Origin: Gallionella sp.
GTDB taxonomy: Bacteria > Pseudomonadota > Gammaproteobacteria > Burkholderiales > Gallionellaceae
Assembly: GCA_003153155.1 (NCBI GenBank)
Contig: PLWV01000019.1
Coordinates: 1,137 to 65,136, forward strand
Direction: 5' to 3'
DNA length: 64,000 nucleotides
Part shown: piece by piece, positions 1 through 64,000 of the stretch
Position numbering within the stretch: position 1 is the first letter of the stretch
Layout: each line of letters begins with the position of its first letter
The notes under the pieces: model-generated
What the model was told of the DNA's origin: nothing
Seen by the model: the letters and a program-made list of their open reading frames with translations, nothing else
The model's database searches: none
Translations under genes and position numbers: made by a program

Positions 1-1006
1 TGGCCCAGGCGCCATGCACGAAACTCTGGTCTATCTTGAGTTCATCGAAGGGAATGTCGCGCAACTGGGCCAGCGAAGAATGCCCGGTGCCAAAATCGTC
101 TATGGATAATTCGAATCGCTTCAGGCGCAGCCGGGTCAGGATCTCGAGCGGTGCGCGCGCGTCCAGCATCAACCGGCTTTCCGTCACCTCCAGCACCACG
201 CTATGCGGCGACACACCCGCTGCGGCTGCCTGTGCGGCGACAAAATCCGCGAAATCCAGCGCAGCCAGATTATCCATGGATACATTGATCGCCACCTGCA
301 GCATCAGTCCCGCTTCCTCCCATCGCCTGATCTGGGCCAATGCACCGTCCAGCACCGCGCGGGTCAGGTCGTCGATCAGGCCGTGCGCCTCTGCCACGCC
401 GATGAACTGATCTGGAAACACCATCCCATCCTGCGGGTGCCGCCAGCGCACCAGGGATTCTGCGCCCGCCACTACACCCGTGGCGACCACCACTTTGGGC
501 TGGTAGTAATTGACCAGCTCGCCATTGGCGATGGCGGCGCGCACCTTGTCCGCAGCATAAATTTTTTTCGCCGCAATTTTTTTCGCCGCACCGCAGGGGC
601 CGTCTTGCGCCAGTGCCGTCCACTTTTCCAGCAACGACGCCAGCCCTTCCGGCGTGGCTGGCTTGTGCAGGTGGCCCAGCATCGGAATCTTATGCGCCCG
701 CACCAGCTTCTCGACAGACTGCTGCATGCGTTCATCTTCTCCGCTCACCAGAATGAGAGCACCAGCATAATGGTGCTCGACCAGGCGGCGCGCGAATTCG
801 ACCCCATCCATCTCCGGCATGTTGAGATCCAGCAAAATCAAATCCGGCGAGCGGTCTGGGTCATCAACCTGCTCCAGCGCGGCGCGTCCGCTGTCGAAGG
901 TGCTGACCGAGGTATAGCCGAGGTTCGCCAAAATGCGGGCCAGCAGCTTGAGCATGAATGGCTCGTCGTCGAGCACCAGAATCCTGATGGCGAATTTTTT
1001 CGGCAT
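1..1006 (-). CDS. REC-EAL response regulator / c-di-GMP phosphodiesterase (3' end runs off the window)
   Basis: Hand translation (absent from the ORF track): MPKKFAIRILVLDDEPFML...LILLDLNMPEMDG...YYQPKV...GAESLVRW...LEVTES...IDDFGTGHSSL...ELKIDQSFV. The EAL motif is the ESL variant. Confidence 0.9.
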   Translation of the reverse strand, partial: MPKKFAIRILVLDDEPFMLKLLARILANLGYTSVSTFDSGRAALEQVDDPDRSPDLILLDLNMPEMDGVEFARRLVEHHYAGALILVSGEDERMQQSVEKLVRAHKIPMLGHLHKPATPEGLASLLEKWTALAQDGPCGAAKKIAAKKIYAADKVRAAIANGELVNYYQPKVVVATGVVAGAESLVRWRHPQDGMVFPDQFIGVAEAHGLIDDLTRAVLDGALAQIRRWEEAGLMLQVAINVSMDNLAALDFADFVAAQAAAAGVSPHSVVLEVTESRLMLDARAPLEILTRLRLKRFELSIDDFGTGHSSLAQLRDIPFDELKIDQSFVHGAWA

Positions 1007-1051
1007 GGTCTTCTTCCTTTTCTTGCGGTTCTCTCCAAAAGGGGAGCGCGC

Positions 1052-3739
1052 CTATAACGAATCCAGATAGTTGTTTACGGCGGACATTTCCGCCTCGAAG
1101 CGGGATAGCAGCGCGGTCAATGCTTGGATCTGTCCAGCCTTGCCCGCCTGTTCCATTTCGGCGCACAACTCTCCCAGCGCCAGCGCGCCCACCGAACGCG
1201 CAGAGGATTTGAGTTTATGCGCCGCCGCCGCCACTGCCGCTGTATTGCATGCGGCGCAGGCAGTGCGCAATTGCGCCGCAATTTTGTCTGCGCTGATGCG
1301 GAAGTCATGCAAAAACTCGGCTAAGGTCGCCTCGTCATCACCCACTAATTTCTTGAGCACGTTTACATCTACCGGCGAGGATGACGCGGCGAGAGCAGAT
1401 TTTAATTGGATGGGCGCGGACTCGGCGGCAATGCGCAGCCATTTTTCCAGCATCTCTTTCAGTTTGACCAGTTGCGCCGGCTTGCTTAAATAGCCATCCA
1501 TACCGACCGCAAGGCAGTGTTCGGCCTCGCCCTTAAGGACATTGGCGGTGAAGGCGATGATAGGCGTGCGTGGTTTGCCGGTTTTGCCGGTATCGCTTTC
1601 ACTGGCTCGAATGATCGCAGTCAATTCATATCCGTCCATCTCCGGCATGTGCAGGTCGGTGATCAGCATGCCGTAATCGCCGCTCTGCCACAATTCCAAT
1701 GCCTCGCGGCCATTGTTGATGATGTCGGCAGTATGACCGAGCAACTTGAGTTGTTGCAGGATGACTTTCTGGTTGATCTCGTTGTCTTCGGCAACCAGGA
1801 TCAGGCTGCCCCGCCGGAGCGCATCCTCGCGCGACAGTGGCACGGGCGCCAACCTGGCGCCACTGGACAGGTCGATCAGGACTTGTTTTTTGATCCGTCC
1901 GGCGGCAATCGCCACCGCTTCCAGAAATACCTTGCGGTGCATGGCCTCAGCGTCCAGAGTAACCTGATCGGCGGCTTCGACCCGGCACTGCCGGCGTTTG
2001 CCGCGCCCGATGACAACAAAACGAACATCCGACCCGGTTCGGGCACAGGCGGCGGTGCGCAATGCATCCAGCAGCGATGGAGCACCCGTAGTATCTATGA
2101 CCACAACGCACAATCCGGGCGGCCAGCTGGAGATCCATTGCCCGGCAGCGTCCCTGTCCATTACCCGCTCGACTATCGCACCGTCATGCGCGAGATAGAC
2201 GGCCATGTCGTCTGCCAGACTATCCCCACCGCCCACCACCAGACAGCACAATCCGGCGATCGGCGAGGGCTGATCATCGGCTTCCGGATTTTGCGCCGGC
2301 AGTTCGAATGACAGGCGCACGCTGAACATCGAGCCTATGCCCGGTTCGCTCTGCACCGATATTTCGCCGTCCATTATGTTGGCCAACTGGCTGCTGATGA
2401 CCAGCCCCAGCCCGGTGCCGCCGAAATTCCGGGTGGTGGACGAGTCGGCCTGGGAAAAGGGAGTGAACAGCTTGGCTTGGGTCGCTGCATCAATACCGAT
2501 GCCGTTGTCGGACACGCTGAATACCACCATCACCTTCCCCGGTGAGCCCCTGTTCTCTGGTGCGACCCGGATCGCCCGTGTGACGCGCATCGACACACGC
2601 GCTTGCCTGCCCTGCCCGGTGGAAAACTTGATGGCGTTGTTCGCCAGGTTGACCAGTATCTGGCGCAGCCGCCCGGGGTCACCCATAAGAAGTGCGGGCA
2701 GGGTCGGATCGGTAAACAGGGTCAGTTCCACCGCTTTTTTCCGGGCCATGTGATCCAGTGCATCGCACGCCCCTTCCACCACGTCGGCGATGTTCATGGG
2801 CAGGCTTTCAACCTGAAGCTTGCCGGCCTCGATCTTGGAAAAATCGAGAATATCGTCAATCACGGCAAGCAGGGCGTATGCCGAATCGTGGATGATGTTG
2901 GACATCTCCATCTGCTGGGGATTGAGGCTGCTCTGTTGCAGCACATCGACCATGCCGATCACGCCGTTCATCGGGGTGCGTATCTCGTGGCTCATGGCGG
3001 CAAGGAAGGCCGACTTGGCTTGGTTAGCCTGTTCAGCATCGCGCCGGGCTTGCTCCAGATCGGAGGTGCGTGATGCCACTTTGTTTTCCAGCTCTTCGTT
3101 GAGTTGGCGTAGCGACTCCTCCGCCAGCTTCTGGTCTTCGACCACACTAAGCAGCGCCCGGCGTGATTGATTGGCAGCGGCCAGCAACTCCCGCGCCGAC
3201 TTTTCGGAAGCGACGATGGCCTCGCTGCGCTTTTGCTCAGTCAGATCGGTTGCCACCAGGCAGAAAGCATCAGGCATCCCGGTGATGAGCAGGTTGCTCA
3301 CCGAAAGCTGGACCGGCACCCGTGTGCCATCACTGGCGGTAAGTTCAAGCTGCTCACGGTGTTTTTCAGCTGCGCCTTTGCTCAACAGAGATTGAAGAAT
3401 CTGCCGACTGTCGGGCGCAATCCAGATGTGAATTGAAGCGCCGATCACATTTTCGAGCGGCATCTTGAGCATCTCGGCAAAGCGCCGGTTGGCATACAAA
3501 ATCACACCCTCCGCCGTCATGGTCAGCGCGCCTTCGTTCATATTCTCGATTAATGTACGGTAGGATTGATCGGCACCCTTGAGCGTAAAAAGCTGCGAAC
3601 CGACCTCGCCCGAGACGAACATCGCGTCCACCTCGCCACTGCGAATGGCGCGCAAAGTCTCTTTGGCTTCGTCCAGTTGTGCGCGCAGGTCTTCCAGTTC
3701 TAGCTGGCATTGCTCCTGGGTTGTTGGATTATTTTGCAT
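1052..3739 (-). CDS. Hybrid sensor histidine kinase (PAS-HisKA-HATPase-degenerate REC-REC-Hpt)
   Basis: H-box [11 protein letters not shown]; N/G boxes [22 protein letters not shown]; [14 protein letters not shown]; Hpt AHKLKSSA. Start overlaps the kaiB stop (TAATG). Confidence 0.93.
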
Positions 3740-4050
3740 TACGCGTTCTTTCGCAAATCCAGCCCAACCAGCACGCGCTCGGTATTCGACATATCCCCGA
3801 TGATGCGGCGCAACGGGTTCGGAAGTTTTCTGATCAGCGTTGGCACGGCGATGATCTGCTCGTCCTGCGCCAGTTGTGGCTGCTGGTAGAGATCAATTAC
3901 CTTCAGCTCATAGCGCCCTTGCAGATTTTCCTCGCAGATTCTTTTAATATTGGTGATCGCGTTAGCAGATTTCGGCGACGTTCCGGCAACGTACAGCCGC
4001 AGGATATAGCGATTCGATTCTGCTTTGGGCTGGGCGGGGTTCGTTTTCAT
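3739..4050 (-). CDS. kaiB: KaiB family protein (103 aa)
   Basis: [12 protein letters not shown]...[36 protein letters not shown]. The ATG at 4050 overlaps the kaiC TGA; the longer ORF-track call is a spurious 5' extension. Confidence 0.93.
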
Positions 4051-5837
4051 TTCGATCCCCTTTTTTGTTTGTTCGCTGTCACATCCGCATTGCGGCTCAG
4101 CCCCATGTCCACACGTCCTTGCACTAATTGCGCTTTCTCCGCTTTTTCCTGCCCGATGATTTTCACCGACGCGATCTCTTCCACCGCAAACTCGGCGCGC
4201 AACACGGCGATTTGTGCTTCCAGCGTCGTGCGCTTGCGTTCCAGCTCGATCCGCCGCAACTCCACTTCCTGATCGCGGATCATCAACGCGGCTTTCTCTT
4301 GCGCCTCTTGCGTCAATCGCGCCGAACCGGTCAGCACGCCACTCACACCGACGTACACATCGCGCAATTCCACGCCGTGATCGGTCAGCAGGAACTCGCG
4401 AATCTGGTTCGAGTGCGCCATGCCGCGCGATTTCATGATGTACAAGCCGCGATTGCGCTCGCCACCAATTTCGATGTCCCTCACCAACAGCCATGTGTCG
4501 ATCAGGGACGAAATGGCAACTTCGCTTTGTTCGAGCACTCCGCTGCTTGATGTTAAGCTGGTGAACAAGCCGGTGATCTGATTCGTTTTCAAAAAATCTA
4601 TCAGCCTTGTCAACATCGATTTGACTTCGATCTCATTGCCCCCGATGACAAAACTGTTCAGCGGATCCAGAATCACCACCTGCGGTTTGAACGTGTTGAT
4701 CAATTTGTGCTTCGTGATCAGATGCGTTTCCAAGCCCGCAGACGAGGGGCGGTCCGCATAAATCTGCAACAGCCCTTTTGTCACCCACACTTCCAGGTCA
4801 ATCCCGATGGAACGCATGTTGCGCATGATCTGGCTGGGAGATTCCTCGAAGGCGAAATAGATTACGCGCTCGCCGCGACGGCAGGCGGCCTCGGCAAAGT
4901 GTGCCGCGAGACTGCTCTTGCCGGTACCCGCCGTGCCGGAGATAAGCACGCTGCTGCCCCGGAAAAAGCCCTTTCCGCCCAGCATCGCGTCGAGGCGCGG
5001 GATGCCGGTAGAAGCGCGTTCGCTGGAGGCAGTGTGCTGCAAGCCCATCGACGTGACCGGCAGCACCGAAATGCCATCTGCGTCGATCAGAAACGGATAC
5101 TCGTTGGTGCCGTGGGTCGAGCCGCGATACTTGGCCACGCGCAACCGCCGCGAGGAGGTCTGCTCGCTCACGCGATGGTCGAGCACGATGACGCAGTCGG
5201 AAACGTATTCTTCCAACCCCTGGCGCGTCAGCATCCCATCACCGCGTTCGCCGGTGATGATGGCCGTCACGCCCCTATCCTTCAGCCAGCGAAACAGGCG
5301 GCGCAGTTCGGCGCGCAGGATGGCCGGGTTGGGCAAGCCGGAGAACAGCGTCTCGATGGTATCCAGCACCACGCGCTTCGCGCCGATGGAATCAATGGCT
5401 GACCCCAAGCGGATGAACAACCCTTCCAGATCGTATTCGCCGCTTTCTTCGATTTCGCTGCGCTCGATATACACAAAATCCACCACGATCTTTTTGTGCG
5501 CGATCAGGTCTTTCAAGTCGAAACCGAGCGAAGCGACGTTCTGGGTCAGGTCTTTGGCGGTCTCTTCGAAAGCCATAAACACGCCCGGCTCGTTGAACTC
5601 TGTCGCGCCCCGCACCAGAAACTCCATCGCGAGCAGCGTCTTGCCGCAGCCCGCGCCGCCGCACACCAGCGTCGGCCTGCCTTTGGGCAATCCGCCGCCG
5701 GTGATTTCGTCCAGCCCCTGAATGCCGGTCGGCGATTTGGGTAGTTGCGGCCTCGATTTTTGTTCTGGCCTGGATTTTTGCTTTGTCCTGGATTTTTGTT
5801 CTGACTGGGATTTTTGTTTTGGCTTGGGCTTGGTCAT
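4047..5837 (-). CDS. kaiC: KaiC family double-domain ATPase/kinase
   Basis: Two RecA-like domains ([11 protein letters not shown] and [11 protein letters not shown]), ISSLIDTW at the phosphosite position, [15 protein letters not shown]-terminal coiled-coil tail. Confidence 0.95.
5755..5825 (-). repeat. 18-bp tandem repeat (~4 units) encoding QKSxxE hexapeptides at the KaiC N-terminus
   Basis: Protein reads [24 protein letters not shown]; the + strand shows recurring GATTTTTG every 18 nt. Confidence 0.8.
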
Positions 5838-5840
5838 GAT

Positions 5841-8543
5841 TTATTCCTCTATTGGGTCTTGAGATTCAGCACTGGGGTAGCGCGGATGTTTGCCGGTTTT
5901 GCCCAGCAAATCGTTCACTTCATGCTTGAGGTCAAGGATGCGCTCCTCTCGACCCGAGGTTACCTCGTGCCAGCGGCGCAGTTCCTCGATCTGTTCGGCC
6001 TGCTTGACTTCGGTCTGCTTGCGCTCGGTGATGTCTTCGCCGATGCTTGCCGTTCCGATCACATCGCCGTCTCCCGAGCGCAGCACCGAATGGTTCCAGC
6101 GTATGAGCCGACGCTCGCCAGAACGGGTAAGTATCTCGCTTTCGTAATGCCTTGCTTCTGGTTTATTGAGGATGAGTTCCGCGAAAACCTTTTTTTTCTG
6201 TTTGGCAATTTCGGGCGGCACGAAAAGCTCTACCCAGTTTCGCCCGATAATTTCCTCGTATTTCCAACCAGTCAGGCGGAGCAGAAACTCGTTGCAGTAG
6301 GTTATCCGTTCTTCGCTGTCACGCATTACTGAAACCAGTTCCACATTTTCCAGCATGTCGCTAAAGCGACGCTCGCTTTCGCGTAGCTCCAGATTGATGC
6401 GGGATATTTCCTGTACAGCCATCTTTATGTCATTAATATCGGTGCAGGTGCCAAACCATTTGAGGATATTGCCGTCGGCATCTAGCAGAGGCACACCACG
6501 CACCAGCCACCAGCGGTAAATTCCATCTGCGCGACGCAAGCGGCTTTCGATCGAATAAATGCCGCGCCCCGTCACTGCTAGCTGCCAAGCATCCCATGTA
6601 CGCTGCTGGTCGTCCGGATGGAATGGCTTGTTCCACCCGTGACCCAGGCTTTCCTCAAGGGTGAGTCCCGTGTAATCCATCCATTGCTGGTTGAAATAAA
6701 TGTTCCAGCCATCCGCGCGGGTGATCCAGACAATTTGCGGCATGGCTTCGGCCAGCGTGCGGAATTCTGCCTCGCTCTTGCGCAAATCTTCCTCCGCCAG
6801 CTTGCGCTCGGTAATATCGCGCGCGATGCCCAGCACGCCGACCAGCTTGCCTCCGGGATCGTACATCGGCGTTTTGATAGCTTCCAGCAGGGCACGATGA
6901 CCATCGTCGGCGAAGACGACCCATGCTTCGGGTTCGATGCTGGGTTTGTTTGCTGCCATTGCTATGCGGTCGTGCTCGCGGAAGAAGTCCGCCAGTTCCT
7001 TGTCCACAAAATCGTAATCGGTTTTGCCGACGATGTCCGCTTCCTTGGCACCATAGAAACGCTCGAACATCGGGTTGCAACTCACGTAAACGCCGTTCTC
7101 GTCTTTCAGCCAAATCATGTCAGGTATGGTTCCCACCAAGGTGCGCAAACGGGTTTCTTTCGCGGCCAAGGCCAGCTCCATTTGCATGCGCTCGTTCACG
7201 GCAAAGTTGAGTCTGAATATCACGGCCAGAAAAATCATCAGGCTGGTAAACGTGCCGATGAAGATGATGAGGTATGAGAACCGGGACATACTTTCCGATT
7301 CCTGTTTCAATTGCTGGATGAGTTGGTGATGCTCGCTTTTAATCTGATCGTATGTGATACGGAAGTTGTCCAGCAAGCCTTCTCCATACCTGATCATGTT
7401 GTTGCGGATAGCGTCGGTCATGCTGGTTTGCCTGGCATCAATGACTTGCTGAAACCACTGGAGTTGCGCCTTGGCCTGAACTTCGATCCGGGCGAACTGC
7501 TGTTGTTGATGCGGGTTGCTGGCGGTGAGTTTGCGCAGTGCGTCCAGATTCACGTTGCTGTTGGCTTTGGCCTCAAGATAGTGGGTCTTGAACTGTTCGT
7601 CGCCGGTGATGACGTAGCCACGAGTGTAGGTTTGGGCATCGATAATTTCGATCAGAATATTTTCAATATAGTCCTGCGCTTCTTCGCTATACGCTATCTT
7701 GCGGTTCGTTTCGCCCAGCCAGAATTGGCTCCGGTTGGTGTTGAAGCCGATGAGCACCAGCACTGCCATGCCGCAGGCAAACGCCGCCGTGGTATTCCTG
7801 CTGAGCGACCACTGCAAGACATCCGGCTGCCAGCTAATTGCAATGACGGCCATGCCCAGCATCGCGAACAATAGGGACGTGTGCATCGCCATGATGGTGA
7901 GGCCAAACCAGCCATAGGCGCCTAGACCCGGTGTGGGATAGGACAGCATCGCCGCCAGCGCGAGGGTCGTCACCAGCAGGCCGAGGCTCACCGACGCAAG
8001 CGCAGTCCAGCGGGTCTGGTGCGAACTGCCGGTGATCCACAATGCCGCAGCCAGCAAGACGAAACTCAAGGCCGTCTCCGGTGCCATCCGCCCCGGATAC
8101 GATGTGCCCACCGTGCCGTTCGGCTCGATGAACAACCACTGGTCTATGCCGGGATTCCAACCGAAGACATATTCACCCAGCGACAGCAGGCCGATCAGGC
8201 CAACCAGCAACCCGCAAAGACGGGCGAGGCGAAATAACAAGGTTGAGAATTGCACCCGCAGGGGGTAGGCCGTGCGGTTCCCGTAGCCGAAGCTACGACC
8301 GCTACGCTCCGGATTGAACGTTGCGGGTGGGCGGGCAGTCAACAACAGCGCGATCCCCGTCAGGATGAAACAGACGGCGGTGTTCGCCTTCATGGCAACC
8401 CAGCCCGGCAAGACGCTCTTCAGTGTGACAATATCGAATGTCCAGCCGACCAGTACCATGGCGCCCACAACCACCGACAGAAGCGCAGCCCATGATGCGA
8501 GTTTCCGCGCCAGCACTGCAGGGTGGGTGTGGTCAGTTCTCAT
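5841..8543 (-). CDS. Membrane sensor: multi-TM, CHASE3-like, three PAS/PAC domains, no catalytic output domain
   Basis: Several TM helices; DAQTYTRGYVITGD..F..HY (CHASE3-like); three PAS/PAC units ending RDITERK, TDINDIK, EDITERK; ends ~45 aa after the last PAS. Confidence 0.85.
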   Translation of the reverse strand: MRTDHTHPAVLARKLASWAALLSVVVGAMVLVGWTFDIVTLKSVLPGWVAMKANTAVCFILTGIALLLTARPPATFNPERSGRSFGYGNRTAYPLRVQFSTLLFRLARLCGLLVGLIGLLSLGEYVFGWNPGIDQWLFIEPNGTVGTSYPGRMAPETALSFVLLAAALWITGSSHQTRWTALASVSLGLLVTTLALAAMLSYPTPGLGAYGWFGLTIMAMHTSLLFAMLGMAVIAISWQPDVLQWSLSRNTTAAFACGMAVLVLIGFNTNRSQFWLGETNRKIAYSEEAQDYIENILIEIIDAQTYTRGYVITGDEQFKTHYLEAKANSNVNLDALRKLTASNPHQQQQFARIEVQAKAQLQWFQQVIDARQTSMTDAIRNNMIRYGEGLLDNFRITYDQIKSEHHQLIQQLKQESESMSRFSYLIIFIGTFTSLMIFLAVIFRLNFAVNERMQMELALAAKETRLRTLVGTIPDMIWLKDENGVYVSCNPMFERFYGAKEADIVGKTDYDFVDKELADFFREHDRIAMAANKPSIEPEAWVVFADDGHRALLEAIKTPMYDPGGKLVGVLGIARDITERKLAEEDLRKSEAEFRTLAEAMPQIVWITRADGWNIYFNQQWMDYTGLTLEESLGHGWNKPFHPDDQQRTWDAWQLAVTGRGIYSIESRLRRADGIYRWWLVRGVPLLDADGNILKWFGTCTDINDIKMAVQEISRINLELRESERRFSDMLENVELVSVMRDSEERITYCNEFLLRLTGWKYEEIIGRNWVELFVPPEIAKQKKKVFAELILNKPEARHYESEILTRSGERRLIRWNHSVLRSGDGDVIGTASIGEDITERKQTEVKQAEQIEELRRWHEVTSGREERILDLKHEVNDLLGKTGKHPRYPSAESQDPIEE

Positions 8544-8699
8544 TATGGATTATGATCATCCTCATCAAGACTGTGCCCTCAATAATGTCCGGTTCACTGA
8601 ATTACCCATTGAGAAAACTGCTACCACGCAAAGCTCTATTCTAGAATAGGCCCAAGTACAAGTAGGGTCAATTCAATTTTGCAATGCGCATCCGCATCC

Positions 8700-8824
8700 T
8701 CAATATCGGCAGTCGCCGCCCAGATACGCTCTATAGCACACGCGCCGCTTCCAGACGCGCTCGACCGCGCGCCAGTCGATATCGCCTTGTTGGTCTTTTG
8801 CGGGGTGGTCTTGGGGGTGCTCAT
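8700..8824 (-). pseudogene. 5' remnant of a second CheW-type gene
   Basis: ATG at 8824 with an AAGGGA-like RBS. IDWRAVE, RLEAARV and AIERIWA lie in three different frames and join into an N-terminus I recall for the long CheW that follows cheR-TPR in such clusters (not searched). Confidence 0.55.
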
Positions 8825-8859
8825 GGCTGCATTTCCCTTATTCTGAAAAAACAGTTGGC

Positions 8860-8985
8860 CACTAGAGAACACAGAGTTCACAGAGAAAAACAATTGGTTG
8901 CCGTTAATAGCAATCCCATCCATCTGGTGAATATGAAAAATATGTGGAACTCGCTTCATCTCTGTGTTCTCTGTGATCTCTGTGG
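8860..8985. repeat. Inverted pair of 9-bp tandem repeats (CACAGAG.. / ..CTCTGTG)
   Basis: cactagagaa-cacagagtt-cacagagaa at 8860-8888 against tctctgtgt-tctctgtga-tctctgtgg at 8960-8985. Confidence 0.75.
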
Positions 8986-10343
8986 CTTGAATTAAGGTTT
9001 TTAGCCTTATGTGTTGCCGTCGCAGGCTGCGGCAAACTTGCCAGCAGGGACGTGACTATCTCAACCAGCCGCCCGGCAGTCAGCCCATCCGCTTCCGGCA
9101 GGGTTTCGTCCGGCGGATGCTTGCGCAACAGCAGCAGCACATTTCCGAAATAGCGCTGCGCCTCCCGGTAGCATCCCTGCGACTGATGCAGTTTCCCCAG
9201 TGCAAAATGAGCAAGCACGAACCGGGGTTCGAGATAGAGCGCGCGTATCAATGACTGAATGGCGTTATCGTGCAGCCCTTGTTCCTGCATAATTGTGGCG
9301 TTCAGATAATGGTGCACCGGGTTCAGCTTGTCGGCGGCGATCGCTTTTTCGCACCACTCCAGCGCCTCGCTGAGCCTGCCCTGATTGGCGCAATGACGCG
9401 CCATGAAGGCTGGTGCTTCATGTCTATCCTGGTTCGCTGCATCCGCCTTCTCGTTTTCAGATGGTAATTGGTACGACGGCGTATCTGCCATCTTCCGGTA
9501 TAACACCGCTTCCGGAAACTCGACCGGCGTGAACAAGGAAAGCAAGGTGGTCGAGGCTTCTGTCGGACTGACGATCAACCACCCGCCGTCAACCAGCGCG
9601 CGGTAAAAATTGCTGGTGACCTGTTTTGCCCGTTGCGCGGTGAAATACATCAGGACATTGCGGCAAAGAATCACGTCCATCGCGCTGGTGTTGTTAACCA
9701 GCGAGGGATAAATATCCTCGGCAAAATTGAGGTAGGAAAACGTGACCATCTTCCTGATACGAGGATGTATCTCGAAGCGTCCATCTGCCCTCTTGGTGAA
9801 ATACCGCTCGCGGAGCCAGACTGGCGCATCGCGAAACGACCATTCGCCGTACACGCCCTGTACCGCCTTGCGCAGAAATTTCGGGTTAAAGTCCGTCGCC
9901 AAAATGGTGACGTTCCAATCCTTGAGATCGGGAATGAGTCTGTCGAGCAGTATCGCGATGCTATAGGCTTCCTCGCCCGTGCTACAGCCCGCACTCCAGA
10001 TACGCAAACGCCGCTCATTCTGGCGGCGTGATTGCAACAGCATAGGGAGGATATGCTCCTCGAAAATTCCTAAACTCTGTTTCTCCCGGAAAAAATAGGT
10101 TTCCCCCACGCTCAGGTGGCTGGCGAGAACCTCGTTCATGTGCCGTGTCAGCGGGGCTGACAACAGCCAGCGTGCGCATGATTCCCGATCCGAAAAATTG
10201 AAATCCGGCGCTGCCGCCGCTATTCCCCGCTCGAGATCGCTCCAGCGTTCTTGCGGGAAATACAGACCCGTCTGCGCGGCGACAAATTCGCTCAGCTGTG
10301 ACAACAATGAAGAGGGAAATGTGGGGCGCATGTTTTGCCTCAA
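8904..10343 (-). CDS. cheR: CheR-type methyltransferase with C-terminal TPRs (WspC-like)
   Basis: VGETYFFRE, RIWSAGCSTGEEAYSIA, ATD, DVILCRNVLMYF, followed by TPR repeats. Confidence 0.92.
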   Translation of the reverse strand: MRQNMRPTFPSSLLSQLSEFVAAQTGLYFPQERWSDLERGIAAAAPDFNFSDRESCARWLLSAPLTRHMNEVLASHLSVGETYFFREKQSLGIFEEHILPMLLQSRRQNERRLRIWSAGCSTGEEAYSIAILLDRLIPDLKDWNVTILATDFNPKFLRKAVQGVYGEWSFRDAPVWLRERYFTKRADGRFEIHPRIRKMVTFSYLNFAEDIYPSLVNNTSAMDVILCRNVLMYFTAQRAKQVTSNFYRALVDGGWLIVSPTEASTTLLSLFTPVEFPEAVLYRKMADTPSYQLPSENEKADAANQDRHEAPAFMARHCANQGRLSEALEWCEKAIAADKLNPVHHYLNATIMQEQGLHDNAIQSLIRALYLEPRFVLAHFALGKLHQSQGCYREAQRYFGNVLLLLRKHPPDETLPEADGLTAGRLVEIVTSLLASLPQPATATHKAKNLNSSHRDHREHRDEASSTYFSYSPDGWDCY

Positions 10344-10828
10344 GAGGTTTCGAACGTCCGATTTTCCGGTGCCCGGTTTTCCAGCGCCTGGTCCAGAGAA
10401 CTTTCTTCTTCCAGCGAAAGAAATTTGTCCAGGTCGTGGATGAGGATCAAGCCATCTGTTAGTTTTACCACCCCTTTCACATACTCAACCTTGGGAAGGA
10501 TATTTTCTGTCGCGATCAGATTCTGCGCGGAACATGCGATGACATCCAGCACCGCGTCCGCCACCAGCGCAACAGGCCGTCGTGCCGTGTGCGCGACAAC
10601 CAGTTGGTCGGTCAGTGCAATCTCACGATCCGGCAGGCAAAAACGCCGACGCACATTGATAACCGGGATGACTTGCCCTTGGAAATTGACCACGCCAAGG
10701 ATGATGTCCGGTGCCTTAGGCAACGGGGTGATAGCCACCATGCGCACCACCCGATCCGCCGCAGGCAACGGCAGGGCGTAGCGTTGATCGTCCAGGGTAA
10801 AAATAACTAGGAAATCTGGCTTCTTCAT
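10340..10828 (-). CDS. cheW: CheW-like coupling protein
   Basis: FTLDDQRYALPL..DRVV..ITPLPKAP..ILGVVNFQGQVIPVINVR. Confidence 0.92.
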   Translation of the reverse strand: MKKPDFLVIFTLDDQRYALPLPAADRVVRMVAITPLPKAPDIILGVVNFQGQVIPVINVRRRFCLPDREIALTDQLVVAHTARRPVALVADAVLDVIACSAQNLIATENILPKVEYVKGVVKLTDGLILIHDLDKFLSLEEESSLDQALENRAPENRTFETS

Positions 10829-11041
10829 TGCAGCCCGGAGTGATGTTCAGGGATGACAAAATGGTCAGGCATTTGTCTGTCCTATCGCATCCCGCCCGCC
10901 TAACCAGCGTTACTCGAAATTGTACTTCATTCTTGAATCCGCGTTCATTAATAGAAGCCAGACCGCAAAGCAGCATGTGGGAGTCGCGTAAGCCTTGTAT
11001 GGCAAATCGCACCGCAGCAACTGTTCGCCGCTATGGACTCG

Positions 11042-11596
11042 CTACTCGCCCACCTCGATCAAGGATGCAAAAATCAGGTGACCATCAACCCGCATCGGTG
11101 GTCCGGCACGGTGTGCTTTGAAACCGGCATTGCGTAGCAATCGCTCGATGCCGAGCGGAGAAACGGTAATCAAGCGCTTCGCCCCATGTTTCGATGCGCA
11201 ATCTATGGCTCCCTGCAGTAAATCTATCGCAATATCCGATGACATCTGCCGTAACGGAGATTGATTGGGCGAGTTGAAATCGAGCGCAGCAAAGCGGGAA
11301 AGCTCCCAAATTTCAGGAGAGTTCGGCGGTATTGCACCGTTCAACAACTGGGGAAAAACTTCGGAGAGGAGATAAGGGTGTGTGGTCGGTAACAGCCGGG
11401 CGCAACCGCATACCTCGCCCTCGTCATCGCGCGCGACCACATAGACTGTGTCCGGCCGGTCGAATTGGTCCTGTTCCAGACCATCCGGCGCATGCAAATC
11501 CCAGCCCAGGTTTTCGACAAAGACCTTGTGCCGATAGGCTGCTACCTGTCGGTAAGTGCCCAGTAAACTGTCCGCAGTGCCTGAAATAATATTCAT
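11042..11596 (-). CDS. Acyl-homoserine-lactone synthase (LuxI family)
   Basis: YRHKVFVENLGW, EQDQFD, GCARLLPT..PYLL..VFP, WELSRF. Start placed at MNIISG (11596) rather than 11659. Confidence 0.93.
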   Translation of the reverse strand: MNIISGTADSLLGTYRQVAAYRHKVFVENLGWDLHAPDGLEQDQFDRPDTVYVVARDDEGEVCGCARLLPTTHPYLLSEVFPQLLNGAIPPNSPEIWELSRFAALDFNSPNQSPLRQMSSDIAIDLLQGAIDCASKHGAKRLITVSPLGIERLLRNAGFKAHRAGPPMRVDGHLIFASLIEVGE

Positions 11597-11663
11597 ACTC
11601 AACCCCCCAGAAAACCATAAAAACCGACGGGTTAATTTGAGCTTGCCAAACCGGTTCAAACAA

Positions 11664-11679
11664 CTGTCAACCTTGACAG
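11664..11679. promoter_or_regulatory. lux-box-like palindrome upstream of luxI
   Basis: CTGTCAA-CC-TTGACAG is a perfect 7-bp inverted repeat with a CTG-N10-CAG core, ~70 bp upstream of the luxI ATG. Confidence 0.8.
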
Positions 11680-11690
11680 GGATGAGGTAA

Positions 11691-12119
11691 TCATCTGCTG
11701 ATGGTGCTTAGCGTTTCCGTTTGCCAATGGAAGGTGTTCAGCCAGTCCACCAACATCGCCGTGGTTTGCGCTGGTCCGAGATCCTGGCCGTGTTGGTCCA
11801 CGAACATCAGGTTGCTTCCCGGTGTACCGGTTTGAATAAGGCGTGCCTTTCCTTGTGCGCCGGTTACTTCCCAGTCCCAGCCGATGCTGATCGCCGGTGT
11901 GCCATGACTTACCCATTCGGTGTAACCGGTGATGGTGGAGGAGTTAGCGCCGACCCCGCTGGCGATCGGCCGGTCTTCATCAATGCCGGAAAACAGGTGT
12001 ACCATTTCAAGCTGCTGAAACGATTCAACCGTCAGGCGGATATAGCCATCCCGAGATAAGATGGCCATTGTGGTGTACCCTTGCCGGGGTTGGCATGCTT
12101 GAAAGTAATGTAGTGTCAT
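11691..12119 (-). CDS. Small QS-linked protein, DUF4902-like (start may be at 12068)
   Basis: DGYIRL...HLFSGIDE...GYTEW...SIGWDW motifs; lies between luxR and luxI. Confidence 0.7.
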   Translation of the reverse strand: MTLHYFQACQPRQGYTTMAILSRDGYIRLTVESFQQLEMVHLFSGIDEDRPIASGVGANSSTITGYTEWVSHGTPAISIGWDWEVTGAQGKARLIQTGTPGSNLMFVDQHGQDLGPAQTTAMLVDWLNTFHWQTETLSTISR

Positions 12120-12188
12120 GGGATGCGTTAACCTGAAAGTTGTCGGATGAGGAAGTGGGATAATACTGGCGTCGGGCGTTTGACTATG

Positions 12189-12222
12189 CTGTCAAATCTA
12201 TCAGTGCTGTCAAATGTGACAG
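12189..12222. promoter_or_regulatory. Two tandem lux-box-like sites in the divergent luxR/DUF4902 promoter
   Basis: CTGTCAAATCTATCAG (12189-12204) and CTGTCAAATGTGACAG (12207-12222), both CTG-N10-CAG with an 18-bp period. An overlapping TTTGAC-N6-GTCAAA palindrome lies at 12179-12196. Confidence 0.6.
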
Positions 12223-12271
12223 GGAAGATTCAGGTGCCTGACCACGGCACCATCTTCACGGTGGAGGGAAA

Positions 12272-12986
12272 ATGAAAGCTTGGCAAGAAGAGCAAGTCCA
12301 GTTGCTGTTGAGTTGCGATTCTGCGGCGGATTCGTTTCAGCGTGTCACGGTGTTGGCGCGGGAGCTTGGTTTCGACTATTGCGCCTACGGCATTCGCATG
12401 CCGCTACCCATCTCCGCGCCCAGAACGGAGATGTTCAATAATTATCCGACTGATTGGCAAACATGCTATCAAGCACAGAGCTATCTTGTGGTTGACCCGA
12501 CCGTTGCGCAGGGTAGCCGTTCGACATTGCCCTTTGTTTGGTCTGATGAATTGTTTGCCTCGGCCCGTGATTTGTGGGAAGACGCCAGAGCTTACGGGTT
12601 GGAATACGGATGGGTGCAATCTTGCCGGGATGCGCAGGGCATCAGCGGCATGCTGACATTGGCGCGCGCTCAGGAAGATTTGTCAGCCAGCGAGTTGCGC
12701 GCCAAGACCCCGGAGATGAGTTGGTTGGCGCAAACGGCGCACTTCGGCATGGCGCGTTGCCTTGACGGCCAAGCTGCTGCCGGAAGCCGAGGTGACGCTT
12801 TCGAGCCGGGAGGTTGAAGTGCTGCGCTGGACGGCAGAAGGCAAGACCTCAAGTGAGGTGGCGGATATTTTGAGAATCGCTGAACGCACCGTCAATTTCC
12901 ACATCAATAACGCCATGGCTAAATTGAAAGCCAACAACAAGACTGCTGCGGCCATTCGAGCAGCGGTGTTGGGGCTGCTGTACTGA
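12272..12986 (+). pseudogene. LuxR-family AHL receptor split by a +1 frameshift at ~12760 (pseudogene or sequencing error)
   Basis: AHL-binding domain (NYPTDW..Y...DP...W...G.EYG) in one frame, HTH (LSSREVEVLRWTAEGKTS.E...ERTVNFH) in the next. Span 715 nt = 238 codons + 1. Confidence 0.85.
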
Positions 12987-13138
12987 GAGTGCTTTATTGA
13001 AATACTGCAGCAGGGTTCGTTGAACTCACACGACCTTAGGTCAGTGGCTTCTTCTTGGCATCAGCAAGACAACCCAAGCATTAAAAACGCACACTGCCGC
13101 TTGGCAATCTGCGTTTGTGCTTGCGTTATTCGTGCAGC

Positions 13139-13510
13139 TTATTCGAACGGATGGCGCAGCACGATGGTTTCGTCGCGATCCGGTCCGGTCGAAACCATAT
13201 CCACCGGCACAGCGCAGACTTGCGCAATACGTTCCAAGTAGTTGCGCGCGGCTTGCGGTAGATATTCATAACGCTTCGCTCCCACCGTGCCGCCGCTTCA
13301 ACCCGGCATTTCTTCGTACAACGCCTGGCAATCGGCCATGGCATCCGCACCCGCCGGCAGGATATCGCTGTCCAACTCCATTGATGCGATAGCCGACATC
13401 GATGCGCACGCTTTCCATGCCGTCCATCACGTCCAGCTTGGTGACACACAGACCGGATACGCCGTTGATCTGGATCGACCGCTTCAGTGCTGCCGCGTCA
13501 AACCGGCCGC
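13139..13510 (-). pseudogene. purA: 3' fragment of adenylosuccinate synthetase
   Basis: [28 protein letters not shown].../...YEEMPG*SGGTVG...[40 protein letters not shown]. Frameshift at ~13380, TGA in place of Trp at 13298-13300, no 5' part. Confidence 0.88.
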
Positions 13511-13924
13511 AACACTCATCGCGGCAATCTCGCGACTGATGGAGGAGTTCATCAGCATGGCAATGACATTCTGGTTATGTAAGGTTTTCAAGATGACGTA
13601 AATGTTGGTATCTGTCGTCTCGAATAAGGGATGTGAAATTCATCCTGGCAATTTCGGCGTAGTGTTCAAAGGGGCTGGATGCTGACGCACCTTATATACT
13701 TAACCCATTAACCAGAGTTGCACCTCGAACTTGGGGTGGCGGATATATTGGGAATCACTGAACGCACTGCCAATTTCCAGATTAATACCGCTGAGGTACT
13801 ACCGATGTGAATACCCGTTTCAAAAATAACATGCAACACGCCAAACCTCACCGGTGCGTCGCGGTACAAGGGGCGCACCAAAATTTATTTAGGCGATAAG
13901 TGAGAGGTTTGATAGAATGCGCGC

Positions 13925-14052
13925 CGTCCCTGGCGGGGTTAGTGCATGGGTAAGCCCTCATCTTGATTGCCCGTTAAGTCCGCTGAAGCAAATAACGGCG
14001 CGACTTTCAGGAAATAGGTATTGCTCCCTGCCCTGCACTACATAACCAATGC
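13925..14052 (+). ncRNA. Candidate structured leader or sRNA (unassigned family)
   Basis: TAGAAT -10-like box at ~13913. Outer stem GGTTA-GTGCA-GGG / CCC-TGCAC-TAACC (13937-13950 with 14031-14047). Internal complementary pairs CCGTTA/TAACGG, AGTC/GACT, CTGAA/TTCAG. Confidence 0.4.
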
Positions 14053-14151
14053 CGTTTAGTAGTGTCAACCGAACAAATGTGCAGTGCGTTATAGGCACCG
14101 ACACGGTAGTGTCTTAAACGTTTATTAATCTACTAAAAATTGGAGTTCACC

Positions 14152-14379
14152 ATGAGCAAACTGTTATCCGTACTGATCGCTGCTGTATTCGCTGCTGTTT
14201 CTTTCACCGCTGTTGCTGCTGACGCGGCTCCAGCTAAGGCTGCTGCTCCTGCTGCCACTACTGCTGCTCCTGCCAAGGCAGAAACTAAGGCAGAAGAAAA
14301 GAAGGAAAAGAAAGCTAAGAAGGCTAAAAAGCACAAGAAGGCTAAGAAGGCTGCCGCAGAGAAGGCTGAAACTAAGTAA
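14152..14379 (+). CDS. Small exported Lys/Ala-rich, probably disordered protein (Asr-like composition)
   Basis: GGAG RBS, Sec signal MSKLLSVLIAAVFAAVSFTAVA-A, AAPAK and KKAKK repeats, own terminator. Confidence 0.85.
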   Translation: MSKLLSVLIAAVFAAVSFTAVAADAAPAKAAAPAATTAAPAKAETKAEEKKEKKAKKAKKHKKAKKAAAEKAETK

Positions 14380-14397
14380 TTTGTCACATGTTTGAAG

Positions 14398-14424
14398 AAG
14401 GCAGGGGTGACCCTGCCTTTTTTT
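14398..14424 (+). terminator. Rho-independent terminator
   Basis: AAGGCAGGG-GTGA-CCCTGCCTT followed by a T run. Confidence 0.85.
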
Positions 14425-14441
14425 ATTTGTAGAATACCAAT

Positions 14442-14888
14442 ATGATTTGGAAACCCAATGTCACTGTTGCCGCCGTTATTGAGCGCGATGGAAAATTTTT
14501 GCTGGTTGAAGAGGAAACCGCGCAAGGCGTACGCTTCAATCAACCCGCGGGACATCTCGAAGCCGATGAATCGATATTGATTGCCGTGGCGCGCGAGGTA
14601 CTGGAAGAATCGGCTTACCACTTTGTTCCGCAACATCTGCTCGGCATCTATCGCTGGCATTCCACCGAATCAGACACCACTTATCTGCGCTTCGCCTTTA
14701 CCGGAGCAATCACCGGGCATGAGGCTGATCGCCCGCTGGATACAGGCATCCTGCAAGCCGTATGGCTGACACCTGATGAGATACGCGCCACGCAGGCGCG
14801 CCATCGCAGCCCGCTGATTTTGCGTTGCGTGGAAGATTACCTGGAAAACAAACGTTATCCGCTCGACCTACTGGTGCACTATGACTAA
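14442..14888 (+). CDS. nudJ: NUDIX hydrolase, NudJ-like
   Basis: WKPNVTVAAVIE, NQPAGHLE..ES...AV.REVLEE; synteny with mnmA-purB. Confidence 0.85.
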   Translation: MIWKPNVTVAAVIERDGKFLLVEEETAQGVRFNQPAGHLEADESILIAVAREVLEESAYHFVPQHLLGIYRWHSTESDTTYLRFAFTGAITGHEADRPLDTGILQAVWLTPDEIRATQARHRSPLILRCVEDYLENKRYPLDLLVHYD

Positions 14889-14899
14889 CGAGCAAGCTC

Positions 14900-15012
14900 G
14901 TTCCCCTCTCCTCAACCCTCTCCCGGAGAAAAGCCCCCTATCCAACTTTCTCCCGCAAGCGGGAGAAAGGGCGAACGAGAAAAACAATTGTCAATCCCTG
15001 CGGGTGAGGGGG
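14900..15012. repeat. Composite of CCCTC..CCC/GGG..GAGGG REP-like palindromes (host family 1)
   Basis: cccctctcctcaaccctctcccggag...tttctcccgcaagcgggagaaagg...ccctgcgggtgagggg. Confidence 0.65.
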
Positions 15013-15017
15013 CAAAC

Positions 15018-16121
15018 GTGAAAAACAATCTTCAATCCCGGCGCCGCATCGTGGTCGGCATGTCCGGCGGGGTAGATTCCTCGGTCACCGCGCTGTTGCT
15101 CAAACAGCAAGGCTATGACGTGATCGGCCTGTTCATGAAGAACTGGGAGGATGATGACAACGATGAATACTGCTCGTCTCGCCAGGACTTGCTGGACGCG
15201 GTTTCGGTGGCCGACACCATCGGCATTCCCATCGAAGCGGTAAATTTTTCCAAGGAATACAAAGAGCGCGTGTTCAGTTATTTCCTGCGCGAATATCAAG
15301 CCGGACGCACACCCAATCCGGACATCCTGTGCAATGCCGAGATCAAGTTCAAAGCCTTTCTCGAACATGCCATGCAACTGGGTGCAGACACCATCGCAAC
15401 CGGGCACTACGCGCAAGTGCGCGAAACGGATGGGCTGTTCCAATTGCTCAAAGCCAGCGACGACAGCAAAGATCAAAGCTACTTCCTGCATCGCTTGAAT
15501 CAGGCGCAGTTGAGCCATGCGATGTTCCCGCTTGGCAAGCTGCTGAAATTGCAAGTACGTGCAATTGCCGAGCAGCACTGTTTGTCCAATCACGCCAAGC
15601 GTGACAGCACCGGCATCTGCTTCATCGGCGAGCGTCCGTTCCGCGAATTCCTGAATCGCTATTTGCCGACTCAACCGGGCGAGATGCTCACGCCGGAAGG
15701 AAAGATGGTCGGGCAGCACATCGGGCTGTCGTTCTATACCATCGGACAACGCCAGGGTCTGGGCATCGGCGGAGCCAGGGAAGCCTCCGGTGAGCCGTGG
15801 TTCGTGTGCGGTAAAGATATGGCGAACAATCGTTTGATCGTGGTGCAAGGGCACGACCACCCCGCCTTGCTCGTGCCGCGCTTGACCGCGCTGGACAGCC
15901 ACTGGATCAGCGGCACTGCGCCCGCACTCGAACATCCCTACGCAGCCAAGACGCGCTATCGGCAGGCCGATGCGCCATGCCGCCTTACACGCGTCTCCGA
16001 CAGTTCATGTGAAATCGCCTTTGACGAAGCGCAATGGGCAGTCACGCCCGGGCAATCAGTAGTAATTTATGACGGTGAAGTTTGTTTGGGCGGTGCAATC
16101 ATCGAACAAGGACATGACTGA
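15018..16121 (+). CDS. mnmA: tRNA-specific 2-thiouridylase
   Basis: [48 protein letters not shown] start at 15018 assumed. Confidence 0.96.
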
Positions 16122-16130
16122 TTCGCGTAA

Positions 16131-17567
<1,437 letters not shown>

Positions 17568-17589
17568 CCCTCACCTCAAGTCCACAACG

Positions 17590-17615
17590 AACAAGCCCGC
17601 AATTGCGGGCTTGTT
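17590..17615. terminator. Hairpin terminator between convergent purB and FecR-domain gene
   Basis: AACAAGCCCGC-AATT-GCGGGCTTGTT. Confidence 0.75.
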
Positions 17616-17636
17616 TGATTTTAACCACGGAGATGA

Positions 17637-18533
17637 TCAGTGTGGCTGCTCTGTTAAGCCCCCTGTGGTTGTGGGTATAGTGTTCGTAACAGCATCCTCT
17701 GTGGATGGTGTTAACGTAGCGGCACCCTCCACTCCTGTTTTGTCCGTCGTCGTAGTTTCACGCATTTCGTTTTTGTCCATCGTTGTAGTTTCACGCATTT
17801 CGTTTTTGTCCATCGTCGAAGTTTCACGCACTTCCCTGCCACCTTCCCGGTTACCCTCGTGCTTGTCACCACTGGCTTGTGGCGCAGGCTGGGCTGTTAC
17901 AGTGAAGATGTTGAGGTTGATCGGTTGCAGTTGTGGCATTTGATCGGCCGCACCGGCAAAACCCATCTGGTTGGGCAACACGAAGACCGTACCCTTCTCG
18001 GTCGTCATAGATGTCTCGCCCAGATTCACCTTGTTATAAGTGCCGATGGGTGTCGCTGCCGCCAATGAGCTGTCCGGCGTGACCACAAATGTTTCATGAT
18101 CCGTGCCGCGAATGCCGATGACTGAGGCAGGGGTGGTAATGCGATAATTGGCCTTGTTCATCTTCCCGATCAAGCCGGTAATGGCACGAAAGCCGCCTTT
18201 GAACAGTGAAAAAAAGCTCCTTTCAGTACCGTCTTGCTGTCCATTGAATATGAAACGGTCGAACTGGAGCTTGGTGTCGGGGCGCATGGCGATGATGCCG
18301 CCATCTTCCATCCTGATTTGCGCGGAGGCGGTTTGCGCAGAGATCAGAGTATCGCCTTCGTTAACCGCATCGCCTTTCTTGATCGCATGCGTCACTCCAG
18401 TTGCGGTCGTCAGCTGAACCTTACCGTGCACGAACTGCACACGCCCCGCGATTGCGGCATAAACACTGCCGCTATTGCTTACCAACACCAGCATCGTAGT
18501 CAGACAGAGCAGCGCTTTAATAAAGTTTTTCAT
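17637..18533 (-). CDS. Exported FecR-domain protein with low-complexity C-terminus
   Basis: Signal peptide; AGRVQFVHG.V...GDAVNEGDTL...G.FRAITGLIGK...TP.SVIGIRGT; tail has 33-bp repeats (17738-17831). Confidence 0.8.
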   Translation of the reverse strand: MKNFIKALLCLTTMLVLVSNSGSVYAAIAGRVQFVHGKVQLTTATGVTHAIKKGDAVNEGDTLISAQTASAQIRMEDGGIIAMRPDTKLQFDRFIFNGQQDGTERSFFSLFKGGFRAITGLIGKMNKANYRITTPASVIGIRGTDHETFVVTPDSSLAAATPIGTYNKVNLGETSMTTEKGTVFVLPNQMGFAGAADQMPQLQPINLNIFTVTAQPAPQASGDKHEGNREGGREVRETSTMDKNEMRETTTMDKNEMRETTTTDKTGVEGAATLTPSTEDAVTNTIPTTTGGLTEQPH

Positions 18534-18555
18534 GTCACATCCTGTTTAAGTTTGG

Positions 18556-19953
18556 TTATTTGAAATTGCGCCGTATCGTTAACGAAACATCGGTGCGGTC
18601 GTAGGCATAGTTGGCAACATTCGAGAGGTTACGGAAATGAGTCAGTTGCGGGCGCACTGTCCACAGCTTATCCCGATACCAGTTCGCTCCCAACGTCAGG
18701 TCATACTGGCGGTCGGTGCGCTGGTTCGAAATTGTCGGATTGACCTTGTTGAAATTACCGACTTGCCCGCCTGCGCTGGCGAACAGTTTCGTTCTTTCAC
18801 CCAAGGCTGCCTGACCACCGGCGCGAAATCCGCCGAAACGATTGGCACCATCGGTTCGTCCCCCGACATCATTCTCCATTCCATAATACAAGCTTCCAGA
18901 CAGCGTCGACTTTGCGTCTCCCAGCACGTGCAGCCAACCGATACCCGCAGCCTGCTGATTAATGTCATTCAACTTCATGGCAGCATCGACATAGCGATAT
19001 TGCACATACTGACCGAATACATTCAACTGATTGCTGGCGCCAACCGCATGGCGCCATTCCGCATTGAGGCCGGCAGTATCGAGATCGTGCGCGCTGCCCA
19101 AGGTGTGCTGCTCACCCAACACGCCCACACGGAACCGGTTAGCTCCCGTGTCATACGTCACGCCACCGCGTCCATCCAGACTGAGCGTATCAAAACTTTT
19201 TTGCGTTTTGTTACCGCGCTGACGCAGATCTGCCCCCGCATACAATCCCCAGTTGGCATTCAGGCTGTGATTGACTTCGCCGCCCGCAGCCACTCCATAG
19301 TAATAGTCAGCCACTTCCACGTTGGTCGAATTGAGGGTAGTAACAATACCGCCAGTGGTGACTGATGATTGGTCGGCAGCGTTATTGACGTTGCTATCTT
19401 GCCCAAGCATTCCCTCAACATAGCCACTGATGCGCGTCTGCTTCCAAGCTTCCTGCCCTGCAATGTTATCCAGATACTTCTGGATAGTGACACGCGCCGC
19501 TTCAGAGGGATTTTGTTTCAACACTGTTTCAAATTCGGTCTTGGCGCGCGGCAGATCACCGAGTTGATAATAAGCGCGCGCCATGTCCAGACGCGCACCG
19601 GCATAATCCGGATCCACCGCCAGCACCCGTTCAAAAGCGAGGGTTGCTTTATCCGGCTTGCCGCTATCCAACGCGGCAATACCGATCAGATAATCAAAGC
19701 GCACCTCGCCGGAACGGTCGAACTCTAGCGGCTCCAGCAGATTATAGGCATCGGCAGGCCTGTCGGCTTTCATTAAGGCTTCGGCATCGCGCAACGGTTT
19801 TTCGCGAGCCTCATTCTCGGCCGGCTGTTGAGATTCAGGTTCGGTAAGCTGGCGCGCTTTCTGCTCGACTTCTTGCGCATACACCCCGCTTGCCACCAGC
19901 ATCAATCCAGCGAACACCCAACCTGCCGATTTTGCGAATTGCATAACCTCCAC
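18556..19953 (-). CDS. TPR plus outer-membrane beta-barrel protein (Slam/DUF560-like)
   Basis: Signal peptide, TPRs (FDYLIGIAALDSGK..KA.LAFERVL), beta-strand-rich C-terminal half. Confidence 0.7.
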   Translation of the reverse strand: MEVMQFAKSAGWVFAGLMLVASGVYAQEVEQKARQLTEPESQQPAENEAREKPLRDAEALMKADRPADAYNLLEPLEFDRSGEVRFDYLIGIAALDSGKPDKATLAFERVLAVDPDYAGARLDMARAYYQLGDLPRAKTEFETVLKQNPSEAARVTIQKYLDNIAGQEAWKQTRISGYVEGMLGQDSNVNNAADQSSVTTGGIVTTLNSTNVEVADYYYGVAAGGEVNHSLNANWGLYAGADLRQRGNKTQKSFDTLSLDGRGGVTYDTGANRFRVGVLGEQHTLGSAHDLDTAGLNAEWRHAVGASNQLNVFGQYVQYRYVDAAMKLNDINQQAAGIGWLHVLGDAKSTLSGSLYYGMENDVGGRTDGANRFGGFRAGGQAALGERTKLFASAGGQVGNFNKVNPTISNQRTDRQYDLTLGANWYRDKLWTVRPQLTHFRNLSNVANYAYDRTDVSLTIRRNFK

Positions 19954-20028
19954 TCCATACAGTTGTATTTATCCCTCGTGGATACGATACGCCCGTTGTA
20001 GGGCGGTTGATATGTCAAAAGGTTCCCG

Positions 20029-20703
20029 TTATATCAACCCTTTTTCTGCAAACGACAGGGTCTGTCCCACCGCCACCACGAAGTGATCCAGCACGCGCAC
20101 GTCCACCAAACTCAATGCCTGCTTGAGCGCATTGGTTAACAGTTGATCTGATTGACTGGGCTCGGCGACACCGGAGGGATGGTTGTGGGCAAGAATGACG
20201 GCAGCCGCGTTGTGCGCCAGAGCGCGCTTAACCACTTCGCGCGGATACACGCTGGTCTGGCTGAGCGTGCCGTGGAACAACTCTTCCGAGGCGATCACGC
20301 GATGTTGGGTATCGAGGAACAGCACCAGAAAAACTTCCTGCTGCCGTCCGCCCAGCAATAGCTGCAAATAGTCGCGCACCGCACGCGGAGAATTGAGCGC
20401 ATCACCGCGCTGCAATTCCTCTTTTAATCCACGCAACGACATTTCCATTATGGCTTGCAACTGCACATATTTCGCCTGTCCCATGCCATGCACGGCGCAA
20501 AAGTCCGCCTCACTGGCAGCAAATAATTGCGTCAGGCTGCCGAACCGGGTGAGCAACTCGCGCGCCAGATCCACCGCGCTTTTACCAGCCACCCCGGTGC
20601 GCAAAAAGATCGCCAGCAACTCCGCATCGGAAAGCGATGCCGCCCCACGGGTGATGAGTTTCTCGCGCGGCCGTTCACCCGCAGGCCAGTCTGTGATTGC
20701 CAT
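20029..20703 (-). CDS. radC: RadC/JAB-domain protein
   Basis: [49 protein letters not shown]. Confidence 0.95.
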
Positions 20704-20753
20704 ATAACCCTCCCAGCCCAGACGGGCTGTTTCTTGTTAAGATGCGCAGCATT

Positions 20754-22073
20754 ATGGAACAAGAAAAGACAAAACACATCGTGCTCGGCATCACCGGCGG
20801 TATCGCGGCCTACAAGGCGGCTGAATTGTTGCGTCTGTTGATCAAGCAGGGCATGGAGGTGCAGGTCGTCATGACCGAGGCGGCTTGCCATTTCATCACG
20901 CCGACCACGATGCAGGGTCTGTCCGGCAAGCCGGTGTTCACCGACCAATGGGATGCGAGTGTGCCGAACAGTATGGCGCACATCCATCTGAGCCGTGCTG
21001 CGAATGCGATTGTGATCGTGCCCGCGAGTGCCGATTTTATTGCCAAACTGGCGAACGGACTGGCGGATGACTTGCTGTCCACCCTGTGTCTGGCGCGCAA
21101 TTGCCCGTTGATCATCGCGCCGGCGATGAATCGCGAGATGTGGCTGAATGCGGCGACGCAGCGCAACGTCGCGCAACTGATTGCCGATGGCGTGCAGGTG
21201 CTTGGCCCGGATAGCGGTGTGCAAGCCTGCGGGGAAGAAGGCATGGGACGGATGCTGGAAGCGGCTCAATTGGCGCGGGACATTGCGGCCTTCCTGAATA
21301 ACGCGCCCCTCTCCCCTACCCCTGAAGGAACTACTAGCCATTCGACTAGGCTGCCAAAAGACAGCAGCCAAGTCGCTGGTTATCTCCCCGCAAGCGGGGC
21401 GAGGGAGTCAGCTCAGCAGCCCGCCAAAAGAATGAAGGGAGTGAAAATTCTTATCACCGCCGGGCCTACCTACGAGGCGATAGACACGGTGCGCGGCATC
21501 ACCAATCGAAGCTCCGGCAAGATGGGCTATGCAATCGCGCAAGCCGCGCTGGAGCTGGGTGCGAAAGTGGTGCTGGTATCCGGGCCGACCGCGCTTGCCA
21601 AGCCGCAAGGCGTGCAATGCGTGGACGTGCAGAGTGCCGAGCAGATGTTCGAGGCTGTAAAGCAGCACGTTGGCAATTGCGATATTTTTATCGGCGTGGC
21701 AGCGGTGGCCGATTACCGTGTCGCGCAACCCAGCACACATAAAATCAAGAAGAGCGCGAACAATCTCACCTTGGAACTCGTCCCCAACCCTGACATTCTG
21801 GCGTATGTCGCTAACCTGACCAACCCGCCGTTCTGCGTGGGTTTTGCAGCCGAAAGCGAGAATCTCGCGGAATATGCCGAGCAAAAACGCCGTGCGAAAA
21901 AACTGCCCTTGCTGGTGGGCAATCTGGTGCAGCAGGCCGTCGGCAGCGACGACAACGAACTGGTGTTATTCGATGACAGCGGCAGGCAAACCCTGCCACG
22001 CGCCGATAAACTCACGCTGGCAAGGCTATTGATGCAGCGCATAGCACAACGTAACAAGGGGGTAATGAAATGA
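20754..22073 (+). CDS. coaBC: Bifunctional PPC decarboxylase/synthetase with repeat-derived linker insertion
   Basis: [60 protein letters not shown]. Confidence 0.96.
21323..21382 (+). mobile_element. 60-bp leader+hairpin element, copy a (in frame in coaBC)
   Basis: TGAAGGAACTAC-TAGCCATTCGACTAGGCTGC-CAAAAGACA-GCAGCCAAGTCGCTGGTTA, splitting a family-1 REP at CCCC^TCTCC. Confidence 0.85.
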
Positions 22074-22525
22074 AACACATTGCCGTGGATATCAAAATTC
22101 TCGACCAGCGCTTGCATGAAAACATGCCCGGTTATGCAACTGCAGGTTCAGCAGGGATCGATTTGCGCGCGTGCATCGAACACAACATGGTGATTCAACC
22201 CAAGCAGTGCGAACTCATCCCCAGCGGCATTGCCATTCATTTGGGCAACCCGGGCTATGCCGCGATGATTTTGCCGCGCTCCGGCTTGGGGCATAAGCAC
22301 GGTATCGTACTCGGCAACCTGGTCGGCCTGATTGACTCGGATTATCAAGGGCAGATTTTCGTTTCGCTGTGGAACCGCAGCCAGATACCCTTCACACTGA
22401 TGCCGATGGAGCGCATGGCGCAACTGGTGATCGTGCCAATAATGCAAGCCAGGTTTAACATCGTGGAGGAATTTCCGTTAAGCGAACGCGGTAGCGGTGG
22501 ATTCGGCAGCACTGGTAAGCATTGA
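22070..22525 (+). CDS. dut: dUTP diphosphatase
   Basis: [41 protein letters not shown]. Confidence 0.97.
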
Positions 22526-22550
22526 CGGGGCCTCTAAAATTCAGAGTTCG

Positions 22551-22638
22551 CCCAAATGCAAGGCGCGGAAAAAATTTCGCAGCGCCGCATATGCGTTATA
22601 TGTAAGCAAGGAATTTTTTCCGCAACGCAGCAGTTGGG
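22551..22638. repeat. ~88-bp imperfect palindromic element between dut and the CBS gene
   Basis: CCCAAATGC/GCAGTTGGG ends and GCGGAAAAAATT/AATTTTTTCCGC inner arms. Confidence 0.55.
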
Positions 22639-22653
22639 ATGAAATCTGGATTT

Positions 22654-23265
22654 TTAGCCGCGCGCGATCACTGCCTCGATTTCGGCAAAAGTGTGCGCTA
22701 ATTCGAAACTCTGAACCTGGGCACCCAACTGACGGGCGATTTGGGTAATAGAGAACAAACCGCACACTGCCTGCTTGCCATCCGCACCTTCAGCGACCAC
22801 CAGCACATGCTGCCTGCGGGATTTCTTCAGGCTGGCGACGATTTGCCCGACTTGGGCATTTTGCACATCCTCGATTTTCAGCACTTCCAATTCGCGTTGT
22901 GTAGTCATGACGTCACGCACCATGATGTCGGCATGAGTTCCGCCCATGTTTTGCAGGAAGTGCATCGGTTTTTCTCCCAACACATCGCTTGCCGTCAACA
23001 ACCCCGCCGCTTGATCGTTGTCATCCAGCACCAACAGCGTACGCACGCCATAACGGATCATCTTGGCATTGGCCTTATCCATCGAAGTCTTGGCACGCAC
23101 ACTCACCACCGAAACCTTGTTCAAATCTGTCATTACGCTCGTCGCCGGATCGCTCAGCTTGACCCGCTCCGGAAGTTTCTGGACCGGACGCACAAAAGAA
23201 GAACCCGCTTTCAACAGGGAAGATCGCAGTGCACTGTATTCTTTAATCAAAACTTTTCTCCTCAA
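22654..23265 (-). CDS. CBS-domain protein
   Basis: SDPATSVMTDL...M.RYGVR.LLVLD...GLLTASDVLGEKP...VRDVMT. Confidence 0.85.
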   Translation of the reverse strand: MRRKVLIKEYSALRSSLLKAGSSFVRPVQKLPERVKLSDPATSVMTDLNKVSVVSVRAKTSMDKANAKMIRYGVRTLLVLDDNDQAAGLLTASDVLGEKPMHFLQNMGGTHADIMVRDVMTTQRELEVLKIEDVQNAQVGQIVASLKKSRRQHVLVVAEGADGKQAVCGLFSITQIARQLGAQVQSFELAHTFAEIEAVIARG

Positions 23266-23279
23266 TAAATGATTGGTAA

Positions 23280-23792
23280 TTACCTATGCGCGTGTTGCAG
23301 ATAGGCCGGATTATTCTTGGGTGCCGGAAGGTAGCCGGCCAGCTCATTAAGTGCCATCGTGTAAACCTCACGCTTGAATTCGATCACGGCGGTGATGTCC
23401 AGCCAGTAATTATTCCAACGCCACGCATCAAACTCCGGATGCGAACTGGCACGCAGGCAGACATCACAATCACGACCAATCAGGCGCAACAAGAACCAGA
23501 TCTGCTTTTGTCCGCGATAACCACCGCGCGATTCACGCTTGCTCCAGCTCTGCGGAACCTCATAACGCATCCAGTCCCGGGTGCGTCCGAGTATTTTTAC
23601 ATGTTCCGGCATCAAGCCAACTTCTTCGTGCAACTCGCGATACATCGCTTGTTCCGGGGTCTCGCCATGCTGAATGCCGCCCTGCGGAAACTGCCATGCA
23701 TGCTGCCGCACCCGCTTGCCCCAAAGCACCAGATTCCTGTCATTCGTGATAATAATGCCGACATTCGGGCGGTAGCCGTCTCGGTCTATCAT
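23280..23792 (-). CDS. rppH: RNA pyrophosphohydrolase
   Basis: [45 protein letters not shown]. Confidence 0.96.
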
Positions 23793-23880
23793 TTGTCACT
23801 CTATTCGGTTAATTTCAATAGTCGGATTCTTTCACATTTCCACTTCAATGAAAAGAGAAACAACCCCCTCACCTCAATCC

Positions 23881-23939
23881 TGATGGAACTACTAGCCATT
23901 CGACTAGGCTGCAAAGAACCGCAGCCTAGTCGCTGGTTA
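23881..23939 (+). mobile_element. Leader+hairpin element, copy b (59 bp, intergenic rppH/proS)
   Basis: TGATGGAACTAC-TAGCCATT-CGACTAGGCTGC-AAAGAACC-GCAGCCTAGTCG-CTGGTTA inside a family-1 REP (ATCC^TCTCCC). Confidence 0.85.
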
Positions 23940-24084
23940 TCTCCCATAGGGAGAGGAGGCGATTGTCCCTTCCCCCTCTGAAGGGGGAGAGCGAAGCGAG
24001 GGGGCTTTAGGATGAGGGAAGACGAACCCCGAGCATTCCCTGTAAAATCGAAAACTCACAATCATAATCAGGTCGCACTCAGCC

Positions 24085-25851
24085 ATGCGCGTCTCACAAT
24101 TTTTCATCTCCACCCTGAAAGAGGCTCCCTCCGAAGCCGAACTGGTCAGCCATCGACTGATGCTGCGCGCGGGCTATATCAGGAAACTTGCCAGCGGCTT
24201 GTATACCTGGATGCCGCTCGGTTTGCGCGTGTTGCGCAAGGTGGAAAATATCGTGCGCGAAGAAATGGATCGTAGCGGCGGGATCGAACTGCTGATGCCC
24301 GCCATACAACCCGCCGAGCTGTGGCAGGAAACCGGACGCTGGGAAGTATTCGGGCCGCAGATGCTGAAAATAAAAGACCGACACGACAATCAATTCTGCT
24401 TCGGCCCCACCCATGAAGAAGTGATCACCGACATCGCGCGCCGCGAAATCCGCAGCTACCGCCAACTGCCGGTCAACTTCTACCAGATTCAAACCAAGTT
24501 TCGCGACGAGGTACGCCCGCGTTTCGGCGTGATGCGCGCGCGCGAATTCCTGATGAAGGATGCTTATTCCTTCCATGCCGATTATGCGAGTCTGGAGCAA
24601 ACCTACCAGGTCATGTATGACACATACAGCCGTATATTCACCCGCCTCGACCTCAGGTTTCGCGCCGTCGCGGCGGATACCGGCGCGATCGGCGGCAGCG
24701 GCTCGCACGAGTTTCATGTGCTGGCGGATTCGGGTGAGGATGCGTTGGCCTACTGCCCCACTTCAGACTATGCCGCCAATGTGGAACTGGCGAAAGCCGT
24801 TGCACCGAGTGCGCCGCGCGCAGCTGCCACGCAGCCCATGGAAAAGGTTGCCACCCCCGGTCAAAAGAGCATCGCAGAGGTTGCTGCTTTCTTTAATACT
24901 TCTGCTCAGAGCGTGCTCAAAACCATCGCCGTTATAGATGCGTATGGCCAGTTCGCCCTATTGCTGTTGTGCGGCGACCATCAATTGAACGAAGTCAAGG
25001 CAAGCAAGGTGTTAGGCGGCGAGTTTCGTTTCGCCACCGAAGAAGAGATTCAACGCCACATCGGATGTCGTCCCGGATACATTGGGCCCATTAAGGCACA
25101 AAAGAAAAACCAAGAAATCGATTCGCCTTCGACAATTAAAACTGTACTCTCAGAGATGGCTAGAATTCATATCATCGTGGACCGTTCTGCCGCGACTATG
25201 AGTAATTTTATCTGTGGTGCTGATGAAGACGGTTTTCACTACGCCGGGGCCAACTTCGAGCGGGACATTATTCTGGACGAGGCCAATGTACACGACATCC
25301 GCAACGTGGTCGGCGGCGACCAGTCACCGGATGGCAAAGGCATGCTGGAAATCTGTCGCGGTATCGAAGTCGGCCATATTTTCCAGTTGCGCACCAAATA
25401 TGCCGAAGCCATGAAAGCCACTTTTCTGGACGCGCAAGGTAAAGCACAAAGCATCGAAATGGGCTGCTATGGCATCGGCGTGTCGCGCATCGTTGCCGCC
25501 GCCATCGAGCAGAATTTTGATGAGCGCGGCATCATGCTGCCGACTGCGATGGCTCCGTTCCAAATCGCCATCGTACCGATCGGCATGGGCAAGAGCGAAG
25601 CGGTACGCGAGGCAGTCGAACAACTTTATGCCCAGTTGCAAACCGCCGGTATCGAAGTGTTGCTGGATGACCGCGACGAGCGTCCCGGCGTGATGTTTGC
25701 CGATATGGAGTTGATCGGCATTCCGCACCGCATCGTCATCGGTGAGCGCGGCTTGAAGGACGGCATGTTGGAGTATCAAGGACGACGCGATGCTGCCGCA
25801 CAAGCCATCCCCTTGCAAAACGCGCTGGGGCTCGTACAATCAAAGCTATGA
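24085..25851 (+). CDS. proS: Proline-tRNA ligase
   Basis: [61 protein letters not shown]. Confidence 0.97.
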
Positions 25852-26549
25852 AACCAGATAAATCAGGATTAAGGATTCAGGATTCAGGAGCGAGGAAACC
25901 CCGCTGCCCTGTTTTTGACTTGATCCTGAATCCCGAATCCTTGATCCTTGCCGCAGGCTTGTTGTTCGCCTGCGCCGCACAGGCTGGCGGACAAATCTAC
26001 ACGCCGCTTTCCGCCAGTGTGCGCGCGGTGTTGCAGCGCAGCGTGTCCGATCAGGCTTCGCCCAAACTCGCCTTCGCCACGCAGTATGAAGCGGATTTTT
26101 GGCTGAATGAAATGTCGCGTCGTTTGCAAAAAAACTTGCCGGATGCGGCATACCGCGCGGATTTTCTAAAGTCCGTGCATTACGAAGCCACCCGAGCCGG
26201 TCTTGATCCGCAGCTAGTATTGGGCCTGATCGAAGTGGAAAGTGGTTTCAAAAAGTACGCCGTATCCAAGGTGGGCGCGCGCGGCTATATGCAGGTGATG
26301 CCGTTCTGGGTGAATGAAATCGGCACGAAGGAACACGACTTGTTCCATCTGCGCATCAACCTGCGCTACGGTTGCACCATCCTGCGCCATTATCTGGATA
26401 TCGAAAAAGGCAATTTATATCGCGCCCTGGGGCGTTACAACGGCACTTTGGGCAAGCCGGGATATCCAAATCTGGTGCGCGCCGCTTGGCGCAACCACTG
26501 GGCCATGCCGCGCCGCACTGTCAGCAACTACTACTCGTCGGCCAGTTGA
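25848..26549 (+). CDS. Lytic transglycosylase (SLT domain); true start uncertain because of 5' repeats
   Basis: [36 protein letters not shown]. Confidence 0.88.
25864..25948. repeat. Inverted pair of heptamer tandem repeats (CAGGATT / AATCCTG) in the SLT gene 5' end
   Basis: caggatt-aaggatt-caggatt-caggag, then gatcctg-aatcccg-aatcctt-gatcct. Confidence 0.75.
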
Positions 26550-26567
26550 TCTATTTGGCTATTTGAT

Positions 26568-27071
26568 CTATTTCTTTTTGATATAAGCCTCGACGCTTGC
26601 GCGCGTCACTTCACCCGCCTGATAGCTCACCTGCTCACCCTTGGGGTTATACAAATAGCTGACCGGCAGAACCTCTACCGCGCCTATCTGGGCAGTGATC
26701 TTGCGATTACCCATCACCACCGGATAACTGATGCCATGTGCCTGGGCAAAGTCGGCGACTTTTCCGCTCGAGCCTGAATCCATCGCAACACCGATCACCG
26801 ACAAATCCTTATCCTGATGCGCGTTATGCAAGCTGATCAGTTCGGGTATTTCGTTCAAGCACGGCGGACACCAGGTTGCCCAAAAATTCACCAGCACCCA
26901 CTTGCCACGATAATCCGACAAGCGGTGCGTTTTGCCCTGCATATCCTCCAGCGAAAAATCCGCGGCATAGCCGGCCCATGAGCAAGCTAGCAAAAGTGCG
27001 AACAGCAAGCCTGTCCTGATGAAACTACTGATAGGACTACTGATGAAACCACTGGTGAAACGACTAGCCAT
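26568..27071 (-). CDS. TlpA-family thiol:disulfide oxidoreductase (start uncertain, 5' end invaded by repeats)
   Basis: LVNFWATWCPPC..EIPEL; hydrophobic signal RTGLLFALLLACSWAGYA; the frame stays open through the upstream repeat array. Confidence 0.85.
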   Translation of the reverse strand: MASRFTSGFISSPISSFIRTGLLFALLLACSWAGYAADFSLEDMQGKTHRLSDYRGKWVLVNFWATWCPPCLNEIPELISLHNAHQDKDLSVIGVAMDSGSSGKVADFAQAHGISYPVVMGNRKITAQIGAVEVLPVSYLYNPKGEQVSYQAGEVTRASVEAYIKKK

Positions 27072-27160
27072 CCCACTAAGCAACCAGAAGACGGTTGCCA
27101 AGTGGTTGGTTATAGCCATTCGACTAAGCTGGCAAACAACGCCAGCTAAGTCGCTGGTTA
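27017..27160 (+). mobile_element. Array c of the 60-bp element family: 4 leaders + 2 hairpins (144 bp)
   Basis: TGATGAAACTAC-TGATAGGACTAC-TGATGAAACCAC-TGGTGAAACGAC, then two TAGCCA...TGGTTA hairpins, splitting GTCC^TGAGC (host family 2). Confidence 0.85.
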
Positions 27161-27295
27161 TGAGCTTCGTCGAAGGACCTGTTCTGACCCTTCGACTAGG
27201 CTTAGGACTAAAGGCCTTGTCGAAGCCCGTCCTGAGCTCTCCTGATGCTTCGAAAGGCTCAGCACAGGGTACGCAGAGCGTATCGAAGGACGAAA
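27161..27295. repeat. Cluster of GTCCTGAGC..TCGAAGG-type repeats (host family 2)
   Basis: gagcttcgtcgaagg, cccttcgactaggcttagg, ttgtcgaagcccgtcctgagc, gtatcgaaggacgaaagg. Related remnants near 30655 and 45131. Confidence 0.65.
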
Positions 27296-27297
27296 GG

Positions 27298-27876
27298 TTA
27301 ATGACCGTGTTGTTCGGATGCATCAGGGCTATCTTCCTTTTTTTCATGGTACGGTTCAGCAGCATGGCTGAAATACAGTGCCAGCGCGATCAAGGCAATA
27401 CTCGCGCCCAGATAAACCAGATCCAGCGGCATAGTCAGCTTCATGTTGAGCGCCTCCTCAAACAAGGTAACGATCAGAATCATCAAGATCACTTTGGCCA
27501 AACGAGACTTGAGATCATCCAGGCTACCGATCACCAAAATCTTGCTGGATGCCTTGCTGCCATGCGCCTGGTCAATGTCACTAATGAACAACTCATACAG
27601 ACCCAACGAAAAAATCAGCATCACAGTGGCCAGCAAATAACCATCCACCACTTCCACAATATGCGAGACGGTGCTGTCATGCAATGCCTTGCGCGCTTCG
27701 TCAGTCAGGCTGGAGTCGGCATAATGCAAGGCATGCAGGAACAAATTCACCACATCCACAGTAGCCATGTAAAAAATCGCAAAGCCGGCCAGCAGGCTGC
27801 CAATCACCGCAGCGATAATCACAAAGCGGCTATTCCACAACGCGCTCTCAAAAATAGTTTCTAAAAGTTTCATCAT
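27298..27876 (-). CDS. YqhA-family membrane protein
   Basis: FE..LWNSRF, IVEVVDGYLLATVMLIFSLGLYELFISDID, LDDLK.RLAKVILMILIV. Confidence 0.88.
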   Translation of the reverse strand: MMKLLETIFESALWNSRFVIIAAVIGSLLAGFAIFYMATVDVVNLFLHALHYADSSLTDEARKALHDSTVSHIVEVVDGYLLATVMLIFSLGLYELFISDIDQAHGSKASSKILVIGSLDDLKSRLAKVILMILIVTLFEEALNMKLTMPLDLVYLGASIALIALALYFSHAAEPYHEKKEDSPDASEQHGH

Positions 27877-27942
27877 TTCTCCCAAGTTGCAGCATCACAA
27901 TCGCCGCGCATTAAAACGCAATTAATCACATCGGGCAAGCAT

Positions 27943-29785
<1,843 letters not shown>

Positions 29786-29832
29786 CGGGCATGGCAATGC
29801 CACTCCTGATAATGAAACCCACCATGCCCGTT

Positions 29833-29872
29833 TCCCCCACCCTGACCCTCCCCCGCTTTGCGAGAGAGGGGA
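29833..29872. repeat. REP-like palindrome (host family 1), empty copy
   Basis: cccccaccctgaccctcccccgctttgcgagagaggggac. Confidence 0.6.
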
Positions 29873-29909
29873 CGAACGATCGCTACGCGAATTTCACTTT
29901 AAGGTTCCT

Positions 29910-30608
29910 ATGAACAACGCCCACGAAGCTCGCCGGATGTTACGCGCCCATCGCTACGGCGCGCTGGGCACCTTGTCGAAAAAATTCGATGGTTACCCGT
30001 TCGGCTCGATTACGCCTTACCTGGTGGATCACGATGGCAGCCTGCTCATCCTTATCAGCACCCTCGCCGAACACACCAAAAACATCCGGCACGACCCGCG
30101 CGTCAGCCTGATCACCCATGACCAGCGCGACCCGCATATCCAGACCCAAGGTCGTGTGACAGTAGTTGGCAACGCCCGGCTGGAGCCGAATCGAGAACAG
30201 TCCGGACTGCGCTATCTGCGCTATTTCCCGGAAGCGCAGGCTTACTTCGCCATGCACGATTTTTCTTTCTACCGCATCCGCCCCGTTGCCATCCGCTACA
30301 TCGGCGGCTTCGGGAAAATTCACTGGGTTAACATGGAAAATTATGCGGTGCAGCCCTACCCTTTGATCGAACAAGAATCCGACGTGATCGCGCACATGAA
30401 CACAGATCATCAAGACGCTTTGCAAAACTACTGCCAGCACTTCCATCAATGCGCAGCGCTGGATATAGCAATGCTGGGCATAGACCTTGACGGTTTCGAT
30501 GTGCGCGCCGATGGCAAAGTGTTGCGGTTTGATTTTGCGCAAGCAGTGTTTGATGCTCAACAGGCGCGGACAGCACTGGTTGAAATGGCGCGTGCCGCCA
30601 AACAATAG
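29910..30608 (+). CDS. HugZ/pyridoxamine-5'-phosphate-oxidase-like protein
   Basis: GYPFGS, ISTLAEHTKNI..DPRVSL, RYIGGFGKIHW, VIAHMNTDH, GID.DGFD. Confidence 0.88.
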   Translation: MNNAHEARRMLRAHRYGALGTLSKKFDGYPFGSITPYLVDHDGSLLILISTLAEHTKNIRHDPRVSLITHDQRDPHIQTQGRVTVVGNARLEPNREQSGLRYLRYFPEAQAYFAMHDFSFYRIRPVAIRYIGGFGKIHWVNMENYAVQPYPLIEQESDVIAHMNTDHQDALQNYCQHFHQCAALDIAMLGIDLDGFDVRADGKVLRFDFAQAVFDAQQARTALVEMARAAKQ

Positions 30609-30790
30609 CGTAGTGCGCACAAACAAAGTGCAAGACTGCACACCCATAGTCCTTGGTCAAGCTCAGGAGCGAGTTGCTGAGCTTATTATCAGAGCTTGTC
30701 TTGCGAAAAAACCGGGAAATGACCAGAGTTGAAAAAGTGCTGAACATGTACCGTTCGCCCTGTTGCTACCGGACGAACGGTGTATATAAC

Positions 30791-30910
30791 TGGTGGAACT
30801 ACTAGCCATCTGACTGATGAAACCCCTAGCCATTCCACTAGGTTGTCAAAGAACGACAACCAAGTGGCTGGTTATAGGCTGTCCAAAAACGACAGCCAAG
30901 TCATTGGTTA
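30791..30910 (+). mobile_element. Array d: one 60-bp element nested inside another (120 bp)
   Basis: Leader1-TAGCCATCTGAC-[leader2-TAGCCATTCCAC...AGTGGCTGGTTA]-TAGGCTGTC...AGTCATTGGTTA. Outer TGAC/GTCA and inner CCAC/GTGG arms match only under nesting. Confidence 0.85.
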
Positions 30911-30934
30911 TAGCTTTGAAGGACTGGCGACTGG

Positions 30935-31651
30935 TTAGAAACGGAAACCCAGTTTGGCACTGTAGGATGGTGCTGAACCGGTCTTGTCATATTCCAGGGC
31001 AAAATTCACAAGTCCAAAGTTGAGATTGCCACCCGCAAAAATTTTATTTTGCCGGAAAGTTTCTTTCACTAAAGATGCCGCATTCGGTGTGCTGTCAACC
31101 CAGACAGAGCCTAGCCCAGCATATGGGGTAAATATCGCAAAACCTTTGGAAATAGAAACATCCAGACTTTTGGTACTGAATGCCAGTTGACTCACTCCGC
31201 TCAATTTAGTCAACGCACCGCGAATGCCGACTGCGGGTAAAGCCACACCCCCTTCAAGTATGGCATAGCGTAATTCCCCGCCATAAAGCTTGATATTGGT
31301 ACTTGGTACGGCGGAGTAAAAAGCGCCAATATCGAAGTTAAGAGGCAGGCCTTTAAAGACATGCAACTTCGGCACAATCATGGAATTCAAAGCGCTGCCG
31401 CCATTTGTGGCTTTAGACCATAGTGCCGAGTTTTGCATTTTAGTCGAAGTCACTTCCAGACCCAGTTCAAAACCTGTCACGCCCAGTGGAGCTGGCGGGG
31501 TGACCGGTTTATAGCTTAATGCCGAACCTAAATCTTCGGAGAACAACTTGAATTCAGGCTGAGCCAAACTGCCCAAGGTACTGATGTTGGCCGCCAACAC
31601 AGGTTGTGCAAAACAGCCCAGGACGCATAGCAATGATAAGTTTTTCTTCAT
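30935..31651 (-). CDS. Hypothetical exported protein, probable outer-membrane beta-barrel
   Basis: Signal MKKNLSLLCVLGCFAQPVLA, alternating beta-strands, C-terminal LGFRF. Confidence 0.75.
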   Translation of the reverse strand: MKKNLSLLCVLGCFAQPVLAANISTLGSLAQPEFKLFSEDLGSALSYKPVTPPAPLGVTGFELGLEVTSTKMQNSALWSKATNGGSALNSMIVPKLHVFKGLPLNFDIGAFYSAVPSTNIKLYGGELRYAILEGGVALPAVGIRGALTKLSGVSQLAFSTKSLDVSISKGFAIFTPYAGLGSVWVDSTPNAASLVKETFRQNKIFAGGNLNFGLVNFALEYDKTGSAPSYSAKLGFRF

Positions 31652-31773
31652 GATGTGAGCCTTTCTTGTAGTTGGTGGTAATTTACACTGCACCGGCGTC
31701 AGCATAGCGCACTTATCGTTTCCGTGTCCACCGGGCTCCGCGCGCGCACAGTAGCCCGTTCAGAAAAAATGAA

Positions 31774-31802
31774 AAAGGGTTGGCAATTTACGCCAACCCT
31801 TT
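31774..31802 (-). terminator. Rho-independent terminator (minus strand)
   Basis: AAAGGGTTGGC-loop-GCCAACCCTTT, with A-runs on + that read as a U-tract on -. Confidence 0.75.
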
Positions 31803-31960
31803 GAAATGCTGGTTCACCAACCGGACAAGGCCAAGATTAGTCAAGCATTGCTATATGTCGAATCAGACATTGCGTGGTTAACCCAAGATTGTCGAGATAC
31901 TTGGTGTACTGGCATAGAACACGGTGCGCCCTTTAAGTAACCGGGCTTGCACCAAATTAA

Positions 31961-32050
31961 TTATTTTTTCCTGGTCCATTGCGCATCATCCAAGTAGATG
32001 ATGAGTCCGGTAACGAGAAACAGGCCAATCATAAGAATCACATGTAACAT
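31961..32050 (-). CDS. 29-aa hydrophobic small protein
   Basis: MLHVILMIGLFLVTGLIIYLDDAQWTRKK; GGAGAG RBS; TTACCA-17-TATAAT promoter at 32234-32206; downstream terminator. Confidence 0.55.
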   Translation of the reverse strand: MLHVILMIGLFLVTGLIIYLDDAQWTRKK

Positions 32051-32357
32051 TTTAACTCTCCCTGATAATTAAGAAGAAACTTGGGACCGGTCTTACGCCG
32101 CCCCCACGGTTCGAGAAGGGAAATCCGTTAACGATGCAAGCCAACCGTTACGGATTCACACACCAAGAAACCACGAAGACGACATAACTCTGGACACCCG
32201 AGCTCATTATAGACCTTGATTAAAATAATGGTAATTTTTTAACTGCCTGCCTGAAAACAAAAAATTTCCTGGTGGGTGCACAGCCGACCCGCCATTTGAA
32301 AAAACGGCGCACGCACGAATGTGCACCGCTTATTTTGCAAACCGGACAGGTGTAAAT

Positions 32358-33905
32358 TCAAACCTGCGGATGCGCACGCTCCAGCTTGCTGTGCAATTTG
32401 TTCAGTGCGTTGAGATAGGCTTTGGCGGAGGCCACCACAATGTCGGTATCCGCCCCCTGCCCGTTCACGATGCGCCCGCCTCTGGACAGCCGCACCGTCA
32501 CTTCGCCCTGCGCATCGGTGCCGCTGGTGATGTTGTTCACCGAATACAATTGCAACTCGGTGCCGCTATGTACGATTTGCTCTATCGCCTTGAAGGTCGC
32601 ATCCACCGGCCCGCCGCCTTGCGCATCGGCTTGATGCTCCGCACCGTCGATGCTCATCAACACACGCGCCACCGGCAACACGCCCGTTTCGGAATGCGCG
32701 CCCATAGCCACCAAGCGGTAATGCTCACTGACCTGCGCCACCGCTTCATCGCTGACCAAAGCCTGCAAGTCTTCATCGAAGATTTCGTGCTTGCGATCCG
32801 CCAATTCCTTGAAGCGCTGGAAGACCGCATTGAAAGCTTCTTCCGAAGCGAACTCGATATTCAGCGCGATGAAACGCTGGCGCAATGCATTGCGCCCGGA
32901 GAGCTTGCCCAGAGTCAACTTGTTGGCATTCCAGCCCACGTCTTCGGCACGCATGATCTCGTAAGTTTCCCTATGCTTGAGCACACCGTCCTGATGTATG
33001 CCGGACTCATGCGCAAACGCATTCGCGCCGACGATCGCCTTGTTCGGTTGCACCGGATAACCGGTGATACTGGAAACCAACTTGGAGGTCGGCACAATTT
33101 GAGTGGTGTCGATGCGCGTATCCAGGTTGAACACATCACGGCGGGTTCTCACTGCCATGACGATTTCTTCCAACGAAGCATTACCGGCCCGTTCGCCCAA
33201 GCCGTTGATGGTGCATTCCACCTGGCGCGCGCCGTTCATCACCGCAGCCAATGAGTTGGCCACCGCCAAGCCCAGATCGTTGTGACAGTGGGTGGACCAA
33301 ACCACCTTGTCTGCATTCGGCACGCGCGCTATCAATTGCTTGATGCGTTCGCCCCACAAGGCGGGAATGGAATAACCCACCGTGTCAGGCACATTCAATG
33401 TTGTGGCGCCAGCCTGAATCACCGCATCGAACACGCGCACCAGAAAATCCATGTCCGAACGCACCGCATCCTCAGCGGAAAATTCGACATCGTCGGTATA
33501 TTCCAGCGCCCACTTCACCGCACTCACCGCGCGTTCGACCACTTGGTCCTGGGTCATGCGCAACTTGTGCTGCATATGGATCGGGCTGGTGGCAATAAAG
33601 GTGTGGATGCGCCCCGACTTGGCCGGCTGAATAGATTCACCGGCGCGGCGCACGTCATTCTCGGTTGCGCGCGCCAACGAACATACCGTGGCATCCTTAA
33701 TAGTCTCTGCAACTGCCCGTACCGCTTCAAAATCACCTGGGCTGGCCGCGGCAAAACCGGCCTCGATGATGTCCACGCCCAATTTTTCCAGTTGGCGGGC
33801 AATGCGGATTTTCATTTCCCTGGTCATCGCCGCGCCGGGACTCTGCTCGCCATCGCGTAAAGTGGTATCAAAAATTATCAATTTTTCTGTCATGCTGAAC
33901 TCCAT
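32358..33905 (-). CDS. leuA: 2-isopropylmalate synthase
   Basis: [44 protein letters not shown]. Confidence 0.97.
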
Positions 33906-33973
33906 TGCAAAATAGATTTAACCTGCGGAACCGATACGGTTGCCGCGCTTGTTTCAAACTTGTAGGGGTGTGA

Positions 33974-34054
33974 TTAGCGCGCGCCGCGCAGCAGCAGCGC
34001 AGCCAGCAGGCTGAACGTGGAATGGAGTGTTGCGATGTGGGTAGAGAAGTGCAT
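33974..34054 (-). CDS. Putative Leu-rich leader peptide of leuA
   Basis: MHFSTHIATLHSTFSLLAALLLRGAR* (LLAALLL cluster), ending ~70 nt before leuA, with a GCGG-AACCG/CGGTT-CCGC hairpin downstream. Confidence 0.65.
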   Translation of the reverse strand: MHFSTHIATLHSTFSLLAALLLRGAR

Positions 34055-34096
34055 GGGGCGAATATTACCAGTTTTATCGCTTCATGCAATGGGCTG

Positions 34097-34831
34097 TTAT
34101 TTCTGACGTCTCCGCCGAACCCACAGCACATAGCCGGACAAGGCATAGCACATGAACAACCCGAACAACACGCCGGGCGGGTAGCTGGAAATAAAGATGA
34201 AGAATAATGCGGCCAGAAAGATCACTACAAACGGCACACTTTTGCGCATGTTGAAATCTTTGAAGCTGTAGAACGGCAGATTGCTGACCATACTCAATCC
34301 GGCAAACACGGCCAGCGCGGCTGCATACCAACGCACCGACTCACCACTAATATCATAGTCATGCATCACCCAGACAAATCCGGCGATGAGTGCCGCCGCC
34401 GCCGGACTGGGCAACCCTTGGAAATAGCGTTTGTCCACCACTTCGATATTGGTGTTGAAGCGCGCCAGACGCAACGCCGTCGCCGCACAATAAATGAAGG
34501 CGGCAAACCAGCCCCATTTCCCCAACCCTTTTAATGCCCATTCGTAAACCACCAAAGAAGGCGCGATACCGAACGAAACCATGTCGGAAAGGCTGTCGTA
34601 TTCCGCACCGAATTCGCTTTGCGTATGCGTCAAGCGAGCCACGCGTCCATCCAGCCCATCCAGCACCATGGCGATGAAAATGGCCACAGCGGAATGTTCA
34701 AAATAACCGTTCATCGCCTGCACGATAGCGTAGAAGCCGGCGAATAGCGCACCGGTGGTAAACAGATTGGGCAGCAGATAAATTCCGCGCCTGCGCAGAT
34801 TCATCGGTTTGCGTGTGTTGAATTCGTCCAT
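34097..34831 (-). CDS. pssA: CDP-diacylglycerol-serine O-phosphatidyltransferase
   Basis: LPNLFT, DGLDGRVARL, FGAEYDSLSDMVSFG.AP, LRLARFN. Confidence 0.95.
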   Translation of the reverse strand: MDEFNTRKPMNLRRRGIYLLPNLFTTGALFAGFYAIVQAMNGYFEHSAVAIFIAMVLDGLDGRVARLTHTQSEFGAEYDSLSDMVSFGIAPSLVVYEWALKGLGKWGWFAAFIYCAATALRLARFNTNIEVVDKRYFQGLPSPAAAALIAGFVWVMHDYDISGESVRWYAAALAVFAGLSMVSNLPFYSFKDFNMRKSVPFVVIFLAALFFIFISSYPPGVLFGLFMCYALSGYVLWVRRRRQK

Positions 34832-34835
34832 ATGC

Positions 34836-35489
34836 CTAGAGTAACCGTTTTACGCCAACACTGCCAAGATGGTTGTGGGCCGACACCTTGTCGCCGATAC
34901 TAACCTTCACGCTGGCATCTAAAGGTAGATATACATCCACACGCGAACCGAAGCGAATGAAGCCATAGCGTTGCCCGCGCGTCAGCACATCACCTGCCTT
35001 GACGTAGCACAAAATACGCCGCGCGATCAGACCCGCCACTTGCACCGAGGTGATGTCCGTACCGTTGGCTGTTTTCAGCCAAACCGCGTTGCGCTCGTTC
35101 TCCGTGAAGGCTTTGTCCAGATCGGCATTCACGAACTTGCCAGGAAAATACCTGACCTGCTGCACCGTGCCGTCCACCGGACTGCGGTTGGAATGCACTT
35201 TGAACACGTTCATGAACACGCTGACCTTGATGGCTTCGCGCTGCACGTAAGGATCGTTGACGCGCTCTACCGCGACGATGCGCCCGTCAGCGGGTGATAG
35301 CACCGCGCCGAAATCCTGCGGAATTTCGCGCGCCGGATCGCGGAAGAATTGCAATACGAACAGCGCGATGATCCATGCCAGGAAAGCAATGATGCCGCCG
35401 GCAAAAATGGATAACAGCAGCGCAATAACGACCGAACCTGCCAGGAACGGCCAGCCTTCGCGGGCGATGACGGGATGAGGATAATTCAT
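34836..35489 (-). CDS. psd: Phosphatidylserine decarboxylase (possible +1 slip near the C-terminus)
   Basis: [33 protein letters not shown] self-cleavage motif. Confidence 0.93.
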
Positions 35490-35504
35490 AAATGCAGTTG
35501 AGTG

Positions 35505-35606
35505 TCGTAAGACGTAAGTTGGTAGTTGGGAACGTAAGTTGGTATTGAAGATGTGAGTTGGGAGTCGGCCTTGGCCTTAACTAACAACTTACGTCTTCCA
35601 GCTTAC
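35505..35606. repeat. Degenerate inverted short-tandem-repeat pair (CGTAAGTT / AACTTACG)
   Basis: gtcgtaa-gacgtaagtt...aacgtaagtt against aacttacgtc...gcttacgg, between psd and ilvC. Confidence 0.55.
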
Positions 35607-35608
35607 GG

Positions 35609-36634
<1,026 letters not shown>

Positions 36635-36648
36635 TTAAAAATAAAAAA

Positions 36649-36742
36649 TTAGTCGTTAGTCGTTAGTCGTTAGTCGTAAGTCGTTAGTTAAACAAAACCC
36701 GCTTAGCGGACAAAGCCAACTAACGACTAACGTCTAACGTCT
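36649..36742. repeat. Inverted pair of heptamer tandem repeats (GTCGTTA x5 / CTAACGA x3)
   Basis: Seen directly between ilvC and ilvH. Confidence 0.8.
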
Positions 36743-36761
36743 GCTTTTAACTGCCTTTAGC

Positions 36762-37256
36762 TCACAGTTTCAAAATTCGTTCGCCGCGCCCAATACCCGA
36801 AGCACCGGTGCGCACCGTTTCCAGAATCAGGTCGCGCCCGACCGCTTGCAAAAAGCTGTCCAGTTTGGCGCAGGTATCGGTCAGTTCGATGGTGCAAGTA
36901 CGATCAGATTCGTCTATAACGCGCCCATGAAAAATATCCGTAATACGCTTCAGCTCCGCGCGAGCCGCTCCTTCCGAGCGCACTTTGATCAGCATCAACT
37001 CGCGTTCCAGATGCTCGCCTTCGCTCAGATCCATCACCGCCGCCACGTCAATCAGCTTGTTGAGTTGCTTATTGATTTGCTCGATGACCGCATCCGAACC
37101 GTTGGTGACGATGGTCATGCGCGACAAGGTCGGATCCTCCGTCGGGGCGACCGCCAGCGACTCGATGTTATAGCCGCGTGCCGAGAACAACCCGGCCACA
37201 CGTGACAAAGCACCCGCCTCGTTTTCCATCAGCAGAGAAATGATATGCCGCATCAC
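36762..37256 (-). CDS. ilvH: Acetolactate synthase small subunit
   Basis: ENEAGALSRVAGLFSARGYNIESL, QLNKLIDV, ERELMLIKV. Confidence 0.96.
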   Translation of the reverse strand: MMRHIISLLMENEAGALSRVAGLFSARGYNIESLAVAPTEDPTLSRMTIVTNGSDAVIEQINKQLNKLIDVAAVMDLSEGEHLERELMLIKVRSEGAARAELKRITDIFHGRVIDESDRTCTIELTDTCAKLDSFLQAVGRDLILETVRTGASGIGRGERILKL

Positions 37257-38962
37257 AGATCCTCCGACAAAATCACTTCCGACAAACCCTTGCCGCCCGG
37301 CACCATCGGAAACACGTTTTCCGTCGGATCAGTCTGAAAATCCATGAACACCAAATCTTTCTTGCGCGCGAAGGCTTCTTTCAAAGCCGGCTCCACATCG
37401 GAAGGTTTATCAATACGCATGCCAACATGCCCATAAGCCTCGGCCAATTTCACAAAATCCGGCAAAGCATCCATGTATGATCCCGAGTAGCGGTTGCCAT
37501 GGAAGAACTCCTGCCATTGCCGCACCATGCCCAGATAACGGTTGTTAAGCGACACCACTTTGATCGGCAGATGGAACTGCTTGCAGGTGGAAAGTTCCTG
37601 AATGTTCATCTGGATACTGCCCTCGCCCGTCACACAGGCCACCGTTGCGCCGGGATTGATCAACTGCACTCCCATCGCGGCGGGCAAACCAAAGCCCATC
37701 GTACCTAGCCCGCCGGAGTTGATCCAACGGCGCGGTTTATTAAACTTGTAGTATTGCGCCGCCCACATCTGATGCTGTCCCACATCCGAGGTAACGAAGG
37801 CATCACCGCCGGTAACCTCGTAGAGTTTCTCGATGACGAATTGCGGCTTGATGATTTCGGTAGAATTTTTGTAGCGCAATCCACCGCCTTTGACACGCCA
37901 CTCATCCACTTGTTTCCACCAGGCGGTCAGGTCCGATGCATCGGACTTTTGTTTGCTGCTGCGCAATGCGTTCAACATTTGGTCCAGCACCAATTTCAGA
38001 TCGCCGACCACCGGCACATCCACCTTGACGCGCTTGGCGATGGAGGAAGGATCGATATCGATGTGGATGATTTTGCGTGGCACTTGAGCAAAATGTTCGA
38101 CGTTGCCGATCACCCGGTCGTCAAAGCGCGCACCGACGGCCAACAGCACATCGCAATGCTGCATCGCCATACATGCTTCATAAGTACCATGCATACCGGG
38201 CATTCCGACAAACTGCTTATCGCTGGCGGGGTAAGCGCCCAAACCCATCAGCGTAGTGGTACAAGGGAAACCAAGCAGACGCACCAGCTCGATCAATTGC
38301 GCCGATGCCCCGGACAGCACTACACCACCCCCGCTGTAAATCATCGGGCGCTTGGCTTCCAGCAGTATTTGCACAGCACGCTTGATTTGCGCGCTATCGC
38401 CCTTGCCTGCCGGATTGTAGGAGCGAATGTTGACACTGCTCGGATAAATGAATTCGGCTTTATGATTGGATATGTCTTTTGGAATATCCACCAGCACCGG
38501 TCCCGGACGCCCTGACTTGGCCAAATAAAAAGCTTTCTTGATGGTTGGCGCGATGTCCTTCACGTCTTTAATCAAAAAGTTGTGCTTCACGCAAGGGCGG
38601 GTTATACCCACCGCATCGACTTCCTGGAACGCATCTTCGCCGATCGCATAGCTGGGAACCTGACCGCTGATCACCACCAGCGGGATCGAGTCCATATAGG
38701 CCGTGGCAATCCCCGTAACCGCATTGGTGATCCCGGGACCAGAGGTGACCAATGCCACGCCCACTTTCTCCGAAGAACGCGCATAGCCATCGGCAGCGTG
38801 TATAGCTGCTTGTTCATGGCGCACTAAAATGTGCTTAACCTTATCTTGCTGAAACAGCGCGTCATAAATATGCAGTACTGCCCCACCAGGGTAGCCGAAT
38901 ATGTATTCAACCCCCTCTTCCTGCAAACAGCGGATAGCAATTTCCGCACCAGTCAACTCCAT
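37253..38962 (-). CDS. ilvI: Acetolactate synthase large subunit
   Basis: MELTGAE, FGYPGGAVL, RHEQAA.HAADGYAR, DVGQHQMW, SGGLGTMG, LNN.YLGMVRQWQ. Confidence 0.96.
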   Translation of the reverse strand: MELTGAEIAIRCLQEEGVEYIFGYPGGAVLHIYDALFQQDKVKHILVRHEQAAIHAADGYARSSEKVGVALVTSGPGITNAVTGIATAYMDSIPLVVISGQVPSYAIGEDAFQEVDAVGITRPCVKHNFLIKDVKDIAPTIKKAFYLAKSGRPGPVLVDIPKDISNHKAEFIYPSSVNIRSYNPAGKGDSAQIKRAVQILLEAKRPMIYSGGGVVLSGASAQLIELVRLLGFPCTTTLMGLGAYPASDKQFVGMPGMHGTYEACMAMQHCDVLLAVGARFDDRVIGNVEHFAQVPRKIIHIDIDPSSIAKRVKVDVPVVGDLKLVLDQMLNALRSSKQKSDASDLTAWWKQVDEWRVKGGGLRYKNSTEIIKPQFVIEKLYEVTGGDAFVTSDVGQHQMWAAQYYKFNKPRRWINSGGLGTMGFGLPAAMGVQLINPGATVACVTGEGSIQMNIQELSTCKQFHLPIKVVSLNNRYLGMVRQWQEFFHGNRYSGSYMDALPDFVKLAEAYGHVGMRIDKPSDVEPALKEAFARKKDLVFMDFQTDPTENVFPMVPGGKGLSEVILSEDL

Positions 38963-39101
38963 CACAAACACCTTAAATTTAAACGAAATAGAACCGCGTA
39001 AGATAATGGTTGGCAGCGTTTTGGTCAACCTTTGCCGTGCTGCCAACATGGTTTCAAGCGGTATGGGTAACAATTTGCTACCATGAGCGCACTAGCAAAG
39101 G

Positions 39102-39680
39102 GTGATAAAACTGAGTACTTCCGCTGAATTAAGCCAATTTCTCAGCAGCGTTGAGCGTCGCGCATTTAAACATGCGGTGTTTGCCGTGCGCGATGATCAC
39201 ACTGCGTTGGACATCGTTCAAGACGCGATGCTCAAGCTGGCGGAAAAATATGGCGACAAACCTGCCGAGGAACTGCCGATGTTGTTCCAACGCATTCTGC
39301 AAAATACCATTCGCGATCATTATCGCAGGCAAAAAGTTCGATCCTCATGGATAACACTGTTTTCCGGCTTGCAACCCAAACACGATGAAGAAGAATTCGA
39401 CCCGCTGGACGTGCTTGAAGACAGCGAAAACCGAACCTCACCTCTTGTGCCCGAGGAGTCTTTGCAACAAAGACAAATTATTGCGCTAATCGAACAAGCA
39501 CTTGGTAAACTCCCTGCACGTCAACGCGAAGCCTTCCTGCTGCGTTACTGGGAGGGACTGGACACAACCGAGACCGCCGCAGCGATGGGCTGTACCGAGG
39601 GCAGCGTAAAAACCCACTGTTCACGTGCTGTGCACGCACTTGCTGTCTCCCTTAAAGCAAAAGGAGTAGAACTACCATGA
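39102..39680 (+). CDS. ECF RNA polymerase sigma factor
   Basis: ALDIVQDAMLKL, FQRILQNTIRD, LPARQREAFLLRYWEGL...TA..MGC.EGSVKTHCSRA. Confidence 0.92.
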   Translation: MIKLSTSAELSQFLSSVERRAFKHAVFAVRDDHTALDIVQDAMLKLAEKYGDKPAEELPMLFQRILQNTIRDHYRRQKVRSSWITLFSGLQPKHDEEEFDPLDVLEDSENRTSPLVPEESLQQRQIIALIEQALGKLPARQREAFLLRYWEGLDTTETAAAMGCTEGSVKTHCSRAVHALAVSLKAKGVELP

Positions 39681-40027
39681 CCAACGAATTAGATCCCAGA
39701 AAGATAGCTCAATTGCTGACACAAAGCACCCGGCAATTGGATGAGGCCACTTTATCCGCATTGGTCAACGCACGCCAGAACGCACTGAAAAGGCAATCAG
39801 TACGCGCGGCCGTTTTCGCGCTTACTCCAACTTCCGCACACACCTCGGCTCGCTGGACAGATAGACTGATACCACACTCGGCCCAACCGTGGATAGCCGC
39901 CGGACTGCTTGCTGCTATACTCGTCGCTGGAACGAGTTATTGGCAACACGTTCAAGAACAGCAAATCGGCGAACTTGATGTGGCGATTTTGACTGACGAC
40001 CTGCCGATCGAGGCTTTCGTTGATTAA
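39677..40027 (+). CDS. DUF3619-like membrane protein (putative anti-sigma factor)
   Basis: One TM, C-terminal LTDDLPIEAFVD; position after the ECF sigma. Confidence 0.75.
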   Translation: MTNELDPRKIAQLLTQSTRQLDEATLSALVNARQNALKRQSVRAAVFALTPTSAHTSARWTDRLIPHSAQPWIAAGLLAAILVAGTSYWQHVQEQQIGELDVAILTDDLPIEAFVD

Positions 40028-40048
40028 TTCCTAGAAGTGTCTTAACGA

Positions 40049-40486
40049 ATGAAAAGTTTTGTGCCTGTTCAAATGCAAAATTATGTAGTTGCTGTGTTTT
40101 TGCTGCTGTGCTTGACCAGTGTACCCACTAGCGCCGCAACGCAGTCTTGGCGTTCCCTCACCCCAACGGAGCGAGAAGCTCTTGCCCCCATGGTGCAGCA
40201 GTGGGACACCCTGCCGGAACTGCAACGGCACCGCCTGCTCGAAACAGCCAAACGCTATTCACAACTGACACCCGAACAAAAGCAACGCTACCATGACCGC
40301 CTGGAAAAATGGAGCAAGCTTACCCCTGAACAACGCGAAGCCGCCCGTAAAAAATATCTCGCCTTTAACAAACTACCGGCAAAAGAACGGGAAAAGGTAA
40401 AACAGATGGTCAAAGAAAAGCAAGCAAGAAAAGCCCAGCAGCCAGCCAGCGGGGTTTCTGCTGCGCCAGTAACCAATCAGCAGTAA
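40049..40486 (+). CDS. DUF3106-like exported protein
   Basis: W..LTP.E..ALAP...WD.L...W.KLTPEQR..AR repeats. Confidence 0.78.
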   Translation: MKSFVPVQMQNYVVAVFLLLCLTSVPTSAATQSWRSLTPTEREALAPMVQQWDTLPELQRHRLLETAKRYSQLTPEQKQRYHDRLEKWSKLTPEQREAARKKYLAFNKLPAKEREKVKQMVKEKQARKAQQPASGVSAAPVTNQQ

Positions 40487-41563
40487 TCAGCGTCGCTCCG
40501 TCCACCAAAGCATCACCATCCCAAGCAGCAAAAACAATCCGGTCATCGCAGTGGCGCTGATGAAGGGCTGCCAGTCGTTGAGCGCGCCCAAACTGGCAAA
40601 TAACCGCCCGGTAAAGTGAAACACCAAGCCAAGCACAATGCCCAAGAATATCATCGCACCGACCCCCCCCGCGCGCCGATGGTAAGACGCAAACGGCAGC
40701 GCCAGCAGCATCATCACCAGTGATGCAAACGGATAAACCAGCTTGTTCCACATCGCGATTTCATAACGCGCGCTTTTTTGGTGGTTCTCTTTCAAATGTT
40801 CGGCGTATACGAACAAATCGTAGGCGGACATTTGTTCCGGCACCACCAACAACACGCTCAGAATGCCTGGGGTCAGCGCCGAACGCCATTCCTGTTTGGG
40901 CTGGACATCAATATCAGTACCGCCTTTGCCAAAGCGCGTCTCCAGCACATCCTCAAGCTGCCAACGCCCTTCCTCAATAAAGTTTGCCCGCTTGGCATTG
41001 ATAATCGACTGCAAGTGATAGGTTTCATCGAATTGGTAAATATCAATATTCAACAGGCTGGTGTCCGGCATCACGTTCTTCACATTCACGAAGCTGCGCT
41101 CGTCCTTGACCCACACGCCGGAACGAAATTCCTTCAGCGAAACTTGCGCGTTCTGCGCCTTCAAACGCAATTTCTGCGCCATCCGCTCACTCGGCGGCGC
41201 AAGCAATTCGCCACAAACAAAACTCAACACCACCAGTGGCAAGGCAATCTTGAACAGCGCGCCGACCATCTGCCAAAGCGATGCGCCGGAAGATCGAAAA
41301 ACCGTCAATTCCGAGCTGGCTGCCATTTGCACCAGCGCAATAATAGTACCGATCAGCACCGCCACCGGAAACAGTTCATAGACATGGCCTGGAATGGTCA
41401 GTGTGACGAACAGCAACACATAGCCCAAGTGATACTGCCCCTGCCCCATCACATTCAGTTCATGAATCAGATCCAGAAATGCGAACAGCATGATGAGCGC
41501 GAAAAACACCACCCCGATGCTGAGGTAAATTTCACGGCCAAGATAGCGCGTCAGCAGGTTCAT
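40487..41563 (-). CDS. lptG: LPS export permease
   Basis: MNLLTRYLGREIY, SSELTVFRSSG.SL, W.KDERSFVN, YEIAMWNKL.YP. Confidence 0.94.
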   Translation of the reverse strand: MNLLTRYLGREIYLSIGVVFFALIMLFAFLDLIHELNVMGQGQYHLGYVLLFVTLTIPGHVYELFPVAVLIGTIIALVQMAASSELTVFRSSGASLWQMVGALFKIALPLVVLSFVCGELLAPPSERMAQKLRLKAQNAQVSLKEFRSGVWVKDERSFVNVKNVMPDTSLLNIDIYQFDETYHLQSIINAKRANFIEEGRWQLEDVLETRFGKGGTDIDVQPKQEWRSALTPGILSVLLVVPEQMSAYDLFVYAEHLKENHQKSARYEIAMWNKLVYPFASLVMMLLALPFASYHRRAGGVGAMIFLGIVLGLVFHFTGRLFASLGALNDWQPFISATAMTGLFLLLGMVMLWWTERR

Positions 41564-42678
41564 ACCTTTACCTCGGCTCCTCGCTTCGATCTCCTCTTCC
41601 AGAGGGAGATCGAGAACAATGTCATGCGGCGATAAAACATCAACGCCGTTATCGTCAGCATTACCGCATGTATGCCCCACAGGCCGATGCCGGGCGACAG
41701 TTTGCCTTGACCTACCCAGGCATTGGTGACACTGATCATGTTGCTATAAAGCATATACAGCACGATCGCCAAAATCAGATTGAGCGAACGACCCGCACGC
41801 GGATTGACATAGCTCAAGGGAATCGCCAACAGGGCAAGAATCGTCGCGCTGATCGGCAACCCGAATCGCCATTCCAGCTCGGCGAGATTCCACGTTGTGG
41901 GGTTGCGCCATAATTCCGGCGTCGGCATGGAGTGCACCTGAGGCTCGGACTGTTTGACAGGCGCTGCATCAATGCGGATCGCATAGCGTTCAAATTCCAC
42001 GATGCTATAATCGCGCTGACCCGGCGTGCCTTCATAACGCGTGCCATTCAGCAACACCAAAAAACGATCCCCGTTTGACAAAGTTTCCTGCAAACCTTGC
42101 CGCGCCACCATCGTGCCGAGTTTGCCGTTTTGCTCGGATTGCACAAAGATGTTGCCAACGCGGTTGGATCCCGCATCGGCATTATCAACAAAATACACCC
42201 GGTCGGCCTGCTTGGACTCGCGGAACATACCCGGTGTCGCGGACGTGACATCACCACGACTTTCCAATTTACTCTTGAACTCATCGGCCTTACGCAGTGC
42301 CCACGGCGACAGCAACAGACTAAGCAGAGCAATCAAGCCCACCACCGGCACGGCATACCATAAGACCGGACGTATCCAGCGCGTCAGCCCGATGCCGGAA
42401 CAAAACCACACCACCATCTCGCTGTCGCGATAACAGCGCGATAAGGTAAGCAGAATGGATATGAACAAACTGATGGATAGCAACACCGGCAGATAATTCA
42501 TGGCACTGAAGCCCAGCAGAGCCAACACCCCATCCACTGCTATCACGCCGCTGACCGCGTCGCTTAACAGGCGTATCAGTTGGCTGACCACCACAATACC
42601 GATCAACACCGCGAATACCAGCAATCCATTGCTGGCAAATTCACTCACCAAAGCACGATGGAAAATCCCAGTGCGCAA
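41560..42678 (-). CDS. lptF: LPS export permease (start approximate)
   Basis: IFHRAL..EF, RCYRDSEMVVW..SGIGL, ELEWRFGLP, NPRAGRS.NL. Confidence 0.94.
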   Translation of the reverse strand: MRTGIFHRALVSEFASNGLLVFAVLIGIVVVSQLIRLLSDAVSGVIAVDGVLALLGFSAMNYLPVLLSISLFISILLTLSRCYRDSEMVVWFCSGIGLTRWIRPVLWYAVPVVGLIALLSLLLSPWALRKADEFKSKLESRGDVTSATPGMFRESKQADRVYFVDNADAGSNRVGNIFVQSEQNGKLGTMVARQGLQETLSNGDRFLVLLNGTRYEGTPGQRDYSIVEFERYAIRIDAAPVKQSEPQVHSMPTPELWRNPTTWNLAELEWRFGLPISATILALLAIPLSYVNPRAGRSLNLILAIVLYMLYSNMISVTNAWVGQGKLSPGIGLWGIHAVMLTITALMFYRRMTLFSISLWKRRSKRGAEVKV

Positions 42679-42755
42679 TGGCTTTGACTTTATACGGTAA
42701 GTTTGCGGATAATCGGACATATAGGCGCAGGTTTTTCAATATTAAGGAGCAACAC

Positions 42756-44246
42756 GTGGAATTTAGCATAAAACAAAGCAGTCCGGAAAAACAGCGCAGT
42801 GGCTGCGTGGTCGTTGGCGTGTATGAAGGCGGCAAACTCTCGACGGCAGCTCAGCTGCTAGACAAGGCTGCAGCGCATCATTTAAGCGACCTCATCGCGC
42901 GCGGCGACATGAATGGCAAGGCCGGCAGCACCTTGATGCTGCATCACGTTGCCAACATCGTTGCGGACCGCGTGTTGCTGGTTGGCCTTGGCAAAGCCAA
43001 TGAATTTGCGGCCAAACAACTCCTCGACGTGTTGCGCGCTAGTTTAGGCGCGCTGCAAAAAACTGCCTGCAAAGATGCCGCGCTGTATCTCACTGACCTG
43101 CCCGTCAAGGGTCGCGATGAGGCCTGGAAGATCATGCAGACCGTGCTGATCGCTGCCGAATCCGGCTACCGTTGTGACCAACTCAAGAGCAAGCCTGCCG
43201 ATGCGTCGACGCTGCGCAAAATCCTGCTGGGCTGCGCCGACAAACCCGGCAACGCCGCACAAGCAGCACTCAGCCAAGCTGCCGCTATCGCACACGGCAT
43301 GAAATTGACCAAGGATTTAGGCAATTTGCCCAGTAACATCTGTACGCCGACTTATCTGGCCGACCAGGCTAAAACACTGGCCAAAGAGCACAAACTCAAG
43401 GCAACTATCCTCGAAGAAAAGGACATGCGGAAACTGGGCATGCATTCATTGCTATCCGTCACGCACGGTAGTCGCCAACCTGCCAAATTAATCACACTGG
43501 AATACCAAGGTGGCAACAAAAAACAAAAGCCTGTCGTGCTGGTCGGCAAGGGCATCACTTTCGACAGCGGCGGCATTTCGCTCAAACCCGGCGCGGAAAT
43601 GGACGAAATGAAATACGACATGTGCGGAGCCGCCAGCGTGCTCGGCACGATGCTGGCAATTGCCGAAATGGGCTTGAAGCTGAATGTGGTCGCGGTGATC
43701 CCCAGTTGCGAAAACATGCCGGACGGTGCCGCCAGCAAACCCGGCGACATCGTAAAGAGCATGTCCGGTCAGACCATCGAAATCCTCAACACTGATGCGG
43801 AAGGCCGTTTGATCCTGTGTGACGCGCTGACCTATGCCGCACGCTTTGAACCGGACACCGTGGTGGACATCGCCACCCTTACCGGTGCATGCGTCATTGC
43901 ACTTGGTCACGTTGCCAGCGGGCTGTTCAGCAACGACGACAAACTTGCCAAGGAGTTGCTGGATGCGGGCGATTACTCATATGACCGCGCCTGGCACCTG
44001 CCACTGTGGGACGACTATCAGCAACTGCTGGACAGCAACTTTGCCGACATGCAGAACATCGGCGGGCGAGCCGGTGGCAGCATCACTGCCGCTTGTTTCC
44101 TGTCGCGCTTCACCAAGGATTACCGCTGGGCGCATCTGGACATCGCCGGAACCGCATGGAAGTCCGGCAAGGACAAAGGCGCGACCGGCCGTCCTGTGCC
44201 GTTGCTCACACTGTATTTAATCAAGCGCGCACAAACCGCCAAATAA
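42756..44246 (+). CDS. pepA: Leucyl aminopeptidase
   Basis: AAGGAG RBS with GTG start; GKGITFDSGGISLKP, MKYDMCGA, NTDAEGRLILCD. Confidence 0.97.
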   Translation: MEFSIKQSSPEKQRSGCVVVGVYEGGKLSTAAQLLDKAAAHHLSDLIARGDMNGKAGSTLMLHHVANIVADRVLLVGLGKANEFAAKQLLDVLRASLGALQKTACKDAALYLTDLPVKGRDEAWKIMQTVLIAAESGYRCDQLKSKPADASTLRKILLGCADKPGNAAQAALSQAAAIAHGMKLTKDLGNLPSNICTPTYLADQAKTLAKEHKLKATILEEKDMRKLGMHSLLSVTHGSRQPAKLITLEYQGGNKKQKPVVLVGKGITFDSGGISLKPGAEMDEMKYDMCGAASVLGTMLAIAEMGLKLNVVAVIPSCENMPDGAASKPGDIVKSMSGQTIEILNTDAEGRLILCDALTYAARFEPDTVVDIATLTGACVIALGHVASGLFSNDDKLAKELLDAGDYSYDRAWHLPLWDDYQQLLDSNFADMQNIGGRAGGSITAACFLSRFTKDYRWAHLDIAGTAWKSGKDKGATGRPVPLLTLYLIKRAQTAK

Positions 44247-44259
44247 TGACCCCAAAATA

Positions 44260-44691
44260 ATGACCAAAGTGGACTTTTACACCGGCTCACCCGACAAGCT
44301 GCGCACCGCTTGCCAGTTGAGCCACAAAGCCATGCAGAGTGGCGTGCGCACGGTCATCAGCGTGCCCGATGCAGCAACCACTGATGCGTTGGATAAACTG
44401 CTCTGGCATTACCCTGCCACCGCCTTTATTCCGCACTGTCGTAGCGATGCCGAAGAAGCAGAGCAAATGCCGGTTGTGCTGAATCTTGGTGGCGAAAAAT
44501 TCCCGCATCATGATTTGTTGATCAGCCTGCACACCGAATGTGTGCCATTCTTCAGCCGCTTCGAACGTGTCATCGAGATCATCAGCAACGATGCAGAAGA
44601 CAGCCGCATGGGGCGTGAACGTTTCAAGTTCTATCGTGATCGCGGCTATGAGCTGTGTCATATTGATTTATCCAAAACTCAAAATACATGA
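44260..44691 (+). CDS. holC: DNA polymerase III chi subunit
   Basis: MTKVDFY, LDKLLWH...F.PH, FSRFERVIEI, RERFKFYRDRGY. Confidence 0.93.
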   Translation: MTKVDFYTGSPDKLRTACQLSHKAMQSGVRTVISVPDAATTDALDKLLWHYPATAFIPHCRSDAEEAEQMPVVLNLGGEKFPHHDLLISLHTECVPFFSRFERVIEIISNDAEDSRMGRERFKFYRDRGYELCHIDLSKTQNT

Positions 44692-45020
44692 CCTCCATCA
44701 AACAACCGGACAGCGATTCACCTTCCGAACAGACTTTGCCGACACGAACGATAGGCGAAACGACACTGGATGATTTACCTACTCTCACCGAGGTTGTTGC
44801 TGAAGCAGATACCCATCTGCCACATGTATTGAGCGCGGAGGAAATACAGCAGCTTCTGCATCAACTCGAGGCACACATTGAAACCCTGTTCACGCAAAAG
44901 CTCGGCCTCCACCTCGGACAACTGCAACGACTGGCCATCGACCAGGCACTCGACGAACTCAAAGCCGAGTTGCCCGAACTGCTGCGCGATGCGATGAATG
45001 CGTACCTCGATTCCCGCTAG
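44688..45020 (+). CDS. Hypothetical protein between holC and valS
   Basis: Overlapping start/stop with holC; LPTLTEVV motif; helical C-terminus. Confidence 0.7.
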   Translation: MTSIKQPDSDSPSEQTLPTRTIGETTLDDLPTLTEVVAEADTHLPHVLSAEEIQQLLHQLEAHIETLFTQKLGLHLGQLQRLAIDQALDELKAELPELLRDAMNAYLDSR

Positions 45021-45175
45021 CCAACAGTAGTGCCGCGGGGGCAATTCATGAATTGTCCCTGTAATTCCACAGTGACACTACACATCTGCTTTAGCCGATA
45101 GTGAATTGCCTGCCTTTGGTATAATCGCGCCCCTATGACAAGCTCAGGACAGGCAGTCCGCCGCAACGTATCGCA

Positions 45176-48100
45176 ATGAATCTCGAAAAAAGCTTTGAAC
45201 CAAAAAACATCGAATCGCGCTGGTATCCCAAGTGGGAAGAATCCGGTTACTTCAAGGCCGGAGACGGAAAACTTTTGTCCGGGCACCCGCTAGACCCGAA
45301 CAAATCCGAAGCATTCTGTATCCTGCTGCCGCCGCCCAACGTGACCGGCACGCTGCATATGGGGCATGGTTTCAACCAGACCCTAATGGACGCGTTGACC
45401 CGCTACCACCGCATGAAAGGCGACAACACGCTGTGGCAACCTGGCACTGACCACGCCGGTATCGCCACGCAAATCGTGGTGGAACGCCAACTGGATGCAC
45501 AAGGCATTTCGCGCCACGATCTGGGCCGCGAAAAATTCATCGAGAAAGTATGGGAGTGGAAGAAATACTCCGGCGACACTATCACGCGCCAGATGCGCCG
45601 CCTCGGCACTTCGCCGGACTGGTCGCGCGAACGCTTCACAATGGACGAAGGCTTGTCCAAGACCGTCACCGAAACCTTTGTGCGCCTGTACAACGAAGGG
45701 CTGATCTATCGCGGCAAGCGGCTGGTCAACTGGGACCCCAAGCTGCACACCGCCGTGTCCGATCTTGAAGTGGTCCAGGAAGAAGAAGACGGCTTCATGT
45801 GGCACATCCGCTATCCGCTTGCAGAGCCGGACAAAGCGCGCGGATTGACCCACCTCACCGTCGCCACCACCCGCCCCGAAACCATGCTCGGCGACGTGGC
45901 GGTGATGGTGCATCCAGAAGATGAACGCTATAAACATCTGATCGGCAAAATGGTGAAGCTGCCATTATGCAACCGCGAGATTCCCATCATCGCCGATGAA
46001 TACGTCGATATGGAATTCGGCACGGGCGTAGTGAAGGTCACACCGGCGCATGACTTCAACGACTATGCGGTTGGTCAACGACACAAGCTACCGATGATCA
46101 GTGTCCTGAGTCTGGATGGCAAAATCAAGAGCAAAGCTGAGAACAAACTGCGTGTCCAATCAAAAGCATTACGTGACACTATCAGTGAAGCAATGGATTT
46201 CCATAGTGACGTTGAATTAATCCCTGTTAAATACCAAGGACTGGACCGCTTCGCTGCTCGCAAACAAATCGTTTCCGACTTGGAATCAGCCGGACTACTG
46301 GAAAAAGTCGACAAGCACAAACTCAAAGTGCCGCGTGGCGACCGCACCCATGTAGTGATCGAACCGATGCTCACCGACCAGTGGTTCGTCGCGATGAGCA
46401 AGCCGGGTAAAGAAGGTAAGAGCATCACCGAGCAAGCGCTGGAATGCGTCGCTTCCGGCGAAATAAAATTTCATCCTGAAAACTGGGTGAACACCTACAA
46501 CCAGTGGCTGAACAACATTCAGGACTGGTGCATCTCGCGCCAACTGTGGTGGGGGCATCAGATTCCGGCGTGGTACGACGAAGACGGCAATGTGATAGTT
46601 GCTAAAAGCGATATCGAAGCATACATCCAATACTTCGATAAGTTAGGTAAGACTGAGTGGAGCGTAACGCTAAAGGCGATGTCCGCAATTGCGTGGGATC
46701 GACCAGAAATTGCTACTCTCCAATTGAATGGCGCTCTTGATGCATGGAATGCTCCACGCCTCACGCGTGACGCCGACGTGCTGGACACTTGGTTCTCGTC
46801 CGCGCTGTGGCCGTTCTCCACGCTGGACTGGGATGAAGGGAAACCATTCCAAGAACAGAATGCCTTTGTTCAAAAATATCTGCCGTCTTCCTTGCTGGTC
46901 ACCGGCTTCGACATCATCTTCTTCTGGGTGGCGCGCATGGTGATGATGACCAAACACATCACCGGCAAGATCCCGTTCAAGGACGTGTATGTGCATGGCC
47001 TGATCCGCGATGCCGAGGGACAGAAGATGTCCAAGTCCAAGGGCAACGTGCTCGATCCGATCGATTTGATCGACGGCATCACGCTGGAAGATTTACTAAA
47101 GAAACGCACCACCGGCCTGATGAATCCCAAGCAAGCGGAACAGATCGAGAAGCGCACGCGCAAGGAATTCCCCGAGGGCATTCCGGCATTTGGCACCGAT
47201 GCGTTGCGCTTTACCTTTGCGTCGCTGGCCTCGCCGGGACGCGACATCAAATTCGACATGCAGCGTTGCGAAGGTTATCGCAATTTCTGCAACAAGCTGT
47301 GGAACGCCACGCGTTTTGTGCTGATGAACTGCGACGGCAAGGATGTCGGACTCGACGAAAGTCTGCCGCTGGAATTCTCCGCCGCCGACAAGTGGATGAT
47401 CAGTGTGCTACAACAAGCAGAGGCAGAAATGGCGCAGCACTTTGCCGATTACCGTTTCGACATGGCCGCGCGCACGGTGTACGAACTGGTGTGGAACGCT
47501 TACTGCGACTGGTATGTGGAACTGGCCAAGGTGCAGATCGCCACCGGCAATCCAGCGCAACAACGCGCCACACGGCGCACACTGGTGCGCGTGCTGGAAA
47601 CCATTCTGCGTCTGGCGCACCCGATCATTCCGTTCATCACTGAAGAGTTGTGGCAATCCGTCGCGCCATTAGCAGGAAAATCCGGCGACAGTATCATGTT
47701 GCAAGCTTATCCAAAATCGGACGTAGCCAGGATAGACAAAGCCGCGATGGAGCAAGTCGCGCTGTTGCAGGAAATCATCAACGCCTGCCGCAGACTGCGC
47801 AGCGAGATGAATCTCTCGCCTGCGCAACGTATACCGCTGATCGCTGCGGGAGATGCCGCCACACTCAACGCACTATCTCCCTACATCAGCAGTCTGGCCA
47901 AACTCAGCGAAGTGCAGATCGTCGCTGACTTACCCAACGGTGACGCGGCGATCGCCATCGTTGGGGCATTCAGACTGATGCTGAAAGTTGAGATTGATGT
48001 CGTTGCCGAACGCGAACGGCTGGATAAAGAGATCGCCCGCCTGCAAAACGAAATCGGCAAGACACAAAGCAAGTTATCCAATGCCAGCTTTGTAGATCGT

Positions 48101-48196
48101 GCTCCCGCAGCAGTGGTGGAACAGGAGCGCAAGCGCATGGAAGAGTTCAGCGCGACGCTGGCGCAACTACAGACTCAACGCAGCAAGCTGGGTTAG
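45176..48196 (+). CDS. valS: Valine-tRNA ligase with AT-rich insertions
   Basis: [33 protein letters not shown], coiled-coil C-terminus; TATAAT at 45120-45125. Confidence 0.98.
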
Positions 48197-48202
48197 TAAA
48201 AA

Positions 48203-48430
48203 TCAACGGCGACGCAGATAAAAAATAAACTCGCCGTCATGCGCCGTCGAAGATAACAGTTCATTGCCCGTCTGACGGCAAAACACCTCAAAGTCTTTAG
48301 GTGATCCATTGTCAGTCGCGACTATTCTGATAACCTGGCCGCTGGTCATTTGCGACAGCGATTTTTTTGCGCGCAGAATCGGCAACGGACAGGCTAACTG
48401 ACGGGCATCCAGTTCAACATCGAATTTCAT
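48203..48430 (-). CDS. Sulfurtransferase TusA/SirA family
   Basis: LDARQLACPLPILRAKKSL, VATDNGSPKDF. Confidence 0.9.
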   Translation of the reverse strand: MKFDVELDARQLACPLPILRAKKSLSQMTSGQVIRIVATDNGSPKDFEVFCRQTGNELLSSTAHDGEFIFYLRRR

Positions 48431-48774
48431 GACTCTATCGGCAATCCGGCCTGCGCCCACGCCGTGATTCCGCCCTGCAGGTTATGCACATCGGTAAAGC
48501 CATTCGCCGCGGCAAATGCGGCAGCCTGCGCGGAGCGCCCGCCCACCTGGCAATAGAAGACGGTGGTGGAGCTCTTGTCCATCCCGCTTAAGCGCAACGG
48601 CAACAAATGTAGCGGCAAGGAGTCGCCCTGTGGAATTTTTCCGCGCGCCACTTCCGCATCCGTGCGCACGTCCACCAAGCGTAAGCCACCCTGTTTCATC
48701 ATCGCCTGCAGTTCTGCGACGGTGATATTCTTGAATCCGTTAATGTTCATGGCACTAGGCATTTTCTTGCTCAT
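48427..48774 (-). CDS. Rhodanese-like domain protein
   Basis: LVDVRT..E...G.IP, FYCQVGGRSAQAA, NLQGGITAW. Confidence 0.9.
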   Translation of the reverse strand: MSKKMPSAMNINGFKNITVAELQAMMKQGGLRLVDVRTDAEVARGKIPQGDSLPLHLLPLRLSGMDKSSTTVFYCQVGGRSAQAAAFAAANGFTDVHNLQGGITAWAQAGLPIES

Positions 48775-50065
48775 CTTCCGGTTGATTATGATCAGCCAAC
48801 AAATGCGAGACTCTGGTATTCGCAACCGACAAACGCTTTACCAGCATGCGCAGAAAAGCATCGACGAACTGTAACCGGCATCCAGTCGTTGCATGTTTCA
48901 GCACATCGGGGTTGATTTCGATCAGCACCACGTCGTTCTTGGCGATCACGTCGGTGCTGCGTTTGAAGTCACGCTCTAAAAGGTGCGCCATTTCACCAAA
49001 ACAATTACCGCGATGCAAGAGACTCAATAACCTGCCCTGCTTGGTCACACGCACCGTACCTTGTCCCAAAATGAAGAAAGAGCGTCCGCTTTCGCCTTCA
49101 TGGAGAATGTACTCGGATTCTGGAACTTTGCGCCATTCACTGATGCGCAACGCCTCCCAAAGTTCCACATCACTGAAATTCTTGAAAAACACCAAACTGC
49201 GCAGAGTGTCAAATTTTTCCGTATCAAAAATTTCTTTCTGAGCAGGTGCTGAATGACTGGAGAATCCGACCAGATCACTCGCAAACTCATCCCAAGTCTG
49301 ATAGCGTTTGGCAGTATCCTTCGCCATTGCGCGCTGCACAATCGCATCCAGTTCTGGCGGTGTTTCCGGACGAAATGTGCTGGGTGGTGGTGGGTCGATG
49401 TTGATGATGTGATAAATCATGCTGAAATTATTGCTCGCGTCAAACGGCAACTTGCCGGTAAGCAGTTTGTACATCACCACCCCCAGCGAATAGATATCCG
49501 TCTGATGAGTCAGTTTCAACTCTTTGACTTGTTCCGGCGACATGTAGGCAGGCGAACCTATCCCGCTGACTTGGGTGGTTTGCTGGTTCTGGATAGCCGC
49601 CGAGCCAAAGTCTGAAATCTTGATATCGGTTTCACCCTGCAACAAAATATTGGCCGGTTTGATATCGCGATGAATCACGCCCTGATACTGCGCATATTCG
49701 AGAGCCTTGCAACACTTGTAAGTGATTTCCGCAATGGTGCTGATCGGCAACAGCTTATCCACCTCGGCGTATTGTTCAAGTGTACTGCCCTCGACGTATT
49801 CCATCACCATGTAATTGATATCGCCCTCCATCACCGCATCCAGAATCTTTGCGATATGCGGATGTGACAACTTGCCCGCCAGCGATGCCTCAGTCATCAA
49901 GAGCTTGCGATAAATCTTGGCGCGATTGGGGTCGCGCAACATCCCAAGATCGAATAACTTGATGGCGACCTGCTGCTTGTTGAACGGATCGATAGCGAGG
50001 TACACTGTGCTGGTCGCCCCGGTACCGAGTACACGTACTATTTCGTATTTGCCGATTTTGTCCAT
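48755..50065 (-). CDS. Hanks-type Ser/Thr kinase fused to a C-terminal cNMP-binding domain
   Basis: LGTGATSTVY, VAIK, HRDIKPAN, DFG, SPEQ; C-terminal CFGEMAHL...KRSTDVIA. Confidence 0.9.
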   Translation of the reverse strand: MDKIGKYEIVRVLGTGATSTVYLAIDPFNKQQVAIKLFDLGMLRDPNRAKIYRKLLMTEASLAGKLSHPHIAKILDAVMEGDINYMVMEYVEGSTLEQYAEVDKLLPISTIAEITYKCCKALEYAQYQGVIHRDIKPANILLQGETDIKISDFGSAAIQNQQTTQVSGIGSPAYMSPEQVKELKLTHQTDIYSLGVVMYKLLTGKLPFDASNNFSMIYHIINIDPPPPSTFRPETPPELDAIVQRAMAKDTAKRYQTWDEFASDLVGFSSHSAPAQKEIFDTEKFDTLRSLVFFKNFSDVELWEALRISEWRKVPESEYILHEGESGRSFFILGQGTVRVTKQGRLLSLLHRGNCFGEMAHLLERDFKRSTDVIAKNDVVLIEINPDVLKHATTGCRLQFVDAFLRMLVKRLSVANTRVSHLLADHNQPEDEQENA

Positions 50066-50203
50066 TTCCTGATTGCGAGATTGAAAACTTTCCAATTCTG
50101 CGCATTTTGCAGAGCGCTGTCTATACGGAATGAATACACTTTGAAACAATTGTAGCGCCTCCGGCAGTTTGAACCACAAGCAAAAACAACTATCATAGTA
50201 ATC

Positions 50204-51667
50204 ATGAAAAAATTGAAAGGCGCTTATCCCGGCACCGGACTGACCCTGGCACTGCTGCTGTGCTTTTCACCCTGCGCCGTGAGTGACGGCCTTCCTGACT
50301 TGGGCGATGTCTCGCAGGCCGCGCTTACCCCGCTACAGGAACGCCAGATAGGACAGCAGAGCATGATGCAGATTCGTGCCGGCAAACAATATCTGGACGA
50401 TGCCGAGATCAACGATTACCTGAATCAACTGGGTGCCAAGCTGGTCGAAAACAGTCCCGAACCTTCACTCGATTTTGAATTTTTTGCAGTAGATGATTAT
50501 AGCGTCAACGCGTTTGCCTTGCCGGGTGGCTTCATCGGCGTAAATGCAGGGCTGCTACTCATAACTCAAAGTGAATCGGAATTAGCCTCCGTGTTAAGCC
50601 ACGAAATTTCACACGTCACACAACACCATCTGGCTCGCATGATAGAGGGGCAACGGGGTGATAGTCTGATCTCGATGGCGGCCATCGCCATCGCCATACT
50701 CGCCGCACGCACCAGCCCGCAAGCGGCAGAAGCCACCATCGCCAGCGTACAGGCGGGCAATATACAGAAACAGCTTAATTTTACCCGCGCTAATGAGGAG
50801 GAAGCGGATCGCATCGGCCTGCAGCTATTACAAAAATCCGGCTTCAACACCCACGCCATGCCGGAATTTCTGGAGCGGCTGCAAAAAGCAACGCGTCTGC
50901 TGGACAGCAACGCGCCAAACTATATGCGCACCCACCCGATCACCAGCGACCGCATCGCCGAGATCGAAAATCGCATCCATAACCAACCTTACCGCTTGAT
51001 TCCGGATAGCCTGGATTTTCAACTGGTGCGCACCAAACTCATCGCTGCACAAAAGACCGCGCCGGATGCCATCGCTTATTTCAGCGACGCCCTGGGAACG
51101 CAAAACTACGGCAACCCGATTGCACAGCGTTATGGACTGGTGAGCGCGCTGTTGCGCGATAACCAGATCCAGCGCGCCGCTCAAGAGTTGACTATTTTGC
51201 GCAAACAGGCCAAGACCAATCCGATGTCCAAGAATAGCCCGATGATAGAAACCCTCGCCGGACAGGTGCTGCGCGCCACAAAAAATTATACCGAGGCGCT
51301 GGCGTTTTACCGCACCGCCGTACAGAACTTTCCGCAACATCGCGCCCTGATTTATGACTACACCGACCTGCTGCTGCAGGACAACCAAGCGGAAATCGCC
51401 GTCAAACTGCTCACCGAACAACTCACCCGCCACCCCAGCGACACTACGTTATATGACCTGCAAGCCAGGGCCTACGCCATGCAAGGAAAAACTCTGGAAC
51501 AACATCAAGCACAAGCCTACAGCTATGCCTGGCAAGGCGATTTGCACGCTGCGATTGAGCAACTCGAATTGGCGAAACAGGCGGGCGGAAGCTTTTACCA
51601 ACTCTCTACGATAGAGAGCGATTTGCGCGAGTTGCGCGAGATGCTGGACGCGCACGGCAAAAAATAG
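50204..51667 (+). CDS. M48 metalloprotease with TPRs (BepA/YfgC-like)
   Basis: NAFALPGG, SHEISHVTQHH (HExxH), EEEADR.G, THP...RI. Confidence 0.92.
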   Translation: MKKLKGAYPGTGLTLALLLCFSPCAVSDGLPDLGDVSQAALTPLQERQIGQQSMMQIRAGKQYLDDAEINDYLNQLGAKLVENSPEPSLDFEFFAVDDYSVNAFALPGGFIGVNAGLLLITQSESELASVLSHEISHVTQHHLARMIEGQRGDSLISMAAIAIAILAARTSPQAAEATIASVQAGNIQKQLNFTRANEEEADRIGLQLLQKSGFNTHAMPEFLERLQKATRLLDSNAPNYMRTHPITSDRIAEIENRIHNQPYRLIPDSLDFQLVRTKLIAAQKTAPDAIAYFSDALGTQNYGNPIAQRYGLVSALLRDNQIQRAAQELTILRKQAKTNPMSKNSPMIETLAGQVLRATKNYTEALAFYRTAVQNFPQHRALIYDYTDLLLQDNQAEIAVKLLTEQLTRHPSDTTLYDLQARAYAMQGKTLEQHQAQAYSYAWQGDLHAAIEQLELAKQAGGSFYQLSTIESDLRELREMLDAHGKK

Positions 51668-51694
51668 CTGCTGCGCTTATCGTTCCCACGCTCT

Positions 51695-51811
51695 TGATGA
51701 AACACCTGATGAAACCACTAGCCATCTGACTAAGCTGCAAAAATCGCAGCAAGTCATTGGTTATAGCCATTCCACTAGGTTGTCAAAGAACGACAACCAA
51801 GTGGCTGGTTA
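51695..51811 (+). mobile_element. Array e: 2 leaders + 2 hairpins (117 bp) inside a GTTCCCACGC/GCGTGGGAAC palindrome (host family 3)
   Basis: tatcgttcccacgctct [TGATGAAACACC-TGATGAAACCAC-hairpin-hairpin] tgcgtgggaacgata. Confidence 0.85.
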
Positions 51812-51825
51812 TGCGTGGGAACGAT

Positions 51826-51851
51826 AAAAAAGCCCCTCTTGCGAGGGGCTT
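51826..51851 (-). terminator. Terminator downstream of pilA
   Basis: AAGCCCCTC-TTGC-GAGGGGCTT with a 6-A run on +. Confidence 0.8.
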
Positions 51852-51888
51852 ATACTTGCAGCACTACCCTAAGGTAGCTCAGGCAAGA

Positions 51889-52476
51889 TTAACTGCAAGA
51901 CTTAGGCAAAACGGCAGCCGGCAACAGAGTTGCAGCGGCACCGACTTTTGCTATATCTGCTGATGCTCCTATGGCTGGATTCTCGGAACCTAGAGTTGTA
52001 ACAACTCCCACAATGGTTATTGGATTGTCCGCGCTAGCATCACCATTGGCGCAAGTCCAGGAACCGCTGTTCGGGTTGTAGTACATGTGCACCTGCACAC
52101 CCGTACCTGCGTTCAAAAGTCTACTACTCACACCCGTACTCTTAAACTGCGCTACGACACTGAATGGGGATGCGGTTCCTTTGATGCCCGCGGCCGGGCC
52201 AGAGTTAGTCGACAAGCCAACCCCCATATTTGCAACATACTTGCCCTGGGTAATGGCGCTAATGCCGCTTGCGGTGTTGATTTCGAATAGACCAGAGGTT
52301 GTATATAGCTCGGTCAACGGCGTCTTTATGCCGTCCAGCAGCGTGAAGGCTTCAGCAGCTTGCGCACGGGCGGTGTAATCGCCGTAAGCAGGAATTGCTA
52401 CTGCAGCCAAGATACCGATGATCGCGACCACGATCATCAATTCGATCAAGGTAAAACCTTTTTGAATGTTTTTCAT
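51889..52476 (-). CDS. pilA: Type IVa major pilin
   Basis: Prepilin [31 protein letters not shown]; C-terminal Cys pair; lower GC than flanks. Confidence 0.93.
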
Positions 52477-52505
52477 ATTAAAGCTCCTTTTGAGTTAACT
52501 TTGTA

Positions 52506-52610
52506 TAGCCATTCGACTAGGCTGCCAAACAGCCTTGCATGTCCGATCGACTAATCTGGCAAACTACGCCAGCCAAGTCGCCGGTCAACGCCAGCCAAGT
52601 CGCTGGTTAA
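52506..52610 (+). repeat. Degenerate, rearranged copies of the hairpin element in the pilA 5' UTR
   Basis: tagccattcgactaggctgccaaacagcc...cgactaatctggcaaactacgccagccaagtcg...gccagccaagtcgctggtta. Confidence 0.75.
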
Positions 52611-52640
52611 CACACAACCTCGTGTGTTGGTGAGTATCTC

Positions 52641-52656
52641 AGCAATTGCCATGCCA
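52641..52656 (-). promoter_or_regulatory. Sigma-54 (-24/-12) promoter of pilA
   Basis: Minus strand TGGCAT-GGCAA-TTGCT matches TGGCAC-N5-TTGCW. Confidence 0.8.
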
Positions 52657-52796
52657 ATATCGCAATGCATTGTTATTGCTGAATGTATAAAAAGCACGTG
52701 AGACCACCGACACATTTTTTATATCAATATCCGTCACCCGACTGACGATTTTGGGCAATTACTTGCACTTCTCTCGTCGTATTTCGACATTTTAGC

Positions 52797-52826
52797 TATC
52801 GTTCCCACGTTCCGCGCGGGAACGAG
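52797..52826. repeat. Empty host-family-3 palindrome
   Basis: atcgttcccacgttccgcgcgggaacgag. Confidence 0.7.
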
Positions 52827-52933
52827 GTTTTTGACGCTCCGCCGGGTGCCCGGATAATAGCTTTTCATCGTCGCGAGAGATGGCGCGTTGTGTTGTTCAT
52901 GTTGCCACCGCTGAGCGAATCCGTTCCCGCGCG

Positions 52934-53050
52934 TAACCAGCCACTTGGTCGGCGTTTTTTGCCGGCCTAGTGGAATGGCTATAACCAATGACTTGCTGCG
53001 TTTTTTGCAGCTTAGTCAGATGGCTAGTGGTTTCATCAGTTGTTTCATCA
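52934..53050 (-). mobile_element. Array g: 2 leaders + 2 hairpins (117 bp) in a family-3 host, inverted relative to array e
   Basis: Minus strand atcgttcccatgctc [TGATGAAACAAC-TGATGAAACCAC-hairpin(TGAC/GTCA)-hairpin(CCAC/GTGG)] cgcgcgggaac. Confidence 0.85.
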
Positions 53051-53071
53051 GAGCATGGGAACGATGAATCA

Positions 53072-54847
53072 CTATGAATCCAGGTTGACACCCGGAATCT
53101 TGCCCAAATCCACATCGTCTATCTGTTCGGGCGCAAGAAATTGTTTGGCATAGTCGAGATAGACTTTTTCGCGCATGAAGACATCGAACAAATCGGGGTC
53201 GATATGCCCGCCCAGTTTGAACTTGCCGAGAATGGTCAGGGATTCGGTGAGGGTTTTACCTTTTTTGTAAGGTCTATCCTTGGCGGTGAGCGCCTCGAAA
53301 ATATCGGCGATGCCCATGACTCTGGCTTGCACCGACATCTGTTCGCGCGTCAGCCCGCGCGGATAGCCCTTGCCATCCATGCGTTCATGATGCCCGCCGG
53401 CATATTCGGGGACGTTTTTGAGATGTCTGGGCCAGGGCAGCGATTCCAGCATTTTGATGGTGACATCGATGTGATGGTTGATGATTTCGCGTTCCGCCGC
53501 CGTCAATGTGCCGGCGCGTATGGTGAGATTTTCGACTTCATCTTCACTGAGAAAATTGCTCGCCTTTCCATCACCATCGCGCCATTGATAGGTGGCGATC
53601 TGGCGCACACGTTGCTGCGCCTCTGCAGACATTGCCTCGCTGCCGACGTTACAGTGCCGCAGAAATTCACGGTCATCATCGAGTTGCCGGATGCGCTCCG
53701 CGTACTCGGCATGGATAGGTGTGACCGCTTCACTTTTACCCCCTCTGATGGAACTACTAGCCATCTGACTAGGCTGTCCAACAACGACAGCCAAGTCATT
53801 GGTTACCCCACCCTCCCCCTTCAAGGGTGAGGGAGTTGCCGCAATTTCGCGCAGCCCCCGCAAGGGGGACACCGATGGGTGCCCGGCAGCTTCGCTGCCA
53901 CCCTCTCGCAGCATTTCAATTTCGGCATCGCGCTTGAGCACCTCGAAACGCGTGTCCAGCAAATGAATTCGATCGAAGAGAGTATGCAGTTTGGTCGCCT
54001 TATCCACCACATGCACCGGTGTGGTGATCTTGCCGCAGTCATGCAGCAAGCCGGCGATCTTTAATTCGCGCCGATCTTTCTCGGTCATCACAAAATCTTT
54101 GAGCGGGCCTGATGTGGTGCGATTGACCGCTTCGGCCAGCATCATGGTCAGTACCGGCACGCGCTCGCAATGGCCGCCGGTATAAGGAGACTTGTCGTCT
54201 ATCGCGGTATTGATGAGTTGGATGAAGGACTCAAACAACTCTTCCAATTGATCGATGAGATGACGATTAGTCAATGCAATGGCCGCCTGCGAAGCGAGCG
54301 ATTCCAGTAACTGTTGGTCATCCCTTGAGAACGGGACGATCGCGCCGCTTTCCTGATCTTGCGCATTGATCAATTGCAACACCCCGATGACCTCATTCTC
54401 GTGGTTGCGCATCGGCACGGTCAAAAAGGACTGGGAACGATAACCGGTCTTGGCATCAAATTTTTTGGTGCCGGAAAAATCGTAGCCCTCCGCCATATAA
54501 GCATCGGGAATATTCACAGTTTCACCGCTAAGTGCCGAGTGGCTCACCACCATGGCGTGATTGGGCTTGCCAGCAGCATCGTAAAGCTGAATCGGATAAA
54601 AGGTAATCGGTACGCCGCTGGTTCCGCCCATCGCCTTATTCAGCGTATTGTTGCGCAAAATTTCAAAGCGCAACACTCGCTGCTCCTGTTCGTGCAGATA
54701 GAGCGTGCCGGCATCAGCGTGCGTAATGCGCATCGCCGCTACCAGAATGGTTTCCAGCAAGCTGTTGAGATCGCGCTGTTGAGACAGGGCAATGCCAATC
54801 TCATTGAGATCTTTGAGGCGATGCAGAAGGTTGTCAGAAGAATGCAT
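53072..54847 (-). CDS. GAF-HD-GYP c-di-GMP phosphodiesterase with repeat-derived insertion
   Basis: GAF (YRSQSFLTVPM.NH..EVIGVLQLINA), YTGGHCERV, LHDCGK, HHERMDGKGYP. Confidence 0.92.
   Translation of the reverse strand: MHSSDNLLHRLKDLNEIGIALSQQRDLNSLLETILVAAMRITHADAGTLYLHEQEQRVLRFEILRNNTLNKAMGGTSGVPITFYPIQLYDAAGKPNHAMVVSHSALSGETVNIPDAYMAEGYDFSGTKKFDAKTGYRSQSFLTVPMRNHENEVIGVLQLINAQDQESGAIVPFSRDDQQLLESLASQAAIALTNRHLIDQLEELFESFIQLINTAIDDKSPYTGGHCERVPVLTMMLAEAVNRTTSGPLKDFVMTEKDRRELKIAGLLHDCGKITTPVHVVDKATKLHTLFDRIHLLDTRFEVLKRDAEIEMLREGGSEAAGHPSVSPLRGLREIAATPSPLKGEGGVTNDLAVVVGQPSQMASSSIRGGKSEAVTPIHAEYAERIRQLDDDREFLRHCNVGSEAMSAEAQQRVRQIATYQWRDGDGKASNFLSEDEVENLTIRAGTLTAAEREIINHHIDVTIKMLESLPWPRHLKNVPEYAGGHHERMDGKGYPRGLTREQMSVQARVMGIADIFEALTAKDRPYKKGKTLTESLTILGKFKLGGHIDPDLFDVFMREKVYLDYAKQFLAPEQIDDVDLGKIPGVNLDS
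53746..53805 (+). mobile_element. 60-bp element, copy h (in frame, antisense within the HD-GYP gene)
   Basis: TGATGGAACTAC-TAGCCATCTGACTAGGCTGTC-CAACAAC-GACAGCCAAGTCATTGGTTA in a family-1 REP. Confidence 0.85.
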
Positions 54848-54853
54848 GGGGTA

Positions 54854-54945
54854 GTCGTTGGTCGTTGGTCGTTGGTCGTTGGTCGTTGGTCGTTGGTCGG
54901 TTTGGGTTTGAATTAACTAGCGACTAACGACTAGCAGCTAATAAC
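54854..54945. repeat. Inverted pair of heptamer tandem repeats (GTCGTTG x6 / CTAACGA-like)
   Basis: Seen directly between the ATPase and HD-GYP genes. Confidence 0.8.
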
Positions 54946-54947
54946 TA

Positions 54948-57356
54948 TTACTTGATACAAACTGCGCGTACCTGATGCATATCGGTAACGCCCTGCAGCA
55001 CCTTCTCCATGCCGTCTTGCTTCAACGTGTGCATCCCTTCGTCCAGCGCGATAGCCAATAACTCGGCAACCCGTGCATGTTCCTGAATGGCCCTCTTGAC
55101 AGGGTCGGTACCAATCAGCAATTCATGCAAGCCCACTCTCCCACGATAGCCGGTGCCGGAACATTTTTCACATCCAACCGGTCCATAGATCGTAAATTGT
55201 CCTTTGTCATCGGCAAACAACTTCCGCCACTCGGCATACAGAGCCTTCATCGCAGCAGCCGGATCTTTCTTCCAGGTCACGGTATTGACCAGTTCGGCGC
55301 TGTACTCATCCAGCATCGCTTTTATTTCATCGGCGGTTGCGGTATGCGGTTTCTTGCAATCGGCACATAAGCGTTTTGCCAAACGCTGCGCCAAAATGCC
55401 GAGCAGCGCATCGGCAAAGTTGAACGGATCCATACCCATATCCAGCAAGCGAATGATGGATTCCGGCGCGCTGTTGGTGTGCAGGGTGGCGAACACCAAG
55501 TGACCAGTCAGCGAGGCTTCGATACCGATGGACACGGTTTCCTTGTCGCGCATTTCACCGACCATAATCACGTCCGGATCGGCACGCAGAAAGGCGCGCA
55601 TGATGGTGGGAAAATCCAGCCCGGCCTTTTTGTTGATCTGCACTTGGCGCAGCCCCTTCTGGGTAATTTCCACCGGATCTTCGACGGTCCAGATCTTGGT
55701 GTCCGGCTTGTTGATGTATTTGAGGACGGAGTGCAGCGTGGTGGTTTTACCGGAACCGGTCGGACCGCACACGAAGAACAGCCCGTATGGCTTGCTGACC
55801 GTAGCTTTGACCAACTCTGAATTGCGCGCGGAGAAGCCCATCTTTTCCAATGGCAATGGCTCACCGGAGGCCAGAATACGCATCACCACATCTTCCACGC
55901 CGCCCTGCGAAGGAATGGTCGCCACACGCAGCTCGATATCCAGCGGGCCGAATTTCTTGAACTTGATCTTGCCGTCCTGCGGTTTGCGCTTCTCGGAAAT
56001 ATCCAGGTCGCACATGATCTTGATACGGGTGATCAGTGCGTTGCGATAAGTTGACGGCACTTCGATGTAGTTCATCAATGAACCGTCTTTGCGCACCCGA
56101 ATCTGCGTCTTGGCTTTGCCCGGTCCCGGTTCGATATGAATATCCGACGCGCCCATCCGGTAAGCATCTACGATGACCTTGTTGACCAGCTTGACCAATT
56201 CATTATCGGCGGCGGCGCTGACGTCCTCCTGGCTGACACCGGAGATTTCTTCTTCTTCTCCACCCAGGCTAGTCAACAAATCATCCATGGACGATTCATC
56301 GACTACCATGCCACCGCTACCATCTGAAACAGCGCCGCCACCATAAAACAAATCCAGGGTTTGCTTGAATTCGCGTTGCGAGCAAACCTTATAGACCAGC
56401 CGACTCTTGGAAAAAATGTTATTGACCACCCGCGAAGCCTGAATCCGCTCCGGATCAGTGGTCAAAATCATCAGCCCCTCCTGGGTTTCCTCGATTGGAA
56501 TCCAATGACTGCTTTCTACATACTCGCGTCTCAGGTTTTTCAACAACTCGGTAGGCTTGAGGCGATCGCTCCGGTATGGTTCGTAAGGGACTCCAAAAAA
56601 GCTGGACAGCGCCTTGCCCAAGGCGGCGACACTGACTTGAAATTCGTCTAGCAGCACCTCTTCGATGTCTATGCCCTTGCGCCGCGCGGTGCGCGTCGCC
56701 AATTCGAATTCCGCAGCAGAAAGTACCGCATCGGCAACCAGATAGTCATACTTGGTCTTGGTCGTGCTGCTTTGCTGACGCTGATGCTGGCGCAACGCCA
56801 CCGCCATGGTCTGCGCCAGTTCCTGCACGCCTTCTTCGATCATCGCCGCAAAAGGGACACCAGCCTTGTTATTGATGACCTGGATGACACCAACCAGATC
56901 GCCACTGGCTGCATCCAGAATCGGAGCGACCAGCATTTGCTTGGTACGGTATCCGGTGCGCTTGTCTACTTCCTTAAAAAAACGCAGATGCGCGCTGTAC
57001 TGCGCCAACTCTTTTTCATCGTAAACATCCTTGATGTTAAGCAGTTTTTTATGCATTGCCGCATAACCGGCAACGCTTTGCTCAGCGATGGGTAACTTGA
57101 GATCTTTGAAAGAATTGAGCCCGGTCTTGACCTTGGAAATAAGTGAGATATTGTCTTCACCCACGACATAGATGGTCAGCCGATCCGCATTGAACAGCGC
57201 GCAGATGTCCTTGCTGACCTCCAGCATGATTTCATCAACGTTACCGGTGGCGTGTATCTTATTGTTGACGTGATTGAGATTCTTGGTGAATTCGAGCCTG
57301 AGGCTCATATCACCGACATTGTTTGCTGCGCTATTGGTCGCCATTACTGTACTCAT
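54948..57356 (-). CDS. GAF-fused PilB/GspE-family secretion ATPase
   Basis: N-terminal GAF (GYRTKQMLVAPI...GVIQVINNK), Walker A GPTGSGKTTT, TVEDPVE, LRADPDVIMVGEMRD, TLHTN, Cys motifs CADC and CEKC. Confidence 0.92.
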   Translation of the reverse strand: MSTVMATNSAANNVGDMSLRLEFTKNLNHVNNKIHATGNVDEIMLEVSKDICALFNADRLTIYVVGEDNISLISKVKTGLNSFKDLKLPIAEQSVAGYAAMHKKLLNIKDVYDEKELAQYSAHLRFFKEVDKRTGYRTKQMLVAPILDAASGDLVGVIQVINNKAGVPFAAMIEEGVQELAQTMAVALRQHQRQQSSTTKTKYDYLVADAVLSAAEFELATRTARRKGIDIEEVLLDEFQVSVAALGKALSSFFGVPYEPYRSDRLKPTELLKNLRREYVESSHWIPIEETQEGLMILTTDPERIQASRVVNNIFSKSRLVYKVCSQREFKQTLDLFYGGGAVSDGSGGMVVDESSMDDLLTSLGGEEEEISGVSQEDVSAAADNELVKLVNKVIVDAYRMGASDIHIEPGPGKAKTQIRVRKDGSLMNYIEVPSTYRNALITRIKIMCDLDISEKRKPQDGKIKFKKFGPLDIELRVATIPSQGGVEDVVMRILASGEPLPLEKMGFSARNSELVKATVSKPYGLFFVCGPTGSGKTTTLHSVLKYINKPDTKIWTVEDPVEITQKGLRQVQINKKAGLDFPTIMRAFLRADPDVIMVGEMRDKETVSIGIEASLTGHLVFATLHTNSAPESIIRLLDMGMDPFNFADALLGILAQRLAKRLCADCKKPHTATADEIKAMLDEYSAELVNTVTWKKDPAAAMKALYAEWRKLFADDKGQFTIYGPVGCEKCSGTGYRGRVGLHELLIGTDPVKRAIQEHARVAELLAIALDEGMHTLKQDGMEKVLQGVTDMHQVRAVCIK

Positions 57357-57466
57357 TCCACTCCCTCGCCCGTCTCTTTAGGCTGCTGTTGTGCCGACCT
57401 CGGCATCAACCATGGTCCATATCCAACCAGAATTTTGATGTCGGGTGTGTAACTCATCGCCTACTC

Positions 57467-58231
57467 TTAAAGCTCGAATTCTTGATTGTTCAACAACATC
57501 TTGGGACTCAGCCCACGCACACAATCTTCTATCTCCTGCATGATCAACTCCATCTCACCCGGTTTGAGATGAGTGATGAATACTTCTGCATCGCGCTTAT
57601 ATTTGAGCAACTCTCCAGCGAGCATACTGGTGCACAGATGCTTGGAAAGTACCGCTAAATCCTTTTCTCTGTTTGAAAATGCCGTCTCGATGATGAGGTA
57701 ACGCAAATTCTCAATTTTGTTGACCACCTTCCATAACGCATCATTAGTGGTGGTGTCCCCGCTAAAAACCAGGCTCGCCTTACCACTGTCCAAATGATAG
57801 CCAACCGCAGGCACAACATGATTGGCGGGGACAGAGGTTATCTTGCGCCCATTCAGGACAACAGTCTCGCCCAGCTCCATCGACTGGTAACGCAGGTAAG
57901 GTTGCCGAGCATTGGGAATCTCGCTGAAATCCGGCCATATTTTCCAATTGAAAATATGTTGTTTGAGGATGTCCAGCGTCTCCTCGCTTGCATAAACAGT
58001 CAATGGGCGATCACGCATGAACCCAGCACTGTCCAACATAAATGGAATGCAGGTGATATGATCAAGGTGAGAATGGGTAACGAAAACATGATCAATCATA
58101 GCAAGTTCTGTCAGGCTGAGTTCACCCACCCCGGTACCGGCATCAATCAGCACGTCATGATCGAGCAGGAACGAAGTGGTGCGCAGATTGCCACCGATTC
58201 CACCACTGCATCCCAATACTCTGAGTTTCAT
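57467..58231 (-). CDS. Metallo-beta-lactamase-fold 3',5'-cyclic-nucleotide phosphodiesterase (class II-like)
   Basis: LRVLGCSGGIG, LIDAGTG, THSHLDHI, NHVVPAVGY, FSGDT. Confidence 0.85.
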   Translation of the reverse strand: MKLRVLGCSGGIGGNLRTTSFLLDHDVLIDAGTGVGELSLTELAMIDHVFVTHSHLDHITCIPFMLDSAGFMRDRPLTVYASEETLDILKQHIFNWKIWPDFSEIPNARQPYLRYQSMELGETVVLNGRKITSVPANHVVPAVGYHLDSGKASLVFSGDTTTNDALWKVVNKIENLRYLIIETAFSNREKDLAVLSKHLCTSMLAGELLKYKRDAEVFITHLKPGEMELIMQEIEDCVRGLSPKMLLNNQEFEL

Positions 58232-58263
58232 TTTGTCCCGTGTATCCTGATAAATTAATCGGG

Positions 58264-60486
58264 TTACTTGGTCTGGAAATCGAACACGCCATCCCAATCC
58301 GCATTCGGTGGATTTTTACGGAAGAAAGCAACGCGCTCCGCGTATTTTCCATACAGGGCAGTACCCGGCGACATGCGCTGCAAATTCATCAGTTGCAATT
58401 CTGCCTGATCCCAATCCTGCTTGCGATACAGGCGACGCACTTCATGGAACAACTTGACTTCGTCCTGAAGTGCTTTGCTCGCCTCACTGACCAATGCTAT
58501 CGGTTCGTAAATCGCCACGGGCCTATCTTTACCTTTTACCCGCACGTGGTCAAGTTCGCGATATAAAAAGTCCGTCACGAGGTTCTGGGTATTCTCACCG
58601 ACGATGATGCCCACCCCGTATTGCTTGGTGATACCTTCCAGACGTGATGCCAGGTTCACTTCATCGCCCATCACCGTGTAGGCAACACGCACTTCTGAAC
58701 CCATGTTGCCCACACTGACGCGCCCGGTATTGATGCCCACACCAACGTGAATTCCCGGCCAACCGCGTTCCTTGAAGTGTGGCTGCAATGCTTGCAAAGT
58801 CGCCTGCATCTCGATACCCGCCAGTATGGCGTTGCGGGCATGATCCCTGTCCGGCAGAGGTGCCCCCCAAAATGCCATGATGCAGTCGCCCATATACTTG
58901 TCTATCGTGCCGCGGTGTTTATAGATAACGCGCGACAAGGGGGTCAAAAACTCATTCATCAACAGGGATAATTCTTTTGGATCCAAGCCCTCTGAGATGG
59001 TGGTAAAGCCACGCACATCTGAAAACAGAATGGTCATTTCACGGCTTTCACCTACCATGGACACGCTTTCCGGATGTTTCGCCATTTCCTCAACCAGTTC
59101 GCTCGGCACATATTGCCCGAACAGTCCGGTAATCTGCCGCTTGGTACGCGACTCGACGAAGTAACCGTAAGACATATCCAAGGCGAATAACAAAGCGATC
59201 ATTAACAGACTGTTCGCCACTGGCATCAATACATTCCCGTACTGCCAAGCAACCAAACTCAGCCCTGTCGTTGTGATGAGTGTAAAAACCGAGGCGAGAA
59301 TCGCTTTGGCCGGAGTGAATAACGGCAACAAAAAGCTCAAAGCAATGCCGATCAACAACAGCCAAACCACTTCCGCACCCAGCATATAAGCAGGTCGCTC
59401 TTTCAAATTTTGATCGAGAATACCGGAAATCATGTTGGCGTGGACTTCCACCCCCGGGTAAACCTCCGACACCGGTGTGGCGCGCATATCCAACAACCCG
59501 GGAGCGGTTGTGCCCACCAGAATGATCTTGTCTTTCAGTTGTGCAGGATCAACGCGTTCGTGCAGCACATCGGTTATCGAAATATAACGAAAACTCCCCT
59601 GTCCACCGCGGTACGGCACAAAAGTTGCCACATCACTGTCGACCGGGATTTTTAGCCTGCCTCCGGCCGCATCCAGCTCCAACCACTCCAAACCGGCATA
59701 CCCGCCGGTCTTGGCCTCGGCAAAGCCGGGTAACAATTTGGTTTGGCCCAGCAAGGTGCGAACCATCGCAAGAGATAAAGACTCATAATATGCGCCGTCG
59801 TATTCTACGAGCATGGGCACACGGCGTACCCGGCCATCAAAGTCCACCAAAGGATTGAAGTGACCCGCGCTGGCGGCGGCTTGTTGCAACTCGGGGAGAT
59901 TGGCCCCGTAGCCATTCCAAGTTGTGAACTCTACCGAATGTCCCTTGAAGGAGCCAGATGGGAAGGTCGGCTCGGGAAGCATCCCGGAAGCACGCTGGTC
60001 TTTTTGATTGGTTAGATAATACCCCAACACCACATTGCGATTTTTGATCTTGCTGGCAAACAGGTTGTCGTACTCGAGTTGCGGTCGGATTTGGCTGAGC
60101 GTCGATTGAAACGACATATCGCCCTTGAGTTGATTTTGCCCGAGCTTCTGCAACACCTTTAGCCCTGAACTCTCATCCCTCTCGGCAAAAACGACGTCAA
60201 AGCCCACCACCGCGACGCCATATTTATCGAACAGCTTGTCCATCAACATGGCCAAGCGGTCCCGCCCCCATGGCCAGCGCCCTTCTTCCTTCAGGCTTTT
60301 TTCGTCTATATCGATGATAACGATACGATCATCCAGCGTGCGCGGCATGGTCAACCGCAACCGATAATCGTGAATAATGGAAGACAGCTGCTCGACAAAA
60401 TCCAGTCTGTAAAAACGGGCGGCGCTACCGACAAAAAACAAGACTATCAGCAGCCCAAGCCCAATCAAGATTGCGTTTTTTTTCAC
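58264..60486 (-). CDS. CHASE2-domain class III adenylate/guanylate cyclase
   Basis: DIDEKSL..EGRWPW.R (CHASE2); FSDVRGFT, DKYMGDCIMAFW, YTVMGDEVNLASRLE. The K...T pattern suggests ATP specificity. Confidence 0.93.
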   Translation of the reverse strand: MKKNAILIGLGLLIVLFFVGSAARFYRLDFVEQLSSIIHDYRLRLTMPRTLDDRIVIIDIDEKSLKEEGRWPWGRDRLAMLMDKLFDKYGVAVVGFDVVFAERDESSGLKVLQKLGQNQLKGDMSFQSTLSQIRPQLEYDNLFASKIKNRNVVLGYYLTNQKDQRASGMLPEPTFPSGSFKGHSVEFTTWNGYGANLPELQQAAASAGHFNPLVDFDGRVRRVPMLVEYDGAYYESLSLAMVRTLLGQTKLLPGFAEAKTGGYAGLEWLELDAAGGRLKIPVDSDVATFVPYRGGQGSFRYISITDVLHERVDPAQLKDKIILVGTTAPGLLDMRATPVSEVYPGVEVHANMISGILDQNLKERPAYMLGAEVVWLLLIGIALSFLLPLFTPAKAILASVFTLITTTGLSLVAWQYGNVLMPVANSLLMIALLFALDMSYGYFVESRTKRQITGLFGQYVPSELVEEMAKHPESVSMVGESREMTILFSDVRGFTTISEGLDPKELSLLMNEFLTPLSRVIYKHRGTIDKYMGDCIMAFWGAPLPDRDHARNAILAGIEMQATLQALQPHFKERGWPGIHVGVGINTGRVSVGNMGSEVRVAYTVMGDEVNLASRLEGITKQYGVGIIVGENTQNLVTDFLYRELDHVRVKGKDRPVAIYEPIALVSEASKALQDEVKLFHEVRRLYRKQDWDQAELQLMNLQRMSPGTALYGKYAERVAFFRKNPPNADWDGVFDFQTK

Positions 60487-60498
60487 GACGCTTAACTA

Positions 60499-60607
60499 GA
60501 GGACGGAAGACAGAGGACGGAGGACGGATTTTGTGTGCCGCCACACGGCACGTTCATTGAAGACGCGGCGCAGTCGCGACAACACCTCTGTCTTCTGTCC
60601 TCTGTCC
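60499..60607. repeat. Inverted pair of heptamer tandem repeats (GAGGACG / CTGTCCT)
   Basis: gaggacg-gaagaca-gaggacg-gaggacg against ctctgtc-ttctgtc-ctctgtc. Confidence 0.75.
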
Positions 60608-60611
60608 ACCG

Positions 60612-61463
60612 CTATCCCTTGAAATAGAATTCCATCTTGACCCCAGCCAACTCAATCACATCGTGCTCATTCAGCTGATGCGCCTGATTAGTCAGTGCCT
60701 GACCATTCACCAACGGGAAATTTTCCCCTTCGACATGGGTGATGAAGAAACCCTGCGGACGACGGGTCAGTACTGCCACCTGCATGCCCGGCTTACCTAA
60801 AGTGGTGAGGTTTTTTACCAACTCGAGTTCCTTCCCGGCATTAGGCCCAGTCAAAACTTGCACCACAGCGACCTGTTTTGGAGCACCAGCTTGCGGAGCA
60901 GCCGCAGAAGCAGAAACAGCTGGCTTTGCCGGCTGTGCTGGCTTTGCTGGCGCAGCAGCTTGGGCAGGAGCAGCCGGAACCGTCGGCTGGTGCGCTTCGA
61001 ACTTGCCGGTCATTTCTACCGCCTCTTCATGTGTCGGTTTAATACCGGCTTGCGTTTGCATAAAACCGTGCATCTCCGCCGGTTTGTTCGCAGTTGGGGC
61101 TGGAGTCGCCTGCTTAACGGGCGCACGCAGAACCATAGTCTTTTCAAAGTCAGCCGGACTGGTTTGGGTGACTTGGTCGTTGATGTATTTCAGCTTGTAT
61201 TTGCCGATTTCGATTACATCATTGTTTTGCAGGAAGTGCTTTTTAGTCGGTTTCCCATTCACTTCCAGCCCGTTGGTACTATCCATGTCCTCGAGAAAGG
61301 AATCGTGCAGGATGGTGACGATCGCAGCATGCTCACCGCTCACCGCCAAGTTGTCGATGGCGATGTCGTTGTGTGCCTTGCGCCCGATGGTCATGCGCTC
61401 TTTGTTAAGGGGATATTCTTTAATTATCGCCCCATCCATGCTGAGTATCAATTTTGCAGCCAT
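60612..61463 (-). CDS. Double FHA-domain protein
   Basis: TIGRKAHNDI.I...VSGEHA...DMDSTNG, Ala/Pro linker, second FHA-like domain. Confidence 0.9.
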   Translation of the reverse strand: MAAKLILSMDGAIIKEYPLNKERMTIGRKAHNDIAIDNLAVSGEHAAIVTILHDSFLEDMDSTNGLEVNGKPTKKHFLQNNDVIEIGKYKLKYINDQVTQTSPADFEKTMVLRAPVKQATPAPTANKPAEMHGFMQTQAGIKPTHEEAVEMTGKFEAHQPTVPAAPAQAAAPAKPAQPAKPAVSASAAAPQAGAPKQVAVVQVLTGPNAGKELELVKNLTTLGKPGMQVAVLTRRPQGFFITHVEGENFPLVNGQALTNQAHQLNEHDVIELAGVKMEFYFKG

Positions 61464-61484
61464 AGTCGTAACCCTCGTACTAAA

Positions 61485-62450
61485 TTATTTCTCAAACCAA
61501 CTGAGCAGTTTAGCCGGCCAACCACGCGGCACGGCAAATTTGCCCTTTACCTTCACCAGTATCACCGAAACATTATCGCGGCCGCCATTATCGTTCGCCA
61601 TCTGTATCAACTGACTTGCCGCAAGCGGCAAATTACTCTGCAACGCATAAAGCGTGGACTGAATATCCTCATCCTCCACCATGTCGTTCAAACCGTCCGA
61701 ACACAGCAGGTAAATATCCCCGAGCAACACGTCATACACATGAATTTCTGCCTCAACATCGGCATCAATCCCGACCGCGCGCGTCACCAAATTTTTGTTC
61801 TTGGACAAGCGCGCATCTTCAACGCTGATCATTCCCCTATCAATCTGCTCCTGTAGCAGGGAATGATCTCGGGTGATCGTTTCCAGCACTTCGCCGCGCA
61901 ATCGGTACATGCGCGAATCACCCACATGTCCAACCGCCACGCGATTATCATAAAACAGTCCGGAGACGATGGTCGTTCCCATCCCGGCATACTGCGGCTG
62001 ACTTTGCGCAGCATGAAAAATAGAGGCATTGGCCTTCTGAATGTTGTCGCGCAACAGCGACACGCCCAGCTCCTCGCCGTTTTTCAGCCCTCTCCTCAAT
62101 CCTCCCCCCAAGGGGGATGAGGCGATCGTCCTTTCCCCCTCGGGGGAAAGGTTATAACCAGCGACTTGGCTATCGTCCTTTGATAGCTTGGTCGAATGGC
62201 TAGTAGTTTTATCAGGATGAGGGTATACGCGTTCCACCGGGCTGGCGTTCAGCAAACGGTGACTGACTTCCGTCACGACCACCGAAACAGCAATGCCGCT
62301 AGCCACCTCGCCCGCATTGTACCCCCCCATGCCGTCAGCCAACACCACCAAGCCACAGGCAGGCTCACACGCCACACTATCCTCATTGTGCGAGCGCACC
62401 ATGCCGGGGTGGGTCTGGCTGAATATTTCCAACGCCTCCGTAATCTTCAT
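61485..62450 (-). CDS. PP2C-family Ser/Thr phosphatase with repeat-derived insertion
   Basis: THPGMVRSHNED, LADGMGGYNAGEVAS, GMGTT, HVGDSR.Y, LCSDGL, GGRDNVS. Confidence 0.93.
   Translation of the reverse strand: MKITEALEIFSQTHPGMVRSHNEDSVACEPACGLVVLADGMGGYNAGEVASGIAVSVVVTEVSHRLLNASPVERVYPHPDKTTSHSTKLSKDDSQVAGYNLSPEGERTIASSPLGGGLRRGLKNGEELGVSLLRDNIQKANASIFHAAQSQPQYAGMGTTIVSGLFYDNRVAVGHVGDSRMYRLRGEVLETITRDHSLLQEQIDRGMISVEDARLSKNKNLVTRAVGIDADVEAEIHVYDVLLGDIYLLCSDGLNDMVEDEDIQSTLYALQSNLPLAASQLIQMANDNGGRDNVSVILVKVKGKFAVPRGWPAKLLSWFEK
62155..62214 (-). mobile_element. 60-bp element, copy i (in frame in PP2C)
   Basis: TGATAAAACTAC-TAGCCATTCGACCAAGCTATC-AAAGGAC-GATAGCCAAGTCGCTGGTTA, splitting ATCC^TAACC; encodes DKTTSHSTKLSKDDSQVAGY. 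Confidence 0.85.
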
Positions 62451-62459
62451 GTATACCCC

Positions 62460-64000
62460 CTATATGCTGGCAGCACACTGGCGCAATGCGTCGGCCATTT
62501 CAGCGCCATTGGCATAGCGATCCTCAACTTGCTTGGCCAATGATCGGTTAATGATCGCCACCAAACATGCCGGCAAATCTGCCCTGATGCTCAGAATATC
62601 GGTATGCGGTTCATTGGCGATCCGGAACATTAATTGCGCCATCGAATCCCCTTCGAACGGAAGCTTACCACAAGCCATTTGGTACAAACTCACGCCCAAA
62701 GAAAACAGGTCGGAGGCGCCTTCGATCTTCTTCCCGGCCAATTGCTCCGGCGACATAAAAGATGGCGTACCCAATACCATGCCGGTTTTGGTTTTGCTCG
62801 AGTCGGTGATACGCGCAATGCCGAAATCGGTCACCTTGGGCGTATCCGTCTCGGGGTCGTACATGATGTTGGCCGGTTTGATGTCGCGATGCACCACGTT
62901 CTGTTTATGCGCATAATCCAGCGCATCGGCGACACGTGCAATGATATTCATCACCTTGGGCAATGGCAGCAAATTATCCGGCTTGGTATAGGGAGCCAAG
63001 TCCTTGCCTTTGAGAAACTCCATCGCGATGTAGGCAAGGTCATGCTCTTCTCCCGCATCATACATAGTTACGATGTTCGGGTGATTCAGACGACCCGCTG
63101 TTTCGGCCTCGCGGAAGAAGCGGGATTTCACGTCTTCCAGCTCATCGGCCTCGAACTCTTGCGCCAGTGCCATGGTCTTGATCGCCACGACGCGACCGAT
63201 TTTCGGGTCTTTGCCGAGATACACCACCCCCATCGCACCCTTGCCGAGCTCCTTCTCTATTTCATAACGTCCCAGCATCGGCTTGGACACGCCCGCCTTG
63301 TCCAGCACCATCGTACTGGCGTTACTCTTACCGGATGAACCGCCGAGCATCACTGTTTCCGACATCGCCTTGGACTGTGCCTGGCGCGCAGCCAAATCGC
63401 GGAACTTGGGGTTATATTCCGCCATGTATTTGAATACCGACTCCGCCTTGTTGAACTGACGCTTGCGCTCGAAGTCCAGCCCCAGGTTGTACAGCACCTC
63501 CATCAGACTATCGTCCACCCGCACCTTGCGGAACTTGTCGAAGGCGATATCCAGTTGCCCCTGGCCCTGGAAAGCCAAGCCGAGCATACGATTGCTTTCC
63601 GCAGATTCGGCATCGGATCTCTGCTTGCCCTTCTCGGTCATCAGGAAGCGTTTGGTTGTCAGCAACAAATGACCAACCAATAACAGCGCGGCGGGCAGCA
63701 TCAGTTGCAACCACATCGCCTGAGTCATCATCAATACGAAATGCGCAACCAGCAACACGGTGAACAACGCGCCAGTGACCAGCGCACCGATGGCGGCATT
63801 CAGGCGCGGCAACAACAGAATCAGATATAGCGCGACCAGCAGGAATACGCCGATTTGCGCCCATTCAGCCCAACTGGGCGTAACAAAGAAATCACCTTTG
63901 AGTATGCTCGACACCGAATGCGCCAAAGTCACCACCGGTGCCATACCGGAAGAAATGGGTGTCACTTGCAACGACCCGATACCGGTTGCCGACGCACCGA
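62460..64000 (-). CDS. CHASE2-TM Ser/Thr protein kinase (5' part outside the window)
   Basis: Frame open to the edge (IGASATGIGSLQVTP); LGKGAMGVVY, VAIK, HRDIKPAN, DFGIAR, GTPSFMSPEQ. Confidence 0.92.
   Translation of the reverse strand, partial: GASATGIGSLQVTPISSGMAPVVTLAHSVSSILKGDFFVTPSWAEWAQIGVFLLVALYLILLLPRLNAAIGALVTGALFTVLLVAHFVLMMTQAMWLQLMLPAALLLVGHLLLTTKRFLMTEKGKQRSDAESAESNRMLGLAFQGQGQLDIAFDKFRKVRVDDSLMEVLYNLGLDFERKRQFNKAESVFKYMAEYNPKFRDLAARQAQSKAMSETVMLGGSSGKSNASTMVLDKAGVSKPMLGRYEIEKELGKGAMGVVYLGKDPKIGRVVAIKTMALAQEFEADELEDVKSRFFREAETAGRLNHPNIVTMYDAGEEHDLAYIAMEFLKGKDLAPYTKPDNLLPLPKVMNIIARVADALDYAHKQNVVHRDIKPANIMYDPETDTPKVTDFGIARITDSSKTKTGMVLGTPSFMSPEQLAGKKIEGASDLFSLGVSLYQMACGKLPFEGDSMAQLMFRIANEPHTDILSIRADLPACLVAIINRSLAKQVEDRYANGAEMADALRQCAASI

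Follow-up and report, generated by a model that had tools for sequence, protein, structure and literature searches.

In the 64,000-nt window (the whole stretch of Gallionella sp. DNA analysed here), the minus-strand block that runs from the DUF4902 gene to the REC-EAL gene appears to be a mosaic, formed recently from three units that were not made for one another, with an autonomous cassette having replaced an operon; we put the probability of this reading at roughly 75%. The first unit would be an RsaM-type AHL locus with lux boxes, in which luxR, now dead, diverges from rsaM-luxI. The second would be what is left of a Wsp-like chemosensory operon, namely its first two genes (cheW and cheR-TPR) and a stub of the third, and the third unit is a putatively autonomous five-gene Kai cassette of ~9 kb that may have taken the place of the remaining 9.1 kb of the operon via illegitimate recombination. 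The neighbourhood of quorum sensing (QS) and Kai genes looks like a recombination accident rather than a quorum-sensing-to-clock circuit, since the cassette recently replaced most of the che operon beside a QS locus whose receptor gene is broken.

Organization of the block

All genes from DUF4902 to REC-EAL lie on the minus strand, as the earlier note had described, and their identities were confirmed by Pfam. The tight joins that it saw between the sensor gene, kaiC, kaiB and the kinase gene are borne out as well: the junctions measure 3 bp, -4 bp and -1 bp, i.e. the TAA stop of the sensor gene is followed by 3 nt and the kaiC ATG, kaiC and kaiB overlap in ATGA, and kaiB and the kinase gene overlap in TAATG. 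A further 45 nt lie between the kinase and REC-EAL genes. Overlooked at that time were a +1 frameshift in luxR, the altered C-terminus of CheR and the 360-nt gap between cheR and the sensor gene, in which a cheW stub and an inserted inverted repeat with U-tracts are found.

Independent assemblies (JGI, ENA and Logan), made from different samples, agree exactly at the junctions and a single Logan contig spans 5634-11224, so an assembly artefact was rejected as an explanation of the layout. The locus does carry much recent damage (the luxR frameshift, the cheR deletion and foreign tail, the cheW and EAL stubs, two small insertions and a purA fragment), which might suggest that the adjacency is an assembly chimera or that the Kai cassette is a non-functional insertion in the course of decay. 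However, besides the agreement of the assemblies, all five cassette genes are intact and retain catalytic motifs and tight coupling, and such an explanation is hardly credible.

Probable replacement of the Wsp-like operon

The closest sister strain, L089, has the same QS genes without the Kai cassette. Its luxR, rsaM and luxI are followed by a complete Wsp-like operon (cheW, cheR, cheW, CHASE3-MCP, cheA-REC, cheB and REC-PAS-GAF-GGDEF-EAL), and the gene order in L087, L088 and L090 is of the same type. When the window strain (L001) is compared with L089 by blastn, the flanks of the swapped segment are 95-98.5% identical, and a Kai cassette of ~9.0 kb, with a stub of cheW at one end and of EAL at the other, stands where L089 has ~9.1 kb of operon. 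The earlier note had cautioned that the adjacency may result from deletion, as the che operon is broken; this caveat was right, and the adjacency goes back to a rearrangement that broke the operon.

Among the remnants of the operon, the wspB-like cheW (10340-10828; Pfam) is 96-99% identical in L087-L090. The wspC-like cheR-TPR gene (8904-10343; Pfam) has lost 120 nt in frame (the indel lies at 9415-9482 in comparison with L089), and its C-terminal tail is foreign, as relatives align to residues 1-444 only. Its 3' end is overlapped and rewritten by the inserted inverted-repeat element (MITE/REP-like, 8811-9022, missing in L089), whose 18-nt arms are 94% complementary (fold z = -2.5) and which on the minus strand folds into a long hairpin with U-tracts. 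Copies with 84-100% identity across segments of 23-160 nt are found in L157-L162, contigs that entered the dataset solely via their matches to this element. Next to it lies the stub of the second, wspD-like cheW (8708-8810), which is 86.7% identical to L089 positions 11686-11788 and corresponds to part of the 243-aa CheW gene of that strain; orf107 and the second cheW share 50% amino-acid identity.

The left breakpoint of the swapped segment is at 8707/8708, where the cassette leader (8544-8707) begins. The leader includes a sigma-70-like site (TTGACC-17-TATTCT, 8671-8643, a consensus match only), and comparison of the leader and this promoter-like site with two other cassette loci, L169 and L170, found no conservation. 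We infer that the cassette would be transcribed independently. Outside the block, a strain-specific insertion of 384 bp (13466-13849, by comparison with L089) carries a 60-nt copy (13732-13791), 85% identical, of the HTH-coding segment of luxR. The purA fragment likewise belongs to the recent damage at the locus.

The quorum sensing locus

LuxI (11042-11596, 184 aa, Pfam Autoind_synth) is 100% identical in amino-acid sequence to that of L089, and its nearest named relatives are from a Nitrosomonadales MAG (83%) and Sulfuriferula (64%). A lux box that is a perfect palindrome, CTGTCAACCTTGACAG (11664-11679), is located 68-83 nt upstream of the luxI ATG, at a chance expectation of 0.2 matches per window. 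A second lux-box-like site with one mismatch (12207-12222) and an adjacent degenerate copy (together 12189-12222) lie in the region between the divergent luxR and rsaM genes. The product of the rsaM-like gene (11691-12119; Pfam DUF4902, E = 5.6e-37) matches B. cenocepacia BCAM1869 (PDB 4O2H) and is, by homology, a negative regulator of AHL quorum sensing. The luxR pseudogene (12272-12986, plus strand), when aligned to the intact 237-aa LuxR of L089, has an extra T at 12762 and the resulting +1 frameshift splits the autoinducer-binding domain from the HTH domain; judged by its reading frame, luxR is inactivated in the window strain. The same split is found in the independent assemblies L001 and L002, the extra base is missing from RNA-run contigs of the sister strain, and the window contains no second LuxR gene.

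The earlier note proposed that transcripts started at luxI under AHL/LuxR activation could run on past cheW-cheR into the cassette, so that cell density would gate the Kai timer and its c-di-GMP output. The co-orientation of the whole block, the perfect lux box upstream of luxI and the stability of the layout in several samples are consistent with this proposal, as is the 213-nt spacer between luxI and cheW (10829-11041), in which our scan found no canonical intrinsic terminator and which folds no better than its shuffles (z = -0.02). The claim that this spacer lacks a terminator thus stands for the canonical type, but a looser scan turned up a sole weak candidate at 10905-10854, where a stem of 9 bp closes a loop of 25 nt and UUUU comes next. 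It lies in the portion of the spacer that is specific to this strain, the centre (10862-11018) diverging from the sister strain. In addition, the U-tract hairpin and the 360-nt gap separate cheR from the sensor gene, and lux boxes are present at the luxI and luxR/rsaM promoters only, a search upstream of cheW and of the sensor gene having found no lux-box-like site.

The conservation of the linkage also speaks against the proposal. None of 80 kaiC loci has luxI, rsaM, luxR or cheW within 10 kb, and kaiC or kaiB was found in none of 76 cheR loci. The earlier note had suggested such a synteny survey and had named missing linkage in relatives as evidence against its own model, and missing linkage is what these loci, like the sister strain L089, show. 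Together with the frameshifted luxR, these observations leave AHL-dependent read-through into the Kai genes without support, and we consider it very improbable.

A more general coupling can also be envisaged, i.e. that luxR/rsaM-luxI transcriptionally feeds any c-di-GMP or chemosensory cassette downstream of it in a Nitrosomonadales-like lineage, the Kai genes having been recruited into the Wsp-like slot under selection and the arrangement being disabled here by the luxR frameshift. LuxI relatives with 74-100% identity do have co-oriented signalling genes after luxI: a Wsp-like operon ending in GGDEF-EAL in L089, REC and REC-PAS-GGDEF-EAL in L164, PAS-GAF-HD-GYP in L163, REC, REC, CheW, MCP and CheA in L165 and L167, and GGDEF-EAL ~7 kb downstream in L166. 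In L163, L164 and L166 no terminator-like site separates luxI from the gene that follows it, in L101 the same che cluster contains a luxR/luxI pair that differs from this one (tblastn suggests likewise for L108 and L139), and in L170 a Wsp-like operon stands beside the Kai cassette. This adjacency in L170, and the frequency with which c-di-GMP or chemosensory genes follow the QS genes of relatives, leave some room for a functional reason for the neighbourhood. However, the sample is small and non-independent, c-di-GMP genes are abundant in these genomes, and the more distant relatives P0046 (66%) and Sulfuriferula L168 (64%) are without such genes downstream. Moreover, what lies upstream of luxR is different each time, as it would be for a mobile locus that lands at various sites, and the RNA-run contigs show flat depth on both strands, as expected of DNA carry-over. 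General coupling of this kind therefore seems unlikely to us.

The Kai cassette

The recurrence of the cassette elsewhere as a unit fits the preferred reading of a mosaic by replacement. L169 contains sensor, kaiC, kaiB and kinase genes joined by a 3-nt gap and by overlaps of 4 nt and 1 nt (the proteins are 48%, 80%, 84% and 75% identical in amino acids to those of the window, respectively), while L170 contains REC-EAL (74%), sensor, kaiC (83%), kaiB (85%) and a kinase of the same architecture (66%). In both, the sensor orthologue is directly upstream of kaiC.

The membrane sensor (5841-8543) has multiple transmembrane segments, CHASE3, three PAS domains and a conserved C-terminal helical tail, and Pfam detected no output domain in it. 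It is followed by kaiC (4047-5837, 596 aa, KaiC2 type, two Pfam KaiC domains and a C-terminal coiled-coil extension), kaiB (3739-4050, 103 aa, Pfam KaiB, E = 2.8e-29), a hybrid kinase (1052-3739; PAS-HisKA-HATPase-REC-Hpt by Pfam, with an N-terminal coiled coil) and the REC-EAL response regulator (<1-1006; Pfam Response_reg and EAL), whose 3' end lies beyond the window edge and which has 426 aa in L001. The latter matches RocR (PDB 3SY8) over the full length (E = 4e-54), and the EAL-family motifs align (ESL for EVL, EVTES/EITET, DDFGTG/DDFGAG, KID/KLD, EGVE and QGY), so on sequence grounds it is a probable c-di-GMP phosphodiesterase.

The ~190 N-terminal residues of the kinase are the portion shared with proteins encoded after kaiB in other genomes. 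Among 51 proteins scanned, i.e. the window kinase and 50 proteins encoded after kaiB elsewhere, PAS was found in 42, 25 are kinases, and the nearest relatives have GGDEF-EAL, EAL or HD-GYP outputs. In Pseudomonas putida, a kinase PAS domain has been suggested to make the contact with KaiC (bioRxiv 10.1101/2022.01.26.477890). The path suggested in the earlier note, from a putatively KaiA-less KaiBC module via the kinase to the REC-EAL phosphodiesterase, is plausible, and in relatives kaiC-kaiB is retained with a PAS-kinase, PAS-GGDEF-EAL or PAS-HD-GYP protein encoded next.

From homology we infer the following biochemical steps. The extended C-terminal coiled coil of KaiC would let it autophosphorylate without KaiA, and KaiB would reset it, the two forming an hourglass that tracks the ATP/ADP ratio. 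Environmental input may come from the CHASE3-PAS membrane protein, and the kinase might read the KaiB-KaiC state via its conserved N-terminal coiled-coil/PAS module. Phosphate could then pass from HisKA to REC, Hpt and finally REC-EAL, altering c-di-GMP hydrolysis, i.e. the Kai cassette probably controls c-di-GMP.

Comparison with known systems

It is instructive to compare the three units with described systems. In sequence, the cassette resembles the Rhodobacter sphaeroides hourglass, a KaiBC system without KaiA, combined with a phosphorelay of the RocS1/RocR type. The KaiA-independent hourglass (KaiC2 subgroup) has been described (PMC10076222), and the window KaiC aligns with its KaiC (8DBA, 677 bits) over residues 32-582, coiled coil included. 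In both, KaiC has two domains, Walker A motifs, catalytic glutamates and a Ser-Ser phosphosite (aligning at S413/S414) and ends in a C-terminal coiled-coil extension of roughly 50 aa, and kaiB lies immediately downstream with a PAS kinase next. The differences are the CHASE3-PAS membrane protein translationally coupled upstream of kaiC in the window, the REC and Hpt domains of its hybrid kinase, and the REC-EAL protein that comes after it. A gene context in which kaiC-kaiB precedes a kinase or GGDEF/EAL protein has been observed before (PMC3164672), and the window shares with it the PAS-containing signalling protein after kaiB and, in the nearest relatives, c-di-GMP enzymes. Here, however, the link to c-di-GMP would be an indirect one, in which an Hpt phosphorelay ends at a stand-alone REC-EAL protein instead of a PAS-GGDEF-EAL fusion.

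As for the chemosensory remnants, the L089 operon is similar to Wsp (WspA-F, WspR) in that it has CheW, CheR-TPR, CheW, MCP, CheA-REC, CheB and a REC-containing c-di-GMP enzyme. The gene order is unlike that of Pseudomonas wsp, the ancestral output is REC-PAS-GAF-GGDEF-EAL and not REC-GGDEF, and the window keeps just cheW, a damaged cheR and the cheW stub. The QS locus is of the RsaM/TofM type known from Burkholderia and Pseudomonas fuscovaginae, with a LuxI synthase, a DUF4902 protein matching BcRsaM between luxR and luxI, and a palindromic lux box upstream of luxI, but luxR is a pseudogene in the window strain. The host, an uncultured betaproteobacterium, is probably Nitrosomonadales-like, going by the names of its LuxI relatives. 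Finally, in the RocS1-RocR system of Pseudomonas aeruginosa an Hpt-bearing hybrid kinase signals to a REC-EAL phosphodiesterase, and the window pairs a HisKA-HATPase-REC-Hpt kinase with a full-length RocR match in the same manner. The phosphotransfer is a prediction here, and the sensing part would be a Kai-associated PAS module as opposed to the periplasmic domain of RocS1.

Gene organization

Nine genes on the minus strand occupy positions 1-12119, and luxR lies divergently from rsaM and luxI at 12272-12986. Reading leftwards from luxR, a DUF4902/RsaM gene (11691-12119) and luxI (11042-11596), both assigned by Pfam, are followed by cheW (10340-10828) and by a cheR with TPR repeats (8904-10343). 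Then come the five genes of the Kai cassette, i.e. the sensor gene (5841-8543), whose membrane-protein product combines CHASE3 with three PAS domains and has no output domain, kaiC (4047-5837, two stretches of Pfam PF06745), kaiB (3739-4050, Pfam KaiB, E = 2.8e-29), a hybrid kinase with PAS, HisKA, HATPase, REC and Hpt domains by Pfam (1052-3739), and a REC-EAL gene (<1-1006) that is cut by the window edge and encodes 426 aa in L001, a longer contig of the same strain.

The earlier note had described these genes as co-oriented and tightly joined from the sensor to the kinase, and this is indeed what the sequence reads: three nucleotides separate the sensor stop from the kaiC ATG, kaiC and kaiB overlap by ATGA, kaiB and the kinase gene overlap by TAATG, and 45 nt lie between the kinase and REC-EAL genes. 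It had also seen no U-tailed terminator between luxI and cheW, and a consensus scan of the 213-nt spacer agrees; the spacer folds no better than shuffled sequence, and a looser scan picked out a single weak hairpin followed by UUUU at 10905-10854. The gene arrangement is not an assembly artefact. An identical KaiC is found in seventeen contigs of JGI, ENA and Logan assemblies, those that are long enough carry the same neighbours, and one Logan contig spans 5634-11224. An Rfam scan of the whole window at gathering thresholds gave no match.

Origin of the adjacency

A metagenome scan anchored on CheR recovered L089 (OBLT010000329.1), a contig of a sister strain whose LuxR, RsaM, LuxI and CheW have 96-100% amino-acid identity to those of the window. 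There the divergent luxR is followed by rsaM, luxI, cheW, cheR-TPR, a second cheW, a CHASE3-MCP gene, cheA-REC, cheB and a REC-PAS-GAF-GGDEF-EAL gene; this operon is a Wsp-like chemosensory pathway with c-di-GMP output. L089 has the complete set, of which the window retains no more than cheW, cheR and, as a stub, the second cheW. The same order as in L089 is present in three other contigs (L087, L088 and L090) and, across all 14.4 kb, in RNA runs X1-X3.

The exchange was delimited by blastn of L001 against L089 (window coordinate = 15838 minus L001 coordinate), in which the flanks are 95-98.5% identical. The outgoing segment is L089 11789-20899 (9.1 kb), which starts midway through the second cheW and stops shortly before the end of the GGDEF-EAL gene, and the incoming segment is L001 7131-16124 (9.0 kb), i.e. 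window position 8707 leftwards plus 287 bp past the window edge. The incoming DNA comprises the five cassette genes, from the sensor to REC-EAL, and a 164-nt leader, and nothing else. It is bordered by two remnants of the older operon, a 103-nt stub of the second cheW (8708-8810) and, just outside the window, a 93-codon EAL stub that is 98% identical to the 3' end of the L089 gene. These stubs give the direction of the change, namely that a Wsp-like operon was replaced by the Kai cassette. Neither repeats nor mobile-element genes were found at the two breakpoints, which points to illegitimate recombination as the process by which the cassette may have been swapped in for the remainder of the operon.

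The earlier note had cautioned that the adjacency might result from deletion. This caution was largely justified: a rearrangement did bring the two systems together, but the comparison with L089 identifies it as a replacement and not as a simple deletion. A simple deletion would have started from an ancestor like L170, a contig from elsewhere in which a Wsp-like operon precedes a Kai cassette, and this possibility was rejected because the old EAL stub lies downstream of the cassette. Three further changes are private to the window strain: a 120-nt in-frame deletion in the TPR region of cheR, a different centre of the luxI-cheW spacer, and a 384-bp insertion near luxR that is described below.

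The 360-nt gap between cheR and the sensor gene holds a 212-nt inverted-repeat element (8811-9022), whose fold is a long hairpin (z = -2.5); it has U-tracts on the strand that is transcribed. About 35 codons at the end of cheR have been overwritten by this element, and homologues match CheR residues 1-444 only. Six metagenome contigs (L157-L162, selected solely through their matches to the element) contain copies that are 84-100% identical over 23-160 nt, so that it is a small, repeated element of MITE/REP-like type. Depth spikes and many loose ends, like those of repeated elements, are seen in L089 in the cheR-cheW and cheA-cheB spacers.

The quorum sensing locus

The locus is of the RsaM type, with a LuxI-family synthase and the DUF4902/RsaM gene between luxR and luxI; RsaM matches PDB 4O2H. 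One extra T at 12762 (GCCTTGAC vs GCCTGAC in L089, where the gene is intact and encodes 237 aa) breaks luxR into two ORFs, one of 181 aa for the autoinducer-binding domain and another for the HTH domain, and the window has no intact LuxR combining the two. The split is also called in the independent assemblies L001 and L002 of this strain, and the extra T is absent from the sister-strain contigs of the RNA runs. Since the rest of the gene differs from that of L089 by four substitutions only, the inactivation is very recent. No further LuxR or LuxI gene was found in the 64-kb window.

A perfect lux box, CTGTCAACCTTGACAG, lies upstream of luxI at 11664-11679, and a second lux-box palindrome is found in the luxR/rsaM divergent region at 12207-12222; matches in the window exceed the expectation from shuffled sequence. 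No lux box was found near cheW or the sensor gene. A third lux-box-like site, at 31092, is inside an ORF without a family match and was set aside as probably due to chance.

Several other features of the surroundings deserve to be recorded. A 384-bp insertion at 13466-13849, absent from the sister strain, holds a 60-nt, 85%-identical copy of the luxR HTH segment (13732-13791 vs 12854-12913). A 48-codon adenylosuccinate synthetase (PF00709) fragment lies beside luxR at about 13139-13285 (L001 2553-2699) amid short broken ORFs; it is likely a purA pseudogene remnant, and it sits within a segment that also aligns to L089 (98.5% identity). Within 14100-14430, a short gene begins at 14152 on the plus strand (MSKLLSVLIAAVFAAV...); its product is alanine-rich and signal-peptide-like. 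The gene shows length polymorphisms between strains, with joints skipping 95 and 137 nt. Its sequencing depth exceeds that of its neighbours about 3-6x in X5 and X6 and about 2x in X1 and X7, without a rise in X2-X4. Downstream of it, at 14394-14423, lies the hairpin that is most terminator-like in this region. Further second-messenger genes occur at 54948-57356 and 58264-60486, where a fusion of a GAF domain to a type II/IV secretion ATPase (T2SSE) adjoins a CHASE2-adenylate/guanylate cyclase, in surroundings that are otherwise housekeeping (proS, valS, leuA, ilvB-like).

Linkage and transcription

We surveyed eighty genome loci with a KaiC 62-82% identical to the window protein. In nearly all of them kaiB and the PAS signalling protein that follows it are kept, and luxI, rsaM, luxR and cheW were found within 10 kb of kaiC in none. 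Conversely, the cheW-cheR pair recurs in most of seventy-six metagenome loci anchored on CheR, none of which contains kaiC or kaiB. With 0/80 and 0/76 in the two surveys, and with a sister strain that is without the cassette, the conserved linkage on which the earlier note had made its proposal depend has therefore to be given up. Its further idea, that AHL-dependent read-through gates the Kai pathway, is left unsupported, as there is no conserved linkage and luxR is frameshifted.

The window-type cassette is present in no RNA run: in X1-X4, the only ones with the region, nothing beyond scraps of 18-35 nt matches it at an identity of at least 98%. The contigs of these runs have the sister-strain arrangement. 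Their depth is flat on the two strands and continues through intergenic DNA, as would be expected from carry-over of DNA, and they are therefore uninformative on operon structure. Runs X5-X7 contain the window strain, likewise at flat depth. Because luxR is broken, a working link from quorum sensing to the Kai genes is highly improbable in the window strain. At face value the locus would for the first time connect quorum sensing genetically with a Kai timer. As the evidence is that of a strain-specific cassette swap, this claim should not be propagated.

A broader proposal is that this clade of luxI has a general transcriptional link to second-messenger cassettes downstream of it. Relatives with a LuxI 74-86% identical to that of the window keep the luxR/rsaM-luxI arrangement and have co-oriented signalling genes after luxI, which are REC and REC-PAS-GGDEF-EAL in L164, PAS-GAF-HD-GYP in L163 (a Nitrosomonadales MAG), REC, REC, CheW, MCP and CheA in L165 and L167, and a GGDEF-EAL gene 7 kb downstream in L166; the spacers from luxI to the next gene in L163, L164 and L166 are without a terminator-like site. 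In contig L101 (8742-10146), a che cluster of the same family has a distantly related luxR/luxI pair (LuxI 26% identical) inserted after cheR and before the second cheW, with genes for a TonB-dependent receptor and a YfiR-like protein following; tblastn suggests such a pair in the che clusters of L108 and L139, and in L170 a Wsp-like operon adjoins the Kai cassette. However, more distant luxI relatives are without such signalling neighbours, and the pattern comes from a small sample of loci. A general link of this kind appears unlikely. The more specific possibility, that in this betaproteobacterial lineage luxR/rsaM-luxI is a transcriptional hub for interchangeable c-di-GMP and chemosensory cassettes, Kai included, where an intact luxR would let cell density set the level of a Kai-hourglass-to-c-di-GMP pathway, is a long shot to which we give a probability of roughly 0.12; if true, it would be the first link between quorum sensing and a Kai timer. 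The tendency of AHL loci of this clade to precede genes for second-messenger signalling is noted as a lead.

The Kai cassette and its predicted output

The five-gene cassette is found in three contigs of uncultured bacteria, probably betaproteobacteria. L169 has the order sensor-kaiC-kaiB-kinase with similarly tight junctions (a 3-nt gap, 4-nt and 1-nt overlaps), and in L170 (GCA_023259055.1) the order is REC-EAL, sensor, a second PAS protein, kaiC, kaiB and kinase, with identities to the window of 74% for REC-EAL, 83% for kaiC, 85% for kaiB and 66% for a kinase of identical architecture. In L170 (1-19301, from JAHFQZ010000001.1) an intact Wsp-like operon (cheA, cheB and a REC-GAF-PAS protein) lies directly before REC-EAL, with all genes co-oriented. 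The leader of the window cassette shares no conserved sequence with those of L169 and L170, so no promoter or operator is supported by conservation.

KaiC aligns with R. sphaeroides KaiC (PDB 8DBA) at 677 bits over residues 32-582, coiled coil included. The two RecA-like domains, each with a Walker A motif and catalytic glutamates, align to 8DBA, and 'AISSLIDTW' is aligned with 'GLSSLMDGW', the Ser-Ser site S413/S414 in CII; the alignment ends at residue 582 of the query and 554 of the chain and so takes in the C-terminal coiled-coil extension of roughly 50 aa. The overlapping kaiB is adjacent to kaiC, as expected for a timer of the KaiC2 type, and the genes called on L001 include no KaiA family member, with a coverage of about 22 kb and the window. 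In R. sphaeroides the extension allows KaiC to phosphorylate itself without KaiA, and KaiB and the ATP/ADP ratio drive an hourglass (PMC10076222). By analogy, the window KaiBC is predicted to be a KaiC2-type timer whose cycling would be driven by ATP/ADP and reset by KaiB.

Domains were scanned in 51 proteins, the window kinase and 50 proteins encoded after kaiB in other genomes; PAS domains are present in 42 and histidine kinases account for 25. A conserved N-terminal coiled-coil/PAS module, corresponding to residues 1-190 or so of the window kinase (3170-3739), is common to the scanned proteins and is kept whatever the output, be it a HisKA or HisKA_3 kinase, GGDEF-EAL or HD-GYP (L007-L086). 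Among the nearest relatives it is fused to PAS-GGDEF-EAL (L009) or PAS-GAF-HD-GYP (L010, L012), and in L007 a PAS-GAF protein follows kaiB and is itself followed by an EAL protein. Since the same module is found on differing outputs, it is a probable reader of the KaiB-KaiC state and a candidate docking module for KaiB or KaiC, which agrees with a proposal for Pseudomonas that KaiC is contacted by the PAS domain of a kinase (bioRxiv 10.1101/2022.01.26.477890). By domain prediction, c-di-GMP turnover is a recurrent output among the nearest relatives examined, in agreement with the published context of kaiC-kaiB followed by a kinase or GGDEF/EAL protein (PMC3164672).

The H-box and receiver Asp of the kinase and the Hpt motif HKLKSS are visible in the translation, and the full-length match of REC-EAL to RocR (3SY8) brings the EAL-family motifs into alignment. 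The route to c-di-GMP would be indirect, through a kinase phosphorelay via Hpt to the separate REC-EAL phosphodiesterase. The Kai-kinase-EAL pathway envisaged in the earlier note is plausible and fits known gene contexts.

The role of the sensor is the least supported step. Its N-terminal part, with the membrane region and CHASE3, is of a family that is encoded in MAGs named Gallionella, Sideroxyarcus, Sulfuricellaceae and others and is joined there to many different outputs. The C-terminal tail of the sensor, EELRRW..GRE.R[IV]L[DE]LK.EVN.LL..PRYPSAESQ, ends PAS proteins upstream of kaiC. The tail is highly conserved in the window (5841-6040), L011 (9815-10030), L169 (11400-11625) and L170 (11790-12024 and 14260-14488), is more diverged in L059 and L083, and is reduced to a 21-codon remnant in front of kaiC in L007. 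In 2.26 Mb of collected loci the motif GRE.R[IV]L[DE]LK.EVN...PRYPSAESQ was found solely in proteins upstream of kaiC, directly so with one exception, the L170 sensor, which is one gene further up. That the tail is exclusive to Kai was rejected, as two database proteins that carry it (L171, L172) have kaiC-less neighbourhoods. We infer for the sensor a role as input to the timer or as its modulator, and CHASE3-PAS membrane proteins with this tail may be dedicated input partners of KaiC2-type timers.

Comparison with known systems

What the locus offers is a cleanly dated, breakpoint-resolved swap at one chromosomal slot, from a Wsp-like chemosensory module to a Kai hourglass with a phosphorelay that would lead to an EAL enzyme. 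The compact five-gene cassette also provides a testable route from a KaiA-less timer to c-di-GMP, hitherto described mainly from gene context. The components are of known kinds: a KaiBC timer of the KaiC2 type with a kinase and a predicted c-di-GMP output, AHL quorum sensing of the RsaM type, and what is left of a Wsp-like operon. In its predicted domains the output branch, a kinase with HisKA, HATPase, REC and Hpt and a REC-EAL partner, resembles the RocS1/RocR pair.

What the first reader, a model, noticed from the sequence alone, without database searches (positions are those of the whole stretch)
5841..8543. Output-less CHASE3/PAS receptor ending in a His-less pseudo-DHp helix directly before kaiC
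Seen: after the last PAS the protein ends EQIEELRRWHEVTSGREERILDLKHEVNDLL. This aligns in register with kinase H-box helices (EL..F.Y..SHDL) but has SG instead of SH, and there is no HATPase, GGDEF or MCP domain. The stop is 3 bp from the kaiC start and the frame is clean, so it does not look like a broken kinase. Inference: a receptor that signals by protein contact to KaiC/KaiB, i.e. a KaiA-independent input arm.
Basis: partly seen in the sequence, partly recalled or inferred. Interest (0 to 1): 0.65.

Follow-up and report, generated by a model that had tools for sequence, protein, structure and literature searches.

The report
Kinase-less sensor with docking tail before kaiC
This is an intact membrane sensor with no enzyme part, and its conserved end helix belongs to a huge unnamed family that almost always pairs with a matching helix in a nearby histidine kinase; here a KaiC-KaiB timer sits between the two genes, so the tail is probably a general sensor-to-kinase plug rather than a KaiC-specific device.

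Summary
Window 5841-8543 (-) encodes a clean 900-aa protein: 7 TM segments, CHASE3, another TM, three PAS domains and a 52-aa tail. It has no output domain, and its stop lies 3 nt before kaiC.

The "His-less pseudo-DHp" reading does not hold:
- AlphaFold2 gives one continuous 44-residue helix, not a hairpin.
- Profile comparison with HisKA gives 0.5% probability.
- The "S" of "SG" is Leu in 80% of relatives.

The tail is an unannotated module found in 13,865 protein clusters and is almost always C-terminal. In 64 of 67 related loci with at least 2 kb of downstream sequence, a second unannotated helix (RLL..A..SR.ALLS..EDQK.AE, "helix B") lies downstream on the same strand, usually in a histidine kinase.

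This genome has exactly one tail and exactly one helix B. Helix B is in the hybrid kinase after kaiB.

kaiC follows the tail gene in only 14 of 80 loci. Wherever enough sequence exists (11 of 11), kaiC-kaiB lies between the tail gene and the helix-B gene.

Best reading: the receptor plugs into the kinase, and KaiCB gates the same kinase. Direct KaiC contact is not excluded.

The parts
5841..8543 (-). Receptor gene, 900 aa: 7-TM region, CHASE3, TM, 3 PAS domains, tail. No output domain.
   Evidence: ORF list; Pfam and NCBIfam; the identical protein is in the public collection as P0001.
7734..8543 (-). N-terminal membrane region, residues 1-270, with about 7 predicted TM segments and no Pfam family.
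   Evidence: Hydropathy scan; no Pfam hit at E<=10. Similar N-termini occur in the kinases downstream of the tail gene in L044, L054, L060 and L072.
7302..7703 (-). CHASE3 domain, residues 281-414, predicted extracytoplasmic, followed by TM8 at residues 425-443.
   Evidence: PF05227, E=7e-23; hydropathy.
6009..7151 (-). Three cytoplasmic PAS domains, residues 465-845. The last one (about 715-848, 'SGERRLIRWN') is 41-74% identical to PAS domains in seven other genomes of the order; two of those genomes (G084, G148) carry it near kaiC.
   Evidence: Pfam; the genome search with the last PAS; homologues after kaiB.
5844..5999 (-). Tail module ('helix A'), residues 849-900: L855, R856, R857, W858, G864, R865, E866, R868, L872, K873, E875, N877, G884, R888, Y889. 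The predicted helix spans residues 839-882, followed by a flexible ..PRYPSAE.. end.
   Evidence: Conservation table; AlphaFold2; family size. No Pfam or PDB match.
5835..5849 (-). Receptor stop, 3-nt spacer and kaiC start, with kaiC's GAGGA ribosome-binding site inside receptor codons 899-900.
   Evidence: Sequence read.
4047..5837 (-). kaiC, 596 aa, Rhodobacter-type with a C-terminal coiled-coil extension.
   Evidence: PF06745 and NF006799. Best PDB match is 8DBA, aligned over residues 32-582.
3739..4065 (-). kaiB, 108 aa. It overlaps the kaiC end by 19 nt and the kinase start by 1 nt.
   Evidence: PF07689, E=3e-29; coordinates.
1052..3739 (-). Hybrid histidine kinase, 895 aa: N-terminal PAS, helix B, S-helix, HisKA, HATPase_c, REC, Hpt.
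   Evidence: Pfam.
3086..3196 (-). 'Helix B' (socket candidate), kinase residues 182-218: [37 protein letters not shown]. It is the only copy in the genome.
   Evidence: HMM built from 37 instances, searched on the whole genome: one hit, 53 bits; the genome search. No Pfam or PDB match.
2..1006 (-). REC-EAL protein (c-di-GMP phosphodiesterase type), cut by the window end. Likely terminal output of the phosphorelay.
   Evidence: Pfam PF00072 and PF00563.

Best explanation
The 900-aa protein is a stand-alone membrane sensor. Its only output is a C-terminal docking helix ('helix A', residues 849-900).

Inferred mechanism:
1. The sensor dimer senses an extracytoplasmic cue through the 7-TM/CHASE3 part and cytoplasmic cues through three PAS domains.
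2. The change passes into a long helix that extends from the last PAS.
3. That helix binds non-covalently to a matching conserved helix ('helix B', residues 182-218) in the stalk of the hybrid histidine kinase encoded three genes downstream. Helix B lies directly N-terminal to the kinase's S-helix and DHp.
4. Binding changes kinase autophosphorylation, and so the HisKA-REC-Hpt relay to the REC-EAL c-di-GMP phosphodiesterase.
5. The KaiA-less KaiC-KaiB timer, encoded between the two partners and translationally coupled to both, acts on the same kinase, probably through the kinase's N-terminal PAS. That PAS recurs at the start of the post-KaiB protein in most of the Kai loci examined.

The kinase would therefore integrate an environmental input (the receptor) with a time or energy-state input (KaiBC).

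Shown here: domain content, family size, terminal position, helix prediction, and A-B co-occurrence and gene order. Inferred: physical A-B binding, its effect on the kinase, and the route by which KaiBC acts.
For: 1. The tail is a real module. A 52-position profile finds 13,865 cluster representatives at E<=1e-3 and 4,472 at E<=1e-10, C-terminal in nearly all of the best 150.
2. 77 of 80 genomic loci stop within 45-81 residues of the tail start. The PAS in front of the tail varies (about 20-30% identity even in the closest relative), so the tail is the constant part.
3. In 48 non-Kai loci, the same-strand ORF directly downstream is a HisKA+HATPase kinase in 34 cases, often with overlapping stop and start.
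4. Helix B lies downstream on the same strand in 66 of 80 loci, in 64 of 67 with at least 2 kb downstream, and in 57 of 58 with at least 4.5 kb. It is upstream of the tail in only one locus, which also has downstream copies.
5. The window's own 2.75-Mb genome has exactly one helix A and one helix B, both in this operon.
6. In 201 genomes of the order, helix B occurs in 6 and strong helix A in 4. All 4 carry both on one contig and strand, 0.65-2.65 kb apart. My own hypergeometric estimate is about 2e-7, uncorrected for phylogeny.
7. The 18 other KaiC loci of the order, none with a full tail upstream, have no helix B.
8. All 11 Kai-adjacent loci with enough sequence have helix B in the protein after kaiB.
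9. Natural in-frame fusions exist: A, linker, B, HisKA, HATPase (L013 at 1705 aa, L048 at 835 aa).
10. AlphaFold2 of the L013 fusion gives a 44-residue helix A, a 30-residue disordered linker, then one 102-residue helix made of B, the S-helix and DHp helix 1.
11. The tail has hydrophobic residues at a/d and also at e/g heptad positions, plus invariant polar residues. That fits a surface that binds more than its own dimer partner (inference).
Against: - There is no experimental or co-folding evidence of A-B binding. AlphaFold2 was run only on monomers, and the pTM of 0.47 for the fusion says nothing about A-B packing.
- Co-occurrence could reflect a shared third partner.
- The 80 loci were the best matches to this window's tail, so they are biased towards close relatives, and many come from metagenome bins.
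- In this operon the gene touching the tail gene is kaiC, not the kinase. His874 is enriched in Kai-adjacent tails (12 of 14 against 10 of 66; uncorrected for phylogeny or ascertainment). That could hint at Kai-specific adaptation.
- A second tail subtype ('type B') sits upstream of GGDEF-EAL genes that have no helix B. Helix B is therefore not the only possible partner.
Confidence: 0.55

Rival explanations
1. First reader's model. The tail contacts KaiC (or KaiB) directly, so the receptor resets or gates the KaiA-less timer as an input arm. The kinase only reads the timer's output.
For: - The 3-nt spacing, with kaiC's ribosome-binding site inside the receptor's last codons.
- kaiC lies directly downstream of a tail gene in 14 of 80 loci, from bins labelled as several phyla, and with KaiC lineages only about 40% identical (L022, L029, L077).
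- His874 is enriched in Kai-adjacent tails.
- The receptor's last PAS is closely related to PAS domains of post-KaiB proteins.
- There is a precedent for PAS domains binding KaiB: KidA (PMC9478674).
- KaiA is absent from the genome.
Against: - 66 of 80 tail loci have no kai gene, and the family has 13,865 clusters.
- Only the window's own genome, of 16 KaiC-bearing genomes in the order, has a full tail upstream of kaiC.
- A same-family genome (G084) keeps kaiC-kaiB after losing the receptor gene, of which only a 3' remnant is left.
- The tail's invariant residues are the same in Kai and non-Kai loci.
- Rhodobacter-type KaiC autophosphorylates without any activator (PMC10076222).
Confidence: 0.17
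2. The tail is only a homodimerising coiled-coil cap that stabilises PAS dimers. The protein acts through its PAS domains, or by sequestering a ligand. Its position next to kinases reflects ordinary clustering of signalling genes.
For: - AlphaFold2 shows a plain long helix continuing from the PAS core.
- The best structural matches are short LOV/PAS proteins with Jalpha helices and the Jalpha linker of YF1.
- There is a weak sequence echo of the PpSB1-LOV Jalpha helix (PDB 2yon, E=0.08).
Against: - A mere dimeriser would not need near-invariant polar residues (R, E, R, K, E, N, Y) across phyla while the adjoining PAS domains vary freely.
- It would not explain the 96% co-occurrence, in fixed order and on the same strand, with helix B.
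- It would not explain the 1:1 count in this genome.
Confidence: 0.1
3. Recently truncated or decaying histidine kinase: the output domains were lost and the tail is what remains of a linker.
For: Two of 80 relatives continue in frame into HisKA-HATPase (L013, L048). In other Pseudomonadota families the tail can be internal, followed by a PocR domain.
Against: - The terminal form is the rule (77 of 80 loci, and nearly all of the best 150 representatives) and is conserved across phyla.
- The frame is clean, and the sequence after the helix (PRYPSAE) is itself conserved.
- The gene is translationally coupled to the next one.
Confidence: 0.02

Closest known systems
Rhodobacter sphaeroides / Rhodopseudomonas palustris kaiC-kaiB-PAS/HK operons (KaiA-less hourglass; PDB 8DBA; PMC10076222, PMC4794148)
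   Same: KaiC aligns with 8DBA over residues 32-582, including the C-terminal coiled-coil extension. kaiB follows, then a PAS histidine kinase. No KaiA is found in the genome.
   Different: The papers read here describe no membrane receptor gene in front of kaiC. The kinase here also carries helix B, which the 18 other KaiC loci of the order lack. The operon continues into Hpt and REC-EAL.
Short (effector-less) LOV/PAS proteins with a Jalpha helix (PpSB1-LOV, PpSB2-LOV, MrLOVe), and PmSB-LOV acting on the adjacently encoded PmlR2 (PMC9758184)
   Same: A PAS core followed by a long C-terminal helix and no effector domain, signalling in trans to a neighbouring gene product. These are the top structural matches of the model (9vf7, 7a6p). 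There is a weak sequence echo of the PpSB1 Jalpha helix.
   Different: The tail is longer and has its own near-invariant motif plus a PRYPSAE end. It closes multi-domain membrane sensors. The partner appears to be a kinase stalk helix, not a LitR-type regulator. LOV photochemistry was not tested.
Signalling helix (S-helix) of Anantharaman, Balaji and Aravind 2006 (PMC1592074)
   Same: A helix of about 40-45 residues following a sensor domain, with conserved polar residues at core positions of the central heptads.
   Different: The S-helix almost always lies between two domains, whereas this helix is terminal. hhalign of the tail against the S-helices of the neighbouring kinases gives 0.5% probability.
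HisKA (DHp) domain, helix 1 with the H-box
   Same: The tail follows a PAS domain at roughly the distance where a kinase's stalk and H-box would lie. MAFFT can be drawn into aligning it there.
   Different: It is a single helix, not a hairpin. It has no conserved His, no profile similarity and no ATPase domain.
KidA, a multi-PAS protein that binds KaiB (PMC9478674)
   Same: A multi-PAS protein linked to a Kai system.
   Different: KidA acts through PAS-KaiB contact in a KaiABC oscillator. No homology to it or binding like it was tested here.

Membership tests
HisKA / DHp (genuine or pseudo) | Two-helix hairpin that dimerises into a four-helix bundle | tested here: not met
   AlphaFold2 gives one continuous helix, residues 839-882, then a flexible end. 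The same is seen in the L013 fusion. Both are monomer models only.
HisKA / DHp (genuine or pseudo) | Profile similarity to HisKA, including the H-box | tested here: not met
   No Pfam hit at E<=10. hhalign against 37 HisKA segments gives 0.5% probability.
HisKA / DHp (genuine or pseudo) | Conserved phospho-acceptor His, or a fixed substitute at that position | tested here: not met
   The position before G864 is L in 80% and S in 7% of relatives. H874 is H in 27% and R in 58%.
Unnamed tail-bearing output-less sensors ('helix A' family) | C-terminal module with the motif L.ELRRW...GRE.R.L.LK.EVN.LL..G.PPRY | tested here: met
   The window protein scores 92.9 bits against the family profile at residues 849-900.
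Unnamed tail-bearing output-less sensors ('helix A' family) | No catalytic or DNA-binding output domain | tested here: met
   Pfam and NCBIfam.
Unnamed tail-bearing output-less sensors ('helix A' family) | A helix-B-bearing signalling protein downstream on the same strand | tested here: met
   Helix B lies at window 3086-3196, 2.65 kb downstream, with kaiC-kaiB in between. The pattern holds in 64 of 67 loci.
Unnamed tail-bearing output-less sensors ('helix A' family) | Physical binding of helix A to helix B | not testable with these tools
   No multimer prediction or experiment was available.
KaiA or KaiA-like activator | KaiA C-terminal domain (PF07688) | tested here: not met
   No Pfam KaiA hit in the receptor or anywhere in the genome. 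The control genome, Synechococcus elongatus, was positive.
KaiA-less KaiBC hourglass (Rhodobacter type) | Double-domain KaiC with a C-terminal extension of about 50 residues, kaiB adjacent, a PAS kinase downstream, and no KaiA | tested here: met
   Timer behaviour itself was not tested.
S-helix | Lies between two signalling domains; profile similarity | tested here: not met
   The helix is terminal. hhalign gives 0.5% probability.

The most novel reading that the evidence does not exclude
The receptor tail, KaiC-KaiB and the helix-B kinase form one switchable assembly. The timer, encoded exactly between plug and socket, decides when the environmental sensor may engage the kinase, or the sensor decides when the hourglass is read. 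This would be a dedicated, receptor-driven input and gating arm for KaiA-less Kai timers, built on a general and undescribed plug-and-socket system for wiring separate sensors to kinases. The enrichment of His874 in Kai-adjacent tails would then mark a Kai-specific contact.
Probability: 0.15. Interest if true: 0.85.

Novelty: new variant of a known kind. Interest (0 to 1): 0.6.

Why it matters
How KaiA-less KaiBC timers receive environmental input is poorly known beyond the ATP/ADP ratio (PMC10076222), and how they hand their state to two-component relays is also little studied. This operon offers a concrete, testable wiring: membrane receptor, timer, hybrid kinase and c-di-GMP phosphodiesterase.

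More broadly, the tail (13,865 clusters) and its partner helix have no Pfam or PDB match, and nothing describing them turned up in the limited paper searches run here. If they bind, they form a general way of attaching separate sensor proteins to kinases. That would change how thousands of 'PAS domain S-box proteins' without outputs are annotated, and it would offer a modular connector for synthetic signalling.

Tried and rejected
- **Pseudo-DHp.** Rejected after hhalign and AlphaFold2. The 70% probability came only from the shared DITERK cap of the PAS domain.
- **S-helix homology or helix A = helix B homology.** hhalign gives 0.4-0.5%.
- **HWE/HisKA_2 H-box resemblance of 'LKHEVN'.** Considered from memory. 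There is no Pfam hit and the His is not conserved.
- **CheR/CheW as tail partners.** Apart from the window itself, CheW and CheR lie upstream only in L001, and a CheR-like gene is nearby in L052 and L074.
- **A Kai-specific last PAS as the constant element.** The PAS in front of the tail differs among Kai-adjacent loci. The window's own last PAS does recur near Kai genes elsewhere, so this is kept only as a side observation.
- **First paired alignment for AlphaFold2 (A7).** It misaligned the tails onto the S-helix and H-box region. It was rebuilt as A8. The resulting monomer model cannot show A-B packing.
- **First genome-contig scan with alignment A1.** It failed because no stretch was conserved enough. 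It was repeated with A2.
- **PDB sequence searches for the tail and for helix B.** Nothing significant.
Full report
**What is there**

On the minus strand the window carries a tightly packed gene row:
- cheW (10340-10828) and cheR-TPR (8904-10343), then a 361-nt gap.
- The 900-aa receptor (5841-8543).
- kaiC (4047-5837) and kaiB (3739-4065).
- A hybrid kinase with PAS, HisKA, HATPase, REC and Hpt domains (1052-3739).
- A REC-EAL protein (2-1006, cut by the window end).

The genes are closely spaced. The receptor stop is 3 nt from the kaiC start, and kaiC's GAGGA site lies in the receptor's last codons. kaiC overlaps kaiB by 19 nt, and kaiB overlaps the kinase by 1 nt.

The receptor has about seven predicted TM segments with no Pfam family. 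These are followed by CHASE3 (281-414), an eighth TM, three PAS domains (465-845) and a 52-residue tail (849-900). It has no kinase, cyclase, MCP or DNA-binding domain. The descriptive part of the finding is therefore correct.

**The tail is not a pseudo-DHp**

- Pfam gives nothing for the tail at E<=10.
- A profile of 80 tails against a profile of 37 HisKA segments from neighbouring kinases gives 0.5% probability. The only weak alignment falls on DHp helix 2. A 70% value in a first run came from the shared DITERK cap of the PAS domain.
- AlphaFold2, run with 25 aligned homologues (mean pLDDT 91), predicts one uninterrupted helix from residue 839 to 882, running straight through 'SG', followed by a flexible end.
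- Across 80 relatives the residue before the near-invariant Gly is Leu in 80% and Ser in 7%. His874 is His in 27% and Arg in 58%.
- The best structural neighbours are PAS/LOV domains with long C-terminal helices: MrLOVe, PpSB2-LOV and the Jalpha linker of YF1.
- The tail also shows no profile similarity to the S-helices of the neighbouring kinases.

**The tail is a very large, unannotated, terminal module**

- A 52-position profile finds 13,865 cluster representatives at E<=1e-3 and 4,472 at E<=1e-10 among 1.84 billion. The match is at the extreme C-terminus in nearly all of the best 150.
- In species-representative genomes, 252 stretches were confirmed and 80 loci were fetched, from bins labelled Gallionellaceae, other Pseudomonadota, Chloroflexota, Acidobacteriota, Verrucomicrobiota and others, and from Holophaga foetida DSM 6591.
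- 77 of the 80 stop within 45-81 residues of the tail start.
- The PAS domain in front of the tail is not conserved, even in the closest relative. The tail is the constant element.
- Near-invariant positions are L855, R856/R857, W858, G864, R865, E866, R868, L872, K873, E875, N877, G884, R888 and Y889.
- Hydrophobic residues occupy a/d and also e/g heptad positions, while several core positions are polar. I read this as a surface made to bind something besides its own dimer partner (inference).

**What the tail goes with**

kaiC lies directly downstream in 14 of the 80 loci. Of 48 other adjacent same-strand downstream ORFs, 34 are HisKA+HATPase kinases, 40 carry PAS and 14 carry REC. Stop and start often overlap.

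These downstream proteins share a second unannotated motif, RLL..A..SR.ALLS..EDQK.AE..L ('helix B'). It has no Pfam or PDB match. An HMM of it gives these counts:
- It hits 66 of the 80 loci, in every one of them downstream of the tail on the same strand at 165-4,476 nt; one locus (L067) has an additional copy upstream in the tail protein itself.
- It hits 64 of 67 loci with at least 2 kb downstream, and 57 of 58 with at least 4.5 kb.
- In all 11 Kai-adjacent loci with enough sequence, helix B is in the protein after kaiB.
- The window's own genome has exactly one tail and exactly one helix B. Helix B is at kinase residues 182-218, window 3086-3196.

In an even sample of 201 genomes of the order, helix B occurs in 6 genomes and a strong tail in 4. 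All 4 have both on one contig and strand, 0.65-2.65 kb apart. My hypergeometric estimate is about 2e-7, uncorrected for phylogeny.

The 18 other KaiC loci of the order have no full tail upstream, and none has helix B.

Two natural fusions (L013, L048) carry tail, linker, helix B, HisKA and HATPase in one frame. AlphaFold2 of the L013 fusion gives helix A, a disordered 30-residue linker, then a single 102-residue helix made of helix B, the S-helix and DHp helix 1. Helix B is thus part of the kinase stalk, immediately before the catalytic core.

**Relation to Kai**

The tail is not Kai-specific. Most tail loci lack kai genes, and most KaiC loci lack a tail gene.

In a same-family genome (G084), only the last ~25 codons of a tail gene survive in front of kaiC, after a (CTGCCCA)n repeat. 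Its post-KaiB protein is a single PAS...GAF-GGDEF-EAL polypeptide without helix B.

The order tail gene - kaiC - kaiB - helix-B gene nevertheless recurs. It occurs with proteobacterial KaiCs (75-85% identical to this one) and with Chloroflexota KaiCs (about 40% identical).

A second tail subtype (ELERFHRLSVGRELQMIELKKQIN...PPY.LAFL) closes PAS proteins that sit directly upstream of GGDEF-EAL genes. kaiC-kaiB precedes such a gene in 5 of 21 loci, many of which are too short upstream to judge.

The window receptor's last PAS is 55-60% identical to the last PAS of those proteins. It is 74% and 68% identical to two PAS domains of the G084 post-KaiB protein.

The kinase's N-terminal PAS recurs at the start of most post-KaiB proteins examined.

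KaiC itself is the Rhodobacter type with the C-terminal coiled-coil extension (best PDB match 8DBA). This type autophosphorylates without KaiA (PMC10076222). KaiA is absent from the genome.

**Reading**

The receptor most likely plugs its tail into helix B of the hybrid kinase. KaiC-KaiB, made from the same message between the two, most likely modulates the same kinase. The relay ends at the REC-EAL enzyme.

It gains a little from the enrichment of His874 in Kai-adjacent tails (12 of 14 against 10 of 66). That count is confounded by relatedness and by how the loci were chosen.

**Earlier notes of this scan**

A note on another genome (e1-5258564), seen, called the tail a general module. After I had found helix B myself, further notes turned out to describe the same tail-plus-kinase-helix pairing in at least eight other windows. 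These are AI notes, not independent evidence. The claims I rely on were recomputed here.

**Limits**

- Everything on function is inference from sequence, context and monomer models.
- The 80 loci are the best matches to this tail and include many metagenome bins.
- No binding or coevolution test was possible.

Noticed in passing
L100 8640-8815 (genome G084, same family): kaiC is preceded only by the last ~25 codons of a tail gene (EVNVLQAQTGKHPHTSVQNLESR*), directly after a (CTGCCCA)n tandem repeat. The receptor gene seems to have been lost there while kaiC-kaiB was kept.
   Followed up: partly
L100 10926-14999 (G084): The post-KaiB protein is one long polypeptide (N-terminal PAS, several PAS, GAF, GGDEF, EAL). 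It holds two copies of the 'SGERRLIRWN' PAS that is also the window receptor's last PAS (74% and 68% identity). The same parts are wired in cis there and split across genes here.
   Followed up: partly
window 3173-3739 (-), kinase residues 1-189: The kinase's N-terminal coiled coil plus PAS ('GEVDAMFV') recurs at the N-terminus of the post-KaiB protein in most Kai loci examined (for example 59% identity in G084 and 60% in L104). This holds whether the output is a kinase or a tail. It is a candidate Kai-binding domain.
   Followed up: partly
L101, L103, L104, L113, L115: A second tail subtype (ELERFHRLSVGRELQMIELKKQIN..PPY.LAFL) closes PAS proteins placed between kaiB and a GGDEF-EAL gene. There is no helix B in those loci, which suggests another partner class.
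   Followed up: partly
window 8904-10828 (-): cheW and a TPR-bearing cheR sit directly upstream of the receptor gene, with no cheA or MCP nearby in the window. Only the closest relative (L001) shares this arrangement.
   Followed up: partly
window 11042-11659 (-) and 12272-12986 (+): By eye, these ORFs look like an autoinducer-synthase (LuxI-type) gene and a LuxR-type regulator. The regulator appears split over two frames (12272-12817 and 12762-12986). No domain search was run on them.
   Followed up: no
L123-L144 (other Pseudomonadota families): In 14 of 30 sampled loci the tail is internal. It is followed after 40-60 residues by a PocR sensory domain, or by an 'AAMSLAEDAEQAR' helix, within proteins of 1,800-2,900 aa.
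   Followed up: partly
window 5844-5999 (-), residue H874: His in LK[H]EVN is present in 12 of 14 Kai-adjacent tails against 10 of 66 others (Fisher 7e-7). The count is not corrected for phylogeny or for how the loci were chosen.
   Followed up: partly
window 5745-5837 (-), KaiC residues 1-31: KaiC has a Lys/Pro/Ser/Gln-rich N-terminal extension of about 30 residues. It is absent from the Rhodobacter structure and from the Chloroflexota KaiCs, and is shared by the close proteobacterial relatives.
   Followed up: no
L013 3316-8430: A 1,705-aa protein joins a multi-PAS tail protein in frame to the last strand of the kinase's PAS and then to the rest of a kinase. The post-junction stretch compared (about 180 residues) is 74% identical to the window's kinase. 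It looks as if kaiC, kaiB and most of the kinase's PAS had been deleted.
   Followed up: partly

Follow-up and report, generated by a model that had tools for sequence, protein, structure and literature searches.

A 60-nt unit that recurs in about 208 arrays across the 2.75 Mb, 30-contig assembly of a Gallionella sp. genome is, taken as a whole, best explained as a non-autonomous mobile DNA restricted to the Gallionellaceae, a family of iron-oxidising bacteria, a reading to which we assign a probability of about 0.7. Its nesting within other dispersed repeats is far beyond chance. The spread of REP-like repeats has long been a question, since insertions are seldom seen in clean form, and the family described here supplies many of them, as exact 60-nt gains at C|T, an orthologous series, nested self-insertions and module-level variants. 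It also reveals a layered ecology of selfish DNA, repeats in repeats in genes, in a small free-living genome.

Anatomy and range of the element

The unit comprises a 12-nt leader (TGATGAAACTAC) and an exact 48-nt imperfect hairpin (TAGCCA...TGGTTA), the only hairpin in the position-by-position consensus (positions 14-61), in which the unit begins TGATG... and ends ...GGTTA. Three irregularities of the hairpin are conserved, a G.T pair (G16.T59), a 2x1 internal loop and an A.A mismatch (A27.A49), while the upper stem is variable in sequence yet still paired, with 50 different barcodes among 133 distinct copies and 88% pairing compared to 63% in shuffles. Eighteen pairs are maintained, and positions 22/54, 23/53 and 29-33/43-47 show compensatory changes. 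Together the kept pairs, the compensatory changes, the pairing above shuffles and the conserved mismatches indicate, at the level of sequence comparison, that the hairpin is under selection. All module boundaries have the form N|T, whether flank to leader, leader to leader, leader to hairpin, hairpin to hairpin or hairpin to flank, and arrays and Russian-doll copies are therefore explicable as new copies entering resident C|T sites. Filled and empty sites and the consensus ends reveal neither terminal inverted repeats nor a target duplication (TSD, seen as flanking direct repeats), so that both hallmarks of the classical MITE are missing.

A profile search of the genome, which is compact (about 90% lies in long ORFs), returned 248 nhmmer hits at E<1e-5. 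Within the Gallionellaceae the element is present in 85 of 151 genomes and in 14 of 18 genera, the present genome having the highest count (125 exact pattern matches), and none was found in 16 other families of the same order. No Rfam 15 model matched at the gathering threshold over the whole window (the complete 64,000-nt stretch of DNA analysed), and a known RNA family was rejected; the sole match at E<=1 over 21250-31000 is a chance match to a miRNA model. Literature searches found no description of this element in Gallionella.

Copies in the window and inside genes

Re-reading of the sequence confirmed the eight loci of the initial annotation, the host repeats they split and three empty host copies, and added a ninth, degenerate locus (Table 1). 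The family-1 hosts are CCCTC..GAGGG repeats, and the orientation of array g is inverted relative to array e.

Table 1. Element loci and empty host repeats in the window. Locus coordinates run from C1 of CT to T62.
Feature	Coordinates	Strand	Composition	Host repeat
Copy a	21322-21383	+	Single 60-nt element (leader + hairpin)	Family-1 REP, CCCCTCTCCCCTACCC|..|CTCCCCGCAAGCGGGGCGAGGGAG
Copy b	23880-23940	+	Single element, one base short	Family-1 REP, CCCCCTCACCTCAATC|..|CTCCCATAGGGAGAGGAGG
Array c	27016-27161	+	Four 12-nt leaders and two 48-nt hairpins	Family-2 repeat, GTCC|TGAGC; flanked by GCCTGTC on one side, GAGCTTCGTCGAAGGAC on the other
Locus d	30790-30911	+	Element nested in the 5' arm (GAC|TAGG) of another	Followed by family-2-like remnant AGCTTTGAAGGAC
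Array e	51694-51812	+	Two leaders and two hairpins	Loop of family-3 hairpin, TCGTTCCCACGC..GCGTGGGAACG; arms 51680-51691 and 51813-51823
Ninth locus	52504-52616	+	Degenerate truncated array	No recognised host repeat
Array g	52933-53051	-	As array e	Second family-3 hairpin, TCGTTCCCATGC..GCGCGGGAACG
Copy h	53745-53806	+	Single element	Family-1 REP
Copy i	62154-62215	-	Single element	Double family-1 REP
Empty repeat	16486-16521	+		Family 1, CCCTCACCCCAACCCTCTCCCAGGGGGAGAGGG
Empty repeat	29834-29873	+		Family 1
Empty repeat	52798-52826	+		Family-3 hairpin, TCGTTCCCACG TTCCG CGCGGGAACGA

Three of the window copies are in frame within genes and flanked by Pfam domains: copy a in the CoaC-CoaB linker of coaBC (ORF 20697-22073), copy h, in antisense reading, within a GAF/HD-GYP gene (ORF 53072-54847, minus strand), and copy i, in sense, within a PP2C phosphatase gene (ORF 61485-62450, minus strand). 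Genome-wide at least 27 of the 208 arrays (13%) are in frame, as judged by a coding signal that holds the same frame on either side of the array. Every module has a length divisible by three, and three of the six frames lack stop codons, which lets the element persist in frame inside genes and colonise protein linkers. All three stop-free frames are used among the 27 genes, encoding ..TTSHST.. (13), ..LMEPLAI.. (10) or, in antisense, ..ITSDLA..MASS.. (4), and within genes the copies occur only in linkers and loops.

The coaBC linker also records the order of events. Among 29 same-genus orthologues 17 retain an ancestral 24 nt, three carry the REP only and three carry REP and element, the last with two plainly distinct insertion points and two reading frames represented. 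These three states and two element positions indicate that the host repeat was there before the element at this one orthologous locus, and bear out the earlier proposal of insertion into pre-existing repeats. Set against the REP-only state (G019, L119), the copy in our genome is an exact 60-nt insertion at C|T, the site being CCCC|T in the comparison with G019. A further 60-nt insertion has its empty counterpart in the uninterrupted family-4 sequence GAGCTTT|TGGCC.

Target sites and nesting in other repeats

The pyrimidine dinucleotide first proposed as the target is real: 99 simple insertions lie at 79 CT, 19 TT and one AT. Fixation of the target is limited to these last two bases, and the right-end junction would be A|T rather than C|T. 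For each of the 99 insertions the empty site was rebuilt and uninterrupted paralogues were sought in the genome. At least one paralogue exists for 79 of them, at least three for 64 and at least ten for 39, leaving 20 insertions in unique sequence. Paralogues were found for only 66 of 1000 random CT sites (6.6%), 199 of 1000 intergenic-like YT sites (19.9%) and 272 of 1200 motif-matched intergenic sites (22.7%; odds ratio 13.5, p = 3e-30). The sequence motif alone (CYHYT|V) was rejected as the cause of the repeat bias, as it accounts for 22.7% compared to the 80% observed.

The hosts are more diverse than the three families originally recognised, there being at least eight, unrelated to one another. 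In addition to families 1 to 3 they include a 27-nt mini hairpin element (family 4), a dRS3-like palindrome and the non-palindromic dispersed repeats F6, F7 and F8, so that the description of the hosts as palindromic holds for several families and fails for several others. The element is also its own host. Families 1 to 5, together with several single sites, form hairpins, some insertions lie exactly at a hairpin apex (e.g. AAAAGCACGCC|TAGGCGTGCTTTT), and insertions are biased to the 5' side of hairpins, in the 5' foot or 5' arm (40 compared to 10). These features favour a machinery that recognises extruded hairpins or cruciforms of any sequence together with a pyrimidine dinucleotide, essentially the targeting by structure that the initial annotation put forward, as does the slight excess of junctions lying no more than 5 nt from a hairpin of nine or more pairs (34% compared to 24% of controls, p = 0.03), which comes mostly from family 1. 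However, a strong hairpin is missing from F6, F7, F8 and most of the other sites, the folding energy of the sites hardly differs on average from that of controls (-7.5 compared to -6.5 kcal/mol), stems of at least ten pairs are not enriched (17% compared to 14.5%), and a 60-nt folding and spanning-pair test of target sites found no difference from controls. Dependence on structure is thus weak, and as an account of the repeat bias structural guidance is highly improbable.

A second view holds that insertion occurs at any YT and that purifying selection leaves copies only in dispensable DNA, i.e. repeats and protein linkers. This would be compatible with the minimal target motif, the weak dependence on hairpins and the restriction of in-gene copies to linkers, loops and stop-free frames, but we consider survival alone very unlikely. 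It is at odds with the 20-23% of the intergenic and motif-matched controls against 80% for the insertions, with the reuse of one CT among several in a given host family (in F6 the same CCCAAC|T site is filled in 17 of 33 copies, the occupants being of five or more array types, and F4 is entered repeatedly at CTTT|TGG) and with the existence of target types specific to element variants. The latter pair the hairpin-foot variant TCG/CGC with YCT in REPs, TCC/GGC with TTT|GG and ACT|GC, and CTG/CAT with ACT|GC. The reuse of a single CT and the correlation of foot variants with target type argue for real site preference; part of the repeat enrichment could nevertheless stem from selection rather than targeting, and we infer that the bias is a mix of site preference and survival of harmless insertions.

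The remaining view is that each host family received the element in one or a few events, after which the composite of host and element spread, in which case most of the apparent targeting would be amplification. In family 3 the role of terminal inverted repeats would fall to the host arms, and a MITE of about 125 bp does indeed end in these same arms. A common leader and architecture link arrays e and g to a third family-3 copy, the unusual first leader TGATGAAACAC being common to e, g and the copies at C16:295,3xx and C16:133,6xx, and the first shortened hairpin is common to e and g. Four of the five simple F6 occupants have a nearly identical barcode, two F2 pairs are identical with their flanks, and stem-base variants correlate with host family. 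The shared leader, the F6 occupants and the F2 pairs argue that some composites were copied as units, as arrays e and g probably were, and movement of host and element together, which the initial annotation had set against its own proposal, therefore applies in part, to arrays e and g, F6 and F2. As a general explanation it is unlikely, as it conflicts with the REP-only and REP-plus-element states of coaBC at one orthologous site with two insertion points, the five or more occupant architectures in F6 and the 20 insertions in unique sequence. Moreover the occupants of F1, F2 and F4 carry many different barcodes, and an identical 54-nt variant is present in four unrelated host families (F1, F2, F5 and F8), which together indicate independent events.

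Candidate enzymes and comparison with known systems

The C|T junctions, mismatched hairpin and modular arrays resemble, by analogy, the processing of REP/BIME by Y1 (RAYT) transposases. The E. coli TnpAREP requires single-stranded DNA and a hairpin with a stem mismatch, cuts at C|T in the sites TGCC|TGAT and GGCC|TACA, and generates tandem units by strand transfer (PMC3333891). These sites resemble the element's own C|TGATG and AAC|TAC|TAG. In a comparable mechanism the element would move as single-stranded DNA, and a trans-acting HUH/Y1 enzyme (RAYT- or IS200-like) would recognise the mismatched hairpin, cutting and rejoining 5' of T. A more specific version, in which the element is a minimal natural HUH (RAYT-like) substrate transposing as 60-nt single-stranded DNA or as the 48-nt hairpin, its three-base foot variant (TCG/CGC, TCC/GGC or CTG/CAT) guiding landing as in IS608, is a distinctly tentative proposal that we consider unlikely. 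If true it would be the first direct demonstration of REP-like hairpins moving as discrete units, and would provide a DNA insertion system of 60 nt that is naturally re-targetable, leaves no scar and inserts in frame. As the insertions fix the cut points at the two hairpin feet, candidate enzymes are directly testable on 60-nt oligonucleotides.

Among 25 same-genus genomes, those with more Y1 genes tend to carry more copies of the element (rho 0.63, p = 0.0008), a correlation that may only mirror overall mobile-DNA load. The analysis yielded no cognate gene. None of the three Y1 genes in our genome is flanked by the element, and the Y1 loci of relatives (n=40, 165 kb) contain only four element matches, none bracketing a gene. 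The two canonical RAYTs were rejected as cognate, being flanked by their own GTAG REPs of the GTAGGGTGG type. The IS200-like Y1 gene at C3:6889-7629 has just upstream 60 nt with element-like ends (TTGATGAAGG...AAGCGCTGGTTAT) and a different interior; it too was rejected, as several genomes rich in copies lack an orthologue and no orthologue lies within 1.5 kb of an element. Genes for DUF559 nucleases were discarded as they are flanked not by the element but by family-1-type REPs, one of which carries a copy, and the genes bracketed by two arrays included no recurrent candidate enzyme. Orientation shows no bias with the sign of GC skew (22/45 compared to 21/44), replication direction being only approximated in the 30-contig assembly. 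The A|T that would form the right-end junction, and a CTAC head where RAYT-type REPs have GTAG, also weigh against a mechanism of this kind.

A close likeness is to the REP/BIME-RAYT system, which also has short hairpins in high number whose stem mismatches are conserved, arrays that are tandem and mosaic, and no target duplication. A REP is an imperfect palindrome of 20-40 nt with GTAG (or CGTC) 5' of the hairpin. In contrast, the element couples a 48-nt hairpin to a 12-nt leader, and on the top strand of the consensus its hairpin is preceded by CTAC, GTAG lying 3' of the hairpin on the bottom strand. It also differs from a REPtron, as no RAYT gene was found flanked by the element and the 27 in-frame arrays are not extragenic. 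The element makes clean single-unit insertions into unrelated sequences, which to our knowledge have never been demonstrated for REPs. In IS200/IS605 and PATEs subterminal hairpins lie at both ends, with a 4-5-nt target 5' of the left end and a lagging-strand bias. The element shares their absence of inverted-repeat ends and target duplication, short fixed adjacent sequence and, presumably, one-strand hairpin recognition, but its hairpin is single, its target is 2 nt long and a strand bias was not detected. The SDR of Nostoc and other cyanobacteria (Elhai et al. 2008, Genome Research) are reportedly 21-27 nt long, nested in each other and in other repeats, and said to lack target duplications and a known mobilising enzyme. 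The 27-nt family-4 element of our genome is SDR-sized, whereas the 60-nt element is larger, has leader and hairpin modules, and belongs to another phylum with other sequences.

As mobile DNA that prefers other dispersed palindromic repeats as landing sites, the element also recalls ISPpu9, ISPpu10, ISPa11, ISPsy8, ISRm19/22 and IS1397, which target REPs as hot spots and are autonomous, 1-2 kb long, with their own transposase (IS110 and IS3 families) and one REP family each (PMC1525189, PMC12288879). It is by comparison a 60-nt non-coding unit with at least eight host families and itself as a further host. The in-gene copies parallel the Rickettsia palindromic elements (RPE), palindromic selfish DNA of about 100-150 bp, in ten families, that lies in frame in unrelated housekeeping genes of obligate intracellular alphaproteobacteria and adds a conserved peptide without destroying the protein (PMC10969869). 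The element likewise places a conserved peptide in frame in many unrelated genes, here in a free-living chemolithotroph, and its size and confinement to Gallionellaceae set it apart from RPEs by descent. We know of no report in RPEs of the C|T junction rule, the 12/48-nt modularity or nesting in other repeats. In practice the repeats inflate and fragment Gallionellaceae MAGs, and annotated proteins gain loops of about 20 residues from element copies that can be mistaken for gene fusions or, in another frame, for stop codons.

Loci, anatomy and junctions of the element

All loci listed in the initial annotation are present in the window, as established by repeat finding and direct reading, and its three uninterrupted host copies were likewise confirmed (see table, in which an array is one or more leader/hairpin modules together and F1 to F8 are the host repeat families interrupted by the element). 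Arrays e and g with their F3 arms form near-identical, inverted composites around a pilA-like gene and an empty F3 hairpin (51680-53064), an arrangement that might promote inversion or be the trace of a local duplication.

Element loci, host copies and related sequences in the window
Feature	Position	Strand	Description
Copy a	21322-21383	+	single unit interrupting CCCTC...GAGGG-type palindrome
Copy b	23880-23940	+	single unit interrupting CCCTC...GAGGG-type palindrome
Array c	27016-27161	+	flanked by GCCTGTC and GAGCTTCGTCGAAGGAC
Locus d	30790-30911	+	one element copy within stem of another
Array e	51694-51812	+	in loop of perfect hairpin TCGTTCCCACGC...GCGTGGGAACGA
Ninth array	52504-52616	+	degenerate
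Array g	52933-53051	minus	in loop of perfect hairpin TCGTTCCCACGC...GCGTGGGAACGA
Copy h	53745-53806	+	single unit interrupting CCCTC...GAGGG-type palindrome
Copy i	62154-62215	minus	single unit interrupting CCCTC...GAGGG-type palindrome
Host copy	16486		uninterrupted
Host copy	29834		uninterrupted
Host copy	52798		uninterrupted
F6 copy	about 22560-22657	minus	empty
27-nt F4 element	about 53872-53900	minus	degenerate trace

A profile from four window copies, searched against the 2.75-Mb assembly, gave 248 matches at E<1e-5 that merge into about 208 arrays, and the consensus derived from 154 full copies reads C1 T2 GATGAAACTAC (to position 13), T14 AGCCA...TGGTT A61, T62. Positions 14-61 fold into a hairpin of 18 pairs with compensatory changes at seven of them, 88% upper-stem pairing (63% after shuffling) and conserved irregularities (G16.T59, a 2x1 internal loop and A27.A49), and it is therefore the structure, not the sequence alone, that is conserved. 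The variable upper stem, or barcode, takes 50 different forms among 133 distinct sequences. All module lengths are divisible by three (12, 48, 60 and 27; variants 54, 72 and 87), and three of the six frames of the element are stop-free.

The unit boundaries can be read in the coaBC linker, where the REP-only orthologue of relative G019 has ...TTCCCCCCTCTCCCCGCAGG and the Gallionella genome analysed here has ...CTACCCCT[GAAGG...GGTTAT]CTCCCCGCAAG, an exact 60-nt gain without duplication. Because a T precedes GATG and a T ends the unit, this insertion is equally writable as C|T with the piece T2...A61. Written this way, the unit has a leader of exactly 12 nt and a hairpin of exactly 48 nt from foot to foot, and the array module boundaries are all N|T (C|TGATG, TAC|TAGCCA, GGTTA|TAGCCA, GAC|TAGG). 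If new copies entered resident ones at their C|T sites, both the leader-leader-hairpin-hairpin arrays and the nested locus d would follow. The pyrimidine dinucleotide originally noted at the junction holds genome-wide, as CT in 79 and TT in 19 of 99 simple insertions; the bases upstream are pyrimidine-rich and T is rare as the next base. Across the same 99 insertions the three-base variant at the hairpin foot tracks the target class, TCG/CGC occurring mostly at YCT in REPs, TCC/GGC at TTT|GG and ACT|GC, and CTG/CAT at ACT|GC. This link, which recalls the guide sequences of IS608, could reflect a guide-like effect or shared descent.

By a codon-usage test in which the same frame must score best as coding on both flanks, 27 of the 208 arrays lie in frame within genes. 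Thirteen encode the peptide ..TTSHST..QVAGY and ten ..LLMEPLAI..KSLVM, while four are read antisense. In CoaBC, copy a falls in the interval from the Flavoprotein domain (26-194) to the DFP domain (246-424); copy h separates the halves of an HD-GYP domain, and copy i occupies a surface loop of a PP2C protein.

Host repeats and the choice of target

The initial annotation regarded the element as a hyperparasite of three palindromic repeat families, targeted by structure plus the pyrimidine dinucleotide, and proposed a genome-wide enrichment test. For each of the 99 simple insertions we reconstructed an empty site of 22 + 22 nt and counted as a paralogue any uninterrupted occurrence elsewhere with at least 80% identity across a junction-spanning stretch of at least 24 nt. 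Enrichment was indeed found, 79 of the 99 sites having at least one paralogue, 64 at least three and 39 at least ten. In the controls, sites with at least one paralogue numbered 66 of 1000 for random CT, 199 of 1000 for YT lying in no ORF of 100 codons or longer, and 272 of 1200 for intergenic sequence that fits CYHYT|V (odds ratio 13.5, p = 3e-30).

Hosting by repeats thus stands, but the number of families does not, as at least eight were found. These are the CCCTC-type REPs (F1); GTTCGCCCTGAGC..GTCGAAGGG (F2); the GTTCCCACGC hairpin, whose arms double as the ends of a ~125 bp MITE (F3); a 27-nt mini hairpin element, GCCGAAAAACTTTTGGCCGGGCACCCG, with stem GCCGAAA/TTTTGGC and 85 intact copies (F4); ATTCCGGC..GCCGGAAT, which resembles Neisseria dRS3 (F5); a dispersed intergenic repeat of ~100 nt, GGGAACCTCTAAAAATCCACATTTCATCCCAACT|GCTGCGTTGCGTAAAAAATTTCTTGCTTACATAT..., with 33 copies (F6); and the non-palindromic F7 and F8. 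Element arrays are carried by 17 of the 33 F6 copies, all at the same CCCAAC|T, and F6 has no match in Rfam. Nesting of F4 and the element is reciprocal, 26 of the 27-nt copies lying in the 60-nt hairpin loop and at least 13 of the 60-nt copies inside the 27-nt element. The latter is found in frame within genes at least 14 times, encoding ..AEELLAGHP.., and is usually followed by NNNGA; to our knowledge few apparently mobile units are smaller.

Targeting by structure fared less well. Insertion junctions lie no more than 5 nt from a hairpin of 9 or more pairs in 34% of cases versus 24% in controls (p = 0.03), a weak enrichment due almost wholly to F1, and the folding energy of insertion sites is -7.5 versus -6.5 kcal/mol; stems of at least 10 pairs show no enrichment at junctions. 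Where a hairpin is present the junction leans to the 5' side, foot or arm (40 versus 10; controls 401 versus 305). Since F6, F7 and F8 also serve as hosts, the element does not need a palindrome.

Insertion into hosts and movement of composites

Both insertion into hosts and movement of host-element composites occur. The coaBC linker retains the ancestral 24 nt in 17 species, has a REP alone in three, and has REP plus element in three, where the element occupies two clearly distinct positions and two frames. Insertion is also favoured by the many different barcodes borne by F1, F2 and F4 occupants, and by an identical 54-nt variant in F1, F2, F5 and F8. Composites moving as units, which the initial annotation held to contradict its reading, are partly in evidence, in F3, F6 and F2, with insertion into hosts still upheld by coaBC. 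Arrays e and g have the odd leader TGATGAAACAC in common with two further F3 copies, and the first hairpin in common with each other. Of the five simple F6 occupants four are almost the same, and F2 contributes two identical pairs.

At the PP2C locus of copy i, no relative with a REP alone was found among 28 orthologues, all but three of which have a 48-nt loop; in the HD-GYP linker several relatives have REPs without the element. In other species of the genus, different REP-type insertions have entered the PP2C loop and the HD-GYP linker independently and in frame (L156, L178, L179, L181, L198), and both are recurrent landing sites.

Distribution, precedents and candidate enzymes

Within Gallionellaceae the element pattern is present in 85 of 151 genomes, spread over 14 of 18 genera, and it was not found in 16 other families of the order. 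Public matches are MAGs of Gallionella, Ferrigenium, Sideroxyarcus and Sideroxydans, and the genome analysed here has the highest copy number seen, 125 exact matches, the next highest being 53 and 47. Literature searches found no published description of the element, though its traits have known precedents. Nested small dispersed repeats are already known in cyanobacteria. REPs are established landing sites for IS elements (PMC1525189), and in-frame palindromic elements are known in Rickettsia (PMC10969869).

Junctions 5' of T, conserved hairpin mismatches, the absence of duplication and modular arrays together fit the known activity of E. coli TnpAREP, an enzyme that binds a REP hairpin with mismatches in single-stranded DNA, cleaves it at C|T (TGCC|TGAT, GGCC|TACA) and generates tandem units via strand transfer (PMC3333891). 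Y1-gene number also tracks element number (rho 0.63, 25 genomes), in keeping with HUH transposition. Against that model, no Y1 gene flanked by the element was found in this genome or at the Y1 loci of relatives, no strand bias of the element was detected, and the element head is CTAC rather than GTAG. Weighing this likeness and counter-evidence, we consider single-strand HUH transposition the best-supported candidate model, short of proven.

The two canonical RAYT genes (G000:C19:91047-91604 and G000:C9:168858-169406) are each flanked by their own GTAG-headed REPs (GTAGGGTGGATAAGCG.., GTAGGGTGGGCACG..), and relative G014 (L255) has a hairpin unit lacking its leader inside a GTAG-headed REP of that type, 126 nt from a Y1 gene. 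Directly upstream of an IS200-like Y1 gene are 60 nt (G000:C3:6820-6880, minus strand; start TTGATGAAGG, end AAGCGCTGGTTAT) with element-like ends and an unrelated interior, which could be a divergent relative of the element or chance. Outside the window, inverted F1-type REPs bracket a segment coding for DUF559, a Vsr-like nuclease (G000:C5:18610-19130), within a 900-codon open frame that runs into a MetG-like C-terminal tRNA-binding domain. F1 REPs also flank a second DUF559 gene (C8:25359-25673), and one of them bears a 60-nt element copy; it may be that the F1 host repeats are driven by a nuclease of their own.

Follow-up and report, generated by a model that had tools for sequence, protein, structure and literature searches.

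A nested array of 60-nt hairpin elements in Gallionella and the self-nesting of the LMS family

The 120-nt array at positions 30791-30910 of the window (the whole 64,000-nt stretch of DNA from the iron-oxidising Gallionella sp. that was analysed) probably arose in two site-specific insertion events, one after the other, of a non-autonomous hairpin element of 60 nt, with an HUH/Y1 transposase as a guess at the enzyme. We consider it very likely that the nest was made by insertion, and likely that both insertion steps took place at this locus. The nested reading is well supported by the pairing of the stems, by a guest core shared with other loci, by uninterrupted paralogues of both elements and by an empty site in the species G024. 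Across the family, insertion was precise, free of target duplication, co-oriented with the host element and confined to fixed positions.

Structure of the nested array

The repeated unit is referred to here as LMS, after its 12-nt leader (L), its 12-nt left arm (M) and its 36-nt hairpin with right arm (S). The array and its surroundings comprise the following features.

29910-30608, + strand: upstream flanking gene, encoding a PNPOx/DUF2470 'heme utilisation' protein; 182 nt separate its end from the array
30750-30781, + strand: host hairpin ACCGTTCG...CGAACGGT, adjoining the insertion site upstream and kept in the nearest species
30791-30802, + strand: L1, 12-nt leader of the outer (host) element, TGGTGGAACTAC; the same leader precedes the near-identical uninterrupted copy C4:45815
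30803-30814, + strand: M1, 12-nt left arm of the outer element, TAGCCATCTGAC, with TAGCCA as stem-1 arm and TGAC as stem-2 arm
30815-30874, + strand: entire guest element, 60 nt, CCAC-type, at the M^S junction of the outer element
30815-30826, + strand: L2, leader of the guest, TGATGAAACCCC
30827-30838, + strand: M2, left arm of the guest, TAGCCATTCCAC
30839-30874, + strand: S2, hairpin and right arm of the guest, 36 nt, TAGGTTGTCAAAGAACGACAACCAAGTGGCTGGTTA
30875-30910, + strand: S1, hairpin and right arm of the outer element, 36 nt, TAGGCTGTCCAAAAACGACAGCCAAGTCATTGGTTA (TAGGCTGTCC...GTCATTGGTTA)
30935-31705, - strand: downstream flanking gene, convergent, encoding a hypothetical protein of 256 aa for which no Pfam family is recorded; 24 nt separate its end from the array

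The flanking genes are convergent, so that the array lies between two gene 3' ends. Positions 30791-30910 were parsed without gaps into six modules, L1-M1-[L2-M2-S2]-S1, and the C at 30790 is a chromosomal base which gives a C^T junction at L1. When the arms are assigned to each other as a nest, both stem-2 pairings are complete (TGAC of M1 with GTCA of S1, 4/4; CCAC of M2 with GTGG of S2, 4/4), whereas the crossed assignment yields only 2/4 and 2/4 pairs. This order of modules (first leader, left arm, second leader, complete hairpin, rest of the first hairpin) and the entry of the second copy into the first at GAC^TAGG had both been proposed in a first-pass annotation of the window; the order was confirmed by the parse, and the entry was supported by the arm pairing. 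The junction carries an ambiguity of 1 nt (GAC^TAGG or GACT^AGG), since T is both the first base of the guest and the base with which the host sequence continues. The hairpin pattern itself was matched four times in the window against an expectation of zero.

In the single-stranded DNA fold of the + strand, both the MFE and the centroid structure closed M1 on the 3' end of S1 (30803-30814 with 30900-30910) around two inner hairpins (z = -3.9). The outer closure was not formed in the fold of the - strand; because of an invariant G-T pair in stem 1, only the top strand of an element folds fully.

Excision of 30815-30874 in silico left an intact 60-nt outer element. The restored 48-nt core of this element was identical to those of the uninterrupted copies C22:19370 and C10:37044 and differed by one mismatch from C4:45815 and from the solo copy at window 53746-53805. 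The 48-nt core of the guest was found without change at C16:329837, C18:23915 and C19:110858, in each case nested at the M^S junction of a different host, as well as in an un-nested copy at window 51764-51811. Altogether, at least five different hosts carry this guest core at M^S. The paralogous copies of the outer and guest elements represent the 'empty' and 'donor' states of the insertion.

The LMS family and its entry positions

A normal LMS element is a gene-less 60-nt unit in which M is TAGCCATnnnnC and S ends with TGGTTA. M and S together form one long hairpin, consisting of stem 1 (TAGCCA/TGGTTA), a variable stem 2 of 4 bp, an internal loop (TAG / YAA), a variable stem 3 of 6 bp and a 7-nt loop. 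The earlier statement that all modules measure 12 or 36 nt held roughly: S is 36 nt long in ~70% of the copies and 30-37 nt long in the others (33 nt in array e, described below), and a second type of leader has 8 nt. The genome, a 2.75-Mb draft of 30 contigs with 95% completeness, contains 315 LMS copies, of which 219 carry a 12-nt leader, 48 carry the 8-nt leader GCTTTGCA (K-type) and 48 are leaderless. A second micro-element, the 28-nt G-type (GCCGAAGAACTTTTGGCCGGGCACCCGA), is unrelated to LMS and present in 98 copies; both families together make up 0.75% of the genome.

Compensatory changes were observed at 10 of the 16 stem pairs of LMS, far above all shuffled and slid controls. A total of 143 cells were altered on both sides and 97.4% of the cells were paired, this percentage, unlike the number of pair types, being inflated because the copies had been picked for pairing. 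LMS elements were detected in 21 of 24 congeneric species, with 0 to 158 L-M junction matches within the genus, and the 16 genomes examined from the order's other families had none. When 185,579 species were scanned, matches came only from Gallionellaceae, Nitrosomonadales and Burkholderiales metagenome-assembled genomes and from Ferrigenium. The LMS family is restricted to Gallionellaceae.

The first-pass annotation had proposed to parse all arrays with a nesting grammar. In an iterative procedure, complete elements were removed and the genome was rescanned, an element being counted as restored when it was seen only across an excision point. Removal of the inserts restored 79 interrupted elements. 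The guests had entered at five fixed positions of LMS, and at one of the G-type element:

LMS position 12: L^M junction, 16 cases
LMS position 24: M^S junction, as at 30791-30910, 27 cases
LMS position 34: apical loop, G-type guests, 24 cases
LMS positions 37-38: apical loop, AAAG^ACG, K-type guests, 24 cases
LMS position 54: GTCAT^TGGTTA, 7 cases
G-type element position 13: CTTT^TGGCC, 14 cases

Guest and host lay on the same strand in all 134 pairs; already in the first parse, 33 of 34 multi-element arrays had a single orientation. Among 413 elements, 117 were located inside another one (100 of them one layer deep and 17 two layers deep), which is a ~40-fold enrichment given the 0.75% genome coverage. 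Such a handful of fixed entry positions in the family's own hairpin indicates that the family preferentially targets itself. Three-layer nests also occur, e.g., at C10:3211-3300, where a G-type element at position 34 of the LMS apical loop has itself been entered by an LMS element at CTTT^TGGCC.

Contiguous M-L-M-S-S arrays were found at 12 places in the genome, nine of them informative because their arm types differ. In 9/9 of these, the nested pairing was perfect and the crossed pairing poor. Six other species contributed ten further M-L-M-S-S arrays, eight of them informative, and seven of the eight were perfect nests, the remaining one being degenerate. The entry positions and the orientation rule were the same at loci of other Gallionellaceae, where nesting was far rarer (five restored hosts among 145 elements, 138 LMS-type and seven G-type).

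The entry positions are used by different subfamilies. The M^S guests were of CCAC type in 27/27 cases in this genome and in 10/10 cases in the six other species, in which the stem-3 sequences differ, while CCAC types represent about a third of the leader-type copies. CTGAC/CCCAGC types use L^M, CTCAC types use GTCAT^TGGTTA (7/7), and types with the leader GCTTTGCA use the apical loop. None of the 64 TCGAC-type copies occupied L^M or M^S of another LMS element. In a comparison of relative age, guests were only weakly more similar to other copies than hosts were (12 vs 7, p = 0.07).

At the left end, 178 of the 219 copies with a 12-nt leader showed a C^T junction and 30 a T^T junction. The base at -1 was C in 184 and T in 31 of the 219, which leaves Y^T as the sole conserved part; different entry positions have different tetranucleotides. 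K-type copies start at G^A or A^A (AAAG^ACG), not at C^T, and the right end of LMS is A^T, not C^T. Target duplications were absent, and removal of the guests restored the hosts exactly, with an ambiguity of at most one T. No bias with respect to the replication strand was seen (74 arrays on the G-rich and 75 on the C-rich strand). A mutual-information scan for a base-pairing rule between guest and target gave only an association of subfamily and context. Targeting of chromosomal hairpin loops was considered and rejected: two of 69 isolated copies lay in the loop of a stem of at least 8 bp, without general enrichment over random C^T sites.

Besides the nest, the window contains further LMS arrays and copies:

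27017-27160, + strand: array of four leaders and two hairpin bodies (CCCAC type, then TCGAC type)
51695-51811, + strand: array e, L1 [L2 M(TGAC) S(33 nt)] M(CCAC) S, which reads as a guest at the L^M junction
52934-53050, - strand: array g, with the architecture of array e on the opposite strand
53746-53805, + strand: solo uninterrupted 60-nt element of the outer-element subfamily, with one core mismatch

The last body of array e is identical to the guest at 30815-30874. The first-pass annotation had explained arrays e and g by insertion after the first leader, and this was supported by the solo copy C16:295339, which shares the leader (TGATGAAACACC) and the host repeat and whose CCAC-type body has three mismatches to that of the array. 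All three are centred in one host palindrome, ATCGTTCCCACGCTC^TGCGTGGGAACGAT (window 51678-51694 and 51812-51826), a separate repeat family serving as a landing site; further recurrent landing repeats are ACATTTCATCCCAAC^TGCTGCGTTGCGTAA and CCGTTCGCCC^TGAGCTTGTCGAAGGG.

In some frames the arrays contain no stop codon, and 19 arrays genome-wide (15 co-oriented, four anti-oriented) are located within long open frames. The reverse strand of 27017-27160 runs in frame into what we read as an apparent lipoprotein-type signal peptide, and the open frame over this array is either an annotation hazard or a real N-terminal extension. In keeping reading frames open, LMS arrays present such a hazard more generally.

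History of the locus and alternative origins

We infer the order of events at the locus as follows. In a first step, a TGAC-type copy would have entered the chromosome at ...TATAAC^TAG... between the two convergent genes. In a second step, a CCAC-type copy would have entered the resident copy in the same orientation at GAC^TAGG, in the internal loop between the lower and upper stems, and would thereby have separated the two arms of the resident copy's lower stem from each other.

In the nearest available species, G024, whose flanking gene shows 86% identity, the site is empty although the host hairpin has been kept, GGTGTGTAAC^TGACTTTGCAGAACGG (GGTGTGTAAC^TGACTTTG). Remoter species have unrelated spacers at the orthologous position, as does strain L180, whose downstream flanking protein is 95% identical. 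In G024 (L010), the region orthologous to window 30609-30650 carries a reverse K-type (CGGC) element in a GTCGGGC...GCCCGAC palindrome, directly after the stop codon of the upstream gene.

A single-copy intermediate in strains or metagenomes had been suggested as a check on the nest. Public assemblies were searched with the flanking proteins themselves and with eight variants from their 90% clusters, the predicted single-copy junction being CCATCTGAC|TAGGCTGTCC after ...GTATATAAC TGGTGGAACTAC. More than 20 related strain contigs (flanking protein at least 97% identical, many from metagenomes) carried the nest or a deletion derivative, usually with the guest leader TGATGAAACTCC. One metagenome scan for the predicted junction gave no match; a second, with the unique left flank, gave two contigs, one with the nest and one, a record of the deletion lineage, ending inside the array. 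Thus, only the nest or its deletion derivative was recovered at the locus, and the single-copy intermediate was found neither in the strain contigs nor in the two scans. For this reason the term 'direct evidence' of sequential, precise insertion, used in the first-pass annotation, was too strong, although insertion as such is well supported.

The lineage L160-L162 shows an exact deletion of 36 nt between the direct repeats GACAACCAAGT and GACAGCCAAGT of S2 and S1 (GACARCCAAGT; orthologous to window 30860-30900), which leaves M1-L2-M2 with one chimeric hairpin. The array is therefore also remodelled by recombination or slippage. The contig L172 (JGI 3300039499; orthologous to 30815-31705) has another left flank in front of the guest and S1, made up of a membrane-protein gene, the leader TGATGAAACAAC and an M1 (TAGCCATTCGAC) that does not match S1. 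Either the identical guest led to a chimeric assembly, or two nested loci have undergone a real rearrangement with each other. The Logan short-read contigs L158, L159 and L163 end inside the array, which indicates that the elements break assemblies. LMS arrays do so at this locus, and they may mediate rearrangements.

Since no intermediate was found, the composite could have arrived ready-made: both steps would have taken place elsewhere, and the 120-nt composite would then have moved as a unit into TATAAC^TAG, without a single-copy stage at this site. We regard this course of events as rather unlikely. The two ends of the outer element are intact, which should leave the composite able to move, composites of almost the same sequence occur at several loci (a TGAC/CCCAGC host with a TGATAAAACTAC-CCAC guest at C2, C6, C8 and C14), and the result from the more than 20 strain contigs fits with it. 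However, the host-guest pair of 30791-30910 is unique in the genome, and the presence of one guest core in at least five different hosts requires repeated independent entries anyway.

An origin without any insertion, by unequal crossover, slippage or gene conversion among the 12-nt-phased modules of a tandem array, is very improbable. Such processes do act on LMS arrays, as seen from the 36-nt deletion fusing S2 and S1 in L160-L162 and from tandem duplications of leaders, e.g., of a 24-nt unit at C4:45754. The array C4:45754-45825 has six leaders for only two hairpin bodies, with a leader pair of 24 nt repeated; this surplus means that leaders also multiply alone, by slippage or as remnants. 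But neither slippage nor a single unequal crossover produces M1-L2-M2-S2-S1 with matched arms, the arm types fit nesting in the 9/9 and 7/8 informative arrays, the junctions fall on a few exact positions, and the M^S guests always belong to one subfamily. Together with the uninterrupted paralogues and the empty site in G024, these arrays uphold the earlier preference for insertion over slippage duplication.

Hardly any weight is given to the view that the units are a functional structured RNA or a regulatory site, and the arrays selected modular assemblies instead of selfish ones: the strong covariation of the stems with an invariant G-U-compatible pair and the many copies near gene ends would suit it, but the arrays are oriented evenly to the neighbouring genes (37 co-oriented vs 37 anti-oriented), an Rfam 15 covariance-model search of the array gave best matches of E >= 3, far under the gathering scores, presence or absence differs between species at orthologous sites, and copy number varies widely within the genus.

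Candidate enzymes and related systems

The elements are presumably moved by a trans-acting enzyme that reads the folded single strand and then cuts and rejoins it at fixed positions; the predicted circle junction of LMS is TGGTTA|TGATGAAAC. RAYT and IS200/IS605 enzymes work on single-stranded DNA hairpins and do so without target duplication. By analogy, an HUH/Y1 tyrosine transposase of the RAYT or IS200/IS605 kind is a tentative candidate for the mobilising chemistry. The TnpA(REP) of E. coli needs C|T on single-stranded DNA and cuts, for example, TGCC|TGAT (PMC3333891; see also PMC8266576). The candidate is favoured by the hairpin dependence, the strand asymmetry, the lack of duplication, the C^T junction and the presence of three Y1 genes in the genome (C3:6889-7626, C19:91047-91601 and C9:168996-169361). 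It is opposed by the RayT genes having REPs of their own, by the lack of LMS near Y1 genes and of a GTAG motif, by the K-type and right-end junctions, which are not C^T, and by the missing strand bias. No LMS element was found within 2 kb of any of 29 Y1 genes (three in this genome and 26 in five other element-rich genomes). Element-bearing genomes without a Y1 match, e.g., G015 and G055, also count against this candidate.

The genes C19:91047-91601 and C9:168996-169361 of this genome (G000) are RayT-like, and each is bracketed by inverted GTAGGGTGG-type REPs (GTAG-type), as in classical REPtrons, a family distinct from LMS. C3:6889-7626 is a 246-aa IS200-like Y1 gene without obvious flanking repeats. 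Two other enzymes were rejected: PF01548, as a marker of IS110 (bridge RNA, DEDD transposase), had no match in the 95%-complete genome, and the single IS91-like gene of the genome has no LMS nearby. No paralogous gene family adjoins the arrays, and a longer, autonomous element sharing the LMS ends was not found.

It is conceivable, if improbable on present data, that the subfamilies, which differ in leader and lower-stem type, each find an unpaired position of their own in the hairpin by guide-like recognition encoded in the element, with a trans-acting enzyme moving single-strand units of 56-60 nt without duplication. If so, self-nesting would be a safe-haven strategy. To our knowledge, micro-elements of less than 100 nt that move without a known enzyme (SDRs, CGTC-type REPs and others) are an old loose end in bacterial genomics. 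The order and the specificity of insertions can be read from each LMS nest, and the hundreds of copies, the labels in the stems, the five exact positions and the subfamily use shared across species make the mechanism testable.

LMS elements resemble REP/BIME sequences in being abundant extragenic hairpins with conserved foot sequences and variable, co-varying stems (PMC3333891, PMC8266576, PMC3116915). REP/BIME arrays, like LMS arrays, are modular with fixed linkers, and RayT genes are present in this genome. RAYT cuts C|T on the single strand beside the hairpin, and a model of excision and reintegration at alternative C|T sites has been described (PMC3333891, PMC8266576, PMC3116915). However, LMS lacks a GTAG (or CGTC-type) tag and has (C)TAGCCA as its foot. 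Unlike in REPINs and BIMEs, the units are arranged as direct and not as inverted pairs, as follows from the common strand in 134/134 pairs. Unlike in a REPtron, no RAYT gene is flanked by LMS (0/29), and neither the K-leader copies nor the right end lie at C|T.

With IS200/IS605 elements and their gene-less derivatives (PATEs), LMS shares the lack of target duplication, strand specificity, hairpin dependence and a target immediately 5' of the left end. It departs from them in having a single hairpin where they have two subterminal hairpins, in lacking both a conserved target tetranucleotide and a lagging-strand bias (74:75), and in that no full-length element shares the LMS ends. IS608 and ISDra2 do show a replication-strand bias.

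Like MITEs (Correia/NEMIS, RUP, Nezha, Chunjie; PMC3184786), LMS elements are short, non-autonomous, hairpin-folding and located beside genes. MITEs have terminal inverted repeats and target-site duplications and originate from DDE insertion sequences (PMC3184786), whereas LMS has neither a duplication nor a matching insertion sequence, and its leader lies outside the hairpin. Di Nocera et al. (2013) reported REPs lodged in dedicated palindromic target repeats (PMC3733652), and many LMS copies are likewise embedded in other repeat families of the genome. Unlike those REPs, LMS has its own hairpin as the preferred target, which is entered at fixed internal positions and in up to three layers.

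Elhai et al. reportedly described, in Genome Research in 2008 (18:1484), the small dispersed repeats SDR1-8 of Nostocaceae, gene-less repeats of 21-27 nt that are nested in one another and in other repeats; no transposase is known for them. Nostocaceae SDRs are also mentioned in PMC5861425. The likeness of LMS to SDRs is one of behaviour only. SDRs are cyanobacterial and 21-27 nt long, and LMS elements measure 56-60 nt and belong to Gallionellaceae. Moreover, an LMS element consists of three modules with a long hairpin whose stems co-vary, and it is entered at five fixed positions, which guests use according to their subfamily. In behaviour, the Nostocaceae SDRs and the REP/BIME arrays appear to be the nearest described systems. 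By their defining features, LMS appears to be neither a REP/RAYT system, a MITE, an IS200/IS605 derivative nor an IS110 element. It is best called a small non-autonomous hairpin element, which is distinguished by a clear grammar of self-nesting and by subfamily-specific entry positions.
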